A DNA stretch of 62,065 nucleotides, filler included, from Clostridia bacterium (lineage in GTDB: Bacteria; CBDUZB01; JAGLHV01), in assembly GCA_030637025.1 (NCBI GenBank). It is 4 parts of 4 records of this genome, joined end to end, with 100 filler letters (N's around TTAATTAATTAA, not from the genome) between each part and the next. Parts side by side here need not be neighbours in the genome. Positions count along the whole stretch, not along the records: positions 1 to 23,304 come from DAOVVV010000037.1; 3 more parts are not named here. The stretch is one strand, 5' to 3'. Both the position numbers and the translations under genes were made by a program. Numbering within the stretch: the first letter of the stretch is position 1; each line of letters begins with the position of its first letter. Below are positions 1 to 62,065 of the stretch, one piece after another. The notes under the pieces are model-generated. The model worked only from the letters and a program-made list of their open reading frames with translations, did no database searches and was not told where the DNA came from.

Positions 1-1397
1 CCTGCTAACATTCCGCTTGCTTCATCAATATTAGTTACTGTAATATCCCTACTGCCGGAAAAAACATTATCATCAACAGTAACATTAACTCGCAATTGAG
101 TAGCACTAATAAAATCAATGGAATTTATGGTTATCCCCGTTCCACCAAAGACAATATTAGCCCCATTATAAAAATTTAACCCGTTAACAACAATATCTAA
201 CGTTTCTCCGGGAGAAGCAAAAAAAGGAGAAAGAGAAAGAATCTGCGGCGAGCCAAGATATTTAATGGTATAATAATCATCATTTGCTCCATTGTCACTT
301 CCTCCGGTAACAATAATATTACTATTGTCATCTGTCGTTACTCCATACCCATAATCATTAAGAACCCCATCATAAGCTGTCGAAGAAATAACCATTAAAT
401 TGGCATCATATTTTATCGTAAAATAATCAAAACTTGCTCCATTGTCACTGTCTCCGGTAACAATAATATTATTATTCCCATCTGTTGTCACTCTATACGC
501 ACGATCCCAATTACCCCCATCATAGACTGCCGAACTAATAACCACTAAATTACTATCATATTTTATCGTAAAATAATCAAAATTTGCTCCATTGTGACTG
601 TCTCCAGTAACAATAATATTATTATTGCCATCTGTCGTTACTCCATACCCATAATCCGCATTACCCCCATCATAGACTGCCGAACTAATAATTACTAAAT
701 TACTATCATATTTTATCGTAAAATAATCATCATTGACTCCATTATCACAAGAACCAGTAACAATAATATTATTATTACCATCTGTCGTCACCCCATCCGC
801 ACTTTCAGTAGCACCTCCATCATAGGCCACCGAAGTAATAACCACTAAATTACTATCATATTTTATCGTAAAATAATCCCGATTTGCTCCAATAATACTA
901 CATCCGGTAACAATAATATTATTATTACCATCTGTCGTTACTCCATACCCATAATCCCAATTACCCCCATCATAGACTGCCGAAGTAATAACCACTAAAT
1001 TACTATCATATTTTACGGCACAATAATCAGTATTTACACCATTGTTAGAATATCCACTAACAATAATATTATTATTGCCATCTGCCGTTACTCCATATGC
1101 ACAATCATTATTACCCCCATCATAGGTTGCCGAACAAATAAATATTAAATTACTATCATATTTTATCGTAAAATAACCTTCATTTGGTCCATTCCAACTA
1201 TATCCGGTAACAATAATATTATTATTGCCATCTGTCGTCACTGAATACGCAACATCGTCATTGCCCCCATCATAGACTGCCGAAGAAAGAGAAATCAATG
1301 TTCCCGCTTGAACTTTAACATTAAAAGCAAACATAAATCCAACATAAACTAAAAAAATTATTCCTATTTTACGAAAATTTAAATATTCTCTTTTCAT
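1..1397 (-). CDS. Secreted 7-repeat beta-propeller (SBBP-like) + IPT/TIG protein, paralogue of 1555..3267; 3' end runs off the window
   Basis: Not in the ORF track. Manual translation from ATG at 1397 gives MKREYLNFRKIGIIFLVYVGFMFAFNVKVQAG, then seven 50-aa YDGGN-D-YGVTTDGNNNIIVTG-DYFTIKYD repeats and LGSPQILSLSPFFASPGETL. DNA ~1-260 nearly matches ~1884-2145. Confidence 0.9.
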   Translation of the reverse strand, partial: MKREYLNFRKIGIIFLVYVGFMFAFNVKVQAGTLISLSSAVYDGGNDDVAYSVTTDGNNNIIVTGYSWNGPNEGYFTIKYDSNLIFICSATYDGGNNDCAYGVTADGNNNIIVSGYSNNGVNTDYCAVKYDSNLVVITSAVYDGGNWDYGYGVTTDGNNNIIVTGCSIIGANRDYFTIKYDSNLVVITSVAYDGGATESADGVTTDGNNNIIVTGSCDNGVNDDYFTIKYDSNLVIISSAVYDGGNADYGYGVTTDGNNNIIVTGDSHNGANFDYFTIKYDSNLVVISSAVYDGGNWDRAYRVTTDGNNNIIVTGDSDNGASFDYFTIKYDANLMVISSTAYDGVLNDYGYGVTTDDNSNIIVTGGSDNGANDDYYTIKYLGSPQILSLSPFFASPGETLDIVVNGLNFYNGANIVFGGTGITINSIDFISATQLRVNVTVDDNVFSGSRDITVTNIDEASGMLA

Positions 1398-1554
1398 CTA
1401 AAATAATCCTCCTGATTTTGTTCTATTAAAAATCAATAAAGAAAAATAAAGACACAATGTGTTTTGAATTTAATATTTGCCTTTTGTTCATTGTCTTGTC
1501 TTTTACCAATTCAACAAATTTAAACCAATTCAACTGTCTTTTTAACTGTCTTTT

Positions 1555-3267
1555 TTATTTTGCCACCACAACCGTCCCGTTAAACACTTTCCCACCCACT
1601 TTAATCTGATATATATATACCTTACCACTTACAACATACCCACTACTATCCCTGCCATCCCAGGTTAAAGATGTCGTACTACTTGACAGTAAGTTCTCCC
1701 TTACCACACTGCCCGATAAATCAAAAATCATTCCCTCAACTGTTTCGTTATTAGGATTGGTAAAAATAAAATTAGCTACATCATTTATTCCGTCTCCATT
1801 AGGAGTGATTATTTTAGGAATTAACTCAACAAAACGAGATTCTTCTTCCTCCTGAAAACTAATGTTTTCCCTAATTTCAAATCCTCCTGCTAACATTCCG
1901 CTTGCTTCATCAATATTAGTTACTGTAATATCCCTACTGCCGGAAAAAGCATTATCATCAACGGTAACATTGGCTCGCAATTGAGTAGCACTAATAAAAT
2001 CAATGGAATTTATGGTTATTCCTGTACCACTAAACATAATATTTGCTCCATTATAAAAATTTAACCCGTTAACAACAATATCTAACGTTTCTCCGGGAGA
2101 AGCAAAAAAAGGAGAAAGAGAAAATATTTGAGGCGAACCAAGATATTTTATGGTAAAATAATCATTGCTTGCTACATTCCAACTGGCTCCTGTAACAATT
2201 ATATTATTATTCCCATCCGTCGTTACTCCATATGCAGAATCACCACCCCCATCATAAGCTACCGAAGAAATAACCACTAAATTATTATCATATTTTATGG
2301 TAAAATAATCAAAATTTATTCCATTACTTCTTTCTCCGCTAATAATAATATTATTATTAGCGTCTGTCGTCACTCCACTCGCAACATCAGTATTACCTCC
2401 ATCATAGACTGCAGAAGTAATAGCCACTAAATTATTATCATATTTTATGGTAAAATAATCATCATTTGTTCCGTTGTGACTAAATCCGGCAACAATAATA
2501 TTATTATTATCATCTGTCGTCACTCCATACGCATAATCATTATTACCTGCATCATAGGCTGCTGAAGTAATAAATACTAAATCACTATCATATTTTATGG
2601 TAAAATAATCAAAATTTGCTCCATTACTACTTCTTCCGGTAACAACAATATTATTATTCCCATCCGTCGTCACTCCACTCGCAACATCAGTATTACCTCC
2701 ATCATAGACTGCAGAAGTAATAGCCACTAAATTATTATCATATTTTATGGTAAAATAATCAAAACTACTATATCCGGTAACAATAATATTATTGTTACCG
2801 TCTGTCGTCACTCCACACACCCCGTCAGTATTACCTCCATCATAGACTGCAGAAGTAATAGCCACTAAATTATTATCATATTTTATGGTAAAATAATCAT
2901 CATTTGTTCCGTTGTGACTAAATCCGGTAACAATAATATTATTATTACCATCTGTCGTCACTCCATACGCATAATCATTATTACCTGCATCATAGGCTGC
3001 TGAAGTAATAAATACTAAATCACTATCATATTTTATGGTAAAATAATCAAAATCTGCTCCATTCAAACTGTATCCGGTAACAATAATATTATTATTACCA
3101 TCTGTCGTCACTCCATACGCATAATCACTATTACCCCCATCATAGCTTACCGAATCAATAGGAATCAATGTCCCCGCCCAAAGTTTAACATTGAAAATAA
3201 ACATAACCCCGACATAAACCAAAAAAAACAATCCTAATTTACAAAAATTTAAATATTTTCTTTTCAT
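1555..3267 (-). CDS. Secreted beta-propeller (SBBP-like repeats) + IPT/TIG + T9SS type-B-like (gliding-motility-associated) C-terminal domain
   Basis: Signal peptide, seven ~50-aa repeats, and C-terminus PKIITPNGDGIND...WDGRD...YIYQIK...GTVVVAK. Confidence 0.85.
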   Translation of the reverse strand: MKRKYLNFCKLGLFFLVYVGVMFIFNVKLWAGTLIPIDSVSYDGGNSDYAYGVTTDGNNNIIVTGYSLNGADFDYFTIKYDSDLVFITSAAYDAGNNDYAYGVTTDGNNNIIVTGFSHNGTNDDYFTIKYDNNLVAITSAVYDGGNTDGVCGVTTDGNNNIIVTGYSSFDYFTIKYDNNLVAITSAVYDGGNTDVASGVTTDGNNNIVVTGRSSNGANFDYFTIKYDSDLVFITSAAYDAGNNDYAYGVTTDDNNNIIVAGFSHNGTNDDYFTIKYDNNLVAITSAVYDGGNTDVASGVTTDANNNIIISGERSNGINFDYFTIKYDNNLVVISSVAYDGGGDSAYGVTTDGNNNIIVTGASWNVASNDYFTIKYLGSPQIFSLSPFFASPGETLDIVVNGLNFYNGANIMFSGTGITINSIDFISATQLRANVTVDDNAFSGSRDITVTNIDEASGMLAGGFEIRENISFQEEEESRFVELIPKIITPNGDGINDVANFIFTNPNNETVEGMIFDLSGSVVRENLLSSSTTSLTWDGRDSSGYVVSGKVYIYQIKVGGKVFNGTVVVAK

Positions 3268-3364
3268 CTATTGTAATAATTCTCCTTACTAATAAATACT
3301 GTGTCACAAATAGTCGCGTCATACATTGTCATAAACACAAATAAGCAAACTCCCAAATTCAAAC

Positions 3365-3392
3365 TTCCCGCCTTATCCGCCAGTCTGTAAGG
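3365..3392 (+). repeat. 28-bp palindromic intergenic repeat, identical copy at 40970-40997
   Basis: TTCCCGCCTTATCCGCCAGTCTGTAAGG on two contigs. Confidence 0.8.
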
Positions 3393-3409
3393 AGGATCTT
3401 TCTCTTTTT

Positions 3410-3450
3410 ACTTTGTGCCTCTGTGCCTTGATGCCTTTGTGCCTGTCTTT
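3410..3450 (+). repeat. Intergenic (TTGTGCCT)-like octamer array; same ~41-bp block at 16691-16731 and 18901-18941
   Basis: ACTTTGTGCCTCTGTGCCTTGATGCCTTTGTGCCTGTCTTT read at all three sites. Confidence 0.85.
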
Positions 3451-3654
3451 TATTCTTGTTTTTTATCTTTTATCTATCGATTGTGGACTATGGACTATGG
3501 ACTATGGGACTATCTTTTAACTTTATTTTTACTTCGCCACCACCACCAACCTTACCCCTTACACAACTCTCACCATGATCCCACTCATCTCAGGTTAAAG
3601 AAGGACACCACACTTGTAATTTATAACTATAGTCTATATTTATGAACTGAGAAT

Positions 3655-4773
3655 TTAATCTGAAGGAGTAGTCTTTTGAATATTTTGTTCTAAATAAGCT
3701 TCTATAAATCTACTAATTTCTCCGTCCATCACTGCTTCTACATTTCCCGTTTCCGTTCCGGTACGATGATCTTTGACCATAGTATAGGGACAGAAGACAT
3801 AAGAACGAATCTGGTTTCCCCAGGCAATATCACTTTTTTGATCATAATTTTTTTCTATAGCTTTTTTCCTTTTTTCTTCTTCCAGATTAAAAAGCTTCGC
3901 CTTGAGCACCTTCATTGCGGTTGCTTTATTTTTAAACTGAGAACGTTCATTCTGGCATTGTACCACAATATTGGTAGGTAAATGGGTAATACGTACTGCG
4001 GAATCCGTCTTATTTACATGTTGCCCCCCGTGCCCGCTGGCCCGGTAAGTATCTATTCGTAAGTCCTTTTCATCAATATCCACTTTTATTTCGTCAGCTA
4101 TTTCCGGCATTACATCACAGGAAGCAAAAGAAGTATGACGCCGTTTATTAGAATCAAAAGGAGAAATACGCACTAAACGATGAACACCCACTTCTGCTTT
4201 TAAATAACCATAAGCATATTTACCCTTGACCATAAAAGTAACTCTTTTTATTCCTGCTTCTTCTCCGGGTAAAATATCAATAATTTTAATCAAGTACCCT
4301 TGTCTTTCTATCCACCGATTATACATTCGCAAAAGCATTTCTACCCAATCACACGCTTCTGTCCCTCCTGCCCCGGAATGAAGGGTAACAATAGCATTGT
4401 TTTCATCATACTTTTCACTCAACTTACATTGAAGCAAAAAACTCTTAAGTTTTCTTTCTAACAGTTCTATATCTTTCTCCAATTCACCAAATTCCGACTC
4501 TCCTTCTTCACAAAGTAATTCCATTAAAACAAATAAATCCTCAAGGCTTTTTTTAAAACCCTGCAAGGAATCTACCGCATTTTTCAAATTACTTATTTCC
4601 TGCATTATTTTTTGTGCTTCCTGCGGATTATCCCAAAAATTTCCTGCGGCAGTTTCTTGTTCTAATTTTTTAATTAGTTTTTCTTTTTCTTTAATCTTAA
4701 GATTTTTTTCCAATCGTCCCAAAGAATCAGAAATTACATTCAACTTTTCTTTTAATTCATTTAATTCTTTCAT
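3655..4773 (-). CDS. prfB: Peptide chain release factor 2, continuous ORF
   Basis: GGQHVNKTDSAVR (GGQ), RISPFD (SPF specificity motif), WGNQIRSY. Confidence 0.97.
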   Translation of the reverse strand: MKELNELKEKLNVISDSLGRLEKNLKIKEKEKLIKKLEQETAAGNFWDNPQEAQKIMQEISNLKNAVDSLQGFKKSLEDLFVLMELLCEEGESEFGELEKDIELLERKLKSFLLQCKLSEKYDENNAIVTLHSGAGGTEACDWVEMLLRMYNRWIERQGYLIKIIDILPGEEAGIKRVTFMVKGKYAYGYLKAEVGVHRLVRISPFDSNKRRHTSFASCDVMPEIADEIKVDIDEKDLRIDTYRASGHGGQHVNKTDSAVRITHLPTNIVVQCQNERSQFKNKATAMKVLKAKLFNLEEEKRKKAIEKNYDQKSDIAWGNQIRSYVFCPYTMVKDHRTGTETGNVEAVMDGEISRFIEAYLEQNIQKTTPSD

Positions 4774-5002
4774 TTTTTTGTTTTTCCCCTAAAAGATTTT
4801 TAAAAATAGTCTGGATAAAATATAACAAAAAAAAGTCTATATTGTAAAGCAAAATAATAAAACCGTTTAAATAATTACTGTTTTTTAAAAAAAAGACAAA
4901 TAACAAACTATACAAACACAAAAATTAAACAACTCTTGACAAAATAAGTTATTGTGTTATTTTTGAAATGTAGTAGCAGTACAGGGGGAAAAGCTAATTT
5001 AT

Positions 5003-5085
5003 TTCGACAAAAGCAAATCTCGAGCAATCGAGAGACGCAAAGCCACGGTCCACCATTAAGTAATGGCGGAAGCCGGGCTACCGAA
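5003..5085 (+). ncRNA. GEMM-I riboswitch (c-di-GMP-I fold), A20 variant typical of 3',3'-cGAMP sensors
   Basis: CG-ACAAAA-GCAAA-UCUCGA(GCAA)UCGAGA-GACGCAAAGCCACGG...AGCCGGGCUACCG; matches the GEMM consensus and ends a few nt before the ATG at 5088. Confidence 0.88.
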
Positions 5086-5087
5086 AA

Positions 5088-7556
5088 ATGAAAAACAAAT
5101 TAGCCATTTTCCTATTAATTTTATCAAGCCAGGCGTTCCTTGCCGGCGAAAAAACTTATGCAGTAATTAATCCATCTTTAACTAAAAATTCAATGCAATT
5201 TCATCCTTCAAAAAATAAATTCAAGGTAAAAACTATACCCCGGGAAATTTTAATTAAATTCAAGTCAAATTCTTTATTGATAAAAAATCAGTTTTCCTTA
5301 AAAAACAAACAACATAAAATAAAAAACATCTTTACCCTCTCCGGTCAGAAAAACATAAAAGAAAAAAACATTTCCAAATGGCATAAAATCTCTTTACCCC
5401 CAAATACAACGTTAGAGGAACTATCCGAAATTTACAAGAATTGCCCTGAGATAGAATTGGTAGAACCAAACCACATCTACGATATCTGCAGTTCCCCTAA
5501 CGATCCTTATTATAATTCTTCTACCAGCTGGGGACAATCTTACCGGGATATGTGGGGATTACACAAAATAGGCCTTTCCCATGCATGGGAAATAGAAAAA
5601 GGGAATGCATCAATTATTGTAGCCGTGGTAGATACGGGAATAGACCATACCCATCCGGATATCACTCATAATATCTGGCATAATTCCGGAGAAATTCCCG
5701 ATAACGGTATTGACGACGATCACAATGGCTATATAGATGACACAATAGGATGGAATTTTACTAATAATTCTAATGACCCTAAAGATGGACAAGGACACGG
5801 CAGTCACATTGCCGGGACTATTGCCGGAATAACTAATAATGCGACAGGAATTAGCGGAATTTCCTGGAATTCACAAATAATGTCCGTTAAAGGAATAAGT
5901 GATAACGGCTGGGGAACAGCCGCTGACTTAGCCAACAGTATAAAATATGCAGCTGATAACGGAGCGAACATTATTAATTTAAGCTGGGGAGGAATAGGTA
6001 CCAGCTGGATAATAAAAGAAGCCCTGGATTATGCTTACAGTAAAGGATGTATTATTGTTGCCGCTGCCGGAAATAGTAATCAGGATGTAAATACTTTTTT
6101 CCCTGCTAATTATGAAAAGGCTATTACTGTTGCCGCAACTAATTTTCTGGACGAAAAAACTTTTTTTTCTAATTATGGAACGAAAATTGATGTCGCAGCT
6201 CCGGGAATGGATATTTTATCTCTAAAAGCCGAAGGAACGGTTACTTCCGGGGTTGTAGGAACTAATTACTGCCGATTAAGCGGCACCAGTATGTCAGCAC
6301 CTCATGTTTGTGGAATAGCCGCTCTTATTCTTTCCCGGCATCCTGATTATACCAACGAAAAAATCGCTACACTCATAACCTGCTCTGCAGATGATTTGGG
6401 AGAGGAAGGAAAAGATATTTATTTTGGCTGGGGTCGAATAAACGCTTATAAAGCCCTCTTAGCCAGTGACGGAATATTTATTACCGACAGGGATTTAACG
6501 GTAATAGATACCCCTGGTGATAAAGGAAAAAGTATAACTATTTCCTGGCCGAAAAATTCCTACTCTGAAATTGAAGGATATAAAATCTATTACAGTCTTA
6601 CTTCTTTTACCGACTTATCGCAAGCCACTTATTATCCTTCTTCTCCTCTAAACAATCCCCAGGCAACTTCTGCTATTATAACTAACTTAGGAAGCGAATC
6701 CTGCGGTTATTATTTTTCTGTAATCGGAAATATTGACCGGGAAACAATGAGTACAGATTTAAACTTAACCACTTCTTTTTCTACTACAGAAGCAACCTAT
6801 CCGGTAAATAATACTATTAATACACTTACTGATAATGAAGTTATTATCGCCGGATTTGACCCGCAAACTAAAGTCGTTATTCCTCAGGGAACAAGCAATA
6901 ATGAAAAAACATTGGATATTTTTAAACCTAACACTTCCGAATTACCCAATCAAGAAGGGGAAGAGTTTTCCTCTCTGAACGACCAATCAGATGAACTTCT
7001 ATCTACTATCAGAGAAATCAAAACTTCTTCGGATTTAGCAGGAAGAATTAATCTAACTATTCCTTATCAAATAAGTTACTCTTCTTCCCCTCTTTATTCT
7101 CAAGAAAACAATTTAAGAATTTTTCAATTAAATGAAATCAAAAAATCATGGGAAATGGTTTCCGGTTTTCAAAAAGTAGATAAAGTGTTTAAGAACGTTT
7201 CTTGTGAAATTGAAAATCCTGATTGGCAAAATAGCACATTATACCGGATATTTCCGGCAATTCTCCATGCCCAAAAATTAAATCAAGTATGGGTTTATCC
7301 TAATCCCTATAAACCTAATTCTTTCAGTCATCATACTAAAATAATTTTTAGTAATTTAACACAGGAAGCAACGATAAGAATTTTCAATCTTGCAGGAGAA
7401 ATGGTCTTTAAAGGACAGGAAACGGATAGTGACGGAAAATACCAATGGCCGGTGACAAATAATAACGGAAAGAAACTGGCCAGTGGAATATATATTTATT
7501 TAATTACTAATAATCAAGGAGATAAGAAAACAGGTAAAATAGGAGTTATAAAATGA
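5088..7556 (+). CDS. S8 subtilisin-like serine peptidase with T9SS type-A-like CTD
   Basis: Catalytic triad motifs VVDTGID, HGSHIAG, GTSMSAP; C-terminus VYPNPYKP...IRIFNLAGE...LASGIYIY...KIGVIK. Confidence 0.92.
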   Translation: MKNKLAIFLLILSSQAFLAGEKTYAVINPSLTKNSMQFHPSKNKFKVKTIPREILIKFKSNSLLIKNQFSLKNKQHKIKNIFTLSGQKNIKEKNISKWHKISLPPNTTLEELSEIYKNCPEIELVEPNHIYDICSSPNDPYYNSSTSWGQSYRDMWGLHKIGLSHAWEIEKGNASIIVAVVDTGIDHTHPDITHNIWHNSGEIPDNGIDDDHNGYIDDTIGWNFTNNSNDPKDGQGHGSHIAGTIAGITNNATGISGISWNSQIMSVKGISDNGWGTAADLANSIKYAADNGANIINLSWGGIGTSWIIKEALDYAYSKGCIIVAAAGNSNQDVNTFFPANYEKAITVAATNFLDEKTFFSNYGTKIDVAAPGMDILSLKAEGTVTSGVVGTNYCRLSGTSMSAPHVCGIAALILSRHPDYTNEKIATLITCSADDLGEEGKDIYFGWGRINAYKALLASDGIFITDRDLTVIDTPGDKGKSITISWPKNSYSEIEGYKIYYSLTSFTDLSQATYYPSSPLNNPQATSAIITNLGSESCGYYFSVIGNIDRETMSTDLNLTTSFSTTEATYPVNNTINTLTDNEVIIAGFDPQTKVVIPQGTSNNEKTLDIFKPNTSELPNQEGEEFSSLNDQSDELLSTIREIKTSSDLAGRINLTIPYQISYSSSPLYSQENNLRIFQLNEIKKSWEMVSGFQKVDKVFKNVSCEIENPDWQNSTLYRIFPAILHAQKLNQVWVYPNPYKPNSFSHHTKIIFSNLTQEATIRIFNLAGEMVFKGQETDSDGKYQWPVTNNNGKKLASGIYIYLITNNQGDKKTGKIGVIK

Positions 7557-8485
7557 AAATTATTTTATTATTACTAATAAATTATTTCTGTTTGTTCTGC
7601 GGAATTTGTTTTACCTCTAATATAGGCACTACAGGAGCTCAATTCTTAAAAATCGGTATAGGTGCCCGCCCTATCGCTATGGGTGAAGCTTTTGTTGCTG
7701 TAGCCAACGATGCTAATTCCTGCTATTGGAACCCTGCCGGATTAAGTGAAATTACAACCCGGCAAACAACTACTACCTATATTCAATGGCTCGAAGAAAT
7801 TGGATATAACTACTCCAGTTATATCCAACCTATAAAGGATAACCATTTTCATTATGGAACAATCGGGCTTAGCGTAGCTTATTTGGGTATGGATGCTATC
7901 CCCAAAACCCAAATCGATTCCAATGATAACCTCGTAGAAACAGGAAAAACCTTTGATGCTTTAGACCTTGCTTTTATTTTTTCTTACGGGGGAAGAATAA
8001 AAAAATTTCTTTTGGGTTATAACATTAAATATATCAAACAAACAATTGAAGCAGAAAATGCTTCTACTTATAGTTTTGATTTAGGAATGAAATATCTTTC
8101 TTCCGATAACCTCTCTTTTGGTTTAGTTGCACAAAATATCATCGGTAAAATTAAATTTGTCAAAGAAGAAGATTCCCTGCCATTGAACATTAAAGGCGGT
8201 ATCGCCTATAAAACGGCTCATAATTCCTTGTTTTCCATAGACATTCATTTCCCGTTGGAAATAAACCAACCCAGTTACCACCTGGGCGGAGAACAAATCT
8301 TAAGTAATTTACTTATCCTTCGCGGAGGATATAAAATTAATACCCTCTCTGAATCTAATGAATTATCCGGATTATCTCTTGGACTGGGCCTTAATTGGAG
8401 AAAATACCATTTAGATTATGCCTGGGTACCTCATGGCAATTTAGGTCAAACTCATCATCTTTCTTTTTTCCTGAAGTTTAACTAG
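7553..8485 (+). CDS. PorV/PorQ-family (FadL-like) outer-membrane beta-barrel
   Basis: GAQFLKIGIGARPIAMGEAFVAVANDA-YWNPAGL N-terminus; DYAW...HHLSFFLKF end; 4-nt overlap with the peptidase gene. Confidence 0.85.
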   Translation: MKIILLLLINYFCLFCGICFTSNIGTTGAQFLKIGIGARPIAMGEAFVAVANDANSCYWNPAGLSEITTRQTTTTYIQWLEEIGYNYSSYIQPIKDNHFHYGTIGLSVAYLGMDAIPKTQIDSNDNLVETGKTFDALDLAFIFSYGGRIKKFLLGYNIKYIKQTIEAENASTYSFDLGMKYLSSDNLSFGLVAQNIIGKIKFVKEEDSLPLNIKGGIAYKTAHNSLFSIDIHFPLEINQPSYHLGGEQILSNLLILRGGYKINTLSESNELSGLSLGLGLNWRKYHLDYAWVPHGNLGQTHHLSFFLKFN

Positions 8486-8933
8486 CACCACCTACTGCCG
8501 AAACCCCTTTTAAATTAGGTAGCCAGGGAACAGTGTGAATATTATATGCTTCTTCTTTAAAGGAAAGAGACCTTACTGAGGCAAAAGAGAACTTCAACAG
8601 ATGGGAGCGAAGCAACTTATCTTTAATTTTCAAATGAGAAATAATTCCTTTATTTATCTTCGAAGCAAGGATTATATTAGTAATATCTTCCTGTTTAAAA
8701 TCCCGATTAATTACCTGTTTTTTAAAAAAAACAAAAGACATTAATCTGCATCTATTAGAAAAACTATTAAAATTATTAATTATTTTAGGAAAAGAAACAA
8801 CATTGGGTAGAAATAATGTATTCACATAGGCCCAGGTATGTACAGAAACTAAAACACCCACCAGGATAATAACTACACCTATCATCCTCAACTTAAAAAA
8901 TAAATTTTTTCTTTTTTTAACTAATTTAAACAT
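8478..8933 (-). CDS. Hypothetical protein with N-terminal hydrophobic segment
   Basis: 151-aa ORF filling the gap between two barrel genes; no recognisable motif. Confidence 0.4.
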   Translation of the reverse strand: MFKLVKKRKNLFFKLRMIGVVIILVGVLVSVHTWAYVNTLFLPNVVSFPKIINNFNSFSNRCRLMSFVFFKKQVINRDFKQEDITNIILASKINKGIISHLKIKDKLLRSHLLKFSFASVRSLSFKEEAYNIHTVPWLPNLKGVSAVGGAS

Positions 8934-9077
8934 TTTACCGGCTCTTTTTATACTTCAAATTCCAAACACTACAAGATTTATTGTAATATAAAAAAAAAAT
9001 AAAATCAAGCACAAAAAACAAAAAAAAAGGAACGGTTTTATTTTTTTAAAATTTAAAAAATAGAACCATCCTCTTTC

Positions 9078-10664
9078 TTAATCAGTCAAAATTACAAATT
9101 CCACACGTCTGTTTTCAGTCCGTCCCACCTTAGTTTTATTAGAACTTACGGGTTTTGTTTCTCCAAAACCCAAACAACTTAACCGCCCTCTGTTAATACC
9201 CTTTTTTACTAAATAATTAAATACGCTTTTCGCTCTCTTTTGGGAAAGGTTTAAATTATTCTCTGCCCTTCCGATTGAATCCGTATGGCCCTCTATCCTT
9301 ACTTTATAAAGGGGACATTTATTTAAAATTTCTACCACCTGATTTAAAGATGGTTTATCCAATATGCTGATTTTTGCATTTCCCGATTTAAAATGAGCTT
9401 TTACCGTAATAATTATTTTCTTTTTCTCTTTTCTTATTTCTAACTTTTTCGTTTTACGAATAGCATCTAAAAGTGCCTGTCGCTGAGAAGCTAATGCCTT
9501 TGCTTTTGTTGCCTCCATTCGGGCTCTTCTTGCTTCCCGTTTTGCCCGCTGAGCATCTTCCTTTGCTCCCTCGGCTAACTCCTGCAATCTTCGTTTTTCT
9601 TCTTCCTCTTCCTCTTTCTTTCGTGCTCTTTCCTCTTCCTTAATTGCCACTGTTTCTATTTCCTGCGGTGATTCTCCAAAACGGATGGTTAAAGATGCAC
9701 GATGTGAGCCACTTGTGTCTTCTATTTCTAACGGCCAGATGAAAGCATAATCAAACTGTAACCCGAATTTTCCCATTGTTTCATTATTAAAACTAAACCC
9801 GGAAGTAACCTCACGATTATTTCCCCCGATTCTAAATCCCCATGTCCTGCGGGCAAACCAACTTTCCCAACCCAGATAAACAATCAACTCTTCATCCCTA
9901 TAACTAACATCTACCGCAGAAACAATATTTTCCACCGCTAAAACATTTAAAAAATTACAATCTCCAAAATAATAAGCCAATCCTAACCTTCCTTCCAAAG
10001 GCACCTTATCTTCCGTCTTCAATCCTACATCCGGTTCGGTAATATTCTTAGCCATCAATCCAATAGACAAACCTTTCTCTTTTTTGCCGTTAGCTTTTAT
10101 TAATACCCCCACATCCCCGGTAAAATTACCTTTAGAATGGCCGTCGATAAAAACAGGGTCTTCCCTTGTCCGGTCATCCGTTGTATAAGAATGATTTAAA
10201 TATTTCAGATTAACCCCTAAAAAAAATGCCGGAATCAACTGGGGAAGAAAATCATTGACCTTCTTTGCATAAGAAAAGGTAAAGGTATTTTCTTCATATA
10301 ATTCCGTAGTAACAAAATTAGCCCAGGTCATTCCAAAACTACCTATTTTATTTAAAGGGAAAACAAAAGCACCATAATTTAAACCTAAATCAACCTTTTC
10401 CTCCCCTGCATACAAGTTCAACCCGGTAAATAAGCGGGCATACATAAAATTTGCTTCACAGCGTTTGATTTGGGCAATCCCGGCAGCATTCCACAAAGGA
10501 GCAGAGGCATCATCGCTTATTGCGGTAAATGCTCCTCCCATCCCTGCCGACCTTGTTCCCCAACCGCTATCTTTAAAAGCCGCTTCAGATAAAGAAACCA
10601 ATAACATATAAAACATAATAACCAAAACAGCTAAATTAACTTTATTAAATATTCTCCTATCCAT
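9078..10664 (-). CDS. PorP/SprF- or PorV-like barrel fused via a charged helical linker to an OmpA-like peptidoglycan-binding domain
   Basis: AAFKDSGWGTRSAGMGGAF-WNAAG; DYAFIWPL-GSHRASL; IEGHTDSIG-NLNLSQKRA-NRRVEF. Start moved to MDRRIF (10664) because the upstream 42 codons run through intergenic repeat sequence. Confidence 0.85.
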   Translation of the reverse strand: MDRRIFNKVNLAVLVIMFYMLLVSLSEAAFKDSGWGTRSAGMGGAFTAISDDASAPLWNAAGIAQIKRCEANFMYARLFTGLNLYAGEEKVDLGLNYGAFVFPLNKIGSFGMTWANFVTTELYEENTFTFSYAKKVNDFLPQLIPAFFLGVNLKYLNHSYTTDDRTREDPVFIDGHSKGNFTGDVGVLIKANGKKEKGLSIGLMAKNITEPDVGLKTEDKVPLEGRLGLAYYFGDCNFLNVLAVENIVSAVDVSYRDEELIVYLGWESWFARRTWGFRIGGNNREVTSGFSFNNETMGKFGLQFDYAFIWPLEIEDTSGSHRASLTIRFGESPQEIETVAIKEEERARKKEEEEEEKRRLQELAEGAKEDAQRAKREARRARMEATKAKALASQRQALLDAIRKTKKLEIRKEKKKIIITVKAHFKSGNAKISILDKPSLNQVVEILNKCPLYKVRIEGHTDSIGRAENNLNLSQKRAKSVFNYLVKKGINRGRLSCLGFGETKPVSSNKTKVGRTENRRVEFVILTD

Positions 10665-10773
10665 CTGATTATTCACTTCCCATTGACTACGAATTTTACT
10701 CCCCCCCCTGACACCTTCAACTGTTCTTAACCGTCTTTTCCAACCGTCTTTATTATTTTGCCTGCCCGCTAGT

Positions 10774-10824
10774 TTTATTGGGCAAGTCATTCCTGCGAAA
10801 GCAGGAATCTATTCTTTTGTCTTT
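10774..10824 (+). repeat. REP-like palindrome GTCATTCCTGCG(A/G)AAGCAGGAATC in a ~50-bp block, second copy at ~18842-18892
   Basis: Both copies lie between a type-B CTD gene and its downstream PorP-like gene. Confidence 0.8.
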
Positions 10825-10922
10825 TTCTTTGTTTTTAACTTCGCTGTTATCTTTTATCCTTTAACCAATCCAACCAATAAAACCAATTCAACCGTCTTTT
10901 AACTGTCTTTTACCCGTCTTTT

Positions 10923-12086
10923 TTACTTCGCTACGACTATTACTCCGCTTACTTTTTTCCCATTGTATTCATATTGATATATATAAACACCACTCTCTAC
11001 TATATCACTATCGTCATTGCGTCCATCCCATTGATAAGGAGCTATCTCTATAGTTCTTACTTTTCTACCTGTAACATCATAAATTTTAATGGAAACATTA
11101 TCCGTATCGGTTAACCCGTCAAAAGAAGCATAATCATTTATGCCATCCTGACTGGCGGGCGTAATAATTCTTTGCCGGGGACAATGAGTAAGCTCATTAA
11201 TTAACGCCGGAAAGACGGCAAATAAAGTATTATGGTCCAAAGAAGTAGTTACTGTATTTAAATCACTATTCACTGTTCCTCCTACTAACCTCCACTCAAA
11301 CCCATCCCACCATAAAATTTTTAATTCCCCTTCGGTAATAGGTGTCCCATCCTCTTTGACTTCACCGCTAAGATCAAAATAAAGTAAAGTTAACTTATAG
11401 GGTAAATTAAACTCAATATTTTCCGGTAAAATTTCATATACTGCTAACGGATTAACACTGCCGGCCACACCAAATCCCGCAGGAACATCAGCCGGGTCTT
11501 TCTGGCTAAAGGTTATCTCTATTTCACTTTCCAACGCACCTGCAGGTATTTCAAGACACACCTCTCCGTCTTCAGGATTTCCATCTACTAAAACAATAGT
11601 GCCCCCCTCAGGACCGATAATCTTAGTAACACTGGGATTTACAGCTATAATCTGCGCCGCACTTTTAGTACTAACACCCCCATCGCTATAAACAACCTCT
11701 ATATAACAGTTTACCCCATCTGTAGTTACTACATCTCCCGGAATATAATCTTTAAATTCATAAGTAGAAAGGGAAGGAGTAAACTCACGGGTAATTGCCC
11801 TATAGCTTGTCTCCGGTTCGGAAACCTTTTTATAATATAAAGATACCTTCTCCATTGTAATTTCCGTCATAATTTCCGCTTCCACATAAATCTTACTTCC
11901 CACTATATTAACTTCCGAAGGAATCTCAAACATTATCATCGCTTCAGGAATCAAGGAAACCAAAGCAACAGAACTTATAGTTTGTAATGTAGCAGCTATT
12001 AGCATAGAACAAGAAAAACACATAATGTTTAATCCCATTGCTAAACACAAAATTATCGATACTTTTTTCCTGCTGCGTTTAAACAT
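10923..12086 (-). CDS. Secreted protein with ZU5-like region and T9SS type-B-like CTD
   Basis: IGPEGGTI-LEIPAGALES-I; RIITPASQDGIND...WDGRND...ESGVYIYQY...VIVVAK. Confidence 0.8.
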   Translation of the reverse strand: MFKRSRKKVSIILCLAMGLNIMCFSCSMLIAATLQTISSVALVSLIPEAMIMFEIPSEVNIVGSKIYVEAEIMTEITMEKVSLYYKKVSEPETSYRAITREFTPSLSTYEFKDYIPGDVVTTDGVNCYIEVVYSDGGVSTKSAAQIIAVNPSVTKIIGPEGGTIVLVDGNPEDGEVCLEIPAGALESEIEITFSQKDPADVPAGFGVAGSVNPLAVYEILPENIEFNLPYKLTLLYFDLSGEVKEDGTPITEGELKILWWDGFEWRLVGGTVNSDLNTVTTSLDHNTLFAVFPALINELTHCPRQRIITPASQDGINDYASFDGLTDTDNVSIKIYDVTGRKVRTIEIAPYQWDGRNDDSDIVESGVYIYQYEYNGKKVSGVIVVAK

Positions 12087-12342
12087 TTCCTTCTCCTTTT
12101 ATTTTACCCGCCAATTTAAACTGCCTTTTAACCGTCTTTTTCTTTTCCCTTTGTGCGCCTATGTACCTTTTTCTTTTAACCAATTTAAACCAATTCAACT
12201 GTCTTTATATCTTTTGTCTTTTCCTTTGCCTTTGTCTGTCATCTGTGAACTATCTTTAACTGTCTTTTATCTTTTATTTTTTACCCAATTGAAACCAATT
12301 TAACCAATCAAACTGTTTTCTAACTGTCTTTGTTAACTTCCT

Positions 12343-13164
12343 TTAATAAATTATAATCTTTCCTTTTCTATTCATTTTAAAAGAGATCATTTTCTCAAGA
12401 ATATCCTCCGGATTACCATAATCAACAAACATACGCATTTTATATTTACCCTTTTTTAAATCCGCTTTTTTCCAGCTCCCATGATAAAATTCCGTTCGTT
12501 TAGGAAAAACCGGACGATTACATCGAAGTCTTATTCTTTTAATCTCTTTACCTTTTTTATCTATAATAACCGCTTCACACTGGGGGCGTAGATGAATATT
12601 TCCTTTATTTTCAATCTCCGCCGCAATCCACAACCCTTCTTCTGCTTTCTTTTTTTCTTTTATTTTAGACTTTTTTATAATTACTTTACTAATATTCGCT
12701 TTAACAATTTCAGTCCCTCTAATTATAACATATAAAGGAACACTAATCACCACATTAATCATACTTTCTTCCGGGCTTTCAGGAGAAAAACTATTCATAG
12801 CCATTAATAAACCCTTAGCTTTTTGCGGAATAGAAATCTTAAATTTTATTTCTTTTTTCTCCCCCGGTTTAAGCTTAAACTCCGAAGGAACAAATTGTAA
12901 CCAATCAGCAATCTTAATTTCTTTGTTTTCATCAGAGAGAAACCAGTATCTTGATTTTATACTAACTTTTGTAGTTTCCTTTTTCTGATTAAGAACAAAG
13001 TAACTCCCTTCTATTTTCTCCCCTGCAGCAATTTTTATCTCTATTTTACGGGGAGTGACACTAACAGTAGGTTTTTTCGCTAAAATTAACCCCACACAGA
13101 TTAAATTCAACCATGCCATCAAAAAAACTAATCTGATTGTCCACTGTTTACAATTTATTTTCAT
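12343..13164 (-). CDS. Exported two-Ig-domain chaperone-like protein (PapD/EcpB/DUF916-like)
   Basis: VSVTPRKIEI..., DWLQFVPSEFKLKPGEKKEIKFKISIP, VVISVPLYV, IENKGNIHLRP; very basic. Confidence 0.6.
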   Translation of the reverse strand: MKINCKQWTIRLVFLMAWLNLICVGLILAKKPTVSVTPRKIEIKIAAGEKIEGSYFVLNQKKETTKVSIKSRYWFLSDENKEIKIADWLQFVPSEFKLKPGEKKEIKFKISIPQKAKGLLMAMNSFSPESPEESMINVVISVPLYVIIRGTEIVKANISKVIIKKSKIKEKKKAEEGLWIAAEIENKGNIHLRPQCEAVIIDKKGKEIKRIRLRCNRPVFPKRTEFYHGSWKKADLKKGKYKMRMFVDYGNPEDILEKMISFKMNRKGKIIIY

Positions 13165-13207
13165 TAAGCTACATTCCCCTTCTTGTAAAATTCCTCTTCT
13201 TTTTCTC

Positions 13208-13243
13208 CCCCCTGGTTTCTTTCTTGATAAAGAAACCAGGGAA
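13208..13243 (-). terminator. Stem-loop 3' of the 235-aa subunit gene
   Basis: CCCTGGTTTCTTT-loop-AAAGAAACCAGGG inverted repeat. Confidence 0.6.
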
Positions 13244-13273
13244 AAAAGAAAAACCTATCTAAGCTTATATTTT

Positions 13274-13981
13274 TTATAAGCTATACAACTCTAATACTAA
13301 CTTACTCGTTCTATACTCTTGCAGCGAAGAATCATGAAACCCGGCTGATAAATAAACAATACTCGGTGAATCACCGCCTGAAGGATTATCCGTCTCTGTC
13401 GGCGAATCATGCCAGTAAATACCTTCATCATCCCATATCCGAACGCCAAAATCATCATCAACCCAAACTGGGTTGGTACGACTATGATCAGACATCCATT
13501 TCCAAAAATGATTGGCATAAGGTTCATCTCCCGGCCAAGGATCAGGCGCCGTAACTGCTTCCACTGCCCCCTTCACGCTAAAGGCTAAAGGAATATAGCT
13601 TGTCGTATCAGTTACCCCTACTAAACCACCGAAATCATCTGATGTACCTGTATACAAGGGATTAGCACCAGTACCCTTATTGTCCGTATAGATCTGAATA
13701 CCCCAATCCGCATAGTTACAATCAAGGCTAACCTCAATATACTGATCAGCTACTTTCCACGAAGCCTGACCGGCAACTACACCACTCCAGCCAACCTGAC
13801 TTGCCGATACATTGTCACTGACATTTTTAATGTCTATACTGAAAGTATAAAATTGGGTCCCGGACAAATCAACGCTTGCGGTTGAAGTCTCCGTCTGCAA
13901 ACTCGCAGCTGTAGCTATTCCCACACTAAACAGTAATAATCCAACCATAAGACTTAATACCATTAAAACACTCTTTTTCAT
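13274..13981 (-). CDS. Secreted beta-rich single-domain protein (WxL/pilin-like), putative major subunit
   Basis: Signal peptide, strong RBS; WGIQIYTDN and terminal YRTSKLVLELYSL; paralogous to the N-domain of 14043..15251. Confidence 0.6.
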   Translation of the reverse strand: MKKSVLMVLSLMVGLLLFSVGIATAASLQTETSTASVDLSGTQFYTFSIDIKNVSDNVSASQVGWSGVVAGQASWKVADQYIEVSLDCNYADWGIQIYTDNKGTGANPLYTGTSDDFGGLVGVTDTTSYIPLAFSVKGAVEAVTAPDPWPGDEPYANHFWKWMSDHSRTNPVWVDDDFGVRIWDDEGIYWHDSPTETDNPSGGDSPSIVYLSAGFHDSSLQEYRTSKLVLELYSL

Positions 13982-14042
13982 TCTTTTTCACCCCCCTTTT
14001 TTTATATATTTTATGCATTAAAAACTTAATTTTTATTATTTT

Positions 14043-15251
14043 TTACTCTTCCCACCGTACGTTATCTATCCAAAAAGTAATTCCACTCCCTCCATCGGCA
14101 AACATGGAAAAAGGTAATTTGATCTTACTAAAATTAATAGGAAGCCCATAAGTTTTACCTACCAGAGTGGAAAGATCTATTGCTACAGAATGCCAGGCAT
14201 CATCCAACGGCACCCCTAAATCAGCATAAACGTATTTTTCTGCAGAATCTAAACGACCCAGGGTATCTGTCCATTCAACACTTACCCCAAAATCATTACT
14301 GGCCTTTACATCAAATTTAAGATAAGCATCTGAGTATTCAGACATATCTGTTTCCACTGAAGGGCCGCCAATCCCATCAAATCCAAACTGAATCCATATA
14401 CCGCCCCAACCACCGGTAATAGTAAATTTTGAACTTGCCGGAGCTTCGGTATAAATTGTATCATCACCAACCATTTCAATTGTACCCCAAAATCCAATAT
14501 ACCCACCATCCGGGTCAGGTGGATTGAGTACATCCGCCTTTAAAGCAGAATATTTATAACTATCACAAAGGATACCATAAACGAGACTATCATCCAAAGA
14601 ATATAGCTCCAGAATTAATTTATTAGTTGTATACTGCTGGGCAGTAGATTGATGAAACCTTCCGGCCAAATAAACAAGATTAGGAGAATCATTCCATGCA
14701 GGATTGTACGGCTCTGTATCGGATTCATGCCAATAAATACCGTTTTCATCCCAAACCCGGACATAACTATTGTCATCTTCCCAAACAGGATTAACACGAC
14801 TATAATCCGACATCCATTTCCAACAATGATTGTTATAAAACTCCTCACCTACCCCTTCCCCCGGTTCAGGATCAGGAGCAATGACAACTTCCGTTGAGCC
14901 TTTCACGCTAAAAGCTAAAGGGATATAGGTTGAAGGATGAATTAGCCCCACTAAACCACCCGGATCATCTGCTGTACCGGTATACAAAGGGTCAGCACCA
15001 GTACCTTTATTATCCGTATACATTTGAACACCCCAATCCAGAAGATTACAATCAATATTAATCTCAATATATTGGTCCGCTACTTTCCAGGTATCAGACC
15101 CGGCAATTATATCTGAATAGGTAATTTGAGTATCGGAAGTGTTATCCTCAACTTTTTTAATCGCGATATCAAAAGACCAATGTGCATATACCGGAAGACT
15201 TAATATTATCATCAATATAAATCCCCAAATAATCATTTTTTTTTGTCTCAT
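14043..15251 (-). CDS. Paralogous subunit domain + C-terminal CBM/galactose-binding-like domain, putative adhesin
   Basis: WKVADQYIE, WGVQMYTDNKGTGA, YTTNKLILELYSL shared with 13274..13981; then GGWGGIWI...DMSEY..LKFDVK...WHSVAIDLS...FWIDNVRW. Confidence 0.65.
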   Translation of the reverse strand: MRQKKMIIWGFILMIILSLPVYAHWSFDIAIKKVEDNTSDTQITYSDIIAGSDTWKVADQYIEINIDCNLLDWGVQMYTDNKGTGADPLYTGTADDPGGLVGLIHPSTYIPLAFSVKGSTEVVIAPDPEPGEGVGEEFYNNHCWKWMSDYSRVNPVWEDDNSYVRVWDENGIYWHESDTEPYNPAWNDSPNLVYLAGRFHQSTAQQYTTNKLILELYSLDDSLVYGILCDSYKYSALKADVLNPPDPDGGYIGFWGTIEMVGDDTIYTEAPASSKFTITGGWGGIWIQFGFDGIGGPSVETDMSEYSDAYLKFDVKASNDFGVSVEWTDTLGRLDSAEKYVYADLGVPLDDAWHSVAIDLSTLVGKTYGLPINFSKIKLPFSMFADGGSGITFWIDNVRWEE

Positions 15252-15289
15252 ATCTGATTTTCCTTAAATTATTTTACTATTTTACTAAT

Positions 15290-15345
15290 AAAAAACGGGC
15301 TACCTTACTTGGCTATAATTATCTTATAGTCAGTTCGGTAGCCCG
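15290..15345 (-). terminator. Intrinsic terminator overlapping the aptamer 3' end (expression platform)
   Basis: CGGGCUACC...GGUAGCCCG followed by a U run. Confidence 0.8.
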
Positions 15346-15504
15346 GCTATCTTGTTTTTTAAAAAAAGACCCGTAACTTTGCCTGCTTACTAAGCAAAAA
15401 CTACTTTTTGTCCCGCATAGTAAGCGATTCATCCATTATCCGCCGCTACTTAACAACGGAAAAATAAATAAATGTCTTCGCCTCACGACGAATCTGCCTT
15501 TTCG
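15336..15504 (-). ncRNA. c-di-GMP-I (GEMM) riboswitch with a 91-nt two-hairpin insertion
   Basis: CG-AAAAG-GCAGA-UUCGUC(GUGA)GGCGAA-GAC [15473-15383] GCAAAGUUACGGGUCU...AGAUAGCCGGGCUACCG. Confidence 0.8.
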
Positions 15505-15551
15505 GATAAAATTTTCAAAGAAATACTTGTTTAAGAGCTTCCTTACTTAAT

Positions 15552-15580
15552 AGTATAGCACAAAACTTCTCTTTTGTCAA
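15552..15580 (-). promoter_or_regulatory. Sigma70-type promoter of riboswitch operon B
   Basis: TTGACA-17 nt-TATACT with extended -10 TG. Confidence 0.75.
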
Positions 15581-15605
15581 TATTGTTTATGTCCCATAAC
15601 CTTAC

Positions 15606-16544
15606 TTATTCATACGCCTGGGCACTAACACAAACAGATATTTTTTGTGGACTGCCAATGGAAGTTGTCTGCGGAGCTTTAAATTCAACCCATAAATATA
15701 CAAATTCTCCTACAGATAAACCTACCCCATCTTCATTCCCGGCAAATTTACCATCCGGAGAAGAGCCACATTCTGCCGGGGTTGTAGATAAAGCATGCTG
15801 ACTATTATTAAAACTCCCTTCTGACGGCCGAGTTGAATTAAACATTACACTAAGAATATACCGGTTATGCTCAATCGGTTCACTTTGCACTGCAGTCCAG
15901 CCGGGAGGATTTTTTAACTTTAATAAACAATTTAATACACCCTCACCAATATTTCTAACCAGAAAAGATTGAGTAGATATTGCATCCCCACCGGCAGAAA
16001 CCTCTCCAAAATCATAGGCACCTTCTATAGATATACCGATTATTTCTGCCCTGGCTATAGCATAAGCACAACTACCTATCCCTGTATAAGGGTCATAATT
16101 AGAAATATATCCCTCATAAGGCGGAGGGCCATCAGCAGCTATTATCTCCTCTGGAACTTCTTCTAAGACAGCATTATCCGTGGCTTTAATGGAAATATAA
16201 TAAAGTTGCCCCGGATTAAATCCGGTAAGCATATATCTTTCTAATTCCCCTTTTGCTTTTGGTGTCCAGGTTTGAGAATATATAGTGGCATTGTTATATG
16301 CTTCTTCTGTATCTATGGGACTACCGGAATATCTCACCTCATAACTTGCCACTCCGGGTTGCCAATCAGATAATTCGTTCGGAACTCTCCAGGTTATTTC
16401 TATTTCTCCTCTGTCCAATCCGGTATAAGCTGCTAAATCATCAAGAGTTAAAAGATATCCCGGGACGGAAGTGGCATAACTATATGCAATTACTCCCAAA
16501 ATAATACTACTTGAGATTATAAATCCCCTCAAAATCTTTTTCAT
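15606..16544 (-). CDS. Secreted FN3-like domain + C-terminal beta-rich domain shared with 20611..21702
   Basis: IEITWRVP-YEVRYS-LTGFNPGQLYYISIKATD; then YDFG...VRNIG...PPGW...LWVEFKAP...QKISVCVSA. Confidence 0.65.
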   Translation of the reverse strand: MKKILRGFIISSSIILGVIAYSYATSVPGYLLTLDDLAAYTGLDRGEIEITWRVPNELSDWQPGVASYEVRYSGSPIDTEEAYNNATIYSQTWTPKAKGELERYMLTGFNPGQLYYISIKATDNAVLEEVPEEIIAADGPPPYEGYISNYDPYTGIGSCAYAIARAEIIGISIEGAYDFGEVSAGGDAISTQSFLVRNIGEGVLNCLLKLKNPPGWTAVQSEPIEHNRYILSVMFNSTRPSEGSFNNSQHALSTTPAECGSSPDGKFAGNEDGVGLSVGEFVYLWVEFKAPQTTSIGSPQKISVCVSAQAYE

Positions 16545-16781
16545 TATTCCCCCTCAACTACTCCAAACAAACTCCGTTGTCTATGGACCGTATTTAACTA
16601 ACCAATTTAAACCAATAAAACCGTCTTTTAACTGTCTTTAAATCCCCCTAACCCCTTTTTTCAAAGGGGGAAAAATTGTCTTTTTCTTTTACTTTGTGCC
16701 TCTGTGCCTTGATGCCTTTGTGCCTGTCTTTTTATTCCTTAACCAATTTAAACCAATATAACCAATAAAACCGTTTTTAAT

Positions 16782-17669
16782 CTATTTCGTCGTTACATAA
16801 ATCTTACAATAAACCTCTTTAGCCACATCCCCTGAAAAAACCTTAATCCGGGCAATAAACATATATTTTTTCTTGCGATATTTTCTTTTTTTAGGAAAAC
16901 TAAGAAACACCTTTATCTTTTTGCTGCTCTTCATTCCGACAATTGCTTTCTTGGCACTAAAAGTCAAAAAGGACGGGTCAGGACAATCTTCATAACCTTT
17001 AGTAAGTTCAACCTGAGAATCCGCTACCCTGATACTTTCGATATTATAGAGACTTCCGATTTCCCCTAAATTTTTTATTTCCATAACCTTACCGGTTTTT
17101 TTCTCTATATCAATTATTGCGCCCACTTTCACTTTTTCAAGGTGTATTTCCTGCGGATTAATTGTAAAATTTAAATTTAGCGGTTTCTTTATTTTCCCTT
17201 TTTTATGAAAAGTAGTAAACAAGAATTTACTCTCTACCCCTACATTAATTACTTCGTTAGTGCTGTAAGACCAGATATTAAACTGATATTTTTTATCCAG
17301 ATATTCATCCCTATCCGGAATAGAAATAACTATATCCATTGCCTGTTTTTTTCCGGGCCCAATAATAGAATTTTCAGGAATAATTTTTATCCAGGAAACG
17401 TTTGGTATCGGTTGGTAACCTTCTTTTAATTTCTTTTTAGCCGGGGATAATACTTCTGCTTTAAGATTTATTGCCCTTTCCCCGGTATTGGTAATAACTA
17501 AAAATAAATTAGCTAAATGCGAGGTATGATGAGTTTGTCCCACCCTTAAATTTTGAATAGTTACTTCTTCAAAAGAAGCAATAATTCCTGTAGCATAAAC
17601 AGGATGGATAAAACAAACTATAGTAAACAAAAAGAAACAACTAATAATGATTAAACCTTTTTTAATCAT
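16782..17669 (-). CDS. Exported protein with two tandem chaperone-like Ig domains
   Basis: Internal repeat GYQPIPNVSWI...SIP...KKYQF / GYEDCPDPSFL...SFP...KKYMF; very basic. Confidence 0.55.
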   Translation of the reverse strand: MIKKGLIIISCFFLFTIVCFIHPVYATGIIASFEEVTIQNLRVGQTHHTSHLANLFLVITNTGERAINLKAEVLSPAKKKLKEGYQPIPNVSWIKIIPENSIIGPGKKQAMDIVISIPDRDEYLDKKYQFNIWSYSTNEVINVGVESKFLFTTFHKKGKIKKPLNLNFTINPQEIHLEKVKVGAIIDIEKKTGKVMEIKNLGEIGSLYNIESIRVADSQVELTKGYEDCPDPSFLTFSAKKAIVGMKSSKKIKVFLSFPKKRKYRKKKYMFIARIKVFSGDVAKEVYCKIYVTTK

Positions 17670-17722
17670 TTATTCCTTCTCTCCTGATGTGAAAACATAT
17701 TTATTAACCTATTATATACAAT

Positions 17723-18739
17723 TTAGAAATGAATTCCTAAAGAAACACGATGTGTCCCGCTGGTTTCTTCTATTTCCAGCGGCCAGATAAGGGCATAATC
17801 AAACTGGACGGCAAAAACTTCACCCATTAAATGATTTAATCCCATACCCAAAGTAAACTCTTGTAAATTATAGCCTATCCGGAAGGCAAAAGCAGATGAA
17901 AACCGCGTTTCCATCCCTAAATGAAAGTTAATATCTTTATCGCGATAAGTAAAATCAAAAGCAGGGATAAATCCTTCTATGTTCAAAAAATTAAATATTC
18001 TACAAGCATTACCTCTATAAGCAATTCCTGCTCTCATTTCTAAAGGAACTTCATCTTTCAATTTATACTCACTATTATCCAGACCTACATCCGGCTGATT
18101 AATATTTTTCAGGGATAAACCAAGAGACACCGGTGAATCTTTTTGGGGTTTAACTAAAACTCCTAAATCAACAGCACATGCACCCGCAGAATCCCCATCT
18201 TCAAATACCGGATCATCTACTGTCCGTTCATCCAGGGTATACCCATGATTTAAATATTTTAAATTCATTCCCAAAAATACAACCGGAACCATTTTAGGAG
18301 CAAAATCATTAATTTTTCTGGCATAGGAAACACTAAGAGTGTCTTCTTTATACAATTTTGTAGAAGCAAACCTTGCCCAGGATAAGCCAAAAGCTCCCAT
18401 TCTTTCCGTCGGACAAATAAAAGAAAAATAATTCAATCCTAAAGTCGTAGTATCTTCTCCGGCATATAATTTTAAACCGCTAAATAATCGAGCATACATA
18501 AAACTTGCTTCGTATTGTTTTACCTGAGCTATTCCTGCCGGATTCCATAAAGGAGCATTAGCATCATCAGCTATTGCCACAAAAGCACCGCCCATTCCGG
18601 CCGGCCGTGTTCCCCAACCGCTATCTTTAAATGCCGCTTCACCCAAAGTAACAAAAAACAAACAATAAACACCTGAAATAATAAATAACCCGATTTTATT
18701 AAATGTTTTTCTATTCATCTTAATTACCATTTTCACCAC
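17723..18739 (-). CDS. PorP/SprF- or PorV-like outer-membrane barrel (exact start uncertain)
   Basis: AAFKDSGWGTRPAGMGGAFVAIADDANAPLWNPAG; terminal GTHRVSLGIHF; close paralogue of the 9078 barrel. Confidence 0.85.
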   Translation of the reverse strand: MVKMVIKMNRKTFNKIGLFIISGVYCLFFVTLGEAAFKDSGWGTRPAGMGGAFVAIADDANAPLWNPAGIAQVKQYEASFMYARLFSGLKLYAGEDTTTLGLNYFSFICPTERMGAFGLSWARFASTKLYKEDTLSVSYARKINDFAPKMVPVVFLGMNLKYLNHGYTLDERTVDDPVFEDGDSAGACAVDLGVLVKPQKDSPVSLGLSLKNINQPDVGLDNSEYKLKDEVPLEMRAGIAYRGNACRIFNFLNIEGFIPAFDFTYRDKDINFHLGMETRFSSAFAFRIGYNLQEFTLGMGLNHLMGEVFAVQFDYALIWPLEIEETSGTHRVSLGIHF

Positions 18740-18954
18740 TTCCTCTTAACTACAAATTCAAAACTTTTAAACAAATCCCAATTTCAAATTTACTACTTGC
18801 CATTCACAATCTCTTATCTTCTTCTTTTCCTGCCCTCTATTTTTATTGGGCAAGTCATTCCTGCGGAAGCAGGAATCTATTCTTTTGTCTTTATCTTTTA
18901 ACTTTGTGCCTCTGTGCCTTGATGCCTTTGTGCCTGTCTTTTGACCGTCTTTTA

Positions 18955-20526
18955 TTATTTCGCTACTGCTATTACCCCGCTGGTCAATTTTCCATTGTAC
19001 TTGTATTGATAAATATAAACACCGCTTTCCACTATATCCCTATCGTCATCCCGGCCATCCCACCTTACCTGAATATATGGTTCTACTGAAATTATTTCGG
19101 GGGTTAAAGTCCTTATTTTCTTACCTCTAATATCAAATATCTTAACTTCACTATCCAACCCATTAAAATCAGCATAATCATTTATCCCGTCGCCGTTAGG
19201 CGTTATAATCCGTTCATAAGGCCTAAAATCTTTTGATTCAAAACCCCTGGCGGCAAAAAGGGCGTACATAGAAAAATGAGAAATTTCAGCCGTAACAGTA
19301 TGATTTTCGGTATTAACTACACCCCCGACATAACGCCAGCTATAGCCATCCCAGTAAAAAAGTTTTAAAGTAGTAGCGTCAAGAGGAGGAAAAATATCAT
19401 CAACAAATCCATCACTTTGATTAACAGAATCATCGCTTTCATTATCCATATAAAGCATAGACAACATTACCGGCCTTCTAAACTCAAAATTGTCCGGAGA
19501 AAAATCATAAACAGCTACCGGTTTATCATTCAAGATAAGACGCCGCGTAGCTATAGGTACACTCACTTCTTCAATTTCCTTTTGTGTAATGGTTATCGTT
19601 GTATCAGCAGTTAAAGCATTGCGCGGTATAACAATTTTAGTTTCTCCGTCTTCAGAATTACCATCGACTACTGTTACCGTACCCCCATCCTCAGTGACCG
19701 TACTACTGGTTATTGTACTTACTTCCAGAATATAAGGAACTTCAGGAGCATTAAAAGGAAAATAGTTTGTATCCTCTGTAATATCCATAGCCATATAATA
19801 TTCTATTCCCTGGGCAGTTACTGCTTCTTTAGGAATAACCGTCCTGCCTGTATAAAAAGCACCTGCCGGGTCAGGGCTAAACAAAGTACTTGTATAAAAC
19901 TCTTCCCCTTTTTTTCTATAATATAAAGTCACTTTATTTATGTCATCATCCATAGTAGAAAAATCCAAGTTAAATACTATTTTATTACCAATCATTCCTA
20001 CTTTGTTAATAAACGGAGAAGTACTTGACCCATAAGAACTAAAGAAAGACGTTACATTTAAATACATTTTGGTTATTCCGCCTGCCCCTGCATTGGGACC
20101 GACATCTATTGCTTCTAACCGAAATTGATATTTTTTATCCCTATATTGCTGGTCTTCCGGAATATTAATAATCATATTAATTGCCTTTTGTTCTCCTGCG
20201 GCCAAAATGAAACTGGTCGGCTCAACCAATTGTATCCAGGAAAGATCCGGTAAGACCTCATAACCCTCTTCATCCGGGTTACCTATAAATAAACTTACCT
20301 CCACTTGAGCAGAAGTAGTTTTAGGATTTATTACATAAATATGAGCATAAGAAGGAACCATCTCATTATAATTGTAAACACTTCCTATTCCTATATCTAT
20401 CCATACCTCCGAAGGGGTAATCTGCACACCTAAGGCAAAAACAAGCACAGGAATAAAACATAAGGTTATTCCAGCTATGATAAAAAGTAATTTAATTTTT
20501 AGTTTTCTAAATAAAAATACTTGCAT
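18955..20526 (-). CDS. Chaperone-like N-domain + ZU5-like region + T9SS type-B-like CTD
   Basis: GYEVLPDLSWI...NIPEDQQYRDKKYQF; RIITPNGDGIND...WDGRDD...VIAVAK; paralogue of 10923..12086. Confidence 0.8.
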   Translation of the reverse strand: MQVFLFRKLKIKLLFIIAGITLCFIPVLVFALGVQITPSEVWIDIGIGSVYNYNEMVPSYAHIYVINPKTTSAQVEVSLFIGNPDEEGYEVLPDLSWIQLVEPTSFILAAGEQKAINMIINIPEDQQYRDKKYQFRLEAIDVGPNAGAGGITKMYLNVTSFFSSYGSSTSPFINKVGMIGNKIVFNLDFSTMDDDINKVTLYYRKKGEEFYTSTLFSPDPAGAFYTGRTVIPKEAVTAQGIEYYMAMDITEDTNYFPFNAPEVPYILEVSTITSSTVTEDGGTVTVVDGNSEDGETKIVIPRNALTADTTITITQKEIEEVSVPIATRRLILNDKPVAVYDFSPDNFEFRRPVMLSMLYMDNESDDSVNQSDGFVDDIFPPLDATTLKLFYWDGYSWRYVGGVVNTENHTVTAEISHFSMYALFAARGFESKDFRPYERIITPNGDGINDYADFNGLDSEVKIFDIRGKKIRTLTPEIISVEPYIQVRWDGRDDDRDIVESGVYIYQYKYNGKLTSGVIAVAK

Positions 20527-20552
20527 TTTCTCACTTCCATTTTTTTACTACA

Positions 20553-20594
20553 GTATACAAGATGGTTTTTATTTAATAAAACCACCTTGTATAC
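20553..20594 (-). terminator. Stem-loop 3' of the first gene of operon A
   Basis: GTATACAAGATGGTTTT...AAAACCACCTTGTATAC imperfect inverted repeat. Confidence 0.55.
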
Positions 20595-20610
20595 CTTTAT
20601 AGACTTTTTT

Positions 20611-21702
20611 TTAACTTTTTTCCGCAGTAACTACTACGCGAATTGTTTGTTGTCCTGATATTGAACCACCTGTCGGTGTTTTGAGTCGAATCCATACTGC
20701 CCGCGTATTATTCCATGCCGAATCCCAGGAAACAGCTACACCATTACCACTATCATCACTGTCAAATTTACCTACCGCTCCTGAATCCGCACACTCCTGA
20801 GAAGTAGTAGTAATAATATCCTCTGCACCAAAATCCTCTGTTATTATACTCCCAGGTGTTACATCCGTGTTAGAAACCACACCGTAAATAACATATTCGT
20901 TAAATCCAGGGGTCTCATCAGCACTTGAAGACCAACCCGGAGGGTCAAGTACTTTAAGCAGAAAATCTTCGTTCACATCTCCGATATTGGCTACGGTCAA
21001 ATACTTATCACCTACAGCGTTTTCACTGCTAATCATCTCTATCCCATATGATGAATCTCCAAAAGCCATATTTCCGGAAACACTTACACCTACTGTTCCT
21101 CCGCTTATAGTAACCGTGATAATACCTGCTCCACCGCCCACATATTTTATATCATCAACAAAAACCTCAATCGGGTTGGTTAAACTGGAATTTTCACCTG
21201 CCGCTAACATCATCCACCAAAGATTGGTAACCGCACTCATATTTTGCTTGGAAAGATCTATTTCTGCTGCTGTCCATCCGGTAGAACTAATAGTAATCGG
21301 ATCTCCGGCAACAGTATGTTCACCGCAAGAATCCTCATCCAAAGTTCCCGAACCTACACCGAAATGAGCAACAACACCTTCTTTATTAGCAGAAACATTA
21401 AATTGCATTTTCGTATGGCCGGTTAAATCAAGAGGTATCGCTCCGCCAAAAGCTTGTGCACCGATTTTTGCCCAGGTAATTTCTTTAGGAAAAGAAAATT
21501 TTGCACAAATATCGTCTCCGCCTTCATATGGGTCAGTAATCTCTGAGTCCGTTATATCACCGGCAGCACCACTCCATAAAGACAGAACCTGCTGCCAACT
21601 ATCTTCATAAATCGGAGTATCTGCATAGGAATTACCTACCATAAACATGCTGGTTACAACTAACAACGCCATTATAACTAAAGACTTTTTCATTTTTTTC
21701 AC
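20611..21702 (-). CDS. Secreted CBM-like domain + C-terminal beta-rich domain shared with 15606..16544
   Basis: LDLTGHTKMQF...WTAAEIDLS...VFVDDIKY; then MAFG...VANIG...PPGW...VWIRLKTP...QTIRVVVTA. Confidence 0.65.
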   Translation of the reverse strand: MKKMKKSLVIMALLVVTSMFMVGNSYADTPIYEDSWQQVLSLWSGAAGDITDSEITDPYEGGDDICAKFSFPKEITWAKIGAQAFGGAIPLDLTGHTKMQFNVSANKEGVVAHFGVGSGTLDEDSCGEHTVAGDPITISSTGWTAAEIDLSKQNMSAVTNLWWMMLAAGENSSLTNPIEVFVDDIKYVGGGAGIITVTISGGTVGVSVSGNMAFGDSSYGIEMISSENAVGDKYLTVANIGDVNEDFLLKVLDPPGWSSSADETPGFNEYVIYGVVSNTDVTPGSIITEDFGAEDIITTTSQECADSGAVGKFDSDDSGNGVAVSWDSAWNNTRAVWIRLKTPTGGSISGQQTIRVVVTAEKS

Positions 21703-21891
21703 CTCCTTCCTTTGTTTTATTTTTTTTATTTATTTTGTAATTATAAAAAAAACCATACCACTAAATCCGGGAGGAAAACAACAATTTTAATATACCTGAT
21801 TAGCTTAAATATGGGCAATTCGGTAATAAAAAACGGAAAGTTTATTAATTCTCAGAGGTTTTTACTTAAAACTTTCACCTAATTATATAAC

Positions 21892-21950
21892 AAAAAAAAC
21901 CGACCCACCTACTTGGCTACAATTGTCTTATAGTCAGTTCGATAGTTCGG
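21892..21950 (-). terminator. Intrinsic terminator overlapping the aptamer 3' end
   Basis: CCGAACUAUC...GGUGGGUCGG followed by U8. Confidence 0.75.
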
Positions 21951-22106
21951 CCATCCCCCCATTACTTACCGGCGGACCCGCAACTTTGCCTGCTTACCAG
22001 GCACAAATCAAAAATATACCTTTTGACCTGACTCCAGTAAGAGACTTACCCGTCATCACTTAGCGACGAATAAGTGCCTTCGCCTCACAGCGAATTTGCC
22101 TTTTCG
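21940..22106 (-). ncRNA. GEMM-I riboswitch with an 86-nt two-hairpin insertion; U at the C92-equivalent position
   Basis: CG-AAAAG-GCAAA-UUCGCU(GUGA)GGCGAA-GGC [22075-21990] GCAAAGUUGCGGGUCC...GGAUGGCCGAACUAUCG. Confidence 0.8.
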
Positions 22107-22137
22107 TATAAAATTTTCAAATATCAAATCTAAAAAT

Positions 22138-22167
22138 ACTATACCATATTTTTTTTACCTTTGTCAA
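22138..22167 (-). promoter_or_regulatory. Sigma70-type promoter of riboswitch operon A
   Basis: TTGACA-18 nt-TATAGT with extended -10 TG. Confidence 0.7.
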
Positions 22168-22189
22168 GAAAAAAATAAAAAACATTTTA

Positions 22190-23143
22190 CTACCTAACCG
22201 GAACACCCTTCTCTCCTCCCCATTTTATAGTTATTCCTATCCTGTGGGGGAAATAGAATTCACTCTGTTTTCTCCATGCACTCCGGTAAACAAAAGCATA
22301 ATCCAGCTGAAAATCTAAAAACTCAATTCCAAATCCGCTGGTTATTTCATTTTCGTTTATACCCAATCTGGCCGATATTAAATCTTCCATCAACCGGTAT
22401 TCCCCTCCACAGTACATTTTTATTTTTTCCCCGTCTATTTTTAAAGTGTCAATAGCCAGATATAATTTATTTTCCAATATCCTGCAATCTACCCCAAATC
22501 TTACACTAAAAGGAAACTTATCCTCCTCTTCTATCAATTTAATAACCGGTTTAATTATGTTCTGTAAATACAAACCAGCGGAAACAGGCATAAGTTTATA
22601 TTTATACATTACCCCTAAATCCGCTCCATATCCGGTATCAGAATAAGTATCTATTTTCTCCCGTACTATTTTCACGCTCCCGCCTAAATAAAAAGCAGAG
22701 CATATTTTTTTACTTAAAGCGATTATCCCTGCTGTTTGAGCAACATCAAAATCTCCGATATCTTCATTATCCTGATTGCGTTTATCCAATCCCGAGGACC
22801 TTAAATCTACTATCCCCAGTCCTATCCCAACATTTTCCCGCGGTAAAGCTAACCCTAAAAAACTATACGGGGTATCCTCATTCAATAAAGAATAAGCCGC
22901 AACTAATTCTTTTCTTTTTATTAAACTCAAACCCGCAGGATTCCAGTAAACACTACTGGCATCCTCACATCCTGCAGTATATGCTCTGCCTAAACCTAAA
23001 GAACGAACACCCGCACCCCAAAAAAGATATGCTCCCGGTATCCCTCCGTCTTGTTCGGCAAATCCTACCTCAGGACATATCCACAAACTAATTACCCCTA
23101 TTAATCCTAATCTCAAGATTAATCTATATTTTTTTTTACCCAT
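22190..23143 (-). CDS. PorV/PorQ-family outer-membrane barrel
   Basis: GAYLFWGAGVRSLGLGRAY-DASSVYWNPAGL; LDYAF...HRIGITIKW. Confidence 0.8.
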   Translation of the reverse strand: MGKKKYRLILRLGLIGVISLWICPEVGFAEQDGGIPGAYLFWGAGVRSLGLGRAYTAGCEDASSVYWNPAGLSLIKRKELVAAYSLLNEDTPYSFLGLALPRENVGIGLGIVDLRSSGLDKRNQDNEDIGDFDVAQTAGIIALSKKICSAFYLGGSVKIVREKIDTYSDTGYGADLGVMYKYKLMPVSAGLYLQNIIKPVIKLIEEEDKFPFSVRFGVDCRILENKLYLAIDTLKIDGEKIKMYCGGEYRLMEDLISARLGINENEITSGFGIEFLDFQLDYAFVYRSAWRKQSEFYFPHRIGITIKWGGEKGVPVR

Positions 23144-23167
23144 TTTCCTCTTCTCTTTCTTAATTTG

Positions 23168-23304
23168 TTATTTCACTATGGCTATCCTTCGGGTTATATA
23201 TTTACCGTTGGCTATACCCTTGCTCTTTAACCGTATAACATACCCCCCATTAGCACAAAGCTTTCCTTCTCCGTTTCTGCCATTCCAACTTATCCTATTC
23301 TCTC
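23168..23304 (-). CDS. 3' fragment of a FlgD-Ig/CTD-bearing protein, cut by the contig end
   Basis: Manual translation ENRISWNGRNGEGKLCANGGYVIRLKSKGIANGKYITRRIAIVK*. Confidence 0.75.
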
Positions 23305-23404
23305 NNNNNNNNNNNNNNNNNNNNNNNNNNNNNNNNNNNNNNNNNNNNTTAATTAATTAANNNNNNNNNNNNNNNNNNNNNNNNNNNNNNNNNNNNNNNN
23401 NNNN
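23305..23404. other. Artificial contig linker
   Basis: N-run, TTAATTAATTAA (stops in all six frames), N-run. Confidence 0.98.
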
Positions 23405-23407
23405 CAT

Positions 23408-23442
23408 AAAAAAAGGGGAGACTTTAATTCTCCCCTTTTTTT
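23408..23442 (-). terminator. Bidirectional intrinsic terminator after the TonB receptor gene
   Basis: AAAAAAAGGGGAGA-loop-TCTCCCCTTTTTTT. Confidence 0.8.
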
Positions 23443-23462
23443 GATTTAAATACTAGTTTTTT

Positions 23463-25301
23463 TTAAAACGTATATCCAACTTCTATAAAGAAATTCCTCC
23501 CTATCGTGGGATAATCTTTTATTTCTTCATATTTTGTATCAAAAATATTATAAACGGAAAAGGATAAATTTATATTTTCCCGCAATTTTGCCATTACTCT
23601 GCTATCTACAATCGCATAAGCAGCCAACCGGTCCATCCGTAAAGAAGATACGGAATATTTCCTTTGATCCACACAGTATATATTTGCATTAACACGAATA
23701 TCATCATTTATTCTGTGTTTAACCCCCAAATTTAGTTTGTTTCTGGGAATATAGTCTAATTCTCTACCGGCCTCTCTATCCCGGGTTTCCTGATAAACAT
23801 AAGAAAGATAGCCTTTCCAATTGTAATATTCACTACCTACTTTTAATTCTATCCCCTCTATTTCCGCCTCATTTTTATTTATCTTATCAAATTGCCAAAC
23901 ACTCCCTACAAAATTAGTTCTGCTAACTATTAAATTCTCTATTTTTTGAGTAAATAAGATTACCTCTCCTTCCAGAACTCTGGCAAATTTATGGCCGACT
24001 CCTAATTCAAAAATAGCTTTTCTTTCCGGGATGAGATTTTCATTTCCTACTGCACGCCTCCGGGCACTATACCACATATCGCCGTATACTTCAAAGAAAT
24101 CAGGAGCTCTAAATCCTTCGCCATAGGAAGCTCTGAGAATCGTTCTATAAAGATTATAAGCTATACCAATTTGTGGACTGCTTTCATTTTTGTATTTAGA
24201 ATGATTATCATACCTTGTTCCCATGGTAAAAGTTAATTCCTCAATGGGTTTTAACTTGTTTTGCAAATATACAGCGATATTTGTTACCTCCCGTTTTCCA
24301 CCTAATACTACTGCGGTAGCACCATCATAGCGATAATCCAAACCAAAAATAAATAGGTTTTCCGGAGTAATTTGCCAATTATTTTGTATATTCATTCCGA
24401 CACTGTTCTCTTTAATATCCTCAATATTAACCATTTCCATTATGTGATTCCTTTTATTCACATATCCCCTAATTAACAGGTTTATTTTGTCATTTATTTC
24501 CACATCTCTTATACCATGCACAAAAATTTCTCTGATTTCTTCCTTATTATCAGGGGTAATATTATCTATAGGTCCCGGCAACCCACGACTTATTCTGCGA
24601 TGACCTAATAATAAAGTAAAGTCAGCAAAAACAATTTTTCCTAAAAAATTATAATCTTCGTAAAAAGTATTTCCCACATATAATTTTTCTCCATTGGTTT
24701 TATAAAAATCTGCAGCAAACAGAATATCCAGTTCCTCCCCTTCTTTATCCCAATTCAATCTATAAAACTGACTGGCAAAATTTCCTCCTGCCACAGAAAA
24801 AGTAAGGCCGTCAATATCTTCTGCTGATTTAGTAATTATATTTACCACTCCGGTAAAAGCGTTAGCCCCGTATATCGCAGAGGCGGGTCCTAAAATTATT
24901 TCAATTCTCTCTACATTAGTTAAGGGTAAATTCGGATAATAAGAAAAGATTCCAGCAGATACAGGGCAATCCGTGGGACAGCCATCTACTAAACAAAGTA
25001 CTCGACTATCGATTATATGTAATTTTGACCCGGCACTTCTAATCTCCCACCTGGATAAAAACCTTAAAACATCAGCAAGGGTTAACCATCCGAAATCTTT
25101 AATATCCTCTGCCGTAAAAATTTCCATACTAACCGCTATTTCTGCTTTTTCTTGTTCATATTTTCCTGCCGTCACTACTTTCTCCTGTTTCCCAAATAAT
25201 AAAAATTCCGGTGGTTCTTCATTGTCTAGAGCAAATAACGGCAAGGCAAAAATAAACAATATCCCCCATAGTGTACCTATTCCAACAATAATTTTTTTCA
25301 T
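23463..25301 (-). CDS. TonB-dependent receptor
   Basis: VERIEIILGPASAIYGANAFTGVVNIITK plug motif; YNIFDTKY...GRNFFIEVGYTF end. Confidence 0.93.
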   Translation of the reverse strand: MKKIIVGIGTLWGILFIFALPLFALDNEEPPEFLLFGKQEKVVTAGKYEQEKAEIAVSMEIFTAEDIKDFGWLTLADVLRFLSRWEIRSAGSKLHIIDSRVLCLVDGCPTDCPVSAGIFSYYPNLPLTNVERIEIILGPASAIYGANAFTGVVNIITKSAEDIDGLTFSVAGGNFASQFYRLNWDKEGEELDILFAADFYKTNGEKLYVGNTFYEDYNFLGKIVFADFTLLLGHRRISRGLPGPIDNITPDNKEEIREIFVHGIRDVEINDKINLLIRGYVNKRNHIMEMVNIEDIKENSVGMNIQNNWQITPENLFIFGLDYRYDGATAVVLGGKREVTNIAVYLQNKLKPIEELTFTMGTRYDNHSKYKNESSPQIGIAYNLYRTILRASYGEGFRAPDFFEVYGDMWYSARRRAVGNENLIPERKAIFELGVGHKFARVLEGEVILFTQKIENLIVSRTNFVGSVWQFDKINKNEAEIEGIELKVGSEYYNWKGYLSYVYQETRDREAGRELDYIPRNKLNLGVKHRINDDIRVNANIYCVDQRKYSVSSLRMDRLAAYAIVDSRVMAKLRENINLSFSVYNIFDTKYEEIKDYPTIGRNFFIEVGYTF

Positions 25302-25349
25302 TTTTTTCCCTCTATTTAATTTATTTCCTTCAAAATTTATTTTCTTTTT

Positions 25350-26324
25350 TTACTTAAAAATTTTGTAAGCATCTTTTAATAAAATCTCCGGAATATCTAC
25401 TTTTACTTTTTTGGCAACTCTAATATTTATTACAAAATGCGTTTTCCTTGGCAGCGTAACAGCTAAGTTCTTAGTTTTTTTTCCTTTTAATATTTTCCAG
25501 GCTAATTCCCCTGACTGTCTTCCTATATCTTCATAATCACAACTTAAACTAAATAATGCTCCTTTTTTTACCATATACATAGCCGGCCCCATTACCGGTA
25601 TTTTCTTTTTTAAACTCATTGCTAACATATATTCTAAAGACCTTTCACTGACAACAGTCTTGTCTATAACTATCCATAATACATCTATCTTTTTAATTAT
25701 ACTCTCCAGCGCTCCGGGTACCTGCCCGGGAGAAGAGACAACAGCTTTTATTAATTTTAAATTATATTTTTTAGCTAAAGAAACAGCCCTCTTAATTTTT
25801 TTTCCTGTTTTTTGGGCATCATAAATTACCCCTATTTTCTTTGCCCGGGGAAGAATTTCGTTTAATTTTTTAAATTGAACGTTCAGAGAAACATCCATTG
25901 ACGCTCCGGTAAGGTTGTTCCCGGGATAACGCATACTTCTTACTAATCCATTTGCTACAGGAGCTAATACCATCGAAAATACTACCGGAATTTTTTTTAT
26001 TTCTTTCTTGATTTTTCGTGTTGGATTTGTTCCGATAGTAAGGATTAAATGAGGTTTTTTGTTTTTAATTTCCTTAATAATATGTTCATCCCGGATGTTT
26101 CTCGAAAATTTATAATAACTTAAAACTAAATTATCCTTTTTTTTACTTGCTTTCTCCTGCAATACTTCTAAAAATCCTTCCAAAGCCTCATCATACGGCT
26201 TTATATTCTCTCCCTTTATAATACAAATTGATAAGCTTTTTGAACAAATAAAATCCACACTTATATTAAAAAAAAGAGCCATACTTAAGATACTTACTAT
26301 TATTTTATACTTTTTAAAATTCAT
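25350..26324 (-). CDS. ABC_sub_bind-family periplasmic binding protein
   Basis: IPVVFSMV-P...PGNNLTG...KIGVIYD...DYEDIGRQSGELA..IL.G. Confidence 0.85.
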   Translation of the reverse strand: MNFKKYKIIVSILSMALFFNISVDFICSKSLSICIIKGENIKPYDEALEGFLEVLQEKASKKKDNLVLSYYKFSRNIRDEHIIKEIKNKKPHLILTIGTNPTRKIKKEIKKIPVVFSMVLAPVANGLVRSMRYPGNNLTGASMDVSLNVQFKKLNEILPRAKKIGVIYDAQKTGKKIKRAVSLAKKYNLKLIKAVVSSPGQVPGALESIIKKIDVLWIVIDKTVVSERSLEYMLAMSLKKKIPVMGPAMYMVKKGALFSLSCDYEDIGRQSGELAWKILKGKKTKNLAVTLPRKTHFVINIRVAKKVKVDIPEILLKDAYKIFK

Positions 26325-26595
26325 TTTATCCCTTTATTTTAAATAACATCCTAATATAATATTATCCCTTCTTCTTTGAAAAGTCAATACCGTTATAAAT
26401 TATTTTTCGATAAAAATTTGTACCCTTAAACAGACTTATTTTTGTTTGCCCTTATACTAAATAAAGGTTTGCGGAAAATCGTTAAAGGCACTATTTTCAA
26501 GATAATAGGCAGGAATTGTTAGAAGTACTCTTTTTATGAATATTAACGGTGTCCTTAAATTTTTTAGTATTCATCCTAATCTACTTATCGCTTTA

Positions 26596-26805
26596 TTACT
26601 GTTTTTTCTTATCTTGATAAATTTCAATAAATTTTTCAATTGACCGGTCATAGGTTTTTTCTACATCAGAAGGAAAAAAACAGGCAGGAAACTCATTAAG
26701 TCTCAAATGATATTTTATGCATTCACAACATATTCCTTTTCTCTCACAGGGCTCATAAGAACAATTACAATAGTTTTTATTTTCTTCACTTTTACACTTT
26801 TCCAT
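26596..26805 (-). CDS. Small Cys-rich protein (DUF6485-like)
   Basis: [24 protein letters not shown]; start reassigned to the ATG after AGGAG. Confidence 0.75.
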
Positions 26806-27050
26806 AAATAATTTTCTCCTTTTAAAGCAATTTTCTTCGCCTACCTCCCCTATCATATCGCATATCTATATCAGGAATAGGCAAGATTTACATTTATACT
26901 ATACAAAACAAGTCTGTTTAAAAAACTTATTACTCTGTTATGTTTTTTCAGTACCATTTTATTTTTTTTACTTTTAATAACATTTCATGTTAACTTCTTT
27001 TTTTATTTTATTTTATTTTTTCTTCAATTAAAAGTCAACCTAATTTTGGA

Positions 27051-27079
27051 TTGACTTTCCATAAAAAATTTTGTATTCT
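27051..27079 (+). promoter_or_regulatory. Putative sigma70 promoter of GH65-GT4
   Basis: TTGACT-17 nt-TATTCT. Confidence 0.5.
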
Positions 27080-27175
27080 TAAACAGGTTTAGTTGTTTTT
27101 ATACTCAATAAAACTCAGTTAAAAAATGCTTAGCGAGAATAATACAGACAAAATTCCCTTTTATTAAAGGATCTT

Positions 27176-29509
27176 ATGGCTAATTATTTTACCCACTATT
27201 TATCAAATTCTGCATGGTTAATCACCTCTGAAGGATGGCATCCTAAACAACAAAATATTATTGAAACCCAACTCTCTCTCGGTAATGGATATATCGGCAG
27301 CAGAGGAATTCTGGAGGAAATTCCACGTAATTGTTTCCCCGGTACTTTTTTTAGCAACATTTACGATAAAGCAGGGGCACAAGTAACTGAATTGGTCAAT
27401 GCCCCCAATCCCATAGATTTCAGAGTAATCAGCAAAGGAGAAAAACTCGATGTTACGGCAATGGATGTTCTTGAACATAAACGAATTCTGGATATGCATA
27501 AGGGTTTTCTAATCAGAAAAACAATTTATAAAAACAGCAAGAAAAAAAGATTCAAATATCAATCAATGCGTTTTTTTAGTATGTTCGATACACATATTGC
27601 TGCAATGCAAGTTTGTATTACCCCCATTGATGATTCAGCTCATTTTACTATCGAAAGTGCAGTAAATTCTTCTATTACCAATAAAGGAGTCATTACCGAA
27701 GGAAACAAAAAACATGTGGACATCATAGAATTCAATAAATATGATAATGTTAACTATCTGTGTTTTAAGACATTAGACCAAAATATCTTACTTGCTTACG
27801 GCACCCAATTAAAAATAGAACAAAATAATAAAGTTTCCGTTGTTTCTACCCGCTCCTTTGATTTAACCGTAAAAAAAGAGGAGACTGTTGTTATTACTAA
27901 ATTCTTTACTTTCTATAATTCACTGGAAATCAACCCCCGGCAAATCCGAAACAAAACAATAAAAAACATCAAAAAAATTACCAAAAAAGGTTTTAATCAA
28001 CTCTTTACCGCCCATTGCAAGGTATGGACTAAAAAATGGAAAAAAGCTAATATTGAAATAACGGGGGATCCTAAAGCGGAAAAGGCGTTAAGGTTTAATA
28101 TTTATCATCTACTTATTTCTACCGGCACGCAAGATATTGATACCAGCATTAAAGCAAAAGCACTTAGTGGTGAAGGCTATCGTGGACATATTTTCTGGGA
28201 TACTGAAATATTTATCCTGCCCTTTTTTATTTATACCAATCCTCTTATTGCTAAAAATCTATTATTATACCGTTATCGCAGATTAAATATGGCCAGGGAA
28301 AACGCCCAACAAAAAGGATTTAAAGGAGCTATGTTCCCCTGGGAATCAGCTGATACCGGAAAAGATGTAACCCCCCAATGGTATAAAGACGTCGAGGGTA
28401 AAATTAAAAAAGTAAGCACTATGCAATACGAACATCATATTTCGGCTGATATTTCCTATGGAATTTACCATTATTTCCAGGCTACTAATGATTTCGATTT
28501 TATGTTAAATTATGGTTTAGAAATCCTTCTGGAAACAGCTCGTTTTTGGGCCAGCAGGGTAGAATACAATAAACGAACTAAAAAATATGAAATAAACCAT
28601 GTTATCGGTCCGGACGAATTTCACATTGATGTCAACAATAATACCTACACTAATTTAATGGCAAAATGGAATTTAGAAATTGCCAAAAAAACATATTTAG
28701 CGTTAAAAAAAGAATTCCCCGGCTCAATAAAAAGACTCACCAAAAAAATAAATTTAAAGTTAAAAGATCTGGAAAATTGGGGAAAAATAGCAGTTAACAT
28801 ATTTGTACCTTTTTCGAAAAAAACAAATATCCTTGAAGAATTTGACGGTTATTTTAAACTAAAAAAATTCCCTTTACCTGAATTAGACAGCAATTTCCTG
28901 CCCCTTCTCCCAAAAAATATTCACATTTTAGATAAAACCCAATTTGTTAAACAAGCTGATGTTGTTATGCTCTTATATCTATTACCCTCTTCCTTTGATT
29001 ATAATTTAAAGAAAAAAAACTATCTCTTTTACGAGAAAAGGACACTGCATAAATCATCACTTAGTGTTTCGATGCATTCTCTGATGGGAGTAGAAGTAGG
29101 TGAAAAAATTAAAGCCTACCGTTACTTTCTCAATTCTGTCTACGCCGACCGTAAAAACATTTACGGTAATACTATTGACGGAATTCATGCCGCTTCTTTA
29201 GGTGGAACATGGCAAACAGCTATTAACGGTTTTGCCGGGGTAAAGATTGATAAAGGGTGTCTTTCTTTTCAACCAAAATTGCCTGCCTGCTGGGAAAAAA
29301 TTAAATTTTTGTTACAGTGGAAAGGATATGAAATATCCGTAAACATAAACAAAGAAAAAATTCGTCTCACCCTTTTTTCTAAAAACAAAAAAGATACTTT
29401 ACCGATAAAAGTCTACGGAGCAAATCAAAAGCTGCAGGCAAATAAAAGCACCGTTTTTCTTAGAAAAACGAAACAAAAAATATCTTTGGATACCAAAGGA
29501 TTTTATTAA
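27176..29509 (+). CDS. Glycoside hydrolase family 65 (trehalose/maltose/kojibiose phosphorylase-like)
   Basis: LGNGYIGSRG, GEGYRGHIFWDTE, GAMFPWES, GPDEFH, VKQADV, HKSSLS. Confidence 0.93.
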   Translation: MANYFTHYLSNSAWLITSEGWHPKQQNIIETQLSLGNGYIGSRGILEEIPRNCFPGTFFSNIYDKAGAQVTELVNAPNPIDFRVISKGEKLDVTAMDVLEHKRILDMHKGFLIRKTIYKNSKKKRFKYQSMRFFSMFDTHIAAMQVCITPIDDSAHFTIESAVNSSITNKGVITEGNKKHVDIIEFNKYDNVNYLCFKTLDQNILLAYGTQLKIEQNNKVSVVSTRSFDLTVKKEETVVITKFFTFYNSLEINPRQIRNKTIKNIKKITKKGFNQLFTAHCKVWTKKWKKANIEITGDPKAEKALRFNIYHLLISTGTQDIDTSIKAKALSGEGYRGHIFWDTEIFILPFFIYTNPLIAKNLLLYRYRRLNMARENAQQKGFKGAMFPWESADTGKDVTPQWYKDVEGKIKKVSTMQYEHHISADISYGIYHYFQATNDFDFMLNYGLEILLETARFWASRVEYNKRTKKYEINHVIGPDEFHIDVNNNTYTNLMAKWNLEIAKKTYLALKKEFPGSIKRLTKKINLKLKDLENWGKIAVNIFVPFSKKTNILEEFDGYFKLKKFPLPELDSNFLPLLPKNIHILDKTQFVKQADVVMLLYLLPSSFDYNLKKKNYLFYEKRTLHKSSLSVSMHSLMGVEVGEKIKAYRYFLNSVYADRKNIYGNTIDGIHAASLGGTWQTAINGFAGVKIDKGCLSFQPKLPACWEKIKFLLQWKGYEISVNINKEKIRLTLFSKNKKDTLPIKVYGANQKLQANKSTVFLRKTKQKISLDTKGFY

Positions 29510-29525
29510 GAAAGGAAACCAAATT

Positions 29526-30716
29526 ATGTCCAAAAAAAAATTAAACATTGCTCAAATTCACTGGGGTTTTATTCCTATTATTGGCGGGGTGGAAACCCAT
29601 CTTTCTATTTTAATGCCTGAATTAGTAAAAAGAGGACACAATGTAAGTTTATTAACCGGCTCAGCAGAGCAGGAAAAAGGACGCTATAAATATCATGGAG
29701 TAGAGATACACCGGTCTCCGCTCTTTGACCTTAACTGGCTTTATCAAAGAGGCCTGGACGGGTTGGAAGAAGAAATTAATCAACTTTATAATTCTTTCTT
29801 TGCCGAAGCTAAACCGGATATTGTACACACACACAATATGCATTATTTTAGTAAAATCCATATTACTCTTTTAGAAAAACTTTGTAAAAAAAGAAATATT
29901 CCGCTTATTCTCACTGCTCATAATGTCTGGGATGATATCCTCTTTTTAAAACTTACCCGGGAAATAAACTGGTCTCATATTATTGCCGTAAGTCATTATA
30001 TTGAAAAAGAACTCTTTGGTATCGGTTGTGACGATAAAAAAACAACCGTAATCCATCATGGTATAGATATAGAAACCTTCCATCCACAAACTAAACTCTC
30101 TGATGTTTACAAAAAACATCCCCTTTTAAAAGGGAAAAAAATTGTTTTTCATCCGGCAAGAATGGGCATGGCTAAAGGTTGTGATGTAAGTATTAAAGCA
30201 ATAAATTTAGTCAAAAATCAATTTCCCGATGTATTATTAGTTTTAGCCGGAACAAAAAATATCATTGACTGGGGGGAAAATCAACAAAAAGAAATTGCTT
30301 ATTTTATCGATTTGGTAAAAACATTCAAATTAGAAAAAAATGTATACATTAACGCTTTTAGTCTTAAGGAAATGCCGGAACTCTACAATGTTGCACAAGT
30401 TTGTATTTATCCCTCTTCTTGCTCAGAGCCATTCGGACTTACTATGTTAGAAACCCTGGCTTCAGAAAAACCCCTGATCGTAACCAATAGCGGCGGTATG
30501 CCTGAAATCGTAAAAGACGGTATTTGCGGATACGTTATACCTGTAAAAGATTTTGAAACTTTAGCCGGAAGAATTAGTATGTTGCTGGCAAATAATGACT
30601 TACGGGAAAGACTGGGAAGATGCGGCAGGCAAACAGTAAAAAATAATTATACCAAAGAAATTATGACTAATCGTCATTTGGATATCTACTGTCAGGTACT
30701 TTCTGAAAATGCTTAG
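29526..30716 (+). CDS. GT4 glycosyltransferase
   Basis: PIIGGVETH, HHGID, EPFGLTMLE, GGMPEIV. Confidence 0.9.
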   Translation: MSKKKLNIAQIHWGFIPIIGGVETHLSILMPELVKRGHNVSLLTGSAEQEKGRYKYHGVEIHRSPLFDLNWLYQRGLDGLEEEINQLYNSFFAEAKPDIVHTHNMHYFSKIHITLLEKLCKKRNIPLILTAHNVWDDILFLKLTREINWSHIIAVSHYIEKELFGIGCDDKKTTVIHHGIDIETFHPQTKLSDVYKKHPLLKGKKIVFHPARMGMAKGCDVSIKAINLVKNQFPDVLLVLAGTKNIIDWGENQQKEIAYFIDLVKTFKLEKNVYINAFSLKEMPELYNVAQVCIYPSSCSEPFGLTMLETLASEKPLIVTNSGGMPEIVKDGICGYVIPVKDFETLAGRISMLLANNDLRERLGRCGRQTVKNNYTKEIMTNRHLDIYCQVLSENA

Positions 30717-30763
30717 AGTTTTATTTACCGCTGATAGAGACAAGCCTTTCTTTGCTTCATTTA

Positions 30764-32440
30764 TCAGCCTTTATAACTATTAGTAATCGGAAATTTTCTA
30801 TCTTTACTCAGAACTTTAGCAGTAATTTTTATTCCCGGGGAAGATTGTCTACGCTTATATTCACTTCTATCTATCATCCGGATAACCTTTCTTACTGTAA
30901 TAGCACGAATTTTATTAGCAGCTATTTCTTTAGAGTTTTTATCTTCTTCCTCATATCCTTTTATTATTTTATCTAAAATAGAATACGGCGGGAGTACATC
31001 CTGATCTTTTTGATTAATTTTTAATTCTGCCGAAGGGGCCCGGCTAAGAATACTCTCAGAAATTAAAAGCTTTTCCCCTTTTTTATTTACAAACCGGGAA
31101 AGCTCATAAACAAGCATTTTAGGGATATCCTTTATTACCGCAAAGCCCCCGGCCATATCTCCGTATAAAGTACAATATCCTACCGAACTCTCACTCTTAT
31201 TTCCGGTACTAAGAACCATCCACTTAAATTTATTAGAAAAAGCCATTAGAATATTTGCTCTTATCCTTGCTTGTAAATTTTCTTCGGTTACATTTTCTTT
31301 TAATCCTCTAAATTCCTTTTCCAGCACCCTTAAATAAACTTTCCATATCTTATCTATCGGAATTACCAGCAATTTAATTCCCAGATTTTTGGCTAAAATC
31401 CCGGCATCAGCTTGTGTTTCCGGTGATGAAAAACAAGAAGGCATAGAAATCCCAATAATATTTTCTTTACCTATGGCATCCCGGGCAATTGCTGCGGTTA
31501 AAGCAGAATCTACTCCTCCGCTTAACCCGATAACTGCCTTCTGAAAGCCATTTTTTCTTATGTAATCATGAGTTCCTAAAACCAGGGCCTCATAAATTTC
31601 ACCTATTTTATTCAATTTTTCGATTTTTCTCTTTGGTAAAACCGGTTTCTCGCTACTTTTCAAAGTATTTAATTTAATACTCTTTTTTAATTCAACGTTA
31701 CTTTTTGACCTTTTTATTGCTAAATCAGCAATAATCAAATCCTCCTTAAATCGTTTAGCCGTTGCAATTTTTTCTCCGTTTGGATTAAAAACCCCACTAC
31801 CCCCGTCAAACACAAGTTCGTCTTGTCCACCTACCTGATTGTTATAGCAAAAATAAGTTTTTGCTTTTTTTATCCATGGTACTAACTTCTTTTCTTTCAG
31901 CTTTACATTTCCAATATAATAGGGAGACGCTGATATATTTATAATCAGTTGAACCTTTTTATTTACTTGCTCTTTTGCTGTCTTTCCCTGCTCCCGAAAT
32001 TCTTCTCCGATATTAATCCCAAAAACAACCTTATTTAGAGAAAATAAAGAAAACTTTTTCCCCGGATTAAAATACTTTTTTTCATCAAATGTTCCAGAAC
32101 TAAACAAGTTTGTCTTATGATAAACTGCTTTTACCCTGCCGTTATTAATTATAGCAGCTGCATTATATAAATTCCCTTTTTTGTCTTTATCAGCAAAGCC
32201 CACAATCACCACTATACGGAAACTATCCTTTCGCAGTAAATTTAATGCTTTTAAATTATCTTTTACGAACTCTTTCTTTAATAATAAGTCTTCGGGTGGA
32301 TATCCACAGACGGCTAATTCGGGAAAGGTTATTATATCTGCTTTGAATTTTTGTGCTTTCCTGACAAACTGTACAATTTTATTTATGTTCCCCTTTAAGT
32401 CTCCCACAACAGGATTAATCTGTGCTAAAGCTATTCTCAC
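30764..32440 (-). CDS. nadE: Two-domain NAD+ synthetase; glutaminase nucleophile Cys replaced by Gly
   Basis: FPELAVCGYPPEDL, GLSGGVDSA, ENLQARIR, TGNKSE, GYCTLYGD; INIGEE in place of ICED. Confidence 0.92.
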   Translation of the reverse strand: MRIALAQINPVVGDLKGNINKIVQFVRKAQKFKADIITFPELAVCGYPPEDLLLKKEFVKDNLKALNLLRKDSFRIVVIVGFADKDKKGNLYNAAAIINNGRVKAVYHKTNLFSSGTFDEKKYFNPGKKFSLFSLNKVVFGINIGEEFREQGKTAKEQVNKKVQLIINISASPYYIGNVKLKEKKLVPWIKKAKTYFCYNNQVGGQDELVFDGGSGVFNPNGEKIATAKRFKEDLIIADLAIKRSKSNVELKKSIKLNTLKSSEKPVLPKRKIEKLNKIGEIYEALVLGTHDYIRKNGFQKAVIGLSGGVDSALTAAIARDAIGKENIIGISMPSCFSSPETQADAGILAKNLGIKLLVIPIDKIWKVYLRVLEKEFRGLKENVTEENLQARIRANILMAFSNKFKWMVLSTGNKSESSVGYCTLYGDMAGGFAVIKDIPKMLVYELSRFVNKKGEKLLISESILSRAPSAELKINQKDQDVLPPYSILDKIIKGYEEEDKNSKEIAANKIRAITVRKVIRMIDRSEYKRRQSSPGIKITAKVLSKDRKFPITNSYKG

Positions 32441-32460
32441 TTTTTTTCTCCACTTTTAAA

Positions 32461-32494
32461 TATAGGGCTGCTAAGTTTTTCAGCAGCCCTATAT
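32461..32494 (-). terminator. Hairpin between the homocitrate-synthase-like gene and nadE
   Basis: TATAGGGCTGCT...AGCAGCCCTATA. Confidence 0.6.
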
Positions 32495-32561
32495 AATATA
32501 ATCCAATGAGTCTTAGGGTTTTTCAGTTACACTAATAAAAATTTAAAATACCTATTCTTTT

Positions 32562-33803
32562 TTACATAGGTGTTACAGTTAAAATTTTCCTTGCCTGCTT
32601 AGGATAAGAGGCAATAAACTTTAACTCGTCGCTGGTTAACGGTTTTTGGGTATGGACATTAGAATAACGAACCAAATCCAATATTTCCGTTGCTTCTTTA
32701 TCATCTTTAAACTTAATTTCCATTTTTCCATAAACATTCCTAAACCCTTTTATTCCCCCATATTCTCCGGTAGTAATTTGTCTGCCTGTTTCAATTAGCT
32801 CTGCTTCTCCCCGACCCAATTCCTCAAAATGATAAAGTTCATAATTATCCCTGTCTTTTAAAGCTCCGTCGGCATGAATTCCCGATTCATGGGAAAAGGC
32901 ATTAGCCCCCACCCCAGGCTGATTAATGGGAAGAGGCACACCAAAAGCATAAGCCGCATATTTAGCAATTCTCCACGCTTTTTTTAAATTTATGCGTTCA
33001 TCCAGAAAATATTTTTTTCTAAACCCACTCGATTTTTTTATAGCTAAAATAACCGAAACTAAATCAGCATTACCCGCTCGTTCTCCCAGACCATTAATCG
33101 TCGTATTAATATAGGCATCCATTCCCGCATCAATAACTCCCTTTGCCCCGGCTACGGAAGTAGCTACTACCATTCCTAAATCATTATGACAATGCAACTC
33201 TATAGGCAATTGGATTTCTTTGGCCAAAGTTTTTGTTCTTTCGTAGATAGTAAACGGATCATCAAATCCTAATGTGTCACAATAGCGAATACGATCTGCA
33301 CCGGCTTTTTTTGCGGCAAAAGCAAATTCTATTAAATATTTCATTCTGCTTCGGGAAGCATCCTCCGCATTTACTCCAATACTTTCCGCTCCTAATTTAC
33401 GGGCCTGATGAACAGCTTTAACCATCTCCCTAATCACTCCCTGGTGATCCAATTTTCCCCTAAATTTATGCTTTATCATTTGTTCTGAAGTGGAGATGGA
33501 TAGATTCAAATGTTTTAGTTTCGGAACCCTTTTAAAAGCAATTTTAACGTCATTAGCCATTGCCCGTATCCAGCCACTTAACCTGATGGAATCCAGCTTT
33601 TCTACTTTAGCTAATTCCAAATTAGCATTTAAATAATTTGATTCGTGAAAAGTAACAGGAAAACCAAATTCCGATTGAAAAACTCCCATATCATTAAGAT
33701 ACATATTAATCATTGTTTTCTGCAATTTAGCTAATCCCAACCTGGCCGTTTGCACCCCATCACGATTAGTAACATCAATAATGTAAATCTTGTTTTTCGC
33801 CAT
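32562..33803 (-). CDS. Homocitrate synthase/NifV-like DRE-TIM enzyme lacking the LeuA regulatory domain; substrate uncertain
   Basis: DVTNRDGVQ, HCHNDLG, GLGERAGN, HESGIHADG. Confidence 0.8.
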   Translation of the reverse strand: MAKNKIYIIDVTNRDGVQTARLGLAKLQKTMINMYLNDMGVFQSEFGFPVTFHESNYLNANLELAKVEKLDSIRLSGWIRAMANDVKIAFKRVPKLKHLNLSISTSEQMIKHKFRGKLDHQGVIREMVKAVHQARKLGAESIGVNAEDASRSRMKYLIEFAFAAKKAGADRIRYCDTLGFDDPFTIYERTKTLAKEIQLPIELHCHNDLGMVVATSVAGAKGVIDAGMDAYINTTINGLGERAGNADLVSVILAIKKSSGFRKKYFLDERINLKKAWRIAKYAAYAFGVPLPINQPGVGANAFSHESGIHADGALKDRDNYELYHFEELGRGEAELIETGRQITTGEYGGIKGFRNVYGKMEIKFKDDKEATEILDLVRYSNVHTQKPLTSDELKFIASYPKQARKILTVTPM

Positions 33804-33861
33804 AATTATTTCTCCTTTTTGTAATAAAAAACTTTATTTTCAAATCCTGTTAAACCCTATA

Positions 33862-34374
33862 TTAACATTTAATTACCACTGTTTTTGCCATTTTATCATG
33901 CCATCCCTGGTGTTTCTTATCCCAGATAATCCATAAAAAACCCATAAATAAAGCCATAGAGGAAAGGATATATCCGAAATATCTCCACATTGCCTTTCCT
34001 GCGGTTAAGGGTTTTCCATCTATAGTTATGATTTTTATTTTCATTATTTTTTTCCCGATAGTTTGTCCGTTCCATAATACCCAAAACCCAATGAAATAAA
34101 AAGCCATTGCTAACTGCGCAAGCATATCAGGAATACTCTCTGCTCCAAAAACTACAAGAATAGCAAAACTAAAGCTTATTAGCGCAAAATCAATAATATA
34201 CGCTACCAGTCTTCTTCCAAAACCAACATAGGTATACAAAGAAGTTATAACTTCCGGCTCCGGGGTTTGCGGCTCTTTTTCCATAGATTCTTCATCCTTT
34301 TTTAAAATAGCCCCACAGACATTACACTTTAACTTATTTTCTCCGTTTTCATACCCACATTCCGGACATTTCAT
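33862..34374 (-). CDS. Zinc-ribbon + RDD family membrane protein
   Basis: CPECG..CNVCG; GRRLVAYIID, GQTIGK, WHDKMAKT. Confidence 0.88.
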   Translation of the reverse strand: MKCPECGYENGENKLKCNVCGAILKKDEESMEKEPQTPEPEVITSLYTYVGFGRRLVAYIIDFALISFSFAILVVFGAESIPDMLAQLAMAFYFIGFWVLWNGQTIGKKIMKIKIITIDGKPLTAGKAMWRYFGYILSSMALFMGFLWIIWDKKHQGWHDKMAKTVVIKC

Positions 34375-34537
34375 TTCCTTTCCCCCTACTTTTATAAAAT
34401 TTTATCTAAAACAAATTTTTTCCATCCATAGTTTTTATTCGCCCAAAATACTCCCCAAGTTTGTATCATTATAAACAGAAATATGTCTACTGTCAAGCTT
34501 TGTTTGGCAGAGGGTAATAATATCCGGTGGTTTGATA

Positions 34538-34610
34538 AAAAAGGTCTTTTCTTATTTTTTTGGTTTTAAAAAATAGCCGTAGCTTTTAGGGACGAATATG
34601 TCTTTGAATT
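34538..34610 (+). repeat. 73-bp direct repeat (distal copy of the dGTPase gene 3' end)
   Basis: 72/73 identical to 39589-39661. Confidence 0.92.
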
Positions 34611-37600
34611 ATTCTGTTTGGTCCGGATTGTTTTTTTTCCATAATTTTCTTAAAAAATCAATCCCTCGTTTACCATAAATATTGCATATTTCATTCGCTT
34701 CTTTTTTTATCTTTTTATCCTTTGATTTATAAAGAAATTCTACAATTGAATAAATATCTTCTTTTCGAAACTCAGGAGTATAACCTTCTAACATCTTCAA
34801 AAATATTTTGCCAATATATTTAACACCTTCACCTTTATCCTTTCGTTCCTCAAGATATTCAACGAAAAATGCCGCAGGGAAATAAATGTAGCTGCAAGAA
34901 GCAGTCTTCATCAACCAATTAAAATTCTTAGAATCTATTTTAGATAAAAACACTGTTAGTTTAGATAAATTAGATAATATTTCTTTGTCTTCTTTACTCA
35001 ATTCTTCTACTTTTTTATCTTTATATTTATCATAAACCCATTGACACCATTCGACAATTCTATTTTTTATTTTCACCCCCCCATCATCCTCAATCACATT
35101 GTTTCTTTGCATCCAGAAAAAACCGATAATTTCTTTTATTTGTGCTGTCTTCCATTTTTCTAACAATTTACCAAAAAGGCTATTTTCTTTAAAATTTTCA
35201 TGACCTCGCAAATACCCCAGGCTGATATGTTGTACCAACCGTTCTTTTATATCTTCATCTTTATCTTTGAAAAAATGTTTTATTGCTAACTCATAATGTC
35301 CTTTCATTAAAAAATACACATTTTTATTTAATTCTCCATTAAATAAATATCCTTCCATAAATGCTTCCCATAAAGATATTTTATTTCTGTATAGAGTTAA
35401 GAAATTTTCTATTTTATTTTCAACCCATTTTTTGTCCAGATAATGCAAGTTAGCACGGTATTGACCAACCAAAGTATATGCTTCAACAATCTCATCCTTT
35501 AACACTTTTTCATATTTCCTTTTTATATCAGTAGGCCATTTTGGTTCTTTTTTATTTCCTTTTCTATTTTCTACACGCGCAATCCTTAAAGCTAAATAAA
35601 TTAAGGCCGTAATATTCTTCCCAAAAGGAGAATTTAATGCCTGAATTACGGCACCTCTTTCTTGTTTTTCTTGTTTTTTTTCTTTATCTAAAAGAGTAAA
35701 CAGAATCTCTTTAGCAATTGTAAAGTATTTTTCTGAAAAGGCCCAAGAGTCACTTCGTGTTCCTTCCTGGATAAGTTCTCCAACCATCTCTGTTATCCAG
35801 GAATATTCAGCATCACGAGCATCCTCACCTTTTATTTTAAACTTACCTTCCCAAAACCCGGGTTTACCAATATATTCATTGATGAATTTAAAAAGTTTCT
35901 TCCAATCTATATATTTATTTTCTCTCCATGCATCTTTTATCCCCCCAAGGAGGTAATAAACATAATAATACCCAACATTTAGAAATGGAGAAAGATTTTC
36001 GATAAATTTACCTGGTTCTTCCTGCACTGTAGACTTAAAGGTAGTAGCTAATCCCTCTACCGTAGGAGGATTAAAAAGGTCTCCCCCTTTAAAGCTCATC
36101 ATAAACTTTACTAATTCTTCGTTTGGCATTTTTACAATCTGTTCTTTAGTTAAGGGTGATTCCCCTGGTCCCCATTTTGTTTGTATTTGGTGTGTTTCTT
36201 CATTTACTTCTGTTCCGGTTATTTTTTTCATCTTTTCATAGAATTCAACAAAATAAGAATCAGATTTTAAAGCTAAATACCATCTCTGTTTCCAAAGAGT
36301 AATTTCTTTCTTCTCGTTTTCTTTTGCAATGTAACGTTTAGGACCTTTTTCAATAGTAGATTTTATTTTTCCTTTTTGAGGTTGTGAGAAGGTTGAAACA
36401 TTATTTTTGAACAAGTTATATAACTCTGGTTTACAACCATATGTATCTAAAAGTTCTTCATCAAACCATTGCCAAAACAAACCATTGTATTTTGACCACT
36501 CTTTTCCAATGATAAAAATAACCATTTTTCTAAAAAACAAGTACTTATCTTCCCAAAATTCCTTTAATACTTTTCTTGTTTCATCTTTGTTTACCCTGGC
36601 TTTTGCTAAAAGAATATTTTTTAAAACATAAGTAAGCATCTCAAGTGCGTCTTTTGTAGGATGTAGAGATTCCTCATAAAACGATCTATAAGTTCCATTA
36701 TCATAAAGGTTCCGATAAAGATTTTGTATTTTCCGGTTTAATAATTTCTTATCTATCTTGTTAAAAATACCCTTTCTCGATATAATTTCCTCAGTTTTTT
36801 TTACAAATTCTTGTTTATTCCTGCAATTCTCTATCTTTATTGACTTTATTAACTTACTTTCACTTTGTTTTTTTAATAATATTTCTTCCCATACATCCTG
36901 TGGTTTCCTGTCTGTAATATCCTGAATTTCAATCTCGTAGTTATTCGCCTCATTCTCTTTTAATATAAGCAAACGTGAAATATTTGACAAATCAATTTTA
37001 CTTTCTTTTTGTTTGATTATTTGTCTAATCTTTTGTGATAAATCCTTAATAACTTTAACTCCACATTTTTCACCAATTTTTTGAGCGTTACCTTTAAATG
37101 CTTTTAAAAGCCAATAAGAATCAATGTCTATTTTGTACTCTTTTTCTTTTCTCAATAGGTTTGTTTCTCTTTTTTCAGAAGATTTCATAGATTTAATAGC
37201 AGTTATACTTTTAACAATTTCTTCTGCTTTTTCTATATTCTTAGACTTATCACTATTTAAGAATTTAGGCAGTAATTTTGTAGCTATTTCAGACCCAGCG
37301 AGTGTGCTATCAAACTTTGAATCAAGCCATATAGGAATTAATTTAATTATCTCCATTGGAATTTTATCATTGGGTATGTTCAATAAAATTTTCACAAAAA
37401 ACCACCAAGTACGATAATTATCTAAACTTTTATTGTGTTTAATATGATAATCTGTAACATTTTTTATAACCTCTAATAATTTATCAATATATTGTTCATT
37501 CCCGAGAGTAGTTACTTGTTGTGAAACTTTTTCTAAATATTGCAGAACATTCCACTCAGGAATTTTATAAGATCCTTTTTCTTCTGCTTCTATAAAACCC

Positions 37601-37800
37601 GGCGCTTTTTCCGGAGAAAAATAATCTCTTTCTTTTAAAGAATTAAACCACTGAATATTCTTGAGGTTCTTGAATAGATACGTTTCATATCCTTCTTCAG
37701 AATTAATGATATTAAATAAAATCTCTTCCTCTGATTTATTATAAGCCATAGAAATTATTTTATCTATTTTAAATACCTTCGGATAAAAATCAGTAACCAT
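34609..37800 (-). CDS. Large predicted alpha-helical hypothetical protein coupled to the SIR2 gene
   Basis: 1063 aa, Trp/Lys-rich, no enzyme motif recognised; AGGAGG 4 nt before an ATG that overlaps the SIR2 3' end. Confidence 0.8.
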   Translation of the reverse strand: MVTDFYPKVFKIDKIISMAYNKSEEEILFNIINSEEGYETYLFKNLKNIQWFNSLKERDYFSPEKAPGFIEAEEKGSYKIPEWNVLQYLEKVSQQVTTLGNEQYIDKLLEVIKNVTDYHIKHNKSLDNYRTWWFFVKILLNIPNDKIPMEIIKLIPIWLDSKFDSTLAGSEIATKLLPKFLNSDKSKNIEKAEEIVKSITAIKSMKSSEKRETNLLRKEKEYKIDIDSYWLLKAFKGNAQKIGEKCGVKVIKDLSQKIRQIIKQKESKIDLSNISRLLILKENEANNYEIEIQDITDRKPQDVWEEILLKKQSESKLIKSIKIENCRNKQEFVKKTEEIISRKGIFNKIDKKLLNRKIQNLYRNLYDNGTYRSFYEESLHPTKDALEMLTYVLKNILLAKARVNKDETRKVLKEFWEDKYLFFRKMVIFIIGKEWSKYNGLFWQWFDEELLDTYGCKPELYNLFKNNVSTFSQPQKGKIKSTIEKGPKRYIAKENEKKEITLWKQRWYLALKSDSYFVEFYEKMKKITGTEVNEETHQIQTKWGPGESPLTKEQIVKMPNEELVKFMMSFKGGDLFNPPTVEGLATTFKSTVQEEPGKFIENLSPFLNVGYYYVYYLLGGIKDAWRENKYIDWKKLFKFINEYIGKPGFWEGKFKIKGEDARDAEYSWITEMVGELIQEGTRSDSWAFSEKYFTIAKEILFTLLDKEKKQEKQERGAVIQALNSPFGKNITALIYLALRIARVENRKGNKKEPKWPTDIKRKYEKVLKDEIVEAYTLVGQYRANLHYLDKKWVENKIENFLTLYRNKISLWEAFMEGYLFNGELNKNVYFLMKGHYELAIKHFFKDKDEDIKERLVQHISLGYLRGHENFKENSLFGKLLEKWKTAQIKEIIGFFWMQRNNVIEDDGGVKIKNRIVEWCQWVYDKYKDKKVEELSKEDKEILSNLSKLTVFLSKIDSKNFNWLMKTASCSYIYFPAAFFVEYLEERKDKGEGVKYIGKIFLKMLEGYTPEFRKEDIYSIVEFLYKSKDKKIKKEANEICNIYGKRGIDFLRKLWKKNNPDQTE

Positions 37801-38797
37801 ACTTCCTCCTACTCAATTGTTCAAACAATTTCTCCACAAATATGTGTTGGCCTTTTTTGTAAACTATTGGTAAAATATAAAACTCTTCATACTCATTGAA
37901 AAATTGATCTTTTAAATACTCTTCTTTCGACTCTATTAGCAAAAAGTGTCTAATTTGATTAGGGCTATACTCTCCTCCCCCTTCAGAATAAAATGATTGA
38001 TTTTTTTTATTGTCTGATTCAATTTCTTTTGCTACCGTGAACAAGTACTCTCTGACATATTTATCCTTAAAACTAAATCCTAAAAATATAATACTTTTCT
38101 TTTTAAAAAAATGTTCTAGACACGTTTCAACACATTTTACCCCGTCTGCTTGTTTACTTATGGTTGGATAATATAGATCATAGTGAGTTTTTCTTAAAAT
38201 ATAAATTTTTTTTTCAATATTTCCGTGTAAATAATAAATGACATTTTCCTTTTCGTTTGAATAATCTTCAATTTCTGGAATATGTTTTTTTATAAAATCT
38301 TTTTTATCCTTGGCACCAAAATGGTTTGATAAATAATTAACAAATTCACCTGCAGCTTCTATAGATATATCAAAATTAGTTGTCAAGCAGGTTTTTACTG
38401 CTAAAATCATTTTTATTAAAGTTACTGTTGTTGTATTATTGTTTGGACTCATTCCCTTTCGTATTGTTTCAAAATATTTTTCTTTTTTGCCTTTCTTTGT
38501 TAACTCTTGGAAAATCTTATCTGCCAACTCGGGCCATTGTTCAGTGTCTTCTAAATACTCTTTATTGCTAGTTCTAAATTCACTCCCACAACAATCAAAT
38601 AATGCTTTTATTAAACCCTCCCAATCTACTATTCCCAAGGGTTTAGATGCACCTGCCCCTACAAATGCTACTGATTTATCTATGGCATAATTGTCAATTA
38701 ATTTTTTTAAGTTCTCAATATTTTTTGGAATAGATTCAATATAATCATTTAAGGAAGGACGCGAACTTTCTGTTTCAAAATCTTTTCTTTGCTGCAT
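37790..38797 (-). CDS. SIR2-like (SIR2_2) NADase-family protein
   Basis: FVGAGAS-W, TTNFD, LHGN, IFLGFSFKD. Start reassigned to MQQRK, just after the HepT stop. Confidence 0.85.
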   Translation of the reverse strand: MQQRKDFETESSRPSLNDYIESIPKNIENLKKLIDNYAIDKSVAFVGAGASKPLGIVDWEGLIKALFDCCGSEFRTSNKEYLEDTEQWPELADKIFQELTKKGKKEKYFETIRKGMSPNNNTTTVTLIKMILAVKTCLTTNFDISIEAAGEFVNYLSNHFGAKDKKDFIKKHIPEIEDYSNEKENVIYYLHGNIEKKIYILRKTHYDLYYPTISKQADGVKCVETCLEHFFKKKSIIFLGFSFKDKYVREYLFTVAKEIESDNKKNQSFYSEGGGEYSPNQIRHFLLIESKEEYLKDQFFNEYEEFYILPIVYKKGQHIFVEKLFEQLSRRKYGY

Positions 38798-38802
38798 TAT
38801 TC

Positions 38803-39117
38803 TTATAACCTCTCTAAAACATTTCTTATCTTTTTCTCTAACGGTGTTAGTTTTGTTTTTATTACATCCCACATTATTTCATAATCTATCCCAAAATATT
38901 CATGGATAATAACATTTCTAAAGTTAATCAGGGATTTCCATTCAACCTCCGGATATTTCACTTTTATCTTTTGTGGTAATTGTCTTGCTACTTCACCAAT
39001 GACTTCAAAGTTCCTAATTACTGCATCTATGCTTTTCTCATTTTTTGAAAACTGTTCAAAAGAAAGATTTCTTGTGTATTTCTTAATTTTTCCAATACAT
39101 TCAAGTATATCCTCTAT
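38803..39117 (-). pseudogene. 5'-truncated DUF86/HepT-like HEPN RNase toxin
   Basis: Not in the ORF track. IEDILECIGKI...DAVIRNFEVIGE...PEVEW...FRNVIIHEYFGID.EIMWDVI* with Rx4H motif; in-frame TGA just upstream inside the repeat and no start codon. Confidence 0.85.
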
Positions 39118-39203
39118 AGATTGCTTCGCTCATGCTCGCAATGACAGACATCTTTTTTTGTCATTGCGAATCCGCCATTCCTTAGTGGCGGGTGAAGCAA
39201 TCT
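39118..39203. repeat. Inverted pair of GTCATTGCGA...GAAGCAATCT repeats; third copy at 39508-39535
   Basis: AGATTGCTTCGCT-N3-GCTCGCAATGAC on both sides of the GIY-YIG gene. Confidence 0.85.
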
Positions 39204-39490
39204 TACAATCCTTCATATAAATCATCCCAACTTTTATTCCTATCATTGATTAAGTCGATTTTCTTCTGTCTTGAACCACCTTTAATCTGTTTTTCTCTTA
39301 TAATTGCATTTTCTATATCCTCAAAAATTTCATAGTATACTAATTTAACAATATTGTATCTTTTGGTAAAGCCATCAATCAACTTTGCCTTATGCTCATA
39401 TGTTCTTTTTATTAAATTATTGGTAACCCCCGTATAAAGAACTGTATTGCCTTTGTTAGTCATTATATAAATATAATATTGTTTATTCAA
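39203..39490 (-). CDS. Small GIY-YIG nuclease
   Basis: YYIYIM-LYTGVTNNL-R-EH-LVYYE-AI-REKQIKGGSR. Confidence 0.92.
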   Translation of the reverse strand: MNKQYYIYIMTNKGNTVLYTGVTNNLIKRTYEHKAKLIDGFTKRYNIVKLVYYEIFEDIENAIIREKQIKGGSRQKKIDLINDRNKSWDDLYEGL

Positions 39491-39588
39491 AAAATTATTC
39501 CCTTTGGAGATTGCTTCGCTTCCGCTCGCAATGACGAACCTTTTCAGTTTTATTTATTATAAAGATTATTTTGCTAATAATATGAGGG

Positions 39589-39661
39589 AAAAAGGTCTTT
39601 TCTTATTTTTTTGGTTTTAAAAAATAACCGTAGCTTTTAGGGACGAATATGTCTTTGAATT
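39589..39661 (+). repeat. 73-bp direct repeat (within and just after the dGTPase 3' end)
   Basis: Matches 34538-34610. Confidence 0.92.
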
Positions 39662-40799
39662 GGTTATTAAAAAAATCATCGGTCATTCCGGCGATAAAAT
39701 CAACTATTATGCGCCTTTTATCCGTGTTTCTGCGATAATTGTCATCAATATCTTTCAAATAATGGCGATAAAAAGGAGACTCTTTGTTTTCACTTTTTAA
39801 ATCGTGCAGAAATTTTTCAAATAATTGTCTAAACATATTCTCAATTTTAGGTGTTTCTTTTTTAATCTGCTCATTGGAATAAATATTGACCTTATTAAAC
39901 TTTTTTAAATCCCTTAACGCCCTGAATATATCATGGCTAAAGGTTAAATAATCTTTATCGTAACTATTTTTAATTAAATCCAAAACCAGGGTATTTATTA
40001 TTTTATCATTGGTGTTTCCGATAATTCGTCTAATACTTTCGGGAATATCCTTTCTTTTTATTACCCTCAAGGTAATGGCATCCTCTATGTCTCTTCCAAT
40101 ATAAGCAATTACATCGGAAATTCTAACTACGCATCCCTCCAGTGTCATCGGAAAAATTTTTTTGCTGTATTTTTCATTAAGAAAACAATTAAAATATTCT
40201 TCTTCAAATTTTTTCCAGTCCTTTGCATAATTTGGCCTATATTCCTTACTTAACATCTCACCGTTATGCGTTAAAATACCATCTAAGACCTGCAAGGATA
40301 AATTCAATCCTTTTCCGTGTTGTTCCAACTCCATTAAAAATTTTACGCTCTGGGCATTATGCACAAAACAACCTATTTTTTCTTTCTCGCATATCTCATT
40401 TAAAACTTTTTCCCCATCATGGCCGTAAGGAACATGCCCTAAATCATGACCCAGAGAAATAGCTTCAATTAAATCTTCGTTCAACTGTAACGACCTTCCT
40501 ATTACCCTCCCTATTTTAGAAACAAATTGTACATGCAAGACCCGGTGAGTAATGTGGTCATTTTCAAACAGATAAAAAACTTGTGTTTTATCAATATATC
40601 TGGAATAAGCACGAGAATGAATAATTTTGTCTGTATCATGAAAAAAATTCGGACGAATATTCATTCGGTCAGAGATTTTTTCTTTTCCCGGAAACTTTCT
40701 TATTCCCTTTTTGCTCTTACAGGCATATTTAGCTAAAATTCTTCCTTCCCGATTTGCGTTATTTAGTACTATTTCTGAAAAAATTTTTTTGCTCCTCAT
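39603..40799 (-). CDS. dgt: HD-domain dNTP triphosphohydrolase (dGTPase-like)
   Basis: DKTQVF, HRVLH, HDLGHVPYGH.GE, SDVIAY, DFIAGMTD. Confidence 0.88.
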   Translation of the reverse strand: MRSKKIFSEIVLNNANREGRILAKYACKSKKGIRKFPGKEKISDRMNIRPNFFHDTDKIIHSRAYSRYIDKTQVFYLFENDHITHRVLHVQFVSKIGRVIGRSLQLNEDLIEAISLGHDLGHVPYGHDGEKVLNEICEKEKIGCFVHNAQSVKFLMELEQHGKGLNLSLQVLDGILTHNGEMLSKEYRPNYAKDWKKFEEEYFNCFLNEKYSKKIFPMTLEGCVVRISDVIAYIGRDIEDAITLRVIKRKDIPESIRRIIGNTNDKIINTLVLDLIKNSYDKDYLTFSHDIFRALRDLKKFNKVNIYSNEQIKKETPKIENMFRQLFEKFLHDLKSENKESPFYRHYLKDIDDNYRRNTDKRRIIVDFIAGMTDDFFNNQFKDIFVPKSYGYFLKPKK

Positions 40800-41059
40800 T
40801 CTTTACTCCTTAACAATTATAAAGTAATGTCAAAAATATTCAGTCTCTCCTCGGCGAAGCCTGGGTAATTCATTTATATCTGTAATAATTGCAATGCTTT
40901 TTGTTAAAAATACTTGTCCCCCCTTTTTCAACGGGGAAAAACTATTTTTTCAAACTCCCAACCCCCAAATTCCCGCCTTATCCGCCAGTCTGTAAGGCAG
41001 AGAGAACCCTTCTTATCCACCTAAAGCGGAGCGGGCAGGCTACTAAATTTAAACCAAAA

Positions 41060-41227
41060 AAAATAAGGGTGAAATATGTTTTGAACGATATAGCAAATTT
41101 TAGCAAAAATTAGCGTTAAAAAAATGAGCTTGTCTGAGCAAAGCGAGTTGCTCATTTTTAGCTTGTTTTTGCGTGCCCAAAGGGTAAAATTATGCGTCTA
41201 GAGAGAAACATATTTGACCTTTATTTT
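41060..41227 (+). repeat. ~168-bp MITE-like structured repeat with terminal inverted repeats; inverted copy at 61918-62065
   Basis: Near-identical reverse-complement copy; ends AAAATAAGGGTGAAATATGTTT / AAACATATTTGACCTTTATTTT. Confidence 0.8.
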
Positions 41228-41479
41228 CCTTGTTCCAAATCCTGACTCATAAATATCCTGTCACAAATAGTTATAAATCCCCCTAACCCTTTTTTTCAAA
41301 GAGGGAAATTATTTGTCATCTTTTTTCATGCTTTATTTGACATTATCAATTATACTGACTTCTCCCCATAGCAAGCGTTCTCAACTCAATACCATGTACT
41401 TTATGATTTTTTATTTTAAACTTCAAAATAATTTATTAGACAGGAATGTATATCTTTTTTAAAAAAATCCCTGACTTCC

Positions 41480-41579
41480 NNNNNNNNNNNNNNNNNNNNN
41501 NNNNNNNNNNNNNNNNNNNNNNNTTAATTAATTAANNNNNNNNNNNNNNNNNNNNNNNNNNNNNNNNNNNNNNNNNNNN
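41480..41579. other. Artificial contig linker
   Basis: N/TTAATTAATTAA/N. Confidence 0.98.
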
Positions 41580-41990
41580 CAGCAGGTAAATGATAAGACC
41601 AGAAAAGACCATAGGGCTATAATGGATAATATGATTCAGTTGTATGCCGAGTATAAAGAAACTGAAGAAAAAAGAACTATGGGTTTTCGAATGAGCAGTT
41701 GGGATAAGAAATTGTTAAAGTATGGAAATCTTTTTGAATCTCATATGATGGATTTATCGGTTAAAATTTCTCTGGAAGATGCTCTTGATAATGGTTGGAA
41801 AATACTGGCTGATTGTTTTGAGCCTCAAGAGACTAGTTTTCGTACTGACTTAATAAAAGAGTTTTGGCCGAAAGAAATAAACAGTGAAAATGTTGATTCT
41901 ATAGAAGATAAATCAGTTACTGAGGGTATTAAGGATAATGATGACGGCTGTGAAAATGTTAAGTTCGGGGACGATAAAAAACTGAGTTAA
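41580..41990 (+). CDS. atpB: V/A-type ATP synthase subunit B, 3' fragment
   Basis: [20 protein letters not shown]...MGF...[13 protein letters not shown]; precedes subunit D. Confidence 0.85.
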
Positions 41991-42088
41991 GTTGTTTTGA
42001 TTTTTAGTTTATATTAGGGACTGTCGCGAAACGCGACAACCCTTCGCTAATGATATTGCAAAATAGCGCCATTTAAGGAATAATGTAA

Positions 42089-42700
42089 ATGCCCAAAATT
42101 AGATTAACAAAAAATGAATTAAAAAAACAGAAAGAATCACTAAAAAGATTTTTTCATTATCTCCCTATGCTTCAGCTTAAAAAGAAACAGCTTCAGCTAG
42201 AGATAATGAAGATACATCAAGTTATTAAAGAGCTTGCGGTCGAGATAGAAAATTTAAGAAAAGAAATTATTTTATGGATAGATGTTTTTGCCGAAGAAGT
42301 TTCTATTTCAGAATTTTTTAGTATTAAAAATATAAAAACTGAAGAGGGTAATGTTGCCGGAATAGAATTGCCGGTATTTGTAGGGGTTGAGTTTGAAGAA
42401 AAATCTTATGATTTAATGTTAACGCCTTTTTGGGTAGATAAAGCTATAGTAATTTTAAAAGAAAAGTTAACGCTTAAGATAAAATTGGCAATTTATCATA
42501 AACAAATGCATATTTTAAAAGATGAATTACGAATAATTGCTCAACGGGTAAATTTATTCGAGAAGATAAAAATACCGGAAGCCAAAGAAAATATTAGAGT
42601 TATACAGATATTTATAGGAGAACTTCAAACTGCTGAAGTAGTTAGAGGAAAGATTGCTAAAGCAAAATTAGAGAAAAAGAAAAGTATGGTGGTCTTATGA
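42089..42700 (+). CDS. atpD: V/A-type ATP synthase subunit D
   Basis: LTKNELK, YLPMLQLKK, QRVNLFEKIKIP. Confidence 0.92.
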   Translation: MPKIRLTKNELKKQKESLKRFFHYLPMLQLKKKQLQLEIMKIHQVIKELAVEIENLRKEIILWIDVFAEEVSISEFFSIKNIKTEEGNVAGIELPVFVGVEFEEKSYDLMLTPFWVDKAIVILKEKLTLKIKLAIYHKQMHILKDELRIIAQRVNLFEKIKIPEAKENIRVIQIFIGELQTAEVVRGKIAKAKLEKKKSMVVL

Positions 42701-44472
42701 TAGTAAAAATGAAAAAAATTACTTTAATTGTATCGGAAAAGTATATTAATTCGGCTTTGCAAAGTTTGAGACAATTAGGGGTTGTGCATATAAAACATAT
42801 GATAAAGCCTTCAGCTCATCATATAACGTCTCTTGAAAATAAAATTTCATTGGTAGAGAAATCTCTTTTATTGAAGAGAGGAGAGACTAATAAAAATAAT
42901 GAGTTAATTAATGAAGATGAATTGTATCCTATGATTAAGGAAATTAATTCTTTGGATGAAAAAAATAAAAGGTTGAAACATAAGCTGGGAAAACTTCAAA
43001 ATGAATTAGAGTGGTTTGATGAGTGGGGAGATATATCTAAGTATACTTTAGGAGAATTAAAAAAATCTGGTGTTTTTATAAAATTATATGTTTGTAATAA
43101 AAAAGATTTTCAAAGTTTGTCTAACAAAAAATTAATTTTTGTAGTAAAGGAAAAAGGAAATTTAATGTTTCTTGCTTTTACAGGAATATCTGAAAATGAT
43201 AAGTTAGAGATAAAAGAAGTTGAAGTTCCTCATGAAGGACTTCATTCTTTGAAAAAAAATATTTCAGCTGTAGAAGCTGAATTAAAGGATATTAATCAAA
43301 GGATAGAGAAACTTCTTGGATATAAATACCTTTTTGTTGATTATAAACGAAAACTTGAAAAAACTCTGGAGTTTTGTAAAGTAAGATATGGTATGACGCA
43401 TGAAGAAGAAATTTGTTGTTTGCAGGGGTTTTGTCCGAATGATGATTTGAGTGATATTAAAAAGTGCTCGAAAAAGGAAGGATGGGGATTAGTAATCGAA
43501 GATACGGTAGATTCATCGGATGTTCCGACACTTATTAGACATCCTCGGTGGGTCAAGATGATACAGCCGGTATTTAATTTTATGGGAACTATTCCGGGGT
43601 ATGAAGAATATGATATAAGTTCCTGGTTTCTTATTTTTTTTAGTTTGTTTTTTGCGATGCTTATCGGCGATGCCGGGTATGGTGTATTATTTTTGTTAAC
43701 TACGGTTTTTGTAAGGAAAAAATTTTTTAAAGCACCATCAGCACCTTTCAAGTTAATGTATATTTTAGCCAGTGGAACCATTATTTGGGGAGCGGTTACC
43801 GGTAATTGGTTTGGGTTTAAAGAAATAGCCCAATTACCTTTTTTTAATGCTTTAGTTGTAGATAAACTGGATAGTTTTGTAGATGCAAATCAAATGTTTT
43901 TAATGTATATCTGTCTTTTTATAGGGGCTGTTCAGCTTACAGTGGCCCATGGTATATCGGCATTCAGGTATATAAATAAATTGTATGTTTTTTCACAAGT
44001 TGGTTGGATATTGATAGTGTGGGGAGTTTTTTTCTTTGCCGGAACACTAATACTAGATAATCCTTTTCCTATGTTCGCAAAGTACTTGTTGATTGTAGGC
44101 GCAAGTCTAGTGGCATTGTTTTCTAATCTTCAGAAAAATATATTTAAAGGAATACTAATCTCTATAGCAAATTTACCCCTTAAACTTGTTGGGTCTTTTG
44201 GGGATACTTTATCCTATTTGAGATTATTTGCTGTAGGATATGCTTCGGTTATGGTTGCGACAAGTTTTAATGAAATGGCTCTAACCGTAGGGTTTAATAA
44301 TGTTTTTAGGGGTTTAGGGGCAGCCGTAATATTGTTTATCGGACATACCTTAAATATAGTGTTAGGATTTTTATCGGTATTGGTACATGGGATTAGACTG
44401 AATATGCTTGAATTCTCTGGTCATTTAGATATGGAGTGGGCAGGTAAAGAATATAAGCCTTTTAAAGAGTAG
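42697..44472 (+). CDS. atpI: V/A-type ATP synthase subunit I
   Basis: PGYEEYD, MLIGDAGYG, LSYLRLFA, VHGIRLNMLEF. Confidence 0.92.
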   Translation: MIVKMKKITLIVSEKYINSALQSLRQLGVVHIKHMIKPSAHHITSLENKISLVEKSLLLKRGETNKNNELINEDELYPMIKEINSLDEKNKRLKHKLGKLQNELEWFDEWGDISKYTLGELKKSGVFIKLYVCNKKDFQSLSNKKLIFVVKEKGNLMFLAFTGISENDKLEIKEVEVPHEGLHSLKKNISAVEAELKDINQRIEKLLGYKYLFVDYKRKLEKTLEFCKVRYGMTHEEEICCLQGFCPNDDLSDIKKCSKKEGWGLVIEDTVDSSDVPTLIRHPRWVKMIQPVFNFMGTIPGYEEYDISSWFLIFFSLFFAMLIGDAGYGVLFLLTTVFVRKKFFKAPSAPFKLMYILASGTIIWGAVTGNWFGFKEIAQLPFFNALVVDKLDSFVDANQMFLMYICLFIGAVQLTVAHGISAFRYINKLYVFSQVGWILIVWGVFFFAGTLILDNPFPMFAKYLLIVGASLVALFSNLQKNIFKGILISIANLPLKLVGSFGDTLSYLRLFAVGYASVMVATSFNEMALTVGFNNVFRGLGAAVILFIGHTLNIVLGFLSVLVHGIRLNMLEFSGHLDMEWAGKEYKPFKE

Positions 44473-44529
44473 TGGGTAAGAAAAGTATAAATACGTAATT
44501 TAACATTATTAATATAAAGGAGGTTTAAT

Positions 44530-44976
44530 ATGGTGGAAGGTTTAGGAGATTTTAATTTTTCGTTGGCATTGGCTGCAATTGGTTCGGCTGCGGGAACCGG
44601 TGTTGCCGGTATGGCAGCAATCGGTGCTTGGAAAAAATCTTTTTCTCAAAATAAAGCTGCTCCTTTTATTCTTGCGGGTTTTGTAGGCGCACCTTTGACC
44701 CAGATATTTTATGGATTTATTTTAGGAGTAAGCATACGTAAAGCAGCTTTTACTGTAGATATTCAATCTTATATATTTCAGATGATTATCGGTCTTTTAG
44801 CCGGAGCTGCTATTGGGATGAGTGCGTATATGCAAGGTAAAGTCGCAGCTAGGGCTTCAGATGCTTTGGCTGAAACCGGAAAAGGTTTAGCTAATTATAT
44901 GATTATAATAGGTATTGTGGAATCCGTGGCGCTTTTTGTAATGATATTTTGCATGATAAGTTTGCCTAAAGTTTAG
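44530..44976 (+). CDS. atpK: V/A-type ATP synthase subunit K (double hairpin)
   Basis: GSAAGTG, PLTQIFYG, SAYMQG, GIVESVALF. Confidence 0.9.
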   Translation: MVEGLGDFNFSLALAAIGSAAGTGVAGMAAIGAWKKSFSQNKAAPFILAGFVGAPLTQIFYGFILGVSIRKAAFTVDIQSYIFQMIIGLLAGAAIGMSAYMQGKVAARASDALAETGKGLANYMIIIGIVESVALFVMIFCMISLPKV

Positions 44977-45184
44977 GATTTAATTTTAATTAAAATTAAA
45001 TGGTCAATTGAATACTTGATTTTTTTTGAAAATTTGGTATTATTTAGACCCAATTATAGAGCAAAGGGATAGGAAAATTAAAGAGTGAAAATATAGCATT
45101 AATTGTTTAGAAATAAAAATTTGAGTATTTTTAAAGAAATAGCTTAAATTTTTCGTAAAATGTGATAATATAATCATTAATTAT

Positions 45185-45262
45185 GGGCGATTAACTCAGC
45201 TGGTTTAGAGTGCCTCCCTTACAAGGAGGACGTCACAGGTTCGACTCCTGTATCGCCCACCA
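45185..45262 (+). tRNA. tRNA-Val(TAC)
   Basis: GGGCGAT/ATCGCCC acceptor stem, CCTCC-CTTACAA-GGAGG anticodon arm, TTCGA, encoded CCA. Confidence 0.95.
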
Positions 45263-45717
45263 TAAGTAATTAGTAATAGATTCGATAATAGAAATGAGAG
45301 GAGGTTTAATCGTTATAAGTAATTTGGGAAATAATATTAGGTCAATATTTTTGTCAAAAAAATATAATATTTGGAAAAGAGGAATATCGGATTGCTTTGA
45401 GCATATAAAAATAGTGTCCAAATCGGGAAATCGAGGGGTTAGGAAGGAATTAAGGACGAAATTGAGGAAGAACAAACCTTTCTTAGATCTAAACGCAGCA
45501 TTTTTTATCCCACCTGTTTTGAATAACAACATCTATAAAATTTTTAATTTTTCTAGTGCTGTGAAATCTTGTAATATATGAAAAGAAATCATTTAATTCA
45601 AGAAATGATTTTGTTTTAAGTATGAATGCTAAACTAAATTTTTATAATAAAGGATCTAAATACCAAAACTATTAGTTTATTAATAGTAATAATTTTAATT
45701 TTATATTAGGAGATTAA

Positions 45718-46406
45718 ATGGATTTAAATATATTAAGACATTCTTGTGCTCATATAATGGCTTCGGCCGTTAAAAAACTTTATCCTGAAGTGAAGTTTGC
45801 TATTGGTCCGGCTATTGAGAACGGGTTTTATTATGATTTTGATATTCCGGGAGGAATAAAAGAAGATGATTTAGGTAAATTAGAAAAACTAATGAAAAAA
45901 GAAATTAACCAAAATCATTCTTTTGAATATGAAGAGTGGCCTAAAGAAAAAGCCATAACGTTTTTTAATAATATAGGTGAGAAGTATAAGGTTGAATTAA
46001 TAAATGAATTAGAGGTAGATAAAGTTTCAATATATAAACATAACGATTTTGTTGATTTATGTAAGGGGCCTCATGTTAAATCAACTGACAAGGTAAAACA
46101 TTTTAAACTTTTATCAACTTCAGGAGCGTATTGGAAGGGAGTTGACACAAATCCTCAGTTGATTCGTATTTATGGAACTGTTTTTAGTAGTAAAGAAGAG
46201 TTAGATAAGTATTTAGAAAATTTAGAAGAAGCTAAGAAAAGAGATCATCGTAAATTAGGTAAAGAATTAGAGTTGTTCGAAATTTATCACAATGAAGCTG
46301 GCGCAGGGTTGCCGTTTTATTTACCTAAAGGCGCGGTTTTAAGAAAAATAATTGAAGATTGGGAAATCGAAGAACATATAAAACGAGGTTATGTAAGAGT
46401 TGTGAC
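45718..46406 (+). CDS. thrS: Threonyl-tRNA synthetase, 5' part (no TGS domain), cut by the contig end
   Basis: LRHSCAH, GPAIENGFYYDF, DLCKGPH, GAYWKG, RDHRKLG. Confidence 0.95.
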
Positions 46407-46506
46407 NNNNNNNNNNNNNNNNNNNNNNNNNNNNNNNNNNNNNNNNNNNNTTAATTAATTAANNNNNNNNNNNNNNNNNNNNNNNNNNNNNNNNNNNNNN
46501 NNNNNN
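46407..46506. other. Artificial contig linker
   Basis: N/TTAATTAATTAA/N. Confidence 0.98.
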
Positions 46507-46591
46507 ATGGGGGATTGTTTTATTGTATTAGTATTGCTTTAAGAAAGAAAAGAAGAGAGAACTAAAACTAAATACAGGAGAAATAATAAGG

Positions 46592-47539
46592 GTGATGAGT
46601 AAAAAGAAAATAAAAATTATTTTTTTTTTGATTTTTATTAATTTTTGGACACAACCTCTATTTGCTTTAACTGTTGTAGTAATTCAGGATAGAAAATTTG
46701 ATAGCTATAAGGATGCCTACACAGGGTTTAAGCAGGAAATAAAAAAAAGCAATGAAAAAATAGACTTTATTTTTTATAATCTGAAAAAAGATAATTTCGA
46801 ACAAATAATAAGAGATATAATATTAAGGGAACCGGAATTAATTTTTAGTTTAGGTGAACAAACAACCAGGGCAATAAAAAACAGGGTTAATAAAACTCCG
46901 GTAATATTTTGTCTGGTACTGAATCCTGTAGAAAAAGGTTTAGTTGAATGCATAAAAAGTACGGGTAATAATCTTACGGGTGTGTGTTTGGATATTCCGG
47001 TAGCTACTCAATTTTTAGCTTTGCAGCAGGTAATTCCTTCTGCTAAACGTATAGGGGTTATTTATAATCCGTTTAAAACAAATTTAATAGTTGAAGAAGG
47101 AAAAAAAGTGGCGGAAAAGTTAGGACTACAATTAATATCACGCAGAGTTTATTCTCAAAAAGAAGTTCCTGATGTTTTAAAATCTTTTAAAAATAATATA
47201 GATGTTTTATGGGGGGTGCTGGATACTACCGTTTTTACTTATCAATCGCTTTCTTTTATTTTAAAATCTACTTTAAAAGATAAATTGCCTGTATTAGGTT
47301 TTTCAGTAAATATGGTGAAAACAGGAGCACTTTTATCTTTATATACTGATTATAAAGATATGGGTAGACAGGCCGGTGAGATTGCCTTAAAAATAATTAA
47401 TGGGGATAAACCCGATGATATTTCTGTTTCTTTTCCAAGAAAAATAACGATGGCAATTAATCTTAAAGTGGCAAAAATAATCGAAATAGATATACCGGAA
47501 AAAACAATGAAAAATAAAGATATTAAATTTTTTAAATGA
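46592..47539 (+). CDS. ABC_sub_bind-family periplasmic binding protein
   Basis: GNNLTGV, RIGVIYNP, DYKDMGRQAGE; paralogue of 25350..26324. Confidence 0.85.
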   Translation: MMSKKKIKIIFFLIFINFWTQPLFALTVVVIQDRKFDSYKDAYTGFKQEIKKSNEKIDFIFYNLKKDNFEQIIRDIILREPELIFSLGEQTTRAIKNRVNKTPVIFCLVLNPVEKGLVECIKSTGNNLTGVCLDIPVATQFLALQQVIPSAKRIGVIYNPFKTNLIVEEGKKVAEKLGLQLISRRVYSQKEVPDVLKSFKNNIDVLWGVLDTTVFTYQSLSFILKSTLKDKLPVLGFSVNMVKTGALLSLYTDYKDMGRQAGEIALKIINGDKPDDISVSFPRKITMAINLKVAKIIEIDIPEKTMKNKDIKFFK

Positions 47540-47584
47540 AGAATATAGGTTAAGAGAATAATAGAAGAATAAAAGGAGGAAAAA

Positions 47585-49240
47585 ATGGAAGAGTTGACCC
47601 AGGAAAAAGAGTGGAAAAGAAGTATGGGTTTACAGAAGAAAGCAATTATTTATATTGGTGGTTTAATAATTTTTATCTCAACAATACTTAGTATTTTTTT
47701 TATTGTGCAGTATAGGAAACAAGTATATCGTAGTTTAGGAGAACGGGGACTTGCTTTGGCCAAAAATTTAGCTTATAACAGTGAATATGGGATTTCTATT
47801 GCTAATGAAGATATACTAAGTAAACTTATTGAAAGCATTGTTCAGGTTCAGGAAAAAGAAGTGGTTTATGTTGCTATTCAGGATAAATACGGGAAAATAA
47901 TAGCCAGTAATAATATTAAGGAAATGCTTGATTTGTTCGAGGGAGAAAAAAATAAAAAGGCTTTGCAACTGGTTATTCCCAAAGCAATATTTTATGAGAT
48001 AAACAAGAACACTATATTAGATATTATTGTTCCTGTGTATACAAGGGGAGAAGACTTATTATTGTCGGAGGTCTCTTTGTTTTCCGGTAAAAAAGAAGAC
48101 GGGATATTTGGAAATAAAATAGGTGTTGTCCGGGTGGGTCTTTCCTTAGAGAATGCTGTTTTAGAAACTAGAAAAATACAAGTGATTACTTTTTTATCAA
48201 CGGTTTTAACAATTATAATTTGTTTTGTACTTTCCTTTATTTTTATAAATAGAATAATTGTTCCCATCAAAGAATTATTAAAAGGGACAGAAAAGGTTGC
48301 CAAGGGGGATTTATCCTGCTGGATTAAAATAAAGGAGGAAAATGAAATAGGCCTGTTGGCTAAAGGATTTAATTTAATGACTAGAAGTTTGAATTCTTTA
48401 GTTGTTCAGCTTCGTAATGCTGCTTTACAGATAACTTCAAGTTCAGGAGAAATATTGTCTGCTTCTGAGCAGCAATCCAGTGGTGCCAGTGAGCAGGCAG
48501 CATCAGTAGCAGAAACTACGGCTACAGTGGAAGAATTAGCGGCTACTTCTAAAAATATTGCTTACACCTCTGATTCATTAGTTAAAAAAGCAGAAGCGAC
48601 TTTAGATGTGACCCGTGAAGGAGAAAAAGCAATAAGAGAAACAATGCAGGGAATGAGTGAAATAAAGTTGAAAACGCAGGAATCAGCCAAAAATATTTTA
48701 GCATTAGGAGAAAAATCGCAAAGGATAGGCAGGGTTATTGAAATTATAGATGATATAGCCGACCAAACTAATTTATTAGCTTTGAATGCTGCTATTGAGG
48801 CGGCCCGGGCAGGAGAGGCAGGAAAGGGTTTTGCGATAGTTGCAGTAGAGGTAAAAAAATTAGCGGAAAATGTAGTAATATCTACTAAGCAAGTAAAAGA
48901 AGTAATTAGTGAAATTCAATCTTCTACTAATAAATCAATTATGGTTACAGAGGAAGGAATAAAAGGAGTAGAAAGAGGAGTAGTGTTATCACATAAAGCC
49001 GGAAGAGTTCTGGAAGAAATATTAGAAATGATAAAAGAAGCTAATATTTCAGCCAAACAAATTGGTTTGGCTACACAACAACAAAGAAGTGCTACCGATC
49101 AGGTAGCGATAGCTATGAAACAAATTGCAGAAGTGTCTAATCAATCAGTTATTTCTTCTAAACAGGTAACTTCTGCTACGCGTCAGTTAGGATTGTTAGC
49201 AGAGAAATTGAGAGAAATGGTGGGAAAGTTTAAAGTATAA
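47585..49240 (+). CDS. Methyl-accepting chemotaxis protein (2 TM, HAMP)
   Basis: IADQTNLLALNAAIEAARAGEAGKGFAIVA. Confidence 0.95.
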   Translation: MEELTQEKEWKRSMGLQKKAIIYIGGLIIFISTILSIFFIVQYRKQVYRSLGERGLALAKNLAYNSEYGISIANEDILSKLIESIVQVQEKEVVYVAIQDKYGKIIASNNIKEMLDLFEGEKNKKALQLVIPKAIFYEINKNTILDIIVPVYTRGEDLLLSEVSLFSGKKEDGIFGNKIGVVRVGLSLENAVLETRKIQVITFLSTVLTIIICFVLSFIFINRIIVPIKELLKGTEKVAKGDLSCWIKIKEENEIGLLAKGFNLMTRSLNSLVVQLRNAALQITSSSGEILSASEQQSSGASEQAASVAETTATVEELAATSKNIAYTSDSLVKKAEATLDVTREGEKAIRETMQGMSEIKLKTQESAKNILALGEKSQRIGRVIEIIDDIADQTNLLALNAAIEAARAGEAGKGFAIVAVEVKKLAENVVISTKQVKEVISEIQSSTNKSIMVTEEGIKGVERGVVLSHKAGRVLEEILEMIKEANISAKQIGLATQQQRSATDQVAIAMKQIAEVSNQSVISSKQVTSATRQLGLLAEKLREMVGKFKV

Positions 49241-49316
49241 TCATAAAAACTATTTAAGTATATAAGTGGGGTTGGATATAAACTTGTAAATATATTTATT
49301 TTCGGGGAAATAAAAA

Positions 49317-51623
49317 ATGGAAAAAAGTTTTGATCGAAATATGTTTTTAGATAAATTCAAGGAAGAAACCAAAGAACATCTTCGGAAATTAAATCAGGAC
49401 TTGGTAATCCTGGAAAACGATTCTGAAAATGCAGAAATACTTGAAGAATTGGAACGGGAAGTACATACACTGAAGGGTTCAGCTAAAATGATGGGGTATA
49501 ATGACATAGCGGAAATAACTCATAAGATGGAAGATATTTTTGGGTTATTAAAGCAGAAAAACATTGATTTTAAAAAACAAATGGTGGATATTTTATTCGA
49601 ATCTCTGGATGCAGTGGATGATTTACTAAGTGCTCTTCTAAAAGGAGAAAAACATGATGTTAAGGTAAAGTATATTTGCAGAAAATTAGAAAAAATTAGT
49701 AAAGGTGAAGAAATTCTTTCCTCTGATTTTAATAAAAGAGAAGCAATAAAAAAGAAGAAAACAATAAGAACAAAAATAGAAAAGAAGGAAGAAAAGCGAA
49801 AAGTAGAAGAAAAAGTAGAAGAAAAAGTAGAAGAAAAAGTAGAAGAAAAGAAAGAAAGAAAAGAGAGAAGAAAAGTTTCTTTTCCCTCGAGAGAGATATC
49901 GGAAACTATTCGGGTAGATACCTCAAAAATGGATAAGTTAGTAAATCTTATGGGGGAAGTTGTCGTGATGCAGATAAAATCTGAACGGTATCTTGCCAGA
50001 ATGAAAGGGTTAAAATATTTAGCTGAAAAACAGGTTTTTTTGTGGGAAAAAATATATAAAAACAGAATTCAAAAAGGCAATCTTGATTCCAAAGAATTAG
50101 AAATGATTTTTAATGAGATTAATAATAAAAATGTGCAATTGAGGGATGAAAGTGTTCTTATTTTTAAAGAAAATAGTGAGAATTCCCGGCAAAAGGGGTT
50201 GATTATTGATTCTTTACAACGTAAATTAATGGCGGTGAGAATGCTTCCCCTTTCGACAGTCTTTGATTTTTTTCCCCGGGCAATTCGGGATTTAGCTAAA
50301 GAATATGGTAAAGAAATAGAATTAGAAATAGAGGGAGAAAACATAGAATTAGATAAAAAGATATTAGAAGAAATTAAAGATCCCCTAATCCATCTTGTAC
50401 GTAATGCAGTGGACCATGGGATAGAAGAATTAAAAGAACGCCGGAGTTTAAATAAACCGTTTGTGGGTAAAGTGAAACTTTTTGCCCGTCAGGAGGGCGG
50501 ACGGGTATATATTTATCTGGAAGATGACGGAAGAGGTATAGATGTAGAAAGATTAAAAGAAATAGCCCTTAAAAAAGGATTCATTGATAAAAATATTTTT
50601 GAAAAAATTAGTGATAGGGAAGCAATGTATCTCCTTTTCGAACCTGGATTAAGCACAAGCCCGATTATTACAGATGTTTCCGGCCGGGGTATAGGAATGG
50701 ACGTAGTAAAGAGTAAAATTGAAGGATTAAAAGGGATGGTTTTAATTGAATCAGAGAAAGGAAAAGGAACAAAATTTTCACTTTCTTTGCCTTTAACTTT
50801 GGCTACTACCCGGGTACTTCTTGTAGAATTGGAGGGAGGAGATGTTTTTGCTATTCCCATTGCTTCTATAGAAACAGTAAATAAGGTTTATTTCCGAGAT
50901 ATTGTTTATGTGGAAGGAAAAGAAGCTTTTAGATTGGGGAGACGAGTAATTCCTTTAATAAAATTAAGCGATTTATTAGGGTTATCTGTTCAAGAAAATA
51001 AAAAGGATGAATTTTTTGTTGTGGTACTTAGTCATGCGAGGCAAAGAATAGGAGTTGTGGTGGATAAACTAATGGAAGAAGAAGAAATAGTTATAAAAAA
51101 TTTAGGTAATTTTTTAAAAAGAATTAAAAACATAACCGGGACTACTTTATTAGAAAGCGGAAAAGTAGTATTAGTGCTAAATGTTTCGGAAATAATACAT
51201 CTGGCAAGTATGATTGATAAGGTAAAAGTTTTTCGTAGTCGGGAAAAAAAGAAAAAAATACCATCAATTTTAGTAGTGGAAGATTCTCTAACTACACGGG
51301 AATTAGAACGGAATATTATAGAATCGGCAGGGTACAATGTGGAAGCAGCAATAGATGGGGTGGAGGCTACCGAAAAATTAGACGGTAAAAAATTTGATTT
51401 GTTAATAACTGATGTTCAAATGCCCCGAATGAATGGATTTCAATTAACATCTTGGGTAAAGAAAAAAGAAAAACATAAAGATATGCCGGTAATTATTGTG
51501 ACTTCTTTAGAGAAAGAAGAAGAAAAGAAAAAAGGTATTAAAGCAGGGGCGCAGGCTTATATTGTTAAATCATCCTTTGACCAAACTACCTTATTGGATA
51601 CAATAGAAAGATTGATTAAGTAA
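49317..51623 (+). CDS. cheA: Hybrid CheA with C-terminal receiver (WspE-like)
   Basis: HTLKGS, HLVRNAVDHG, DDGRG, SGRGIGMDVV, terminal REC. Confidence 0.95.
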   Translation: MEKSFDRNMFLDKFKEETKEHLRKLNQDLVILENDSENAEILEELEREVHTLKGSAKMMGYNDIAEITHKMEDIFGLLKQKNIDFKKQMVDILFESLDAVDDLLSALLKGEKHDVKVKYICRKLEKISKGEEILSSDFNKREAIKKKKTIRTKIEKKEEKRKVEEKVEEKVEEKVEEKKERKERRKVSFPSREISETIRVDTSKMDKLVNLMGEVVVMQIKSERYLARMKGLKYLAEKQVFLWEKIYKNRIQKGNLDSKELEMIFNEINNKNVQLRDESVLIFKENSENSRQKGLIIDSLQRKLMAVRMLPLSTVFDFFPRAIRDLAKEYGKEIELEIEGENIELDKKILEEIKDPLIHLVRNAVDHGIEELKERRSLNKPFVGKVKLFARQEGGRVYIYLEDDGRGIDVERLKEIALKKGFIDKNIFEKISDREAMYLLFEPGLSTSPIITDVSGRGIGMDVVKSKIEGLKGMVLIESEKGKGTKFSLSLPLTLATTRVLLVELEGGDVFAIPIASIETVNKVYFRDIVYVEGKEAFRLGRRVIPLIKLSDLLGLSVQENKKDEFFVVVLSHARQRIGVVVDKLMEEEEIVIKNLGNFLKRIKNITGTTLLESGKVVLVLNVSEIIHLASMIDKVKVFRSREKKKKIPSILVVEDSLTTRELERNIIESAGYNVEAAIDGVEATEKLDGKKFDLLITDVQMPRMNGFQLTSWVKKKEKHKDMPVIIVTSLEKEEEKKKGIKAGAQAYIVKSSFDQTTLLDTIERLIK

Positions 51624-51715
51624 AGAAGAGGGTTATAAAGATAAAATACTGCGAGCGAAAGGGGTTTTGCCCTAGACTGAGTTAGTTTTATAAATATATA
51701 CCAGGGAGAATTATT

Positions 51716-52765
51716 GTGAGTGGTAAAATTAGAGTAGTTATTACTGATGATTCATTAATAGCCCGAGAATTAATTAGAAAGATTCTGGAAACAGATGATC
51801 AAATTGAGATAGTAGGAGTGGCTAAAAACGGAAAAGAAGCGGTGGAAATGGTTTCTGCTTTAAAACCAGATATAATAACATTAGATCTAAGAATGCCGGT
51901 AATGGATGGGTTCAAAGCGATTGAACAAATAATGGCTTTTAATCCTACACCTATTTTAGTGATTACAGCAACTTCTTTTAAGAAAAAACAGGAAATAGTT
52001 TTTGAAGCATTAGCTTTGGGAGCTTTGGATATAGTAGTTAAGCCATCTCCTGAGATGTGGGTTGATTTTTCTCGTGCAGGAGGAGAGTTAATTAAAAAAT
52101 TAAAAATACTTTCCGGGATACCCGTAGTTACTCATCTTCAAGGGAAAAAGAAAAGTTTAAAAAAGATTACTCTCCCTGGAAATCTTAAAGGATTTAAAGT
52201 GATAGCTATTGGTGCTTCGACTGGGGGGCCACAGGCATTATTACGTATTCTTAGCCGTTTTCCCTCTGATTTTCCTGCAGGAATAGTTGTTGTTCAGCAT
52301 ATTGCTGCCGGTTTTACGGAAAGATTAGTTGAATGGTTAAATAAAAGTTGTAAAATTTCTGTCCAGGTAGCAAAGGATGGTCAAAAAGTTATTCCGGGAC
52401 AGGCTTTAATAGCAGCTAATGGAAATCATTCGATAATAGATGAAAACGGACTGGTAAAACTTAGTAAGTCTTCCCCTGTAAATGGGCATCGGCCTTCGAT
52501 TGATATTTTATTTTCTTCTGTTGCTTCGGTTTATAAATCAGATACTATTGGGATTATTCTTACCGGAATGGGAAAAGATGGAGTTGAGGGAATGAAAAGA
52601 ATAAAAAGGAGTGGAGGAAAAACAATTGCACAGGACAAAGAAAGTTGTGTAGTTTTTGGAATGCCTAAAGTTGCTATTGATAATATGAAAATAGATAAGA
52701 TTGTAACTTTAGATCGTATAGCAAGTGAAATAATTAACATTTTAAAGGAAGAAAAAGATGGTTAA
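51716..52765 (+). CDS. cheB: Chemotaxis methylesterase CheB
   Basis: REC + GASTGGP, VQH, LTGMGKDG, VVFGMP. Confidence 0.95.
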   Translation: MSGKIRVVITDDSLIARELIRKILETDDQIEIVGVAKNGKEAVEMVSALKPDIITLDLRMPVMDGFKAIEQIMAFNPTPILVITATSFKKKQEIVFEALALGALDIVVKPSPEMWVDFSRAGGELIKKLKILSGIPVVTHLQGKKKSLKKITLPGNLKGFKVIAIGASTGGPQALLRILSRFPSDFPAGIVVVQHIAAGFTERLVEWLNKSCKISVQVAKDGQKVIPGQALIAANGNHSIIDENGLVKLSKSSPVNGHRPSIDILFSSVASVYKSDTIGIILTGMGKDGVEGMKRIKRSGGKTIAQDKESCVVFGMPKVAIDNMKIDKIVTLDRIASEIINILKEEKDG

Positions 52766-53129
52766 AGGGAAAATATTGGTTATTGATGATAGCCCGACAG
52801 TAACAGCTATATCCAGGTGTACTTTAGAAAATGCTCAATATGAAGTGATTACTGCAATTAATGGGAGTGAGGGACTGGCTAAAGCCCGGAACGAAAAACC
52901 TGACCTGATAGTTCTTGATATTATACTTCCGGATTTAGATGGATATAAGGTTTTAGAGTTACTTAAGGGAGATCCCCAGACTAAATCTATTCCGGTATTA
53001 GTATATACTGCATTAGGAAAAGGAACTTTTTCTGAAATAGCTTTGGAACGCGGAGCTGTTGGTTTTATTTCAAAACCTTTTCAGGGAGAGGAATTAATTA
53101 GAAAAATAGAAAGACATATAAAAAAATAA
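52758..53129 (+). CDS. Single-domain response regulator
   Basis: IDD, VLDIILP, T, KPF. Confidence 0.9.
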   Translation: MVKGKILVIDDSPTVTAISRCTLENAQYEVITAINGSEGLAKARNEKPDLIVLDIILPDLDGYKVLELLKGDPQTKSIPVLVYTALGKGTFSEIALERGAVGFISKPFQGEELIRKIERHIKK

Positions 53130-53182
53130 AATAACTGAAGAAAGTGTCTATAGAAAAAAATTACAAATAAGAGGAAATAAAT

Positions 53183-54667
53183 ATGGATAATAGCAAAATT
53201 AAGATATTAATTGCAGATGATAGTCCTACGGTTGTAGAGATGATCCGATTTATTTTAGAAGAAAAGGGCTATACTACAGTAGTTGCTGCTGATGGGGTAG
53301 AGGCAATAAATAGGGTTTATCAGGAAAAACCGGATTTAATTTTGTTGGATATATTAATGCCTAAGATGAATGGTTATCAGGTTTGTCGCCTTTTAAAAGG
53401 AAATAAAGATACTGCTTTTATTCCGGTTATAATGTTGGCGGCTTCTGAACAAAAAAGCGATGAATTTTGGGGAATAGCAACCGGAGCAGATGAATTTTTT
53501 ACTAAAGATTTAGCCATGACCCAGCTTGCCGGTACAATTGAAAAAATTCTTAAGATTAAACCGTATTTAGATAGACAAGCTCCTTCCCGTCCTTTCAAGA
53601 AGAAAGAAATTTCCAGTGAAGAAATTCTTTCCCGCGTTAATAATTTACTGGATAAAAAACTTTTTGAATCTACAGTAATTAATGAAATTAGTAAAATAGC
53701 CAGTTCTATTTATGACTATGAGGAAACGGCAAAATCAATCTTAATTTTGTTAAGTAGAATTGTTTATTATGAGGTAGGGGCTTTATTAATAGAAGAAGTT
53801 GGAGAAAAAAAATTATCAATGTTATTAAATGCTGAAGTAAATGCAGACGTGGTTAAGAAAATTAGCAAAAAAATGATTGATGAAATAAACAAGGAAAAAC
53901 CTCAGGAAAAGAGAAAACTTGGTTCATTTAAAACTAAAATTTTTAATGAAGAATATCAGAAAGAAAGTGCAACTAAAAAGTTAAAAGCTTTTTTTAGTGT
54001 TACTTTAAAAGCAAGAGGAGGAATAATTGGGATATTAGCGTTGGCCAGTAGTAAGGAAAGTTCTTTTTCCAAAGAGAATTTAGACACTTTAACTTTAATG
54101 GCTGATCAAATTTCCATGGTAATTAACAATGTTTGTTTATATCAAAAAATAAATTATCTTTCTATAACCGATGGTTTAACGGAATTATATAATTATCGAT
54201 ATTTTCAGGATATGTTAAAAAGAGAGTTTGAAAGGGCTCGCAGATATGAATTTTATCTTTCTTTAATAATGATTGATATTGATCACTTTAAAAAAGTTAA
54301 TGATAGCTATGGTCATCAACAAGGAGATATAATATTAAGAGAATTGGGAATTAGGTTTAAAAAAGAAGTTCGGGAGCGATTGGATACTCCGGTCAGGTAC
54401 GGTGGGGAAGAATTTGCTTTTATTCTTCCTAATACAGGTAAAAAAGGAGCATTTGTAGTGGCAGATCGGATTAGAGAGAGAATTGCTGAATATAAATTTC
54501 CGGGAAGAGACAAACCTCTAAGAATTACTTTAAGCTTGGGAGTAGCAAGTTATCCGGCAAAGGGGATAGAAAAGTTTGCTGATTTGGTTAAAAAGGCAGA
54601 TGAAGCTTTATATCGTTCAAAACAGGAGGGAAGAAACAAGGTTTCTGTTTATGAAGAAAAAAAATAA
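53183..54667 (+). CDS. REC-GAF-GGDEF diguanylate cyclase (WspR-like output)
   Basis: DGLTELYN, DIDHFKKVNDSYGHQQGD, RYGGEEF. Confidence 0.93.
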   Translation: MDNSKIKILIADDSPTVVEMIRFILEEKGYTTVVAADGVEAINRVYQEKPDLILLDILMPKMNGYQVCRLLKGNKDTAFIPVIMLAASEQKSDEFWGIATGADEFFTKDLAMTQLAGTIEKILKIKPYLDRQAPSRPFKKKEISSEEILSRVNNLLDKKLFESTVINEISKIASSIYDYEETAKSILILLSRIVYYEVGALLIEEVGEKKLSMLLNAEVNADVVKKISKKMIDEINKEKPQEKRKLGSFKTKIFNEEYQKESATKKLKAFFSVTLKARGGIIGILALASSKESSFSKENLDTLTLMADQISMVINNVCLYQKINYLSITDGLTELYNYRYFQDMLKREFERARRYEFYLSLIMIDIDHFKKVNDSYGHQQGDIILRELGIRFKKEVRERLDTPVRYGGEEFAFILPNTGKKGAFVVADRIRERIAEYKFPGRDKPLRITLSLGVASYPAKGIEKFADLVKKADEALYRSKQEGRNKVSVYEEKK

Positions 54668-54684
54668 TAGGGAGGCAGATTTTT

Positions 54685-56199
54685 ATGCAGGATGAATACA
54701 TAAGAGCATTAATTGCTGTAGCAATAATTATTGGGATAGGACTAGGGATTTATTTATTAGTTTATTTTTTATTGTTTAAAAGACGAGGGGGTCGTCCTTC
54801 CAGGGTAAATTTTTTTTGGGGTTTATTCATCGGATTAATGAGTATAAGATATTTTATTTTTTTAGGACCGCAAGGGATAATATTTAAGCCGTTAGATTTT
54901 ATTGTTTTTCTAATTGGTGGTTATATAATAGTTAAAATATGTGATTTTTATCTAATAGAAAGAAAGATAGAAACAGGAGAAATTACTTTCCCTTCAAAAT
55001 GGCATAAGGCAATTCGAAGATTGAGTTATTGTTTATTGGCTTTTATCAGTGCTTTAATAATGTGGAAGGGTGATTTTCTTCCCTGGTTTGTTCTCTTTGG
55101 GATAGTAGTTATTGTTGTGACTGTTGCTTTACAGGATTGGTTGCAATCTGCCGTTAATGGGTTGCAATGGGGGAAGCTTTTTGAGGTAGGTAATTGGCTT
55201 GTTGTAGGGGATAAAGAGGGAAAAGTTGTTGAAGTAAATTTACAAGGCTTAAAATTACAAACAGAAGATTTTAACTCTTTATTTATTCCTTCTGCCGTTC
55301 TTGCTAAAGAAAAAGTAATAGATTATGGATTATCTACACAAAGACATAATTGTGTAGTTGAAATGGATGTAAATTCTTCGGTGCCTCCTGATAAAGTGAA
55401 GGAACTGTTAGTACAAGGTATTTCTGAAATTCAGGGGGTTAGTAAGCTTCCTTCCCCGCAGGTTTTGATAATTTCATTTGGCAATCTTTGGATAAAATAT
55501 AAATTGACTTTTTGGATAGAAAATTTTTCTGAGCGAAGAAAAATAATATCTAAGGCCTATAATTTAATTTGGTATTATTTTAAAAGGGAAGAAATAGAAA
55601 ATCCTGCCCTTGTTTATGATATATATGCTCATATAATTTCACCGGAAGAAAAAGCCAGGAAAAAATCACAGGAAATTTTGTACAAAAAAGAAATACTTAA
55701 AAGAATAAGGTTTTTGTCTGTTTTTACTGAAGAAGCTTTGGCTAAAGTAGTAGAAAAATCAAAAAAACGACTTTTTTTAAAAGGAGAAACAATAGTTAAA
55801 CAAGATCAAAAGGGAGATTTTTTATTTATCGTTTTATCGGGTAAAATTAATTTGAGCAGTAAAAAGAAAGGTTTAAATAAAGAGTTTTTTTCTACTTGTT
55901 TGGGACCTGGAGATTTTTTTGGGGAAATGTCTGTTTTTATTGATGAAGAGAGTTTATCTACGATAACCATAGAAGAAAGAAGTGAGTGCTTACTTTTAGA
56001 CAGGGAAAGCATAAAAAACGGTTTGATTACTAATGCCGCGATTGTCCAACCTATAAGTGAAATTTTAGCGGAAATACAAGCACATCAAAAAGAGAGGATA
56101 GAAAAAGAACTGGATAAAGTAGAAAATATTGTTTCTATGGACCAGAGAATTAAGAATATAGCTTTAAAAATAAAAGAAGTTTTTAAAATACTGCAATAG
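54685..56199 (+). CDS. MscS-family channel with C-terminal cNMP-binding domain
   Basis: ALQD, FEVGNW, GKVVEV, IPSAVL; LGPGDFFGEMS. Confidence 0.85.
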   Translation: MQDEYIRALIAVAIIIGIGLGIYLLVYFLLFKRRGGRPSRVNFFWGLFIGLMSIRYFIFLGPQGIIFKPLDFIVFLIGGYIIVKICDFYLIERKIETGEITFPSKWHKAIRRLSYCLLAFISALIMWKGDFLPWFVLFGIVVIVVTVALQDWLQSAVNGLQWGKLFEVGNWLVVGDKEGKVVEVNLQGLKLQTEDFNSLFIPSAVLAKEKVIDYGLSTQRHNCVVEMDVNSSVPPDKVKELLVQGISEIQGVSKLPSPQVLIISFGNLWIKYKLTFWIENFSERRKIISKAYNLIWYYFKREEIENPALVYDIYAHIISPEEKARKKSQEILYKKEILKRIRFLSVFTEEALAKVVEKSKKRLFLKGETIVKQDQKGDFLFIVLSGKINLSSKKKGLNKEFFSTCLGPGDFFGEMSVFIDEESLSTITIEERSECLLLDRESIKNGLITNAAIVQPISEILAEIQAHQKERIEKELDKVENIVSMDQRIKNIALKIKEVFKILQ

Positions 56200-56230
56200 A
56201 AAAGTATCTTGTATGGGCAATCTTTTTATT

Positions 56231-56373
56231 CAGACTGTGTCACAATCCCCTTTTTTGTAGTCGCAGGTTTTTTTCCAAATCCGCCTGAGGTTGAGCGGAC
56301 AAGTCGCTCGCGGAAAAGCTTCGACGATAACGTTGCGGCTACCACATAAAAATATGAGTTATGACTCAGTTTG
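56231..56373. mobile_element. MITE-like element
   Basis: 15-bp TIRs CAGACTGTGTCACAA / TTATGACTCAGTTTG (12/15), ATT on both flanks, internal GTAG...CTAC palindrome. Confidence 0.55.
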
Positions 56374-56473
56374 ATTCTCAAGTATCCGGATAATTTAGAG
56401 AAGCAGTCAGGAAAACGGTAACAATAATAGTAAAAGAAAATAAAGGATTAATAACCTACATAAAGGAAATAGC

Positions 56474-57238
56474 GTGCTTTTAGTAATAGATATAGGTAAT
56501 AGTAATATTGTTTTTGGAGTCTATCAGAAAGAATCATTATTGCATACTTGGCGGAAAGTTACCGGGAAAAAAGTAATTTCAGGCAACTACTCTAAAGACC
56601 TTCTAAGAGAGTTAGACTTTAAAAAAATCAGGAAAGAAGAGATTAATGGGATAGAAATTGCCTGTGTAGTTCCTTCTCTTTTACCTGATTTTAAAAAGTG
56701 GTGTAAAGATTTTTTTTCAGTAAATCCATGTGTGGTGAAACCGGAAGAAAACGCATATGTTAGAATTTTATGTGATAATCCCTCTGAAGTAGGAGCAGAC
56801 CGTATTGTAAATGCTGTTGCGGGTTATAGTAAATACGGAGGACCTTTAATCATTGTAGATTTTGGTACTGCTACTACTTTTGATATAATAGGTATTAAAG
56901 GTGAATATCTGGGAGGAGTTATTGTTCCCGGGATAGGAATTTCAGCAGAAGTGTTATTTGAAAAAGCGGAAAAACTTCCTTTAGTAAAACCATTAAAACC
57001 GGACAAGGTGGTGGGTAAAAATACAGAAGAAAGTATCCAGGCAGGCTTGTTTTTTGGAGCTATAGGGCAGGTAAAGGAAATTATCAGTAGGATTAAAAAA
57101 GAAATTAATATTTCTCCTAAGGTAATTGTTACCGGAGGATATGCTGAATTAATGAAAAGGGAGATAAAAGAAGTAATAATTGATGCTTGTTTAACTCTGG
57201 AAGGGTTAAGGATTATATATGAGAAAAACAGGCAATAA
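56474..57238 (+). CDS. coaX: Type III pantothenate kinase
   Basis: IDIGNSN, VGADR, VDFGTATT, TGG. Confidence 0.95.
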   Translation: MLLVIDIGNSNIVFGVYQKESLLHTWRKVTGKKVISGNYSKDLLRELDFKKIRKEEINGIEIACVVPSLLPDFKKWCKDFFSVNPCVVKPEENAYVRILCDNPSEVGADRIVNAVAGYSKYGGPLIIVDFGTATTFDIIGIKGEYLGGVIVPGIGISAEVLFEKAEKLPLVKPLKPDKVVGKNTEESIQAGLFFGAIGQVKEIISRIKKEINISPKVIVTGGYAELMKREIKEVIIDACLTLEGLRIIYEKNRQ

Positions 57239-57246
57239 AATTAAAT

Positions 57247-57326
57247 TGTGTATAATGTGGATAACTTTGGGGATAAAACGAATAATTTATCCACAAATAT
57301 TCATTATTAGTATTTTTTTTGCATAA
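57247..57326. promoter_or_regulatory. DnaA-box cluster
   Basis: TGTGTATAA 57247, TGTGGATAA 57256, TGGGGATAA 57268, TTATCCACA 57287, weaker TTTGCATAA 57318. Confidence 0.75.
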
Positions 57327-57414
57327 GTTGTTTTTAGATAAGGGATTGATATATGGTTGAGTAATATCATGGTTTTACTCTCCGCCATAAACTTGAACTT
57401 TATGCTCAGATTTA

Positions 57415-57508
57415 TGGCGGAGAGGGAGAGATTTGAACTCTCGCTAGCCCTTAACAGGCTACTACAGGTTTAGCAAACCCGCCCCTTCAGCCACTTGGGT
57501 ACCTCTCC
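57415..57508 (-). tRNA. tRNA-Ser(GCT)
   Basis: GGAGAGG acceptor, GCT anticodon, long variable arm, TTCAAAT, GCCA end. Confidence 0.95.
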
Positions 57509-57587
57509 TCACCATTTCTTTCGGTAATGTTAGCAAAATAAAAAGTATTTGTCAATACTGATTTAGAATTGTGTCATTTAAGAAATC

Positions 57588-57672
57588 AACTACCCCGCAG
57601 CAAGCTGCGGACCGTTCTAATCCCTTCAAGGGAGTTTATGCTGAGCAAAACGAAGTACTCAGGATAAACTCA
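57588..57672. repeat. Clustered palindromes (IS200/605-end-like CCGCAGC-AA-GCTGCGG and REP-like GAGTTTATGCTGAG...CTCAGGATAAACTC)
   Basis: Inverted repeats seen directly; no transposase nearby. Confidence 0.45.
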
Positions 57673-57841
57673 GCTGAAATGAGCAGGATTAATTCGACTA
57701 CAGAATTTTTGTCAGCGTAGCTGAAAAACTCTAAGTCTCATTGAATTAAAAAAATTAAGATTGACTTTTTGTGTTTCCTGTGTTAATTTTTTAATAAGAG
57801 AGTAAATTTTAAATTGTTAAAAAAATAGAAGGTTAATTAGA

Positions 57842-58762
57842 ATGCAAGATATAAAAATTTATCAGGAGATAAAGATAAAAAAGCCGGTTATGTTTGCTGC
57901 CTGGCCGGGAATGGGAAATGTAGCTCTGGGTGCTATTGATTATTTGAGAAAAAAGATGAAAGCAACATTATTTGCTGAAATTGATATTGGCCGGTTTATT
58001 ATACATGATTCTATTATCATTGAAAAAGGAATAGCGAAACTTCCTTATTTGCCCAAAAACCTGTTTTATTATTTGCCCGAACCTGAATTAATTATTTTTG
58101 AGGGTGAATCTCAATTGATAGGAACGCCGGGTCTGAAGTTAGTAGATTTAATTTTAAATTTTGCCGAGGAATATAAAGTACAAAGAATATATACCGGAGC
58201 AGCATTTCCTTGCCCTATGAATCATAATGAGCGTTCTTCTCTCTATGCTACAGCAAATAGTGCCGGCTCAAAAGATTTCCTGGAAAAGAAAGGGATCGAA
58301 GTTTTGGGGGAGGGGCAGATTTCAGGTTTGAATGGGTTATTAGTCGGTTTTGCAAAACTTAGACAAATCGAGGCTGCCTGCCTGTTAGCTACAATACCTT
58401 TTTATGCTATAAATTTTCCCAACCCTAAAGCTTCTAAATTATTATTGGAAATGTTTATGAAAATATTAAATCTTCAAACTTTGGATTTTAAAGATTTGGA
58501 TAGGGATATTAAGAAAATGAATAGTAAAATGAAAGAGATTGAAGAGAAGATAAAAGATATTTTTCCCCTGAAAAAAGAGGATAAAACACAAATTAAAGAA
58601 GAAAAAGCACCTCATTATGTAATAGAAAAAGTAGAAAAACTCTTTCAAGAAGCCAGGATAGATAAGGAAAAGGCTTATTTATTAAAAGAAGAATTAGACA
58701 GATGGAATTTATATAAACTATATGAGGATAAATTTTTAGATTTATTTAGAAAACATCATTAA
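57842..58762 (+). CDS. PAC2 (proteasome assembly chaperone) family protein
   Basis: AAWPGMGNVA, GESQ, IYTGAA, ISGLNGLL, PNPKAS. Confidence 0.85.
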   Translation: MQDIKIYQEIKIKKPVMFAAWPGMGNVALGAIDYLRKKMKATLFAEIDIGRFIIHDSIIIEKGIAKLPYLPKNLFYYLPEPELIIFEGESQLIGTPGLKLVDLILNFAEEYKVQRIYTGAAFPCPMNHNERSSLYATANSAGSKDFLEKKGIEVLGEGQISGLNGLLVGFAKLRQIEAACLLATIPFYAINFPNPKASKLLLEMFMKILNLQTLDFKDLDRDIKKMNSKMKEIEEKIKDIFPLKKEDKTQIKEEKAPHYVIEKVEKLFQEARIDKEKAYLLKEELDRWNLYKLYEDKFLDLFRKHH

Positions 58763-58820
58763 TCTGCTTTAAACCCTTTCTTGGCTATTGTCTTAAAATC
58801 CAATTTTAAAAAAATTACGA

Positions 58821-60119
58821 TTATTTTAAGGAAAGACGGATTTGATTAAGGACTAACCCTGTAAGTAATTTCGGATAAAAATAAGTTGTTTTTTGAGGAA
58901 GGGTTATTCCTGTGACCGCAATATTCTTAATTTCTTCAATGGAAGCTGGGAGTAAAAAGAAGGCGATTTTAAATTTTCCTTTATTGACCAGATTAATTGC
59001 TAAATGTGCATCTCTTGTATAAGAAAGGTTTTTTTCATATTTTGTTTTACTCTTAAGTCCCAATAAATTTTTTAAAATATACTGGTGAAGGATGTGGGTA
59101 AAAGATAAAACGGGGGTAACTTTGTTTTTTTTCAAAGTTAATAAATAATACTTGTTCTTATCTTTTTTATACATTCCAAAAGCACAGATGTTTTGTCCCT
59201 TCATTTTTTCTAACCGGGAAAATAATATTTCTTTTCGTTTGAATACTTCTATCTGAAAATTATTTGCTAAGTTTTTCTCCAGATTGGCTAATTTTTTTTC
59301 GGGTAAAGAAGAAATTAATCTATGAGTTGGCAAAATAGTAAGGTTTTCATTTTTCATATTAGAAAAAAACATCATGACATAATCAAAGGAAAGGTTTTTT
59401 TTAAGAGAGGATGATTTTTTCTTTATTTCATTTTTGTAATTAAGAGCTGTTTCATAACGGTGATGTCCGTCTGCAATAAAGATTGTTTTGTTTTTCATCT
59501 TTTTGCACAAGTTATTTATAATTTTGGTGTTTGTTATTTTCCAAATTTTATGTTTTATTTTTTCTTCGTCTATCAGATTAATATTCGGATTCTTTTGGAC
59601 AGTGTTTTTCAGGATATTGTCTATTTGGTTTGTCTTGTCCGAATAAAGAGAAAAAATACTTGAAGAGTTTATTTCACATGTTCGAAGGAGATTTAACCTA
59701 TCCTTTTTAGGACGGCTTAAAGTCTTTTCATGAGGGAAAACAACTTTTTTCTTAAAGTCCTCTAATTTAATTAAAGCTATAAACCCAACTTGTTTTTTCT
59801 TTTTCCCTTTGAAAATATATTCTTCCTGGTAAACATAAATGCAAGGCTTTTCATCTCTCAGGAAAACACCTTCTTTTAACCAATTGTTGAAATGTTCTTT
59901 TGCCCTGGTGTATTTATTATTGGTTTTGGCCGTGTCAGTGGGAAATTCCTGCCCCAAAATTATTCGAATAATATTGTTTTTGTGTTTACGGTAATATTTT
60001 TTTTGTTCTTGAGGAGAAATAACATCATATGGAGGGGTGACTACTTGAGAAATATTTCTAATTTTTTTAGGATTATATAAAACCCCTTTAAAAGGAATTA
60101 TTTTTGCCATTTTCACCAT
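58821..60119 (-). CDS. DUF1015 family protein
   Basis: TPPYDVI, PHEKT, IADGHHRYETA, PQKTTYFYPKLLTGL. Confidence 0.88.
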   Translation of the reverse strand: MVKMAKIIPFKGVLYNPKKIRNISQVVTPPYDVISPQEQKKYYRKHKNNIIRIILGQEFPTDTAKTNNKYTRAKEHFNNWLKEGVFLRDEKPCIYVYQEEYIFKGKKKKQVGFIALIKLEDFKKKVVFPHEKTLSRPKKDRLNLLRTCEINSSSIFSLYSDKTNQIDNILKNTVQKNPNINLIDEEKIKHKIWKITNTKIINNLCKKMKNKTIFIADGHHRYETALNYKNEIKKKSSSLKKNLSFDYVMMFFSNMKNENLTILPTHRLISSLPEKKLANLEKNLANNFQIEVFKRKEILFSRLEKMKGQNICAFGMYKKDKNKYYLLTLKKNKVTPVLSFTHILHQYILKNLLGLKSKTKYEKNLSYTRDAHLAINLVNKGKFKIAFFLLPASIEEIKNIAVTGITLPQKTTYFYPKLLTGLVLNQIRLSLK

Positions 60120-60291
60120 TCCTTACTTAAAAATAAATTTTTTCTAACAAAGTTTAATAGAATATATCATAAAATAATTTTAAAATCAAGAAAAATATAA
60201 AGAGTAGATTACTTAATAATAATAGGAAAACTAAATATTTTCTATTTTATTATTAATGATTCCTGTTGAAAATTGAATGAATATTTTTTCT

Positions 60292-60321
60292 TTGACAAGT
60301 TTGTAATGTTTTTAGTATAAT
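60292..60321 (+). promoter_or_regulatory. Putative sigma70 promoter of macro-hisG
   Basis: TTGACA-18 nt-TATAAT. Confidence 0.65.
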
Positions 60322-60393
60322 TTTAAACGAAATTGTTAAACTATTTTTTTAAAGATTAATTTTATTAGAAAGACAATATAAAAGGTATGCTTT

Positions 60394-60948
60394 ATGGATG
60401 ACATTTGTCTCAATATAAAAAACACCAAAGTAAAAGTTTGCTGTGGTGATTTACTAACACAGGAGGTAGAGGCTGTTGTCTCTCCTGAATCAACCAAGCT
60501 GGAAATGGATTTAGGAGTTGCAGCTATTATAAAAGAAAAAGCAGGAGAAGCTGTTCAAAGAGAAATAGCTAAAATTGGGACTATTCCTGTAGGGGAAGTA
60601 GTAGTAACTTCGGCCGGAGCTCTTGGTGTAAAATATATTTTTCATGTAGCTACCTGGGAAAATATGAAATTGCCGGTAAGAGAAAATATGCAGATAGCGT
60701 TAAAGAATTGTCTCTTACATGCAGAAGAAATGAAAGTGAAATCTATTGCGTTTCCTACTTTAGCATTGGTTAAGGTAAAACTCGCTTATGATATGTGTGC
60801 CAGGGTTATGATGGAGGAAGTTTTTCGTTATTTACTAAATAATGACAGTTCTCTGGAACTGATTGTGTTTAATTTGTTTAACGAAAGTAGTTTTAATTCT
60901 TTTAAAAAAATGACTAATATTTTAAAAGAAGAGTTTCTTATTATTTAA
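60394..60948 (+). CDS. Degenerate macro domain protein
   Basis: GDLL, GVAAII-KAG, GEVVVTSAGAL, YIFH, SIAFP. Confidence 0.8.
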   Translation: MDDICLNIKNTKVKVCCGDLLTQEVEAVVSPESTKLEMDLGVAAIIKEKAGEAVQREIAKIGTIPVGEVVVTSAGALGVKYIFHVATWENMKLPVRENMQIALKNCLLHAEEMKVKSIAFPTLALVKVKLAYDMCARVMMEEVFRYLLNNDSSLELIVFNLFNESSFNSFKKMTNILKEEFLII

Positions 60949-60968
60949 CAGGAGAAGATTCTTTCAAA

Positions 60969-61862
60969 ATGAAAAAATTAAAATTAGGTTTGCCTAAAGG
61001 AAGTTTACAAAAGTCAACATTGGAATTGTTTCAGAAAGCAGGTTTTCGGGTATGGTTGAGAGACCGTTCTTATTTTCCTGTTTGTGAAGATGATAGTTTA
61101 CAGATAATGCTGGTGCGTAGTCAGGAAATGGCTGACTATGTAGGAAGTGGAGTGTTAGATGCCGGTTTGACTGGGTATGATTGGATATTGGAAACTAAGA
61201 TAAAAGATAAAAAAAGAGGTGCACAGTTAAAAGAAATTTGTGAATTAGTTTATGCTAAAACCGGTTATTCTGCTGTTTCCTGGGTTTTAGCGGTGCCGGA
61301 AAAGTCTACGATAAAAACAATAAATGACCTTAAAGGGAAAAAAGTAGCCACAGAATTGGTAAATGTAGTAAAAGATTATTTTAAGAATAAAAAAATAAAT
61401 GTTGCAATAGAATTTTCCTGGGGGGCAACGGAAATAAAAACTCCTTATTTAGTAGATGCTGTGGTAGAGTTAACAGAAACCGGTTCTTCTTTGCGTGCTA
61501 ATAATTTAAGAGTCGTAGAAAAAATATTAAGTTCAACTACCCGGTTGATTGCTAATAAAACCGCTTTAAAAAATTCATGGAAAAAAGATAAAATTAAAAA
61601 TATTGCGCTTCTTCTGCAGGGTTCTTTACTTGCAGAAGAGATGGTAGGTTTAAAAATGAATCTTCCTGAAAAAAATATTACTAAAGTAATGAATATTTTA
61701 CCCTCATTAAGAAAACCAACTATTTCCCGTTTAACCCTTCCTGGATGGGTAGCCTTGGAAGTAGTTCTAAGTGAAAAGTCTGTAAAAAAAATTATTCCTC
61801 AATTAAAGGCTGCCGGAGTAGAAGGAATAATAGAATATCCTCTAAATAAAATTATCTATTAA
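60969..61862 (+). CDS. hisG: ATP phosphoribosyltransferase, long form
   Basis: GLPKGSL, DAGLTGYD, SWGATE, ETGSSLRAN, C-terminal regulatory domain. Confidence 0.95.
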   Translation: MKKLKLGLPKGSLQKSTLELFQKAGFRVWLRDRSYFPVCEDDSLQIMLVRSQEMADYVGSGVLDAGLTGYDWILETKIKDKKRGAQLKEICELVYAKTGYSAVSWVLAVPEKSTIKTINDLKGKKVATELVNVVKDYFKNKKINVAIEFSWGATEIKTPYLVDAVVELTETGSSLRANNLRVVEKILSSTTRLIANKTALKNSWKKDKIKNIALLLQGSLLAEEMVGLKMNLPEKNITKVMNILPSLRKPTISRLTLPGWVALEVVLSEKSVKKIIPQLKAAGVEGIIEYPLNKIIY

Positions 61863-61917
61863 ATTAAAAGGTCCGGCTTCTTTGTCCGGGTTGGTTGACA
61901 GTAAGGGGGGGTAGAAC

Positions 61918-62065
61918 AAAGGTAAAATATGTTTCTCTCTGGACGCATAATTTTACCCTACGGGCACGCAAAAACAAGCTAAAAATAAGCAACTCGCTTT
62001 GCTCAGACAGGCTTATTTTTTTAACGCTTATTTTTACTAAAATTTGCTATATCGTTCGAAACACA
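61918..62065 (-). repeat. Second copy of the 41060-41227 element, cut by the window end
   Basis: Reverse complement aligns over ~148 bp with few mismatches. Confidence 0.8.

Follow-up and report, generated by a model that had tools for sequence, protein, structure and literature searches.

Two tandem riboswitch-led operons of an uncultured two-membraned bacterium: a possible usher-less route to surface fibres

Introduction

How might a bacterium with two membranes raise fibres on its surface without an usher? The question is posed by two neighbouring operons in the window analysed here (the whole stretch of DNA, 62,065 nt), which belongs to an uncultured seep bacterium that has two membranes, lies outside the Bacteroidota, and falls in a phylum of four genomes. 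The operons look like a new route to sticky surface fibres for double-membraned bacteria, mixing helpers and subunits like those of classic pili, no usher pore, an anchor seemingly borrowed from T9SS, and an RNA that may sense c-di-GMP.

Operon Organization and Conservation

Operon A (22167-15606) and operon B (15580-9078) lie in tandem on the minus strand with five genes each, and ORF calling placed all ten ORFs on that strand, at the positions of the first-pass annotation. Each operon contains a promoter, an interrupted c-di-GMP-I aptamer, two acidic secreted proteins, a basic two-domain Ig protein, a CHU_C (type B CTD) protein, and a barrel; the equal part lists previously proposed were borne out by the ORFs, promoters, leaders, and domain searches. 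The five-gene set is also conserved elsewhere, as the full A-type gene order was found again in four loci (L031, L081, L089, and L090), and A5C, CTD, and barrel genes surround A4 homologues. Specifically, 64 of 79 loci holding an A4 homologue (from Elusimicrobiota, Omnitrophota, and others) have an A5C ORF on the same strand and 47 have a CTD ORF; among A4-homologue loci of at least 12 kb, BLAST recovered CTD and barrel together in 28 of 46 and at least one of these parts in 43.

The host assembly, which is 97.76% complete, has 29 CTD matches, and comparison of the match tables puts a PorV_fam match within ∼500 nt of at least 15 of them. Riboswitch-led operons that hold only a CTD protein and a barrel were also observed, at 5003-8485 of the window and on contigs C1 and C2. 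The usher family PF00577 had no match in this genome, whereas the E. coli positive control was matched, and the operons can accordingly be called usher-less as initially claimed; neither a sortase nor a FimA-type pilin was found in the same genome, again as expected from the window. PorU and GldK were not found in the host genome, nor were GldL and GldM, both searched without a positive control, and an SprA-like protein scored below the cut-off.

Promoters, Leader RNAs, and Intergenic Stem-Loops

Promoter A (22138-22167, minus strand; TTGACA, 18-nt spacer, TG-TATAGT) and promoter B (15552-15580, minus strand; TTGACA, 17-nt spacer, TG-TATACT) each have 11 of 12 matches and an extended -10 TG, and are the best and second-best of 48 promoter-like sites in 8900-23304, a total that does not exceed that of shuffles (mean 45.2). 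Thus, the two best-scoring sigma70-like sites of the region start operons A and B, in agreement with the sigma70 promoter assigned to each.

Downstream, both leaders carry a split c-di-GMP-I-type aptamer. Aptamer A (21938-22107, minus strand) comprises a 5′ half with the junction and a GNRA hairpin (22107-22076), an 86-nt insert (22075-21990), and a 3′ half (21989-21938); its match at 21938-22030 reached 22.1 bits (E 0.64), far below the Rfam gathering score, and its fold z-score is -3.8. Aptamer B (15334-15505, minus strand) comprises a 5′ half (15505-15474), a 91-nt insert (15473-15383), and a 3′ half (15382-15334), on which RF01051, at 35.5 bits, just passed its gathering score of 35 (15334-15397) while skipping the first hairpin; a 99% identical copy of this aptamer is present in a genus relative. 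In both leaders, the missing 5′ half occurs ∼105-110 nt upstream and aligns to intact aptamers of orthologous operons, and the label "split" is therefore correct for the GEMM riboswitch of each operon, with the A match sub-threshold. Intact c-di-GMP-I-GGC aptamers, at 70 bits, precede orthologous A-type operons, and RF03167 alignments cover model positions 1-80, the whole aptamer, in three split copies.

Aptamer A is followed by a terminator-like stem and U-run (21891-21950, minus strand) whose 5′ arm overlaps the aptamer 3′ strand, and in an RNAalifold consensus of five split leaders columns 192-199 pair with 232-239, followed by a T run. Leader B contains an intrinsic terminator (15290-15344, minus strand; GGGCTACC ... 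GGTAGCCC, then T6), the 5′ arm of which is part of the aptamer and the pairing of which is conserved, with a compensatory change. Judged from these sequence features, the operon leaders would bind a cyclic dinucleotide and act as ON switches.

Each operon also has a strong stem-loop downstream of a subunit gene, which adds to the case for a fibre. The one between A1 and A2 (20545-20601, minus strand) folds at -24.8 kcal/mol with a z-score of -7.18, and the one between B2 and B3 (13209-13242, minus strand) gives z -3.53 for the fold of 13165-13276; 0 of 200 shuffles were as good in either case. The A1-A2 stem-loop also gave spurious miRNA-type matches.

Subunit-Like Proteins and the A5C Domain

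Both operons encode two secreted proteins with a common domain, as had been noted. A1 (20611-21693, minus strand; ORF 20611-21702, likely ATG at 21693) is acidic, and a strand-like linker (IITVTIS) joins its N-terminal domain to an A5C domain (HMM E 2e-43) that ends at the C-terminus; A5 (15606-16544, minus strand), also acidic, joins an fn3-like domain (Pfam, 21.7 bits, below the cut-off of 25) to a C-terminal A5C (HMM E 1e-52). The two align at 26% over 241 aa (E 2e-13), and A1 had no Pfam or NCBIfam match. In operon B, the long subunit B1 (14043-15251, minus strand) has a C-terminal galactose-binding-like domain, and the short subunit B2 (13274-13981, minus strand) has a ∼20-residue N-terminal extension (ASLQTETSTASVDLSG) that is exactly what B1 lacks in their alignment (61.5% identity over 195 aa). 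Only eight relatives of B2 were found, and it had no Pfam or PDB sequence match. Profile comparison (hhalign probability 12.7%) showed no relationship between the subunit families of the two operons, in line with the earlier view. The CBM-like domain previously assigned can be placed in the C-terminal domain of B1, where Exop_C matched 2 of 10 family members, but not in the N-terminal domain of A1, which matched no library.

A5C represents a family that is large but has no name, with 1316 cluster representatives at E ≤ 1e-10 and 2604 at E ≤ 0.001. Its members are either proteins of ∼180 aa or large proteins that carry the domain at their very C-terminal end. Ninety of the 149 best representatives carrying it are ≤240 aa, and it ends ≤12 aa from the C-terminus in all 90 of these and in 56 of the 59 large ones (146/149 together); similarly, it is at the extreme C-terminus of 129 of the 139 A5C proteins in A4-homologue loci. 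Of the 90 small members, 83 have a conserved, strand-like stretch N-terminal to the domain. This small/large layout is that of pilins and two-domain adhesins in chaperone-usher and WxL pili, as outlined in a recent preprint (10.64898/2026.10.17.759780).

The AF2 model of A5 has a C-domain at pLDDT 92-98, preceded by a disordered segment at <50. Foldseek returned no match to this model at E ≤ 0.001, the best being CfaB at 2.9e-3, with many chaperone-usher pilins among the top rows. A5C has no specific fold match: its Z peaked at 7.3 (an ASH/PapD-like domain) and reached 5.6-6.8 for pilins, values so low that, by the tool's own guidance, they may reflect no more than a common arrangement. Of the folds anticipated, the A-type subunit domain is modelled as an Ig-like sandwich and not as an enzyme, but its matches to pilins and TasA-type proteins (Z 5.9-6.0) are weak, and the WxL chain of entry 9i25 was not matched by the A5C model.

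Chaperone-Like Proteins

A4 (16782-17669, minus strand) is a putative chaperone, a basic two-domain PapD/ASH/WxLIP-like protein with two beta-sandwich domains in its AF2 model (pLDDT 86.3). Domain 1 superposes on Caf1M (Z 12.2, rmsd 2.3, 106 aa), YadV (12.0), CsuC (11.3), and FimC (11.2), and at full length the A4 model aligns with WxLIP 9i1y across 198 aa (Z 12.1); Foldseek E-values were 9.2e-8 for FimC, 1.2e-7 for WxLIP, and 2.3e-7 for Caf1M. The two modelled domains are similar and ASH-like, not a PapD_N/PapD_C pair, and the operon proteins had no Pfam match to WxL, PapD_N, or PapD_C. B3 (12343-13164, minus strand), a basic Ig-domain protein, is a distant relative of the A4 family (hhalign probability 71%, E 3.7e-5, 140 columns), with weak Pfam matches to ASH and WxLIP_PGBD below cut-off and to DUF916 at only 17.4 bits. 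The chaperone-like character originally suggested for this position is supported by the PapD/ASH/WxLIP-type tandem fold modelled for A4 and by the basic isoelectric points of A4 (9.7) and B3 (9.9), compared with 4.0-4.4 for the acidic subunits (A1, 4.05).

Complex prediction gave A4 with A5C a score of 0.48 (runs 0.47, 0.48, and 0.54) against 0.00 for the best control, with ≥80% of contacts agreeing between runs and partner pLDDT ≥82. Among 157 solved complexes 116 reach the mark for such predictions, as do 2 among 215 mismatched pairs, but only 18 of the 157 do so at scores ≤0.60, as do both passing mismatches; the multimer modelling proposed at the outset weakly supports binding of A5C by A4 but says nothing about polymers.

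CTD Proteins, Barrels, and a Common N-Terminal Strand

A2 (18955-20526, minus strand) has an N-terminus like A4 domain 1 (E 1.6e-11 to A4), a middle beta domain, a ZU5-like domain ending HFS (HF[S/C] in 7 of 9 relatives), and a type B CTD, and B4 (10923-12086, minus strand) is a type B CTD paralogue without the chaperone-like domain (37.8% over 357 aa, E 2e-65). Of the annotation "ZU5-like type-B CTD protein", the CTD held in both, with CHU_C above the Pfam cut-off of 27 (28.8 bits in A2 and 39.9 in B4), but ZU5 remained below its own in A2 (16.7 vs 21). A3 (17723-18718, minus strand; ORF 17723-18739, start codon inferred from the start region common to A3 and B5) is an outer-membrane barrel of the PorV/PorQ/PorP family, and B5 (9078-10664, minus strand; ORF 9078-10790, likely ATG at 10664) is a PorV-family barrel extended by a charged coiled stretch and an OmpA peptidoglycan-binding domain (81.2 bits). 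The barrels, like the CTD proteins, are paralogous between the operons as first described (53.7% over 335 aa, E 6e-130). "PorP-like" is apt insofar as A3 passes PorP_SprF PF11751 (23.5 bits, cut-off 22.3), but the NCBIfam scores favour PorV/PorQ over PorP for the barrel: PorV_fam NF033709 scored 97.8 bits in A3 (cut-off 90) and 65.8, below cut-off, in B5.

A link between subunits and CTD proteins appeared at their N-termini. The N-terminal regions were compared by their best 9-mer match in the 37 loci where a small A5C protein accompanies a CTD protein complete at its N-terminus. Measured against 1332 non-cognate pairs, this match lay above the 99th percentile in 10 loci and above the 95th in 11 (for instance AWDDGFTITLTP / AWGDGFTITLNV and DVYLYVTPTGIT / DVYLYVRPTCST). 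On contig C5 of the host genome, the small subunit and its CTD protein have unlike signal peptides, each followed immediately by ALSEDIYCTV. The mature N-terminus of B4 (ATLQTISSVALVSL) resembles that of B2, but the score of ∼21 falls short of 27, the 95th percentile for non-cognate pairs, and A2 has no strand of the B4/C5 type at its N-terminus. By analogy with the Gram-positive WxL/Elr pilus, a strand carried by both CTD protein and subunit is what donor-strand-exchange logic would predict.

Proposed Model and Alternative Explanations

We give roughly even odds (about 0.5) to an usher-less, chaperone-assisted fibre that c-di-GMP turns on and that a CTD protein anchors to the barrel paired with it. 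In this reading, chaperone-assisted strand complementation would let each operon build a fibre, or the stalk of an adhesin, on the cell surface. The acidic subunits (A1 and A5; B1 and B2) would leave the cytoplasm via Sec and be held in the periplasm by the basic PapD/ASH-like A4 or B3; those with an N-terminal strand would polymerise, and those with only a passenger and a C-terminal subunit domain would form the adhesive ends. The CTD protein would hold the fibre base, engaging the last subunit in one of two ways, by a copied N-terminal strand in the B4 type or by its chaperone-like first domain in the A2 type, and its type B CTD would dock it on the adjacent barrel (A3, or B5, tied to peptidoglycan by OmpA), with an SprA-like translocon as the likely way out. 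The leader terminator would be read through only when the interrupted c-di-GMP-I aptamer binds a cyclic dinucleotide. The adhesive fibre suggested by the first-pass annotation gains from the N-terminal strands, the modelled A4 fold, the conservation, and the lack of an usher, but the fibre, its T9SS-like export, and its ligand are still things that we infer.

The same proteins could be displayed on the surface without polymerising, if A5C served to dock or sort proteins by their C-terminus, as a dockerin-like module or as a third T9SS-type C-terminal signal, and so attached varied passengers (CBM-like, fn3, proteases, and giant adhesins) to A4/A2 Ig domains or the barrel, with the small A5C-only proteins as fillers or regulators. 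Such a role would suit the nearly invariable C-terminal position of A5C, as in T9SS CTDs, the great diversity of its passengers, including S8 proteases (L038 and L094), its plain Ig-like sandwich with ASH domains closest, and the A4-A5C complex model, which bears on binding and is silent on polymers. However, the 90 small representatives are little more than the domain and therefore have nothing to display, their strand-like extension is conserved, its locus-specific copying by the CTD protein would be superfluous for pure docking, and separate CTD proteins occur in the same loci; we consider display alone unlikely.

We also doubt that these are ordinary cargo operons of a reduced T9SS-like system, a proposal that fares slightly worse. 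In such operons the CTD protein and its PorV-like barrel would form the functional unit, and the remaining genes would encode unrelated secreted glycan-binding or structural Ig proteins sharing only c-di-GMP regulation. The genome-wide pairing of CTD genes with PorV-family barrels and the riboswitch-led operons limited to that pair fit this well, and the pairing of type B CTD cargo with cognate PorP/SprF-like proteins has been described (PMC9143113, PMC12618676); yet the co-travel of A4- and A5C-family genes across phyla, the chaperone-like fold and charge of A4/B3, and the common N-terminal strands are all left without account. A classical chaperone-usher pilus with its usher gene elsewhere or missed, to which the PapD-like fold of A4 domain 1 and the pilins among the A5 Foldseek rows might point, is highly improbable given the controlled PF00577 search of the host genome and the lack of PapD_N or PapD_C matches in Pfam; none of the 79 related loci appeared to call for an usher either, the usher search itself covering the host genome.

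Comparison With Known Systems

Donor-strand polymers such as TasA fibres, archaeal bundling pili, and cannulae (8aur, 7ueg, and 9h8b) were among the top Foldseek rows for A5 (E 4.3e-3 to 2e-2), albeit weak as matches. Such fibres are not known to rely on a chaperone of their own for assembly.

Chaperone-usher pili (Pap, Fim, Caf1, CFA/I, and Csu; classical, alternative, and archaic) resemble the operons in having a basic periplasmic chaperone, like A4 with its domain 1 at Z 11-12, acidic subunits, two-domain adhesins with a C-terminal subunit domain, and a stem-loop after a subunit gene (here A1-A2 and B2-B3), an element with a role in the pap and fim operons. They differ from the operons, which have no usher and no PapD_N/PapD_C sequence signature, in which the second A4 domain is another ASH-like domain, and in which A5C reaches pilins only at the Z values given above.

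The leaders show every conserved junction and hairpin motif of c-di-GMP-I (GEMM-I; RF01051/RF03167) aptamers, with the B 3′ half reaching the gathering score and the terminator overlapping the aptamer, but differ by a ∼72-91-nt insert with two hairpins between the first hairpin and the GCAAAG junction, which brings scores down to 24-36 bits.

T9SS type B CTD cargo with a cognate PorP/SprF-like shuttle or anchor (SprB-SprF and PG1035-PorP-PorE; PMC9143113 and PMC12618676) parallels the CHU_C protein gene followed directly by its own PorV/PorP-superfamily barrel gene, and B5, since it carries an OmpA domain, resembles PorP plus PorE in one chain. Here, however, the barrel scores best as PorV/PorQ family, the host is outside the Bacteroidota, with PorU, GldK, GldL, and GldM not found in the searches described above and only an SprA-like protein below cut-off, and the CTD protein seems to be the base of a multi-protein assembly and not the cargo itself.

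Another close system is the WxL/Elr pilus of Enterococcus faecalis, a Gram-positive, usher-less, chaperone-guided donor-strand-exchange pilus that its authors report as confined to Bacillota (bioRxiv 10.64898/2026.10.17.759780, October 2026). Because of this report, the term "undescribed" applied to the present operons needs qualifying. Both systems have no usher, a two-domain chaperone with a pilus-chaperone-like fold (A4 on WxLIP), small subunits made of an N-terminal strand and one Ig-like domain, large adhesins ending in that domain, a base protein combining the donor-strand motif of the subunits with an anchoring signal, and several operons per genome. The families here are unlike those of WxL/Elr (no WxL or DUF3324 match, and the DUF916 score in B3 noted above), the A4-type chaperone has no C-terminal membrane helix, and the anchor appears to be a type B CTD with an outer-membrane barrel in place of LPxTG and sortase, in a two-membraned host with riboswitch control.

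Organization of the two operons

Operons A (22167-15606) and B (15580-9078) lie on one contig (C58), which spans window positions 1-23304; the N runs at 23305-23404, 41480-41579 and 46407-46506 are contig joins, and only positions 1-23304 are contiguous with the operons. A TonB-dependent receptor ORF at 23463-25301 belongs to a different contig. The host genome comprises 2.36 Mb in 77 contigs (97.76% complete), and its phylum is represented by four species-level genomes only, all in one genus. Ten ORFs on the minus strand form two rows of five, A1-A5 from 21702 to 15606 and B1-B5 from 15251 to 9078, each with two acidic secreted subunits (A1 and A5, B1 and B2), a basic chaperone-like protein (A4, B3), a protein whose C-terminal domain (CTD) is of type B (A2, B4) and a barrel (A3, B5). 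A promoter-like site with 11/12 matches and an extended -10 TG heads each row (22167-22138 and 15580-15552, both on the minus strand); they rank first and second in the region, where the total number of promoter-like sites is not above that in shuffles (48 vs. 45.2). Stem-loops follow A1 (z -7.18) and B2 (z -3.53) and would favor an excess of subunit message. Both CTD-barrel spacers contain a 20-nt palindromic hairpin (ATTCCTGC-loop-GCAGGAAT; 10789-10808 and 18857-18876) within a conserved 75-nt block; with 182 genome matches (both strands counted, ≤2 mismatches), it is a genome-wide intergenic repeat, which rules it out as a locus-specific regulator.

The first-pass annotation had described the CTD proteins and barrels as paralogous between the operons and the subunit families as unrelated. 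Both descriptions hold: A2 and B4 are 37.8% identical and A3 and B5 53.7% identical, and the subunit domains of the two operons, compared by hhalign (probability 12.7%), are taken as unrelated.

Subunit families

A1 and A5 have in common a C-terminal domain of ~150 residues (A5C; E 2e-13), and B1 and B2 share another domain at 61.5% identity. The subunits are acidic (pI 4.0-4.4), and Pfam and NCBIfam place none of the four in a family, apart from a sub-threshold fn3 match in A5; long B1 orthologs contain the galactose-binding-like Exop_C domain (Pfam). The WxL domain (PF13731) had no match in any of the four or in 20 members of the A5C family, in which Pfam found only scattered sub-threshold Ig matches. 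Sequence searches of the PDB gave a best E of 0.91 with the A5C profile and no match with the B-family profile, and a protein-pattern search for B-type subunit relatives in contigs of the species genomes gave 214 pattern matches, 0 of them confirmed. In the ESM Atlas, B2 matched unnamed clusters of 187-220 aa (0.95-0.96) and a WxL cluster at 0.85, a kinship taken as a lead only.

The A5C profile recruited 2604 cluster representatives at E≤0.001 and 1316 at 1e-10 from among 1.84 billion. The domain was present in 149 of the best 150 representatives, 90 of which were ≤240 aa and 59 larger (up to 1630 aa), and it ended within 12 residues of the C-terminus in 90/90 small and 56/59 large proteins of this set. 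In a model of A5 built from 122 sequences, the C-terminal domain was predicted with a pLDDT of 92-98, preceded by a disordered segment. Foldseek returned no match to this model at E≤0.001; the leading rows, all at E>0.001, were mostly donor-strand fiber subunits, the top ones including CfaB, TasA, an archaeal bundling pilus, CsuA/B, the PapG pilin domain, CupE, PapA and cannulae. Structural comparison of A5C gave a best Z of 7.3 with an ASH domain and 5.6-6.8 with pilins, and fold searches in three modes yielded no match at Z≥8 and no WxL-annotated chain among the matches listed. The predicted A5C fold is thus Ig-like, compatible with a pilin and not diagnostic of one.

Chaperone-like proteins

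A4 (pI 9.7) and B3 (pI 9.9) are both basic and distantly related (hhalign probability 71%, E 3.7e-5), and the N-terminal domain of A2 resembles A4 (E 1.6e-11) and B3 (E 3.5e-5). PapD_N and PapD_C did not match A4 or B3 (Pfam, E≤0.01), WxLIP_PGBD did not match A4 and stayed below its cut-off of 27.3 bits in B3 (17.4 bits), and the best PDB match to the A4 profile was to designed helical proteins (E 0.0017). In the ESM Atlas, A4 fell with unnamed Elusimicrobiota clusters (0.96-0.97).

The A4 model (24 homologs, pLDDT 86.3) has a signal helix, the only helix in the protein, followed by two beta-sandwich domains, the second closing in a C-terminal beta strand. Foldseek ranked highest the ASH/PapD-like repeats found in ciliary proteins and in CEP192 (E 1.9e-13 to 2.2e-10), followed at E of about 1e-7 by FimC, CupB2, CfaA, EcpB, Caf1M and the Gram-positive WxLIP. 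By VIA-align, domain 1 matched Caf1M (Z 12.2, rmsd 2.3, 106 residues), YadV (12.0), a CEP192 ASH domain (11.9) and FimC (11.2), domain 2 matched SafB (Z 11.5), and the whole protein matched WxLIP 9i1y at Z 12.1 over 198 residues. From these matches, the modeled A4 is assigned to the PapD/ASH superfamily; ASH domains match it as well as pilus chaperones do, and the fold alone does not single out a chaperone. The folds anticipated in the first-pass annotation were therefore found in part, with a PapD-like fold in A4 and, for A5, weak pilin/TasA rows of which none reached E≤0.001.

Complex prediction for A4 with A5C gave a score of 0.48 (best control, 0.00), with runs agreeing in ≥80% of contacts and a partner pLDDT of ≥82. 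The mark applied is reached by 116/157 solved complexes and 2/215 mismatches, and passes at a score of 0.60 or less comprise only 18 of the 157 solved complexes plus both passing mismatches. The prediction weakly supports binding of the A5C domain by A4.

Conservation of the gene neighborhood

Relatives of A4 were found at 79 loci of named metagenome-assembled genomes (MAGs) from Elusimicrobiota, Omnitrophota, Zixibacteria, Poribacteria, Eisenbacteria, Firestonebacteria, FCPU426, Ignavibacteria, Nitrospirota and others. All neighborhood counts depend on home-made HMMs and on ORFs that we called ourselves, each from the first start codon following a stop. The HMMs placed an A5C ORF on the same strand in 64/79 A4 loci and a CTD ORF in 47/79; in 27/79 a small A5C gene lay directly upstream of the A4 homolog. 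Among the 46 loci of ≥12 kb, BLAST with the window proteins detected A5C in 27, a CTD in 35, a PorV-like barrel in 29, CTD plus barrel in 28, all three in 14 and at least one in 43.

Gene order was also retained, as expected if the five-gene sets were conserved units in the sense of the first-pass annotation. Four MAG loci (L031, L081, L089, L090) had the full A-type order, A1-A2-A3-A4 followed by an extra one-domain A4-like gene and a large A5-like gene. The B-type set was narrow, with eight relatives of B2 and five of B3, and its order was kept in two genus relatives; B3-like genes occurred with CTD and barrel-OmpA genes at three further loci from FCPU426 and Elusimicrobia (L069, L071, L077). 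The host genome itself contains a third, larger A-type locus on the minus strand of another contig (C5, ~1900-28300; L102, L103), with two A4-family genes, a small subunit of 199 aa, a CTD protein of 591 aa and five proteins that end in A5C (A5C-tailed) and range from 326 to 1804 aa. Upstream of this locus, no GEMM motif was seen.

Shared N-terminal strands

In a donor-strand system, proteins that enter the same groove carry the same N-terminal strand. Such sharing is described in a preprint on the WxL/Elr pilus, an usher-less, chaperone-guided Gram-positive pilus of Enterococcus faecalis, in which the Elr pilins and the LPxTG base protein ElrB carry the same N-terminal strand (bioRxiv 10.64898/2026.10.17.759780). 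At 37 loci, the N-terminal regions of the small A5C protein and the neighboring CTD protein were compared by their best ungapped 9-mer score, against 1332 non-cognate pairs. The cognate score exceeded the 99th percentile in 10/37 loci (about 0.4 expected) and the 95th in 11/37, and the other 26 showed a weaker or no N-terminal match; the test is conservative, because related loci sit among the non-cognate pairs.

The matches follow the signal peptides directly, and each locus has a different one, as in the small A5C/CTD pairs AWDDGFTITLTP/AWGDGFTITLNV, ADIPSDSFTLTV/ADVPSDSFTLLV, DVYLYVTPTGIT/DVYLYVRPTCST and VSSDSLTITITP/VSSDSLTVTMRP. At C5, ALSEDIYCTV opens the small subunit as well as the CTD protein, behind quite different signal peptides, and the five large A5C-tailed proteins there are without it. 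Among the best 150 A5C representatives, the alignment starts before the strand position in 83/90 small vs. 32/59 large proteins, a soft measure that depends on local-alignment ends. In operon B, B2 has an N-terminal extension of ~20 residues that is absent from B1, and the mature N-terminus of B4, ATLQTISSVALVSL, resembles that of B2, ASLQTETSTASVDL, a resemblance suggestive of a shared strand with a score (about 21) under the bar. A2 has no such strand and starts with a domain homologous to the first domain of A4. These strand matches give indirect support to strand donation.

CTD proteins, barrels and type IX components

The type B CTD model CHU_C (PF13585) matched A2 at 28.8 and B4 at 39.9 bits (cut-off 27), and TIGR04131 scored 22.4 and 29.2, respectively, below its cut-off of 35; both proteins also have a sub-threshold ZU5-like domain. 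This domain ends in H-F-[S/C] in 7/9 aligned relatives (A2 residues ~433-437, window 19210-19230, SHFSMYALF), the exceptions being B4 (HNT) and one related locus, L092 (RLG). In eukaryotic ZU5 and Nup98-type domains, HFS is the motif at which autoproteolysis occurs, and A2-type proteins may possibly cleave themselves just before the CTD.

The barrel A3 matched NF033709 (PorV/PorQ family) at 97.8 bits vs. a cut-off of 90 and Pfam PorP_SprF (PF11751) at 23.5 vs. 22.3, with TIGR03519 at 44.9, below 90.55; B5 scored 65.8 bits with NF033709, below the cut-off of 90. The A2-A3 and B4-B5 pairs thus each combine a CTD with an adjoining PorV/PorP-family barrel, as does type B CTD cargo with its cognate barrel. 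B5 (9078-10790) joins a barrel, a lysine/glutamate-rich stretch and an OmpA peptidoglycan-binding domain in one chain. It resembles PorP and PorE joined, the components that form a PorP-PorE-type B cargo complex in P. gingivalis (PMC9143113). Relatives of B5 of 520-740 aa are common beside CTD genes in Elusimicrobia loci.

In total, the host genome contains 29-41 CTD-bearing ORFs and 27-32 PorV-family barrels. CTD genes and PorV/PorQ-family barrel genes form adjacent pairs on many contigs, at least 15 of 29 CTD matches lying within ~500 nt of a barrel. This arrangement resembles a form of type IX secretion in which each cargo has its own barrel, in a phylum other than Bacteroidota. A candidate SprA-like protein appeared as four collinear pieces (60.7, 55.5, 39.3 and 37.4 bits, none above the 200-bit cut-off) in one 1734-aa frame on contig C73. 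The PorU model gave 29 matches, all to its C-terminal region (positions ≥877) and none over the cut-off; GldK was not found in the host genome (97.76% complete), and GldL and GldM had no match there, with searches that rang in no control genome either. Minimal anchors of 152-156 aa were observed at three related loci (L018, L019, L021; ~10850-11400), made up of a signal peptide, a strand of the VSVTVVVV type similar to the INVTVTI strand of the neighboring small subunit, and a type A-like CTD that starts with LSQNYPNPFNP.

Interrupted c-di-GMP-I aptamers

The split GEMM riboswitch proposed in the first-pass annotation was borne out, and it recurs elsewhere. The operon B leader reached the Rfam gathering threshold for c-di-GMP-I (RF01051; 15334-15397, 35.5 bits vs. 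35) with the first hairpin skipped, whereas the operon A leader did not (22.1 bits, E 0.64). Both leaders, aligned with orthologous MAG leaders, retain the 5′ part of the aptamer (the CGAAAAGGCA junction together with a GNRA hairpin) in well-conserved form; inserts of 86 nt in A (22075-21990) and 91 nt in B (15473-15383) part it from the GCAAAG junction and second hairpin, which accounts for the low scores and the skipped hairpin. Uninterrupted c-di-GMP-I-GGC aptamers (70 bits, gathering score 59) occur in the A-type orthologs L031, L089 and L090, 80-115 nt before the A1-like gene (3/11 loci scanned), and none was found in the eight more distant loci scanned. Of three papers found for c-di-GMP-I-GGC, none concerned its ligand by title.

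A third interrupted aptamer in the host genome (contig C1, ~36870-37075, minus strand; L101 608-770) is followed by genes for a CTD protein of 1070 aa and a PorV-like barrel, and two genus relatives also have the interrupted architecture. RNAalifold on five split leaders recovered the first aptamer hairpin, two hairpins within the insert and a terminator, the 5′ arm of which is the aptamer 3′ strand, as also read in leaders A and B. Two-sided changes in at least one sequence preserved 16/50 predicted pairs, in a set of five sequences of which three are close kin. By cmscan, three split copies aligned to the whole RF03167 model (positions 1-80) at 24-28 bits. Each insert matches itself alone in the host genome, which rules it out as one of that genome's mobile repeats.

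A narrow split-form pattern found five places in the species genomes searched, three of them in the window's genus, each with its own two-hairpin insert. Of the two outside the genus (L106 1501-1646, plus strand; L107 1499-1659, minus strand), one, from a PVC-group MAG, precedes a type IV pilin-like gene, and the other, from a different MAG, precedes a radical-SAM-like gene. Interrupted GEMM-I is a real, recurrent variant, and the aptamer with a two-hairpin insert may be an undescribed structural variant of GEMM-I. The overlap of aptamer and terminator suggests that the leaders act as ON switches.

The host genome has 18 sites with GEMM-like junction motifs, and at seven of these, in six operons, a CTD protein or PorV-like barrel is encoded within the next three ORFs. 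One of the seven belongs to a third riboswitch unit in the window (5003-8485, plus strand), where an intact c-di-GMP-I-GGC aptamer (5003-5086, 65.2 bits) is followed directly by a CTD-bearing S8 protease of 822 aa and then by a PorV-family barrel (181.7 bits). Because seven GEMM-like sites precede CTD or barrel genes, cyclic-di-GMP riboswitches seem to govern surface proteins generally in this organism.

Proposed mechanism

Under the model we propose, Sec would export all parts of each operon, and in the periplasm the subunit domain would be bound by the basic A4 or B3. Subunits with a strand (A1, perhaps A5; B2) would polymerize head to tail, and strand-less, passenger-bearing subunits (B1; the large proteins elsewhere) would cap the fiber as adhesins with carbohydrate-binding-type domains. 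The CTD protein would close the base, in the B4 type through its copy of the strand and in the A2 type through a tethered chaperone domain, and its type B CTD would take it to its own barrel, since type B cargo in Bacteroidota is described as depending on and binding cognate PorP/SprF-like proteins (PMC9143113, PMC12618676); the B5 barrel would in addition be fixed to peptidoglycan. It is conceivable that the folded fiber leaves through an SprA-like pore, with the CTD protein at its front or its rear, and this export route is the weakest link of the mechanism. The chances that the system really polymerizes are about even.

Taken as a whole, the operons would represent an unrecognized pilus class of bacteria with two membranes, with >2600 sequence clusters of subunits and a wide spread across Elusimicrobiota, Omnitrophota and further uncultured phyla, in which a CTD base protein carrying the subunits' donor strand or a chaperone domain plugs the fiber into a dedicated PorV/PorP-type barrel, the pair replacing usher and sortase; in this lineage it would be governed by a new c-di-GMP-I variant with two extra hairpins at the ligand-binding junction. 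We give this full reading a probability of roughly 0.4.

Significance and comparison with known pili

Donor-strand-exchange pili are textbook structures, usher-dependent in Proteobacteria. Usher-less donor-strand pili are described for Bacillota in a preprint of October 2026, which reports the WxL/Elr pilus as confined to that phylum (bioRxiv 10.64898/2026.10.17.759780). If the reading proposed here is true, there would be a third solution to donor-strand pili, common in uncultured diderm phyla and anchored by a type IX CTD/barrel pair; it would assign a role to a family of >2600 unnamed protein clusters and to the many CTD and PorV-like barrel pairs outside Bacteroidota, and a five-gene cassette would allow a direct test of how a fiber leaves a diderm cell without an usher. 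The interrupted aptamers, as read from sequence, would be an example of a riboswitch in which a structured insert at the binding junction is tolerated or put to use. In a thin literature search, none of the 12 papers listed of 145 joined donor-strand exchange to type IX components.

The operons had been described at first pass as having no usher, sortase or type V pilin, and searches of the host genome agree. The outer-membrane usher (PF00577) had 0 matches there (97.76% complete; the E. coli control rang), which makes a classical usher encoded elsewhere in the genome very unlikely; sortase (PF04203) was not found, with three controls ringing, nor was a FimA-type (type V) pilin. Chaperone-usher pili therefore differ in having an usher and the PapD_N/PapD_C sequence domains, although the PapD-like fold is present in A4. 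The WxL/Elr pilus is functionally the closest system. As in that pilus, a base protein carries the N-terminal strand motif of the subunits (in 10/37 loci, and at C5), and the A4 fold resembles WxLIP; in contrast, WxL, DUF916/DUF3324, the membrane helix, LPxTG and sortase are missing here, and the base proteins bear CTDs instead. From the absence of these WxL/Elr and chaperone-usher features, together with the presence of a type B CTD and adjoining barrel, the locus is therefore set apart as a new form, a putative donor-strand-type fiber with a type IX-style anchor in diderms, for which polymerization stands at even odds.

Follow-up and report, generated by a model that had tools for sequence, protein, structure and literature searches.

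Two complete c-di-GMP-I (GEMM-I) aptamers were located on the minus strand of the window, by which we mean the whole stretch of DNA analysed (62,065 nucleotides, filler included, of a Clostridia bacterium, GCA_030637025.1): copy B at positions 15334-15505 and copy A at positions 21938-22107. In both, the sequence GRC|GCAAAG, contiguous in ordinary GEMM-I (Vc2 C44|G45), is split by an insert that folds into a pair of abutting hairpins (H1, H2). The split copies add a new architecture to an established riboswitch class. Judged from the sequence, we put the probability at roughly 70 % that they would act as working c-di-GMP-I ON riboswitches in which the pocket helix is rebuilt as a four-way junction by a peripheral structural module. 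The anatomy of the sequences, the covariation within the inserts, their spread in public data and the overlap of the aptamers with terminators were observed.

Anatomy of the split aptamers

Copy B consists of CCGAAAAGGCAGA-UUCGUC-GUGA-GGCGAA-GAC, an insert of 91 nt (15473-15383), GCAAAG, a P3 stem with an AG bulge and ACCGAA, in this order. The parts of copy A follow each other in the same way, with an insert of 86 nt (22075-21990). A preceding sequence-only reading had stated the split at C44|G45 together with both insert lengths, and the sequence, read directly, agrees. The contiguity of GAC with GCAAAG is a feature of the GEMM-I class; it is broken in copies A and B, and the break defines the variant. 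The first hairpin is composed of GC / AGA / UUCGUC-GUGA-GGCGAA / GAC / GC in copy B and of GC / AAA / UUCGCU-GUGA-GGCGAA / GGC / GC in copy A, every pair being standard, and presents in both cases the 2-bp stem (G21-C46, C22-G45), an internal loop of 3 nt per side and the 6-bp GNRA stem. P1 is short in both, with 2-3 bp. No open reading frame of at least 50 amino acids overlaps copy A or copy B. Coordinates are collected in Table 1.

Table 1. Coordinates of the split aptamers, their expression signals and the following genes in the window
Feature	Position	Strand	Description
Copy B promoter-like site	15552..15580	-	TTGACA, 17-nt spacer, TATACT, TG before -10; 11/12 consensus, match only
Copy B aptamer, 5' part	15474..15505	-	P1 5' strand (CG), G20 at 15498, G21-C22, AGA loop, 6-bp P2 with GUGA tetraloop, GAC; C44 equivalent 15474
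Copy B insert hairpin H1	15427..15473	-	11-bp base AUUUAUUUAUU/AAUGGAUGAAU, 9-bp inner stem, AAGU loop; from fold and pair table
Copy B insert hairpin H2	15383..15426	-	CUUACU/AGUAAG base, inner A/U stem; flanking C...CAG, probable C-G closing pair
Copy B aptamer, 3' part	15334..15382	-	G45-C46, A47 at 15380, P3 with AG bulge, G83 equivalent 15347, A91, C92 at 15338, P1 3' strand; from Rfam alignment
Copy B intrinsic terminator	15290..15345	-	CGGGCUACC ... GGUAGCCCG, then U6; 5' arm is P3 3' strand, C92 and P1; from fold
First gene after copy B	14043..15251	-	402 aa, hydrophobic N-terminus, no Pfam family
Later ORFs after copy B	13274-13981, 12343-13164, 10923-12086, 9078-10790		CHU_C sorting domain (10923-12086), OmpA (9078-10790)
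Copy A promoter-like site	22138..22167	-	TTGACA, 18-nt spacer, TATAGT, TG before -10; 11/12 consensus
Copy A aptamer, 5' part	22076..22107	-	G20 at 22100, P2 UUCGCU-GUGA-GGCGAA, GGC; C44 equivalent 22076
Copy A insert hairpin H1	22044..22075	-	ACUUAUUCGUC/GACGGGUAAGU; from fold and pair table
Copy A insert hairpin H2	21990..22043	-	Long; base CU-CUUACUGG.../...CCUGGUAAG-C-AG; from fold
Copy A aptamer, 3' part	21938..21989	-	GCAAAG, P3, GG bulge (G83 equivalent 21951), U for C at position 92 (21942)
Copy A intrinsic terminator	21892..21950	-	CCGAACUAUC ... GGUGGGUCGG, then U8; overlaps aptamer 3' strand; from fold
First gene after copy A	20611..21702	-	363 aa; orthologue (64 % identity) follows riboswitch copy in genome G001
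Later ORFs after copy A	18955-20526, 17723-18739, 16782-17669, 15606-16544		CHU_C (18955-20526), PorP/SprF-like (17723-18739), fn3 (15606-16544)

Residue numbers in copies A and B were assigned by analogy to Vc2, for which the accessible part of PMC11705072 numbers G20, G21, G42, C44 and G45; by this numbering the insert is located exactly between C44 and G45. The same part of that source describes the long-range pair C44-G83 as essential, the mutants G83C and C44G/G83C failing to bind. The core residues are present in both copies: G20, A47 in GCAAAG, the C closing GRC and the equivalent of the bulged G83. Position 92 is C in copy B and U in copy A. The hallmark of family RF03167, a G47 (consensus GCGAA), is absent from both split copies, which read GCAAAG, and likewise from a third aptamer of the window.

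This third aptamer, at 5003-5086 (+), is a contiguous GEMM-I element detected by RF03167 with 65.2 bits. As it reads AAAAGCAAA, it has an A where G20 is expected, which we take to be the signature of the cGAMP-sensing GEMM-Ib. The ATG of an 822-aa ORF (5088-7556) comes 2 nt past the end of this aptamer, and a PorP/SprF-like ORF (7553-8485) is next in line. At 56239-56278 (+) a weak match to a CRISPR direct-repeat family was noticed (RF01321, 22.4 bits, cut-off 39). A U at the ligand-contacting position 92 was seen in copy A (21942, -) and in one copy of a related genome (G002:C32, L075 ~505, -), and may mean an altered or relaxed cyclic-dinucleotide specificity.

Relatives, structural conservation and detection

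The variant is present in all three genomes of the GTDB phylum of G001, a public MAG, in five copies with inserts of 49-91 nt; these three species genomes, G001-G003, represent the phylum of the window organism in the collection searched. G001 carries the copy B region with 98 % identity over 299 nt, flanks included, and a second copy that precedes the orthologue of the gene after copy A, with 71.5 % identity for the RNA and 64 % for the protein. Both hairpins are kept in this orthologue of copy A (H1 AUUCAUCUGCC/GGCGGGUGAAU, H2 base CUCGCU/AGCGGG). Wholly different inserts, again of two abutting hairpins, occur in G002:C32 (49 nt) and G003:C24 (73 nt). One and the same search pattern gave a bimodal distribution in G001-G003: 14 aptamers were contiguous, none had an insert of 5-34 nt and five had an insert of 35-95 nt. 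G003:C117 (L076) is a natural insert-less relative with an almost identical first hairpin, and such relatives in the same lineage permit a direct comparison. Orthologous or homologous genes follow riboswitch copies in the three genomes.

Three further observations concern these genomes. The uneven divergence from G001, for the copy B region (15285-15585) on one side and the copy A region (21885-22175) with its following protein on the other, points to surface-protein loci that evolve fast or recombine, or else to assemblies of mixed strains. The phylum has a high density of GEMM-I elements, G001 alone having 13 matches above the Rfam cut-off in 1.9 Mb. A match to group II intron domain 1-4 (RF02005, 59 bits; L075 1-172, -), truncated where the contig stops, is situated shortly after the riboswitch terminator of G002:C32; insertion behind intrinsic terminators is a property of class C group II introns.

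For metagenome contigs a pattern of AAAGGCARA, a 6-bp GNRA hairpin, GRC, 35-95 nt of any sequence and GCAAARYYRCGG was used. It was found in at least 120 stretches, and 80 loci were among the matches listed. There, 54 of the 80 loci had a two-hairpin insert; at least 48 of these inserts are distinct and form at least 25 clusters at 80 % identity, with a GC content of 40-67 %. In the other 26 of the 80 loci among the matches listed the 'insert' represents a second aptamer half, since it starts with GCAAAG and contains a second GGCAAA-hairpin-GAC. In such nested or tandem GEMMs, e.g., L105 1109-1259 (-), the first hairpin and a GCAAAG-P3 5' strand are followed by a complete second aptamer within 73-95 nt, which may put the two 5' halves in competition for a single 3' strand. 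The pattern forced G20-C22, GNRA, GRC and GCAAA, thus the conservation of these positions is no evidence. A covariance model (R2) was built from 19 GC-rich metagenome sequences with short inserts of 35-37 nt, none of them from the lineage of the window. R2 matched the window copies end to end with 39.7 bits (E 7e-9) and 31.9 bits (E 1.5e-6), and also recovered the copies of G001-G003. A model from the window lineage (R1) misaligned the short-insert copy G002:C32 and was discarded, and R2 served for the family alignment.

The pattern was absent from the genomes sampled elsewhere: 401 of the phylum of G061 (Dethiosulfatarculus), 101 of the phylum of G062 and five single genomes. An initial pattern for genome contigs, modelled closely on copies A and B, gave 51 stretches, of which 50 were chance or coding matches and one was real (L042). 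Viral contigs gave no matches to patterns that were mainly syntax trials. The DNA of the window itself also occurs in sequencing runs from cold seep and marine sediment metagenomes, as their labels state, and one of these runs may be where it was obtained. The layout is not a product of chance, nor is it peculiar to the window.

The insert of copy B folds into two hairpins with -32.6 kcal/mol (z -5.43) and the insert of copy A with -31.6 kcal/mol (z -5.50); none of 200 shuffles was as good in either case. Together with the relatives in G001-G003 and the metagenome matches listed, the window copies provide 55 distinct inserts. All 55 among these matches are two adjacent hairpins across the whole insert, with a median z of -4.6, as against 325 of 2750 dinucleotide-preserving shuffles; a single-hairpin fold was found in none of the 55, which measure 35-95 nt. 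The geometry is tight: the linker from GRC to H1 has 0 nt in 54 of the 55 inserts among the matches listed, that from H1 to H2 in 42 and that from H2 to GCAAA in 43. In this same set the basal pairs are canonical in 51-55 inserts with up to six pair types, the range being 46-55 over six basal pairs per hairpin, and the closing pair of H2 is C-G in 46. The hairpins measure 15-54 nt each and share no common loop or bulge nucleotides among the 55 listed. The earlier description of a UAAGU apex and a shared CAG held for copies A and B, but neither is a feature of the G001 orthologue of copy A or of the wider family; the CAG tail is best read as carrying the C-G closing pair of H2.

Selection on the structure of the inserts, proposed by the sequence-only reading on account of compensatory changes, was confirmed in paralogues, orthologues and unrelated metagenome lineages. 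In the family alignment A5 (101 rows), whose counts lean towards the model structure to which it was fitted and which also includes contiguous and nested aptamers with gapped H1/H2 cells and a few misaligned rows, changes on both sides were found in 7 of 7 pairs of H1 and 6 of 6 pairs of H2. About 96 % of the H1/H2 cells were paired, a value that fell to 26-46 % when the partners were slid by 1-3 columns and was matched by none of 500 shuffles; the first H2 pair had 12 unpaired cells. Between copy A, copy B and the G001 orthologue of copy A all 13 aligned pairs of H1 and H2 are standard, three of them (35-79, 85-129, 86-128) with changes on both sides. Strain variants in H1 of copy B, observed on contigs of two other runs, maintain the pairing (U.G to U-A at 15433, G-C to G.U at 15445); further differences of copy B in the same runs are one loop change and one added base in a U run. 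The ten pairs of P3 are all standard in copies A and B and in the G001 copy, and six of the ten vary on both sides in A5. Among the 49 rows of A5 with H1 and H2, two residues that the search pattern left free were conserved, G83 in 48 and C92 in 46; G20 and A47 occurred in all 49, both forced by the pattern.

That the two inserts differ in sequence yet fold alike was likewise confirmed, as no BLAST match exists between them. A dispersed repeat or mobile element was rejected as their origin: in the window and in G001-G003, self-matches aside, nothing matched the inserts but the G001 orthologue of copy B and A/T-rich words of 10-24 nt, and neither insert recurs within the window. No known RNA family was detected in the inserts by Rfam at E up to 10, and sensitive Rfam scans of both loci returned weak chance matches only (CopA 14.7, RalA 11.3, SpF25 15 bits).

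The Rfam model RF01051 has no states for the insert. On copy B it reached 35.5 bits at a cut-off of 35, and this only with a local end within the insert standing in for the first hairpin; on copy A it gave two half matches below the threshold, one to the first hairpin (17.4 bits) and one to GCAAAG with the second hairpin (22.1 bits). The insert-less G003:C117, taken as a proxy for an aptamer relieved of its insert, scored 62.8 bits, the insert-bearing relatives G002:C122 and G001:C257 24.3 and 23.9 bits. For G002:C32 a variant model (cut-off 65.9) gave 34.0 bits, and G003:C24 had no Rfam match at E up to 0.1. The RF01051 cut-off was reached by 9 of the 19 two-hairpin metagenome loci tested, in all cases via local ends. 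The c-di-GMP-I-GGC and c-di-GMP-I-UAU models (RF03167, RF03168) sometimes out-scored RF01051 on the sequences studied. Covariance models can miss split GEMMs, as had been anticipated: copy A, the three phylum copies tested with an insert of more than 49 nt and 10 of the 19 metagenome loci escape the standard models. These models under-call split riboswitches, and the c-di-GMP regulons of sediment and candidate-phylum genomes are therefore underestimated; once the junction is part of the model, the missed riboswitches are recovered.

Expression signals and proposed mode of action

Both copies lie between a promoter-like site and an intrinsic terminator that shares its 5' arm with the aptamer 3' strand. 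Within the accessible part of the original GEMM report (Weinberg 2007, PMC1950547), a terminator overlapping the 3' strand is the ON design, with ligand-dependent anti-termination. The proteins of the downstream operons have hydrophobic N-termini and CHU_C (type IX sorting), PorP/SprF-like, OmpA and fn3 domains. The first genes of the two operons are not clear paralogues, since their homology is weak (E 0.036). All three GEMM-I elements of the window precede operons for surface or secretion-linked proteins. A single RNA contig, from one metatranscriptome run, maps to the window, at 15550-15620 outside the riboswitch. A conserved pairing between insert and terminator flank was considered and rejected, as the CUUACU/AGUAAG complementarity of copies A and B is not found in G001:C257 or G002:C122. 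A different platform was noticed in other members of the family: a second P3 3' strand (AGCCGRGYU.CCGA), some 25-60 nt further on than the first, makes up the 5' arm of the terminator or lies ahead of it. It is seen at L059 1520-1640 (-), L072 1500-1560 (-) and L075 440-500 (-) and, among the matches listed, at most metagenome loci with inserts of 35-37 nt, e.g., L119 590-647, and is absent from copies A and B. Such an expression platform, in which two 3' strands are alternatives for the same aptamer, is a recurrent design.

In the proposed mechanism C44 would pair over a long range with G83 of the other helix, and G45-C46 would close the 2-bp pocket floor. The chain would leave the first hairpin after C44, make the abutting H1 and H2 and return at G45; with linkers of 0-1 nt at H1 and H2, the internal loop of the first hairpin would thereby become a four-way junction. 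Being on one continuous strand, H1 and H2 would most likely stack coaxially as a side rod, which would spare the canonical stack, the GNRA loop and the C44-G83 contact, and their helices would have to form so that C44 meets G45. Bound c-di-GMP would keep the 3' strand of P3, C92 and P1 inside the aptamer, where they would be unable to form the 5' arm of the terminator, and read-through would then express the operons for secreted and outer-membrane proteins. Ligand binding, the ON logic and the coaxial geometry of H1 and H2 are what we infer here. By analogy, regulation would be as in other GEMM-I ON switches, and high c-di-GMP would switch on surface or adhesion functions.

A structural module is the simplest reading of the insert, because only the helices are conserved. 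The sequence-only reading had offered a second sensor, a protein-binding site or a kinetic tuner as roles. The variable loop sequences and hairpin lengths lend no support to a second sensor, and the restriction of conservation to helices across the 55 distinct inserts among the matches listed lends none to a specific protein site either. The insert may act as a kinetic tuner, but nothing argues for this, and it is situated upstream of the aptamer part that competes with the terminator. The insert adjoins the pocket floor and may affect affinity or specificity. Two observations also allow for a role of the junction itself in affinity, folding or specificity: the inserts (among the matches listed) consist of two hairpins in every case, and C-G is the preferred closing pair of H2. 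As a tentative and rather doubtful proposal, the H1/H2 pair could constitute an undescribed, widespread subclass of c-di-GMP-I with a functional junction that fixes C44 and the 2-bp pocket floor and alters affinity, kinetics, Mg2+ or temperature dependence, or specificity. If true, this could explain why the inserts among the matches listed are always two hairpins, never one.

A function of the two-hairpin module in its own right appears unlikely to us, whether it tunes affinity or folding (for instance as a clamp on C44 and the 2-bp pocket floor, or by offsetting a weak tetraloop-receptor contact) or gives a protein or another RNA a place to dock and thereby supplies a second regulatory input. 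The invariable pair of hairpins in all 55 inserts among the matches listed is in its favour, as is the persistence of the module in at least 25 sequence clusters and in the phylum of the window; the C-G closing pair in 46 of the 55 listed hints at a junction-specific constraint. The module also sits at the residue of the contact C44-G83 that is essential according to the accessible part of PMC11705072. However, loop and bulge nucleotides are unconserved in hairpins of such variable length, the UAAGU apex is lost even in the orthologue of copy A, and the alternative pairing of insert and terminator is not kept across copies. The covariation of the inserts would be expected merely from their folding out of the way.

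We consider it very unlikely that an insertion by the pocket, together with U92 in copy A, shifts the specificity such that some of these RNAs sense, e.g., 3'3'-cGAMP and not c-di-GMP. Positions 20 and 92 reportedly set GEMM specificity, according to work of the Strobel and Hammond laboratories, and both copy A and G002:C32 read AUCGA where C92 is expected; the insert moreover abuts the G45-C22 pair beneath the ligand. However, C92 is kept in copy B and in 46 of the 49 insert-bearing rows, G20 and A47 (pattern-forced) in all of them, and no known ligand-contacting base is replaced by the insert. Scarcely credible is a decay of the aptamers into relics broken by insertion, with leaders that are constitutive attenuators or inert: Rfam scores at or below the cut-off and the short P1 would fit, but all core residues are intact, promoter, terminator and terminator overlap are retained, the inserts show compensatory changes among paralogues, orthologues and unrelated metagenome lineages, and copy B is 98 % identical over 299 nt in another assembly, with H1 strain variants that keep the pairing.

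Comparison with known riboswitches

In the accessible part of the original description of GEMM (PMC1950547), stems of 2 bp and 6 bp are parted by a 3-nt internal loop and insertions are unmentioned; no word beginning with 'insert' occurs in that text. No description of a hairpin insertion at C44|G45 was found in the main texts of the accessible full-text literature, including PMC1950547, PMC11705072 and PMC5041473, and the accessible part of PMC8835794 contained nothing relevant to an insertion. Within this scope the statement of the sequence-only reading that no GEMM with such a domain is known to have been described stands.

The split copies share with the c-di-GMP-I class (RF01051, Vc2) the G20, the first hairpin of 2 bp and 6 bp with its GNRA loop and an internal loop of 3 nt, A47 within the AAA linker, the bulged G83 of the second hairpin, in copy B also C92, the overlap of the 3' strand with a terminator in an ON design and the association with surface and membrane genes. 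They differ in the two hairpins (35-95 nt in the sequences collected) between C44 and G45 that lead to a four-way junction. As a natural experiment, they indicate that the backbone between the essential C44 and the pocket floor tolerates, or exploits, such a junction. The tandem GEMMs (Weinberg 2007) are caught by the same length-tolerant pattern, at 26 of the 80 loci among the matches listed, whereas the window copies have no second aptamer.

The variants RF03167 and RF03168 belong to the same clan as RF01051, in which no model covers the two-hairpin insert of the split copies. What sets the GGC and UAU variants apart is a change in the pocket nucleotides and not in the architecture. From RF03167 the window copies differ by GCAAAG in place of the consensus GCGAA, with G20/A47/C92 in copy B and G20/A47/U92 in copy A. 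The GEMM-Ib riboswitches of Geobacter, which sense 3'3'-cGAMP, have the shared fold, their specificity being set at position 20; the split copies in contrast have G20, and A20 occurs in the window only at the contiguous 5003-5086 aptamer.

Optional peripheral hairpins of variable length are known from TPP, cobalamin and FMN aptamers. As in the split GEMMs, such helices are lineage-specific and covarying, show no conserved sequence and leave the ligand core unchanged. The insert of the split GEMMs differs from them in its position, which is neither the tip of a hairpin nor a variable loop: it interrupts the backbone where a tertiary-contact nucleotide is followed by the pocket floor. It differs also in its form, which among the matches listed is always that of an abutting hairpin pair.

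Follow-up and report, generated by a model that had tools for sequence, protein, structure and literature searches.

One of three GEMM-I (c-di-GMP-I) elements carried by a single contig of Clostridia bacterium (GCA_030637025.1) has a natural U at the position equivalent to C92 of the Vc2 aptamer, and this substitution most likely retunes the switch instead of defining a new sensor. The element, referred to here as copy A, lies in a 62,065-nucleotide stretch of DNA (the window; all coordinates are counted from its first letter). The window is made of several joined pieces, with runs of N at 23305-23404, 41480-41579 and 46407-46506, and contig C58, corresponding to window 1-23304, contains all three elements. 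We directly established the sequence of copy A, its fold and covariation, the strand shared by its aptamer and its terminator, and the recent origin of its U92.

The GEMM-I fold of copy A occupies the minus strand from 22110 to 21935 as a 176-nt aptamer. From 22110 the RNA reads UAUACGAAAAGGCAAA, followed by the P2 hairpin UUCGCU-GUGA-GGCGAA, and approximately 85 nt past this hairpin the GEMM sequence picks up again as GGCAAAGUUGCGGGUC...GAUGGCCGAACUAUCGAACUG. The Rfam model RF01051 matched the 5′ half at 17.4 bits and, separately, the 3′ half at 22.1 bits, each below its gathering score of 35 because the insert splits the match. All parts of the RF01051 architecture are present, namely P1, P2 and P3, the junctions AAAGGCAAA and GCAAAG, and a GNRA loop on P2. 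The canonical pocket G20/A47/C92 is incomplete. The G20 equivalent, which contacts the first ligand base, is the G at 22100 (minus strand) within AAAAGGCAAA, as placed by the 5′-half Rfam alignment and by our own covariance model R1 (see below), and A47 is retained within GGCAAAG, while position 92 is a U. In the RF01051 alignment of the 3′ half, UAUCGAA of copy A lies under the consensus UgCCgaa, thereby placing the U at 21942 (an ‘a’ on the plus strand) in the Vc2 C92 column, and R1 puts it in the same column.

Direct reading of the minus-strand RNA at 21952-21935, which gives ...GGCCGAACUAUCGAACUG for copy A and ...AGCCGGGCUACCGAACUG for its counterpart in copy B, together with these alignments, bore out the preliminary description, in which UAUCG of copy A had been set against UACCG in the other copies. 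The three pocket genotypes that it had assigned by manual alignment were also right by the Rfam and R1 alignments: A20/C92 for the element at 5003-5086 (+), with AAAAGCAAA and CUACCGAA; G20/C92 for copy B (listed there at 15336) at 15334-15510 (−), with AAAAGGCAGA and CUACCGAA; and G20/U92 for copy A. Copy B itself reaches 35.5 bits with RF01051 only via local alignment. The base at 21942, which the preliminary description had proposed to confirm, is U in the contigs of all four public runs covering 21600-22400; the four runs belong to one study that is possibly the source of the same DNA, and contigs hide minor alleles. The flank CUA-U-CGAAC of copy A matches CUA-C-CGAAC of five relatives letter for letter.

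What appears as a split in copy A is an insertion of approximately 85 nt between P2 and the GCAAAG junction. When folded alone, the segment from P2 to GGCAAAG formed exactly two hairpins filling the segment in each of the eight sequences folded. We named these hairpins Pi1 (11-12 bp, 22044-22075) and Pi2 (21993-22041, an outer helix of 8 bp, CUUACUGG:CUGGUAAG, plus an inner helix). The predicted folding energy of the 176-nt aptamer was −62.7 kcal/mol, compared to −46.7 ± 4.2 kcal/mol for shuffled sequences (z = −3.8). A search of the insert for ribosomal or other known RNA families found none at E up to 10.

We built covariance model R1 from three A-type sequences with a structure of 44 pairs comprising P1, the G21-C22:G45-C46 closing pairs, P2, Pi1, Pi2 and P3. 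Copy A scored 187.4 bits and copy B 105.9 bits, followed by the metagenome contig L170 (57.8 bits), G001:C32 (57.7 bits), copy C (C1:36905-37070; 50.2 bits), G002:C24 (50.1 bits) and the metagenome contig L136 (48.7 bits), whereas ordinary GEMM-I elements of the genus scored 22 to 43 bits. The homologues sharing the layout of copy A are copy B, copy C, G001 C122 and C32, G002 C24, G003 C257 and C313, L136 and L170. In a 12-sequence model-guided alignment (A5), standard pairs occupied 98.9% of cells and 34 of the 44 modelled pairs showed changes on both sides, although these pair counts are inflated since A5 was fitted to R1, and its lineages are few (three A-type, two near-identical B-type and single others). 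None of 500 shuffles reached the observed values, and sliding the partner strands as a control gave at most 47.6% paired.

The changes are spread over the helices: on both sides in 6/6 pairs of P2 (22079-22094), and covarying in 10/11 pairs of Pi1 and in all 13 modelled pairs of Pi2. G20, A47 and the G21-C46 partners are invariant in 12/12 aligned sequences, as are the G45-C46 closing-pair partners and the A47 equivalent at 21987-21989 within GGCAAAG. The minimum-energy fold pairs CGA with UCG at the base of the aptamer, where the 5′ (CG, 22105-22106) and 3′ (CG, 21940-21941; placed by the alignments) strands of P1 meet. This helix covaries among copies, being CG:CG in most and UG:CA in copy C, thus tying the distant 5′ half to the 3′ end. 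The fold z-score, the promoter and terminator described below, the homologues in sister species and the 34 of 44 pairs together indicate that copy A is a genuine structured, insert-bearing GEMM-I-type RNA, beyond what chance would give.

Two other placements were considered and discarded. The motif CAAAAGGUA, offered as an alternative junction J1/2 by the cmscan placement, falls within Pi2, is replaced by AGAAUAGGAGUA in the copies of G001 and G003 and is without a P1 partner. Likewise, a GGCAC:GUGCC helix around the insert is not conserved in copy B, G001 or G003 and crosses Pi2. Two MAFFT alignments were also replaced by A5: A3 (five split copies) misplaced Pi1 of copy B, and A2 (three with copy C) misplaced the 3′ half.

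A metagenome search with a 15-mer from J2/3-P3 returned at least 120 stretches; among the matches listed, filtering left two GEMM-featured loci, L136 and L170, the other listed stretches looking like chance matches. Both L136:344-506 and L170:137-301 are insert-bearing GEMM-I leaders, with terminators and with similar promoters of the form TTGACA/TGnTATAnT. The site of the insert is unchanged, and it is filled by different Pi1 and Pi2 hairpins that are rich in G+C. The insert class thus extends past this genus.

Upstream of copy A, a sigma-70-type promoter with a TG extension (TTGACA-18-TATAGT, 22138-22167, minus strand) matches the consensus at 11 of 12 positions, and an equivalent promoter also precedes copy B. 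From its position, transcription of copy A probably starts near 22131. The first downstream gene (20611-21702, minus strand) codes for a secreted protein of 363 aa that has a signal peptide and belongs to no Pfam family. The genes after it code for a protein of 523 aa bearing a CHU_C type-IX-secretion signal domain, for a PorP/SprF-like protein and for further secreted proteins, so that the label ‘surface operon’ is a fair one. An AT-rich spacer of approximately 190 nt (21703-21891) lies between the terminator of copy A and the start codon. It holds a weaker promoter-like site at 21818-21789 (−), with 9/12 matches, and a second U-rich stretch; judging by its sequence, this site might let a share of operon transcription bypass the copy A switch.

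The 3′ end of the aptamer is shared with an intrinsic terminator (21892-21951, minus strand), as seen by folding and direct reading. The sequence GCCGAACUAUC combines the 3′ strand of P3 (a helix placed at 21944-21985 by the alignments), base 92 and the 3′ strand of P1, and has as its pairing partner GGUGGGUCGG (21909-21900), directly ahead of a run of eight U (21899-21892). When the full leaders of copy A, its two A-type relatives and copy B were folded, the hairpins P2, Pi1 and Pi2 stayed in place and the terminator took over from P3 and P1. Because the aptamer 3′ strand is also the 5′ arm of the terminator, a P1/P3 stabilised by ligand should prevent termination, and by this design copy A would be a transcriptional ON switch.

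Two G-to-A changes located 4 and 5 bases upstream of U92 convert the 3′ strand of P3 from CCGGGCU, as in the orthologues, to CCGAACU, so that P3 of copy A has two U-A pairs where the orthologues have U-G wobbles. The predicted energy of the terminator region was −17.4 kcal/mol for copy A, compared to −23.4 kcal/mol for the G003 orthologue, −19.8 kcal/mol for G001 and −25.6 kcal/mol for copy B. In addition, U92 can pair with the first junction A (22104) in the predicted fold of the free RNA, which extends P1 from two to three pairs in copy A only.

We then asked how position 92 is conserved. The genome has 19 GEMM-like elements, obtained from 20 Rfam matches at E up to 1 (16 over the cut-off) by merging split halves, with the 3′ half of copy A taken from a separate Rfam alignment. 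Position 92 is C in 18 of them and U only in copy A, while position 20 is A in four, for a tally of about 14 G20/C92 and four A20/C92 switches. For the three sister genomes we read 51 Rfam rows and set aside four (G001:C94, G003:C338, G002:C24:9363 and G003:C346) as unreadable at the 3′ end or not GEMM-like. Among the remaining 47 rows, a U at the base-92 place occurs in only two elements, both with two alternative 3′ strands: G001:C32, reading GGGUUAUCGAC first and GAGUUGCCGAAG second, and G003:C336:3944, reading GAGCGUAUCGAU with one extra G and then GAGCUACCGAG. The same double-strand element is found in this genome at C73:16778-16919.

Copy A has its true orthologue in G003:C257, whose downstream protein is 64% identical over 363 aa and whose locus is colinear over 1,754 nt, at 71% identity on the nucleotide level. 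Position 92 of this orthologue is C, in GGCCGGGCUACCGAG, and its terminator 3′ arm is the same as that of copy A. G001:C122 is an A-like aptamer, also with C92, that occupies the position of copy B and has a B-like terminator; both G003:C257 and G001:C122 read UACCGA. Since the orthologue and 18 of the 19 elements of the genome have C92, U92 is, by these alignments, a derived and recent change confined to the lineage of one species. Conservation in homologues, the check that the preliminary description had proposed for U92, was thus not found. Its picture of three genotypes for three operons stands as to the genotypes, and is weakened in its framing since the three switches of this contig are three of about 19 in the genome.

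Several features of the GEMM-I repertoire of this genus came to light along the way. Its density is very high, each of the genomes G000 (this genome) to G003, of 1.6-2.6 Mb, holding 16 to 21 Rfam matches; the genus is alone in its family in the reference set, other genomes offered as relatives sharing ‘same domain’ only. Double-strand GEMM-I elements occur at G000 C73:16778-16919 (+; the same locus as L011:1501-1642), G003:C336:3944-4085, G001:C178:2822-2901, G001:C32:458-619 and G002:C24:3061-3248. Each has a complete aptamer whose last strand is non-canonical (GCGUAUCGAU or GGGUUAUCGAC), and a canonical strand (GAGCUACCGA or GAGUUGCCGAAG) that shares the terminator comes 50-70 nt later. In the non-canonical strand, position 92 is U in some sister species and C in others. 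Such an arrangement may represent a decoy-strand design. The A20 elements of the genome are found at window 5003-5086 (+) and at G000 C1:23957-24040, C77:21733-21813 and C77:19012-19131. Each of the four species of the genus has A20 in the C77:21733 type, and in C77:19012 an insert of 39 nt occupies the site that holds the insert in copies A to C.

Leaders of this group also show unusual relationships. The leader of copy B (window 15278-15806) is 90.5% identical over 529 nt, and near identical in the leader part, to positions 560-1088 of L029 (G003:C313), a 1,088-nt contig binned with G003 in which the genes past the terminator differ from those of copy B. Other orthologous DNA between G000 and G003 is approximately 71% identical, and the likeness could reflect mis-binning, recent transfer or strong constraint on the leader. 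The leader at 1490-1718 (−) of L022 (G001:C122) is a chimera, its aptamer and insert resembling copy A (73% identity) and its terminator and position resembling copy B, a pattern that suggests recombination between paralogous leaders.

U92 also occurs elsewhere in nature. A strict pattern for a canonical G20 aptamer with U92, searched across 185,579 species with one genome per species, gave 12 stretches, of which 10 passed the Rfam gathering score at 59.3 to 84.8 bits with the U in the C92 column. The hosts of G20/U92 aptamers are a Bacillus MAG (two copies), two Omnitrophica, two Rubrobacter-type, one Solirubrobacteraceae, one gammaproteobacterial and two Desulfuromonadales MAGs. The Rubrobacter-type pair is apparently orthologous and keeps the U while its distal P3 differs, so that, by sequence comparison, U92 is compatible with a maintained aptamer elsewhere. 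With either C or U allowed at position 92, the pattern gave 11 matches, spread over 8 of 397 genomes from outside the genus; as a rough estimate from this non-random sample and narrow pattern, U92 would account for approximately 0.2% of canonical G20-type aptamers. A natural G20/U92 class was not reported in the open literature that we found, and the primary mutant and variant studies may hold such counts.

Position 92 has been studied in Vc2. In the available portions of PMC5888326 and PMC6140456, one ligand guanine is contacted by G20 and the other pairs with C92 in Watson-Crick geometry, in agreement with the roles given to them in the preliminary description. The accessible part of a preprint on Vibrio cholerae (10.1101/617340) reports that the C92U mutation lowered riboswitch-dependent RNA 30-fold, with partial recovery upon expression of a diguanylate cyclase, and the C92U single mutant is said there to retain more affinity than the double mutant; as far as this partial account goes, the recovery fits a retained but lower affinity for c-di-GMP. 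Excerpts of PMC9049102 give higher Kd values for mutant pockets, with c-di-GMP at 4,900 nM for the G20A/C92U double mutant compared to 0.011 nM for wild type, and, along with excerpts of PMC7288161, state that this double mutant binds c-di-AMP. A review, in the section available, credits Shanahan et al. 2011 with the finding that C92U let a class I riboswitch bind 3′,3′-cGAMP (PMC12032345), while the natural cGAMP class is described in the available text of PMC6140456 as having A20 and keeping the C92 equivalent. Structures of Vc2 C92U and G20A/C92U are listed in PMC10671752 and PMC7288161 (PDB 3MUR, 3MUT, 3MUV, 3UD3 and 3UD4).

Set against these systems, copy A shares with RF01051 and Vc2 the helices P1, P2 (GNRA) and P3, the AAAGGCAAA and GCAAAG junctions, G20 and A47, an ACCGA-type 3′ end, a terminator on the aptamer 3′ strand and a location before surface- and secreted-protein genes. 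It differs by U in place of C92, by the two-hairpin insert of approximately 85 nt between P2 and G45, by a J1/2 that is one nucleotide shorter and by an Rfam score under the cut-off. The G20, A47, U92 pocket is that of engineered Vc2 C92U, yet the Vc2 mutants are laboratory changes in a canonical aptamer, whereas copy A is natural and contains an insert. With the c-AMP-GMP (GEMM-Ib) riboswitches of Geobacter it shares the fold and the fact that a single pocket substitution changes the dinucleotide read; these have A20 with C92 according to the accessible part of PMC6140456, in contrast to G20 (22100) with U92 in copy A. Families c-di-GMP-I-UAU (RF03168) and c-di-GMP-I-GGC (RF03167) are pocket-variant GEMM-I relatives from the same clan. 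By its name, which we take to spell three pocket positions, c-di-GMP-I-UAU presumably has U at the third of them, and its first is U where copy A has G. RF03168 (gathering cut-off 65.9 bits) gave no match at copy A among its 22 matches in the whole genome at E up to 10.

From the architecture described above, we propose the following course of events. Transcription of copy A would start approximately 25 nt before P1. P1, the G21-C22:G45-C46 closing pairs, P2 with its GNRA loop and P3 would then form, with Pi1 and Pi2 inserted before GCAAAG. On the 3′ side, the strands of P3 and P1, together with base 92, would double as the 5′ arm of the intrinsic terminator, and an aptamer stabilised by its ligand would block termination, allowing transcription of the genes coding for secreted and type-IX-secretion-associated proteins. 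U92 would still answer c-di-GMP through a G-U wobble, at lower affinity and therefore with a higher threshold, and the two G-to-A changes, by converting U-G to U-A pairs in P3 and weakening the terminator, would offset part of the loss.

We put about even confidence in the reading that copy A is a working c-di-GMP ON switch whose threshold has risen, its helix changes making up for part of the rise. That it is a working switch is supported by the rest of the pocket and by the downstream operon, both of which are intact. From the comparisons made above we infer which ligand is bound, in which direction and by how much the affinity has changed, and the compensation. The preliminary description had suggested that U92 might lower affinity or favour an adenine-containing dinucleotide; both are plausible and, in the available text of PMC12032345 and 10.1101/617340, find precedent in Vc2 mutants. 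U92 is, however, unconserved and present in a single species, and on these grounds it may be neutral or slightly harmful drift instead of tuning.

A shift in specificity is one alternative. If G20 reads guanine and U92 forms a Watson-Crick pair with adenine, copy A would prefer 3′,3′-cGAMP, bound in the orientation opposite to that of the A20-type. By analogy with the mutants, specificity may have moved and not the threshold alone, since the review mentioned above (PMC12032345, in its available section) has cGAMP binding enabled by C92U. The four A20-type elements among 19, with one type A20 in all four species, also hint that a second dinucleotide signal may exist in the host. Moreover, we viewed nine of the 10 GEMM-I matches of the two Desulfuromonadales genomes, and among these no aptamer is clearly G20 apart from the two that carry U92; five others are A20/C92 by eye (including G402:C60, with a non-standard 5′ motif) and two are odd. 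Desulfuromonadales are linked with cGAMP signalling, and the pattern is a lead drawn from two genomes with motifs read by eye.

The host itself argues the other way. U92 is found in one species only, with C in the orthologue. No SMODS-type cyclase was found in the genome, which is 97.8% complete. The genome has one DAC-domain c-di-AMP synthase and 10 GGDEF-domain matches, seven of them with a GG[DE]EF motif. Hypr enzymes have Ser at the guanine-reading Asp position; at the base-specifying Asp, which we take to be PleD D344, none of the seven GG[DE]EF domains has Ser or Thr and two have Asn. The two Asn-bearing domains, with intact GG[DE]EF, are located at G000 C14:32263-32733 (−) and C2:1414-1875 (−). 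We regard re-assignment of copy A to cGAMP as unlikely, and the corollary that G20/A47/U92 is a second natural GEMM-I solution for 3′,3′-cGAMP, a mirror image of the Geobacter-type A20/C92 pocket, is doubtful to the same degree. The further proposal that each surface operon has its own ligand or threshold keeps its plausibility as regards tuning or a change of specificity, and loses ground in its framing given the unconserved U92 and the lack of a detected cGAMP synthase signature.

Alternatively, U92, a stronger P3 and a weaker terminator could together have left a largely ligand-blind leader, with constitutive read-through or a decaying switch. The terminator region is approximately 6 kcal/mol weaker than that of the orthologue, P3 is stronger in copy A and U92 can close onto the junction A; by these folding predictions, the extended P1 and the weaker terminator could make the switch leaky whatever the ligand. 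Elsewhere in the genus, a U at base 92 is found only in the first of two alternative strands (G000 C73:16778, G003:C336:3944 and G001:C32), where it could mark a poorly binding conformer. However, the other pocket and junction nucleotides, both insert hairpins, the promoter and the U8 terminator are all intact despite only 71% identity to G003 over the 1,754-nt locus, and a terminator of −17 kcal/mol is still substantial. We regard this loss of control as about as unlikely as the re-assignment to cGAMP. Finally, that sequencing, assembly or alignment went wrong and put a U in place of a true C, a thought invited by the sub-threshold Rfam match and by the metagenome-assembled origin of the genome, is very hard to credit given contigs of all four runs identical over 21600-22400, two independent models that place the U in the same column and flanks that match those of five relatives.

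With a raised c-di-GMP threshold as the preferred reading, the meaning of copy A lies in the place that it alters. Position 92 is one of only two base-reading bases of the pocket and is almost invariant in nature, so that a natural U92 found beside C92 paralogues and a C92 orthologue offers a ready comparison for how threshold and specificity are set among cyclic dinucleotides. Copy A is also an added case of a riboswitch missed by standard annotation owing to a structured insertion, and it points to rare G20/U92 aptamers in other phyla. If U92 merely lowers affinity, it would provide a modest natural confirmation of the mutant studies of 2010-2011. If the cGAMP reading were true, a single nucleotide would have transferred a surface-protein operon from the c-di-GMP to the cGAMP regulon, and the rare G20/U92 aptamers of Desulfuromonadales, Rubrobacter-type bacteria, Omnitrophica and Bacillus would be an unrecognised type of cGAMP riboswitch. 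Copy A thus bears on whether single mutations can move operons between second-messenger regulons.
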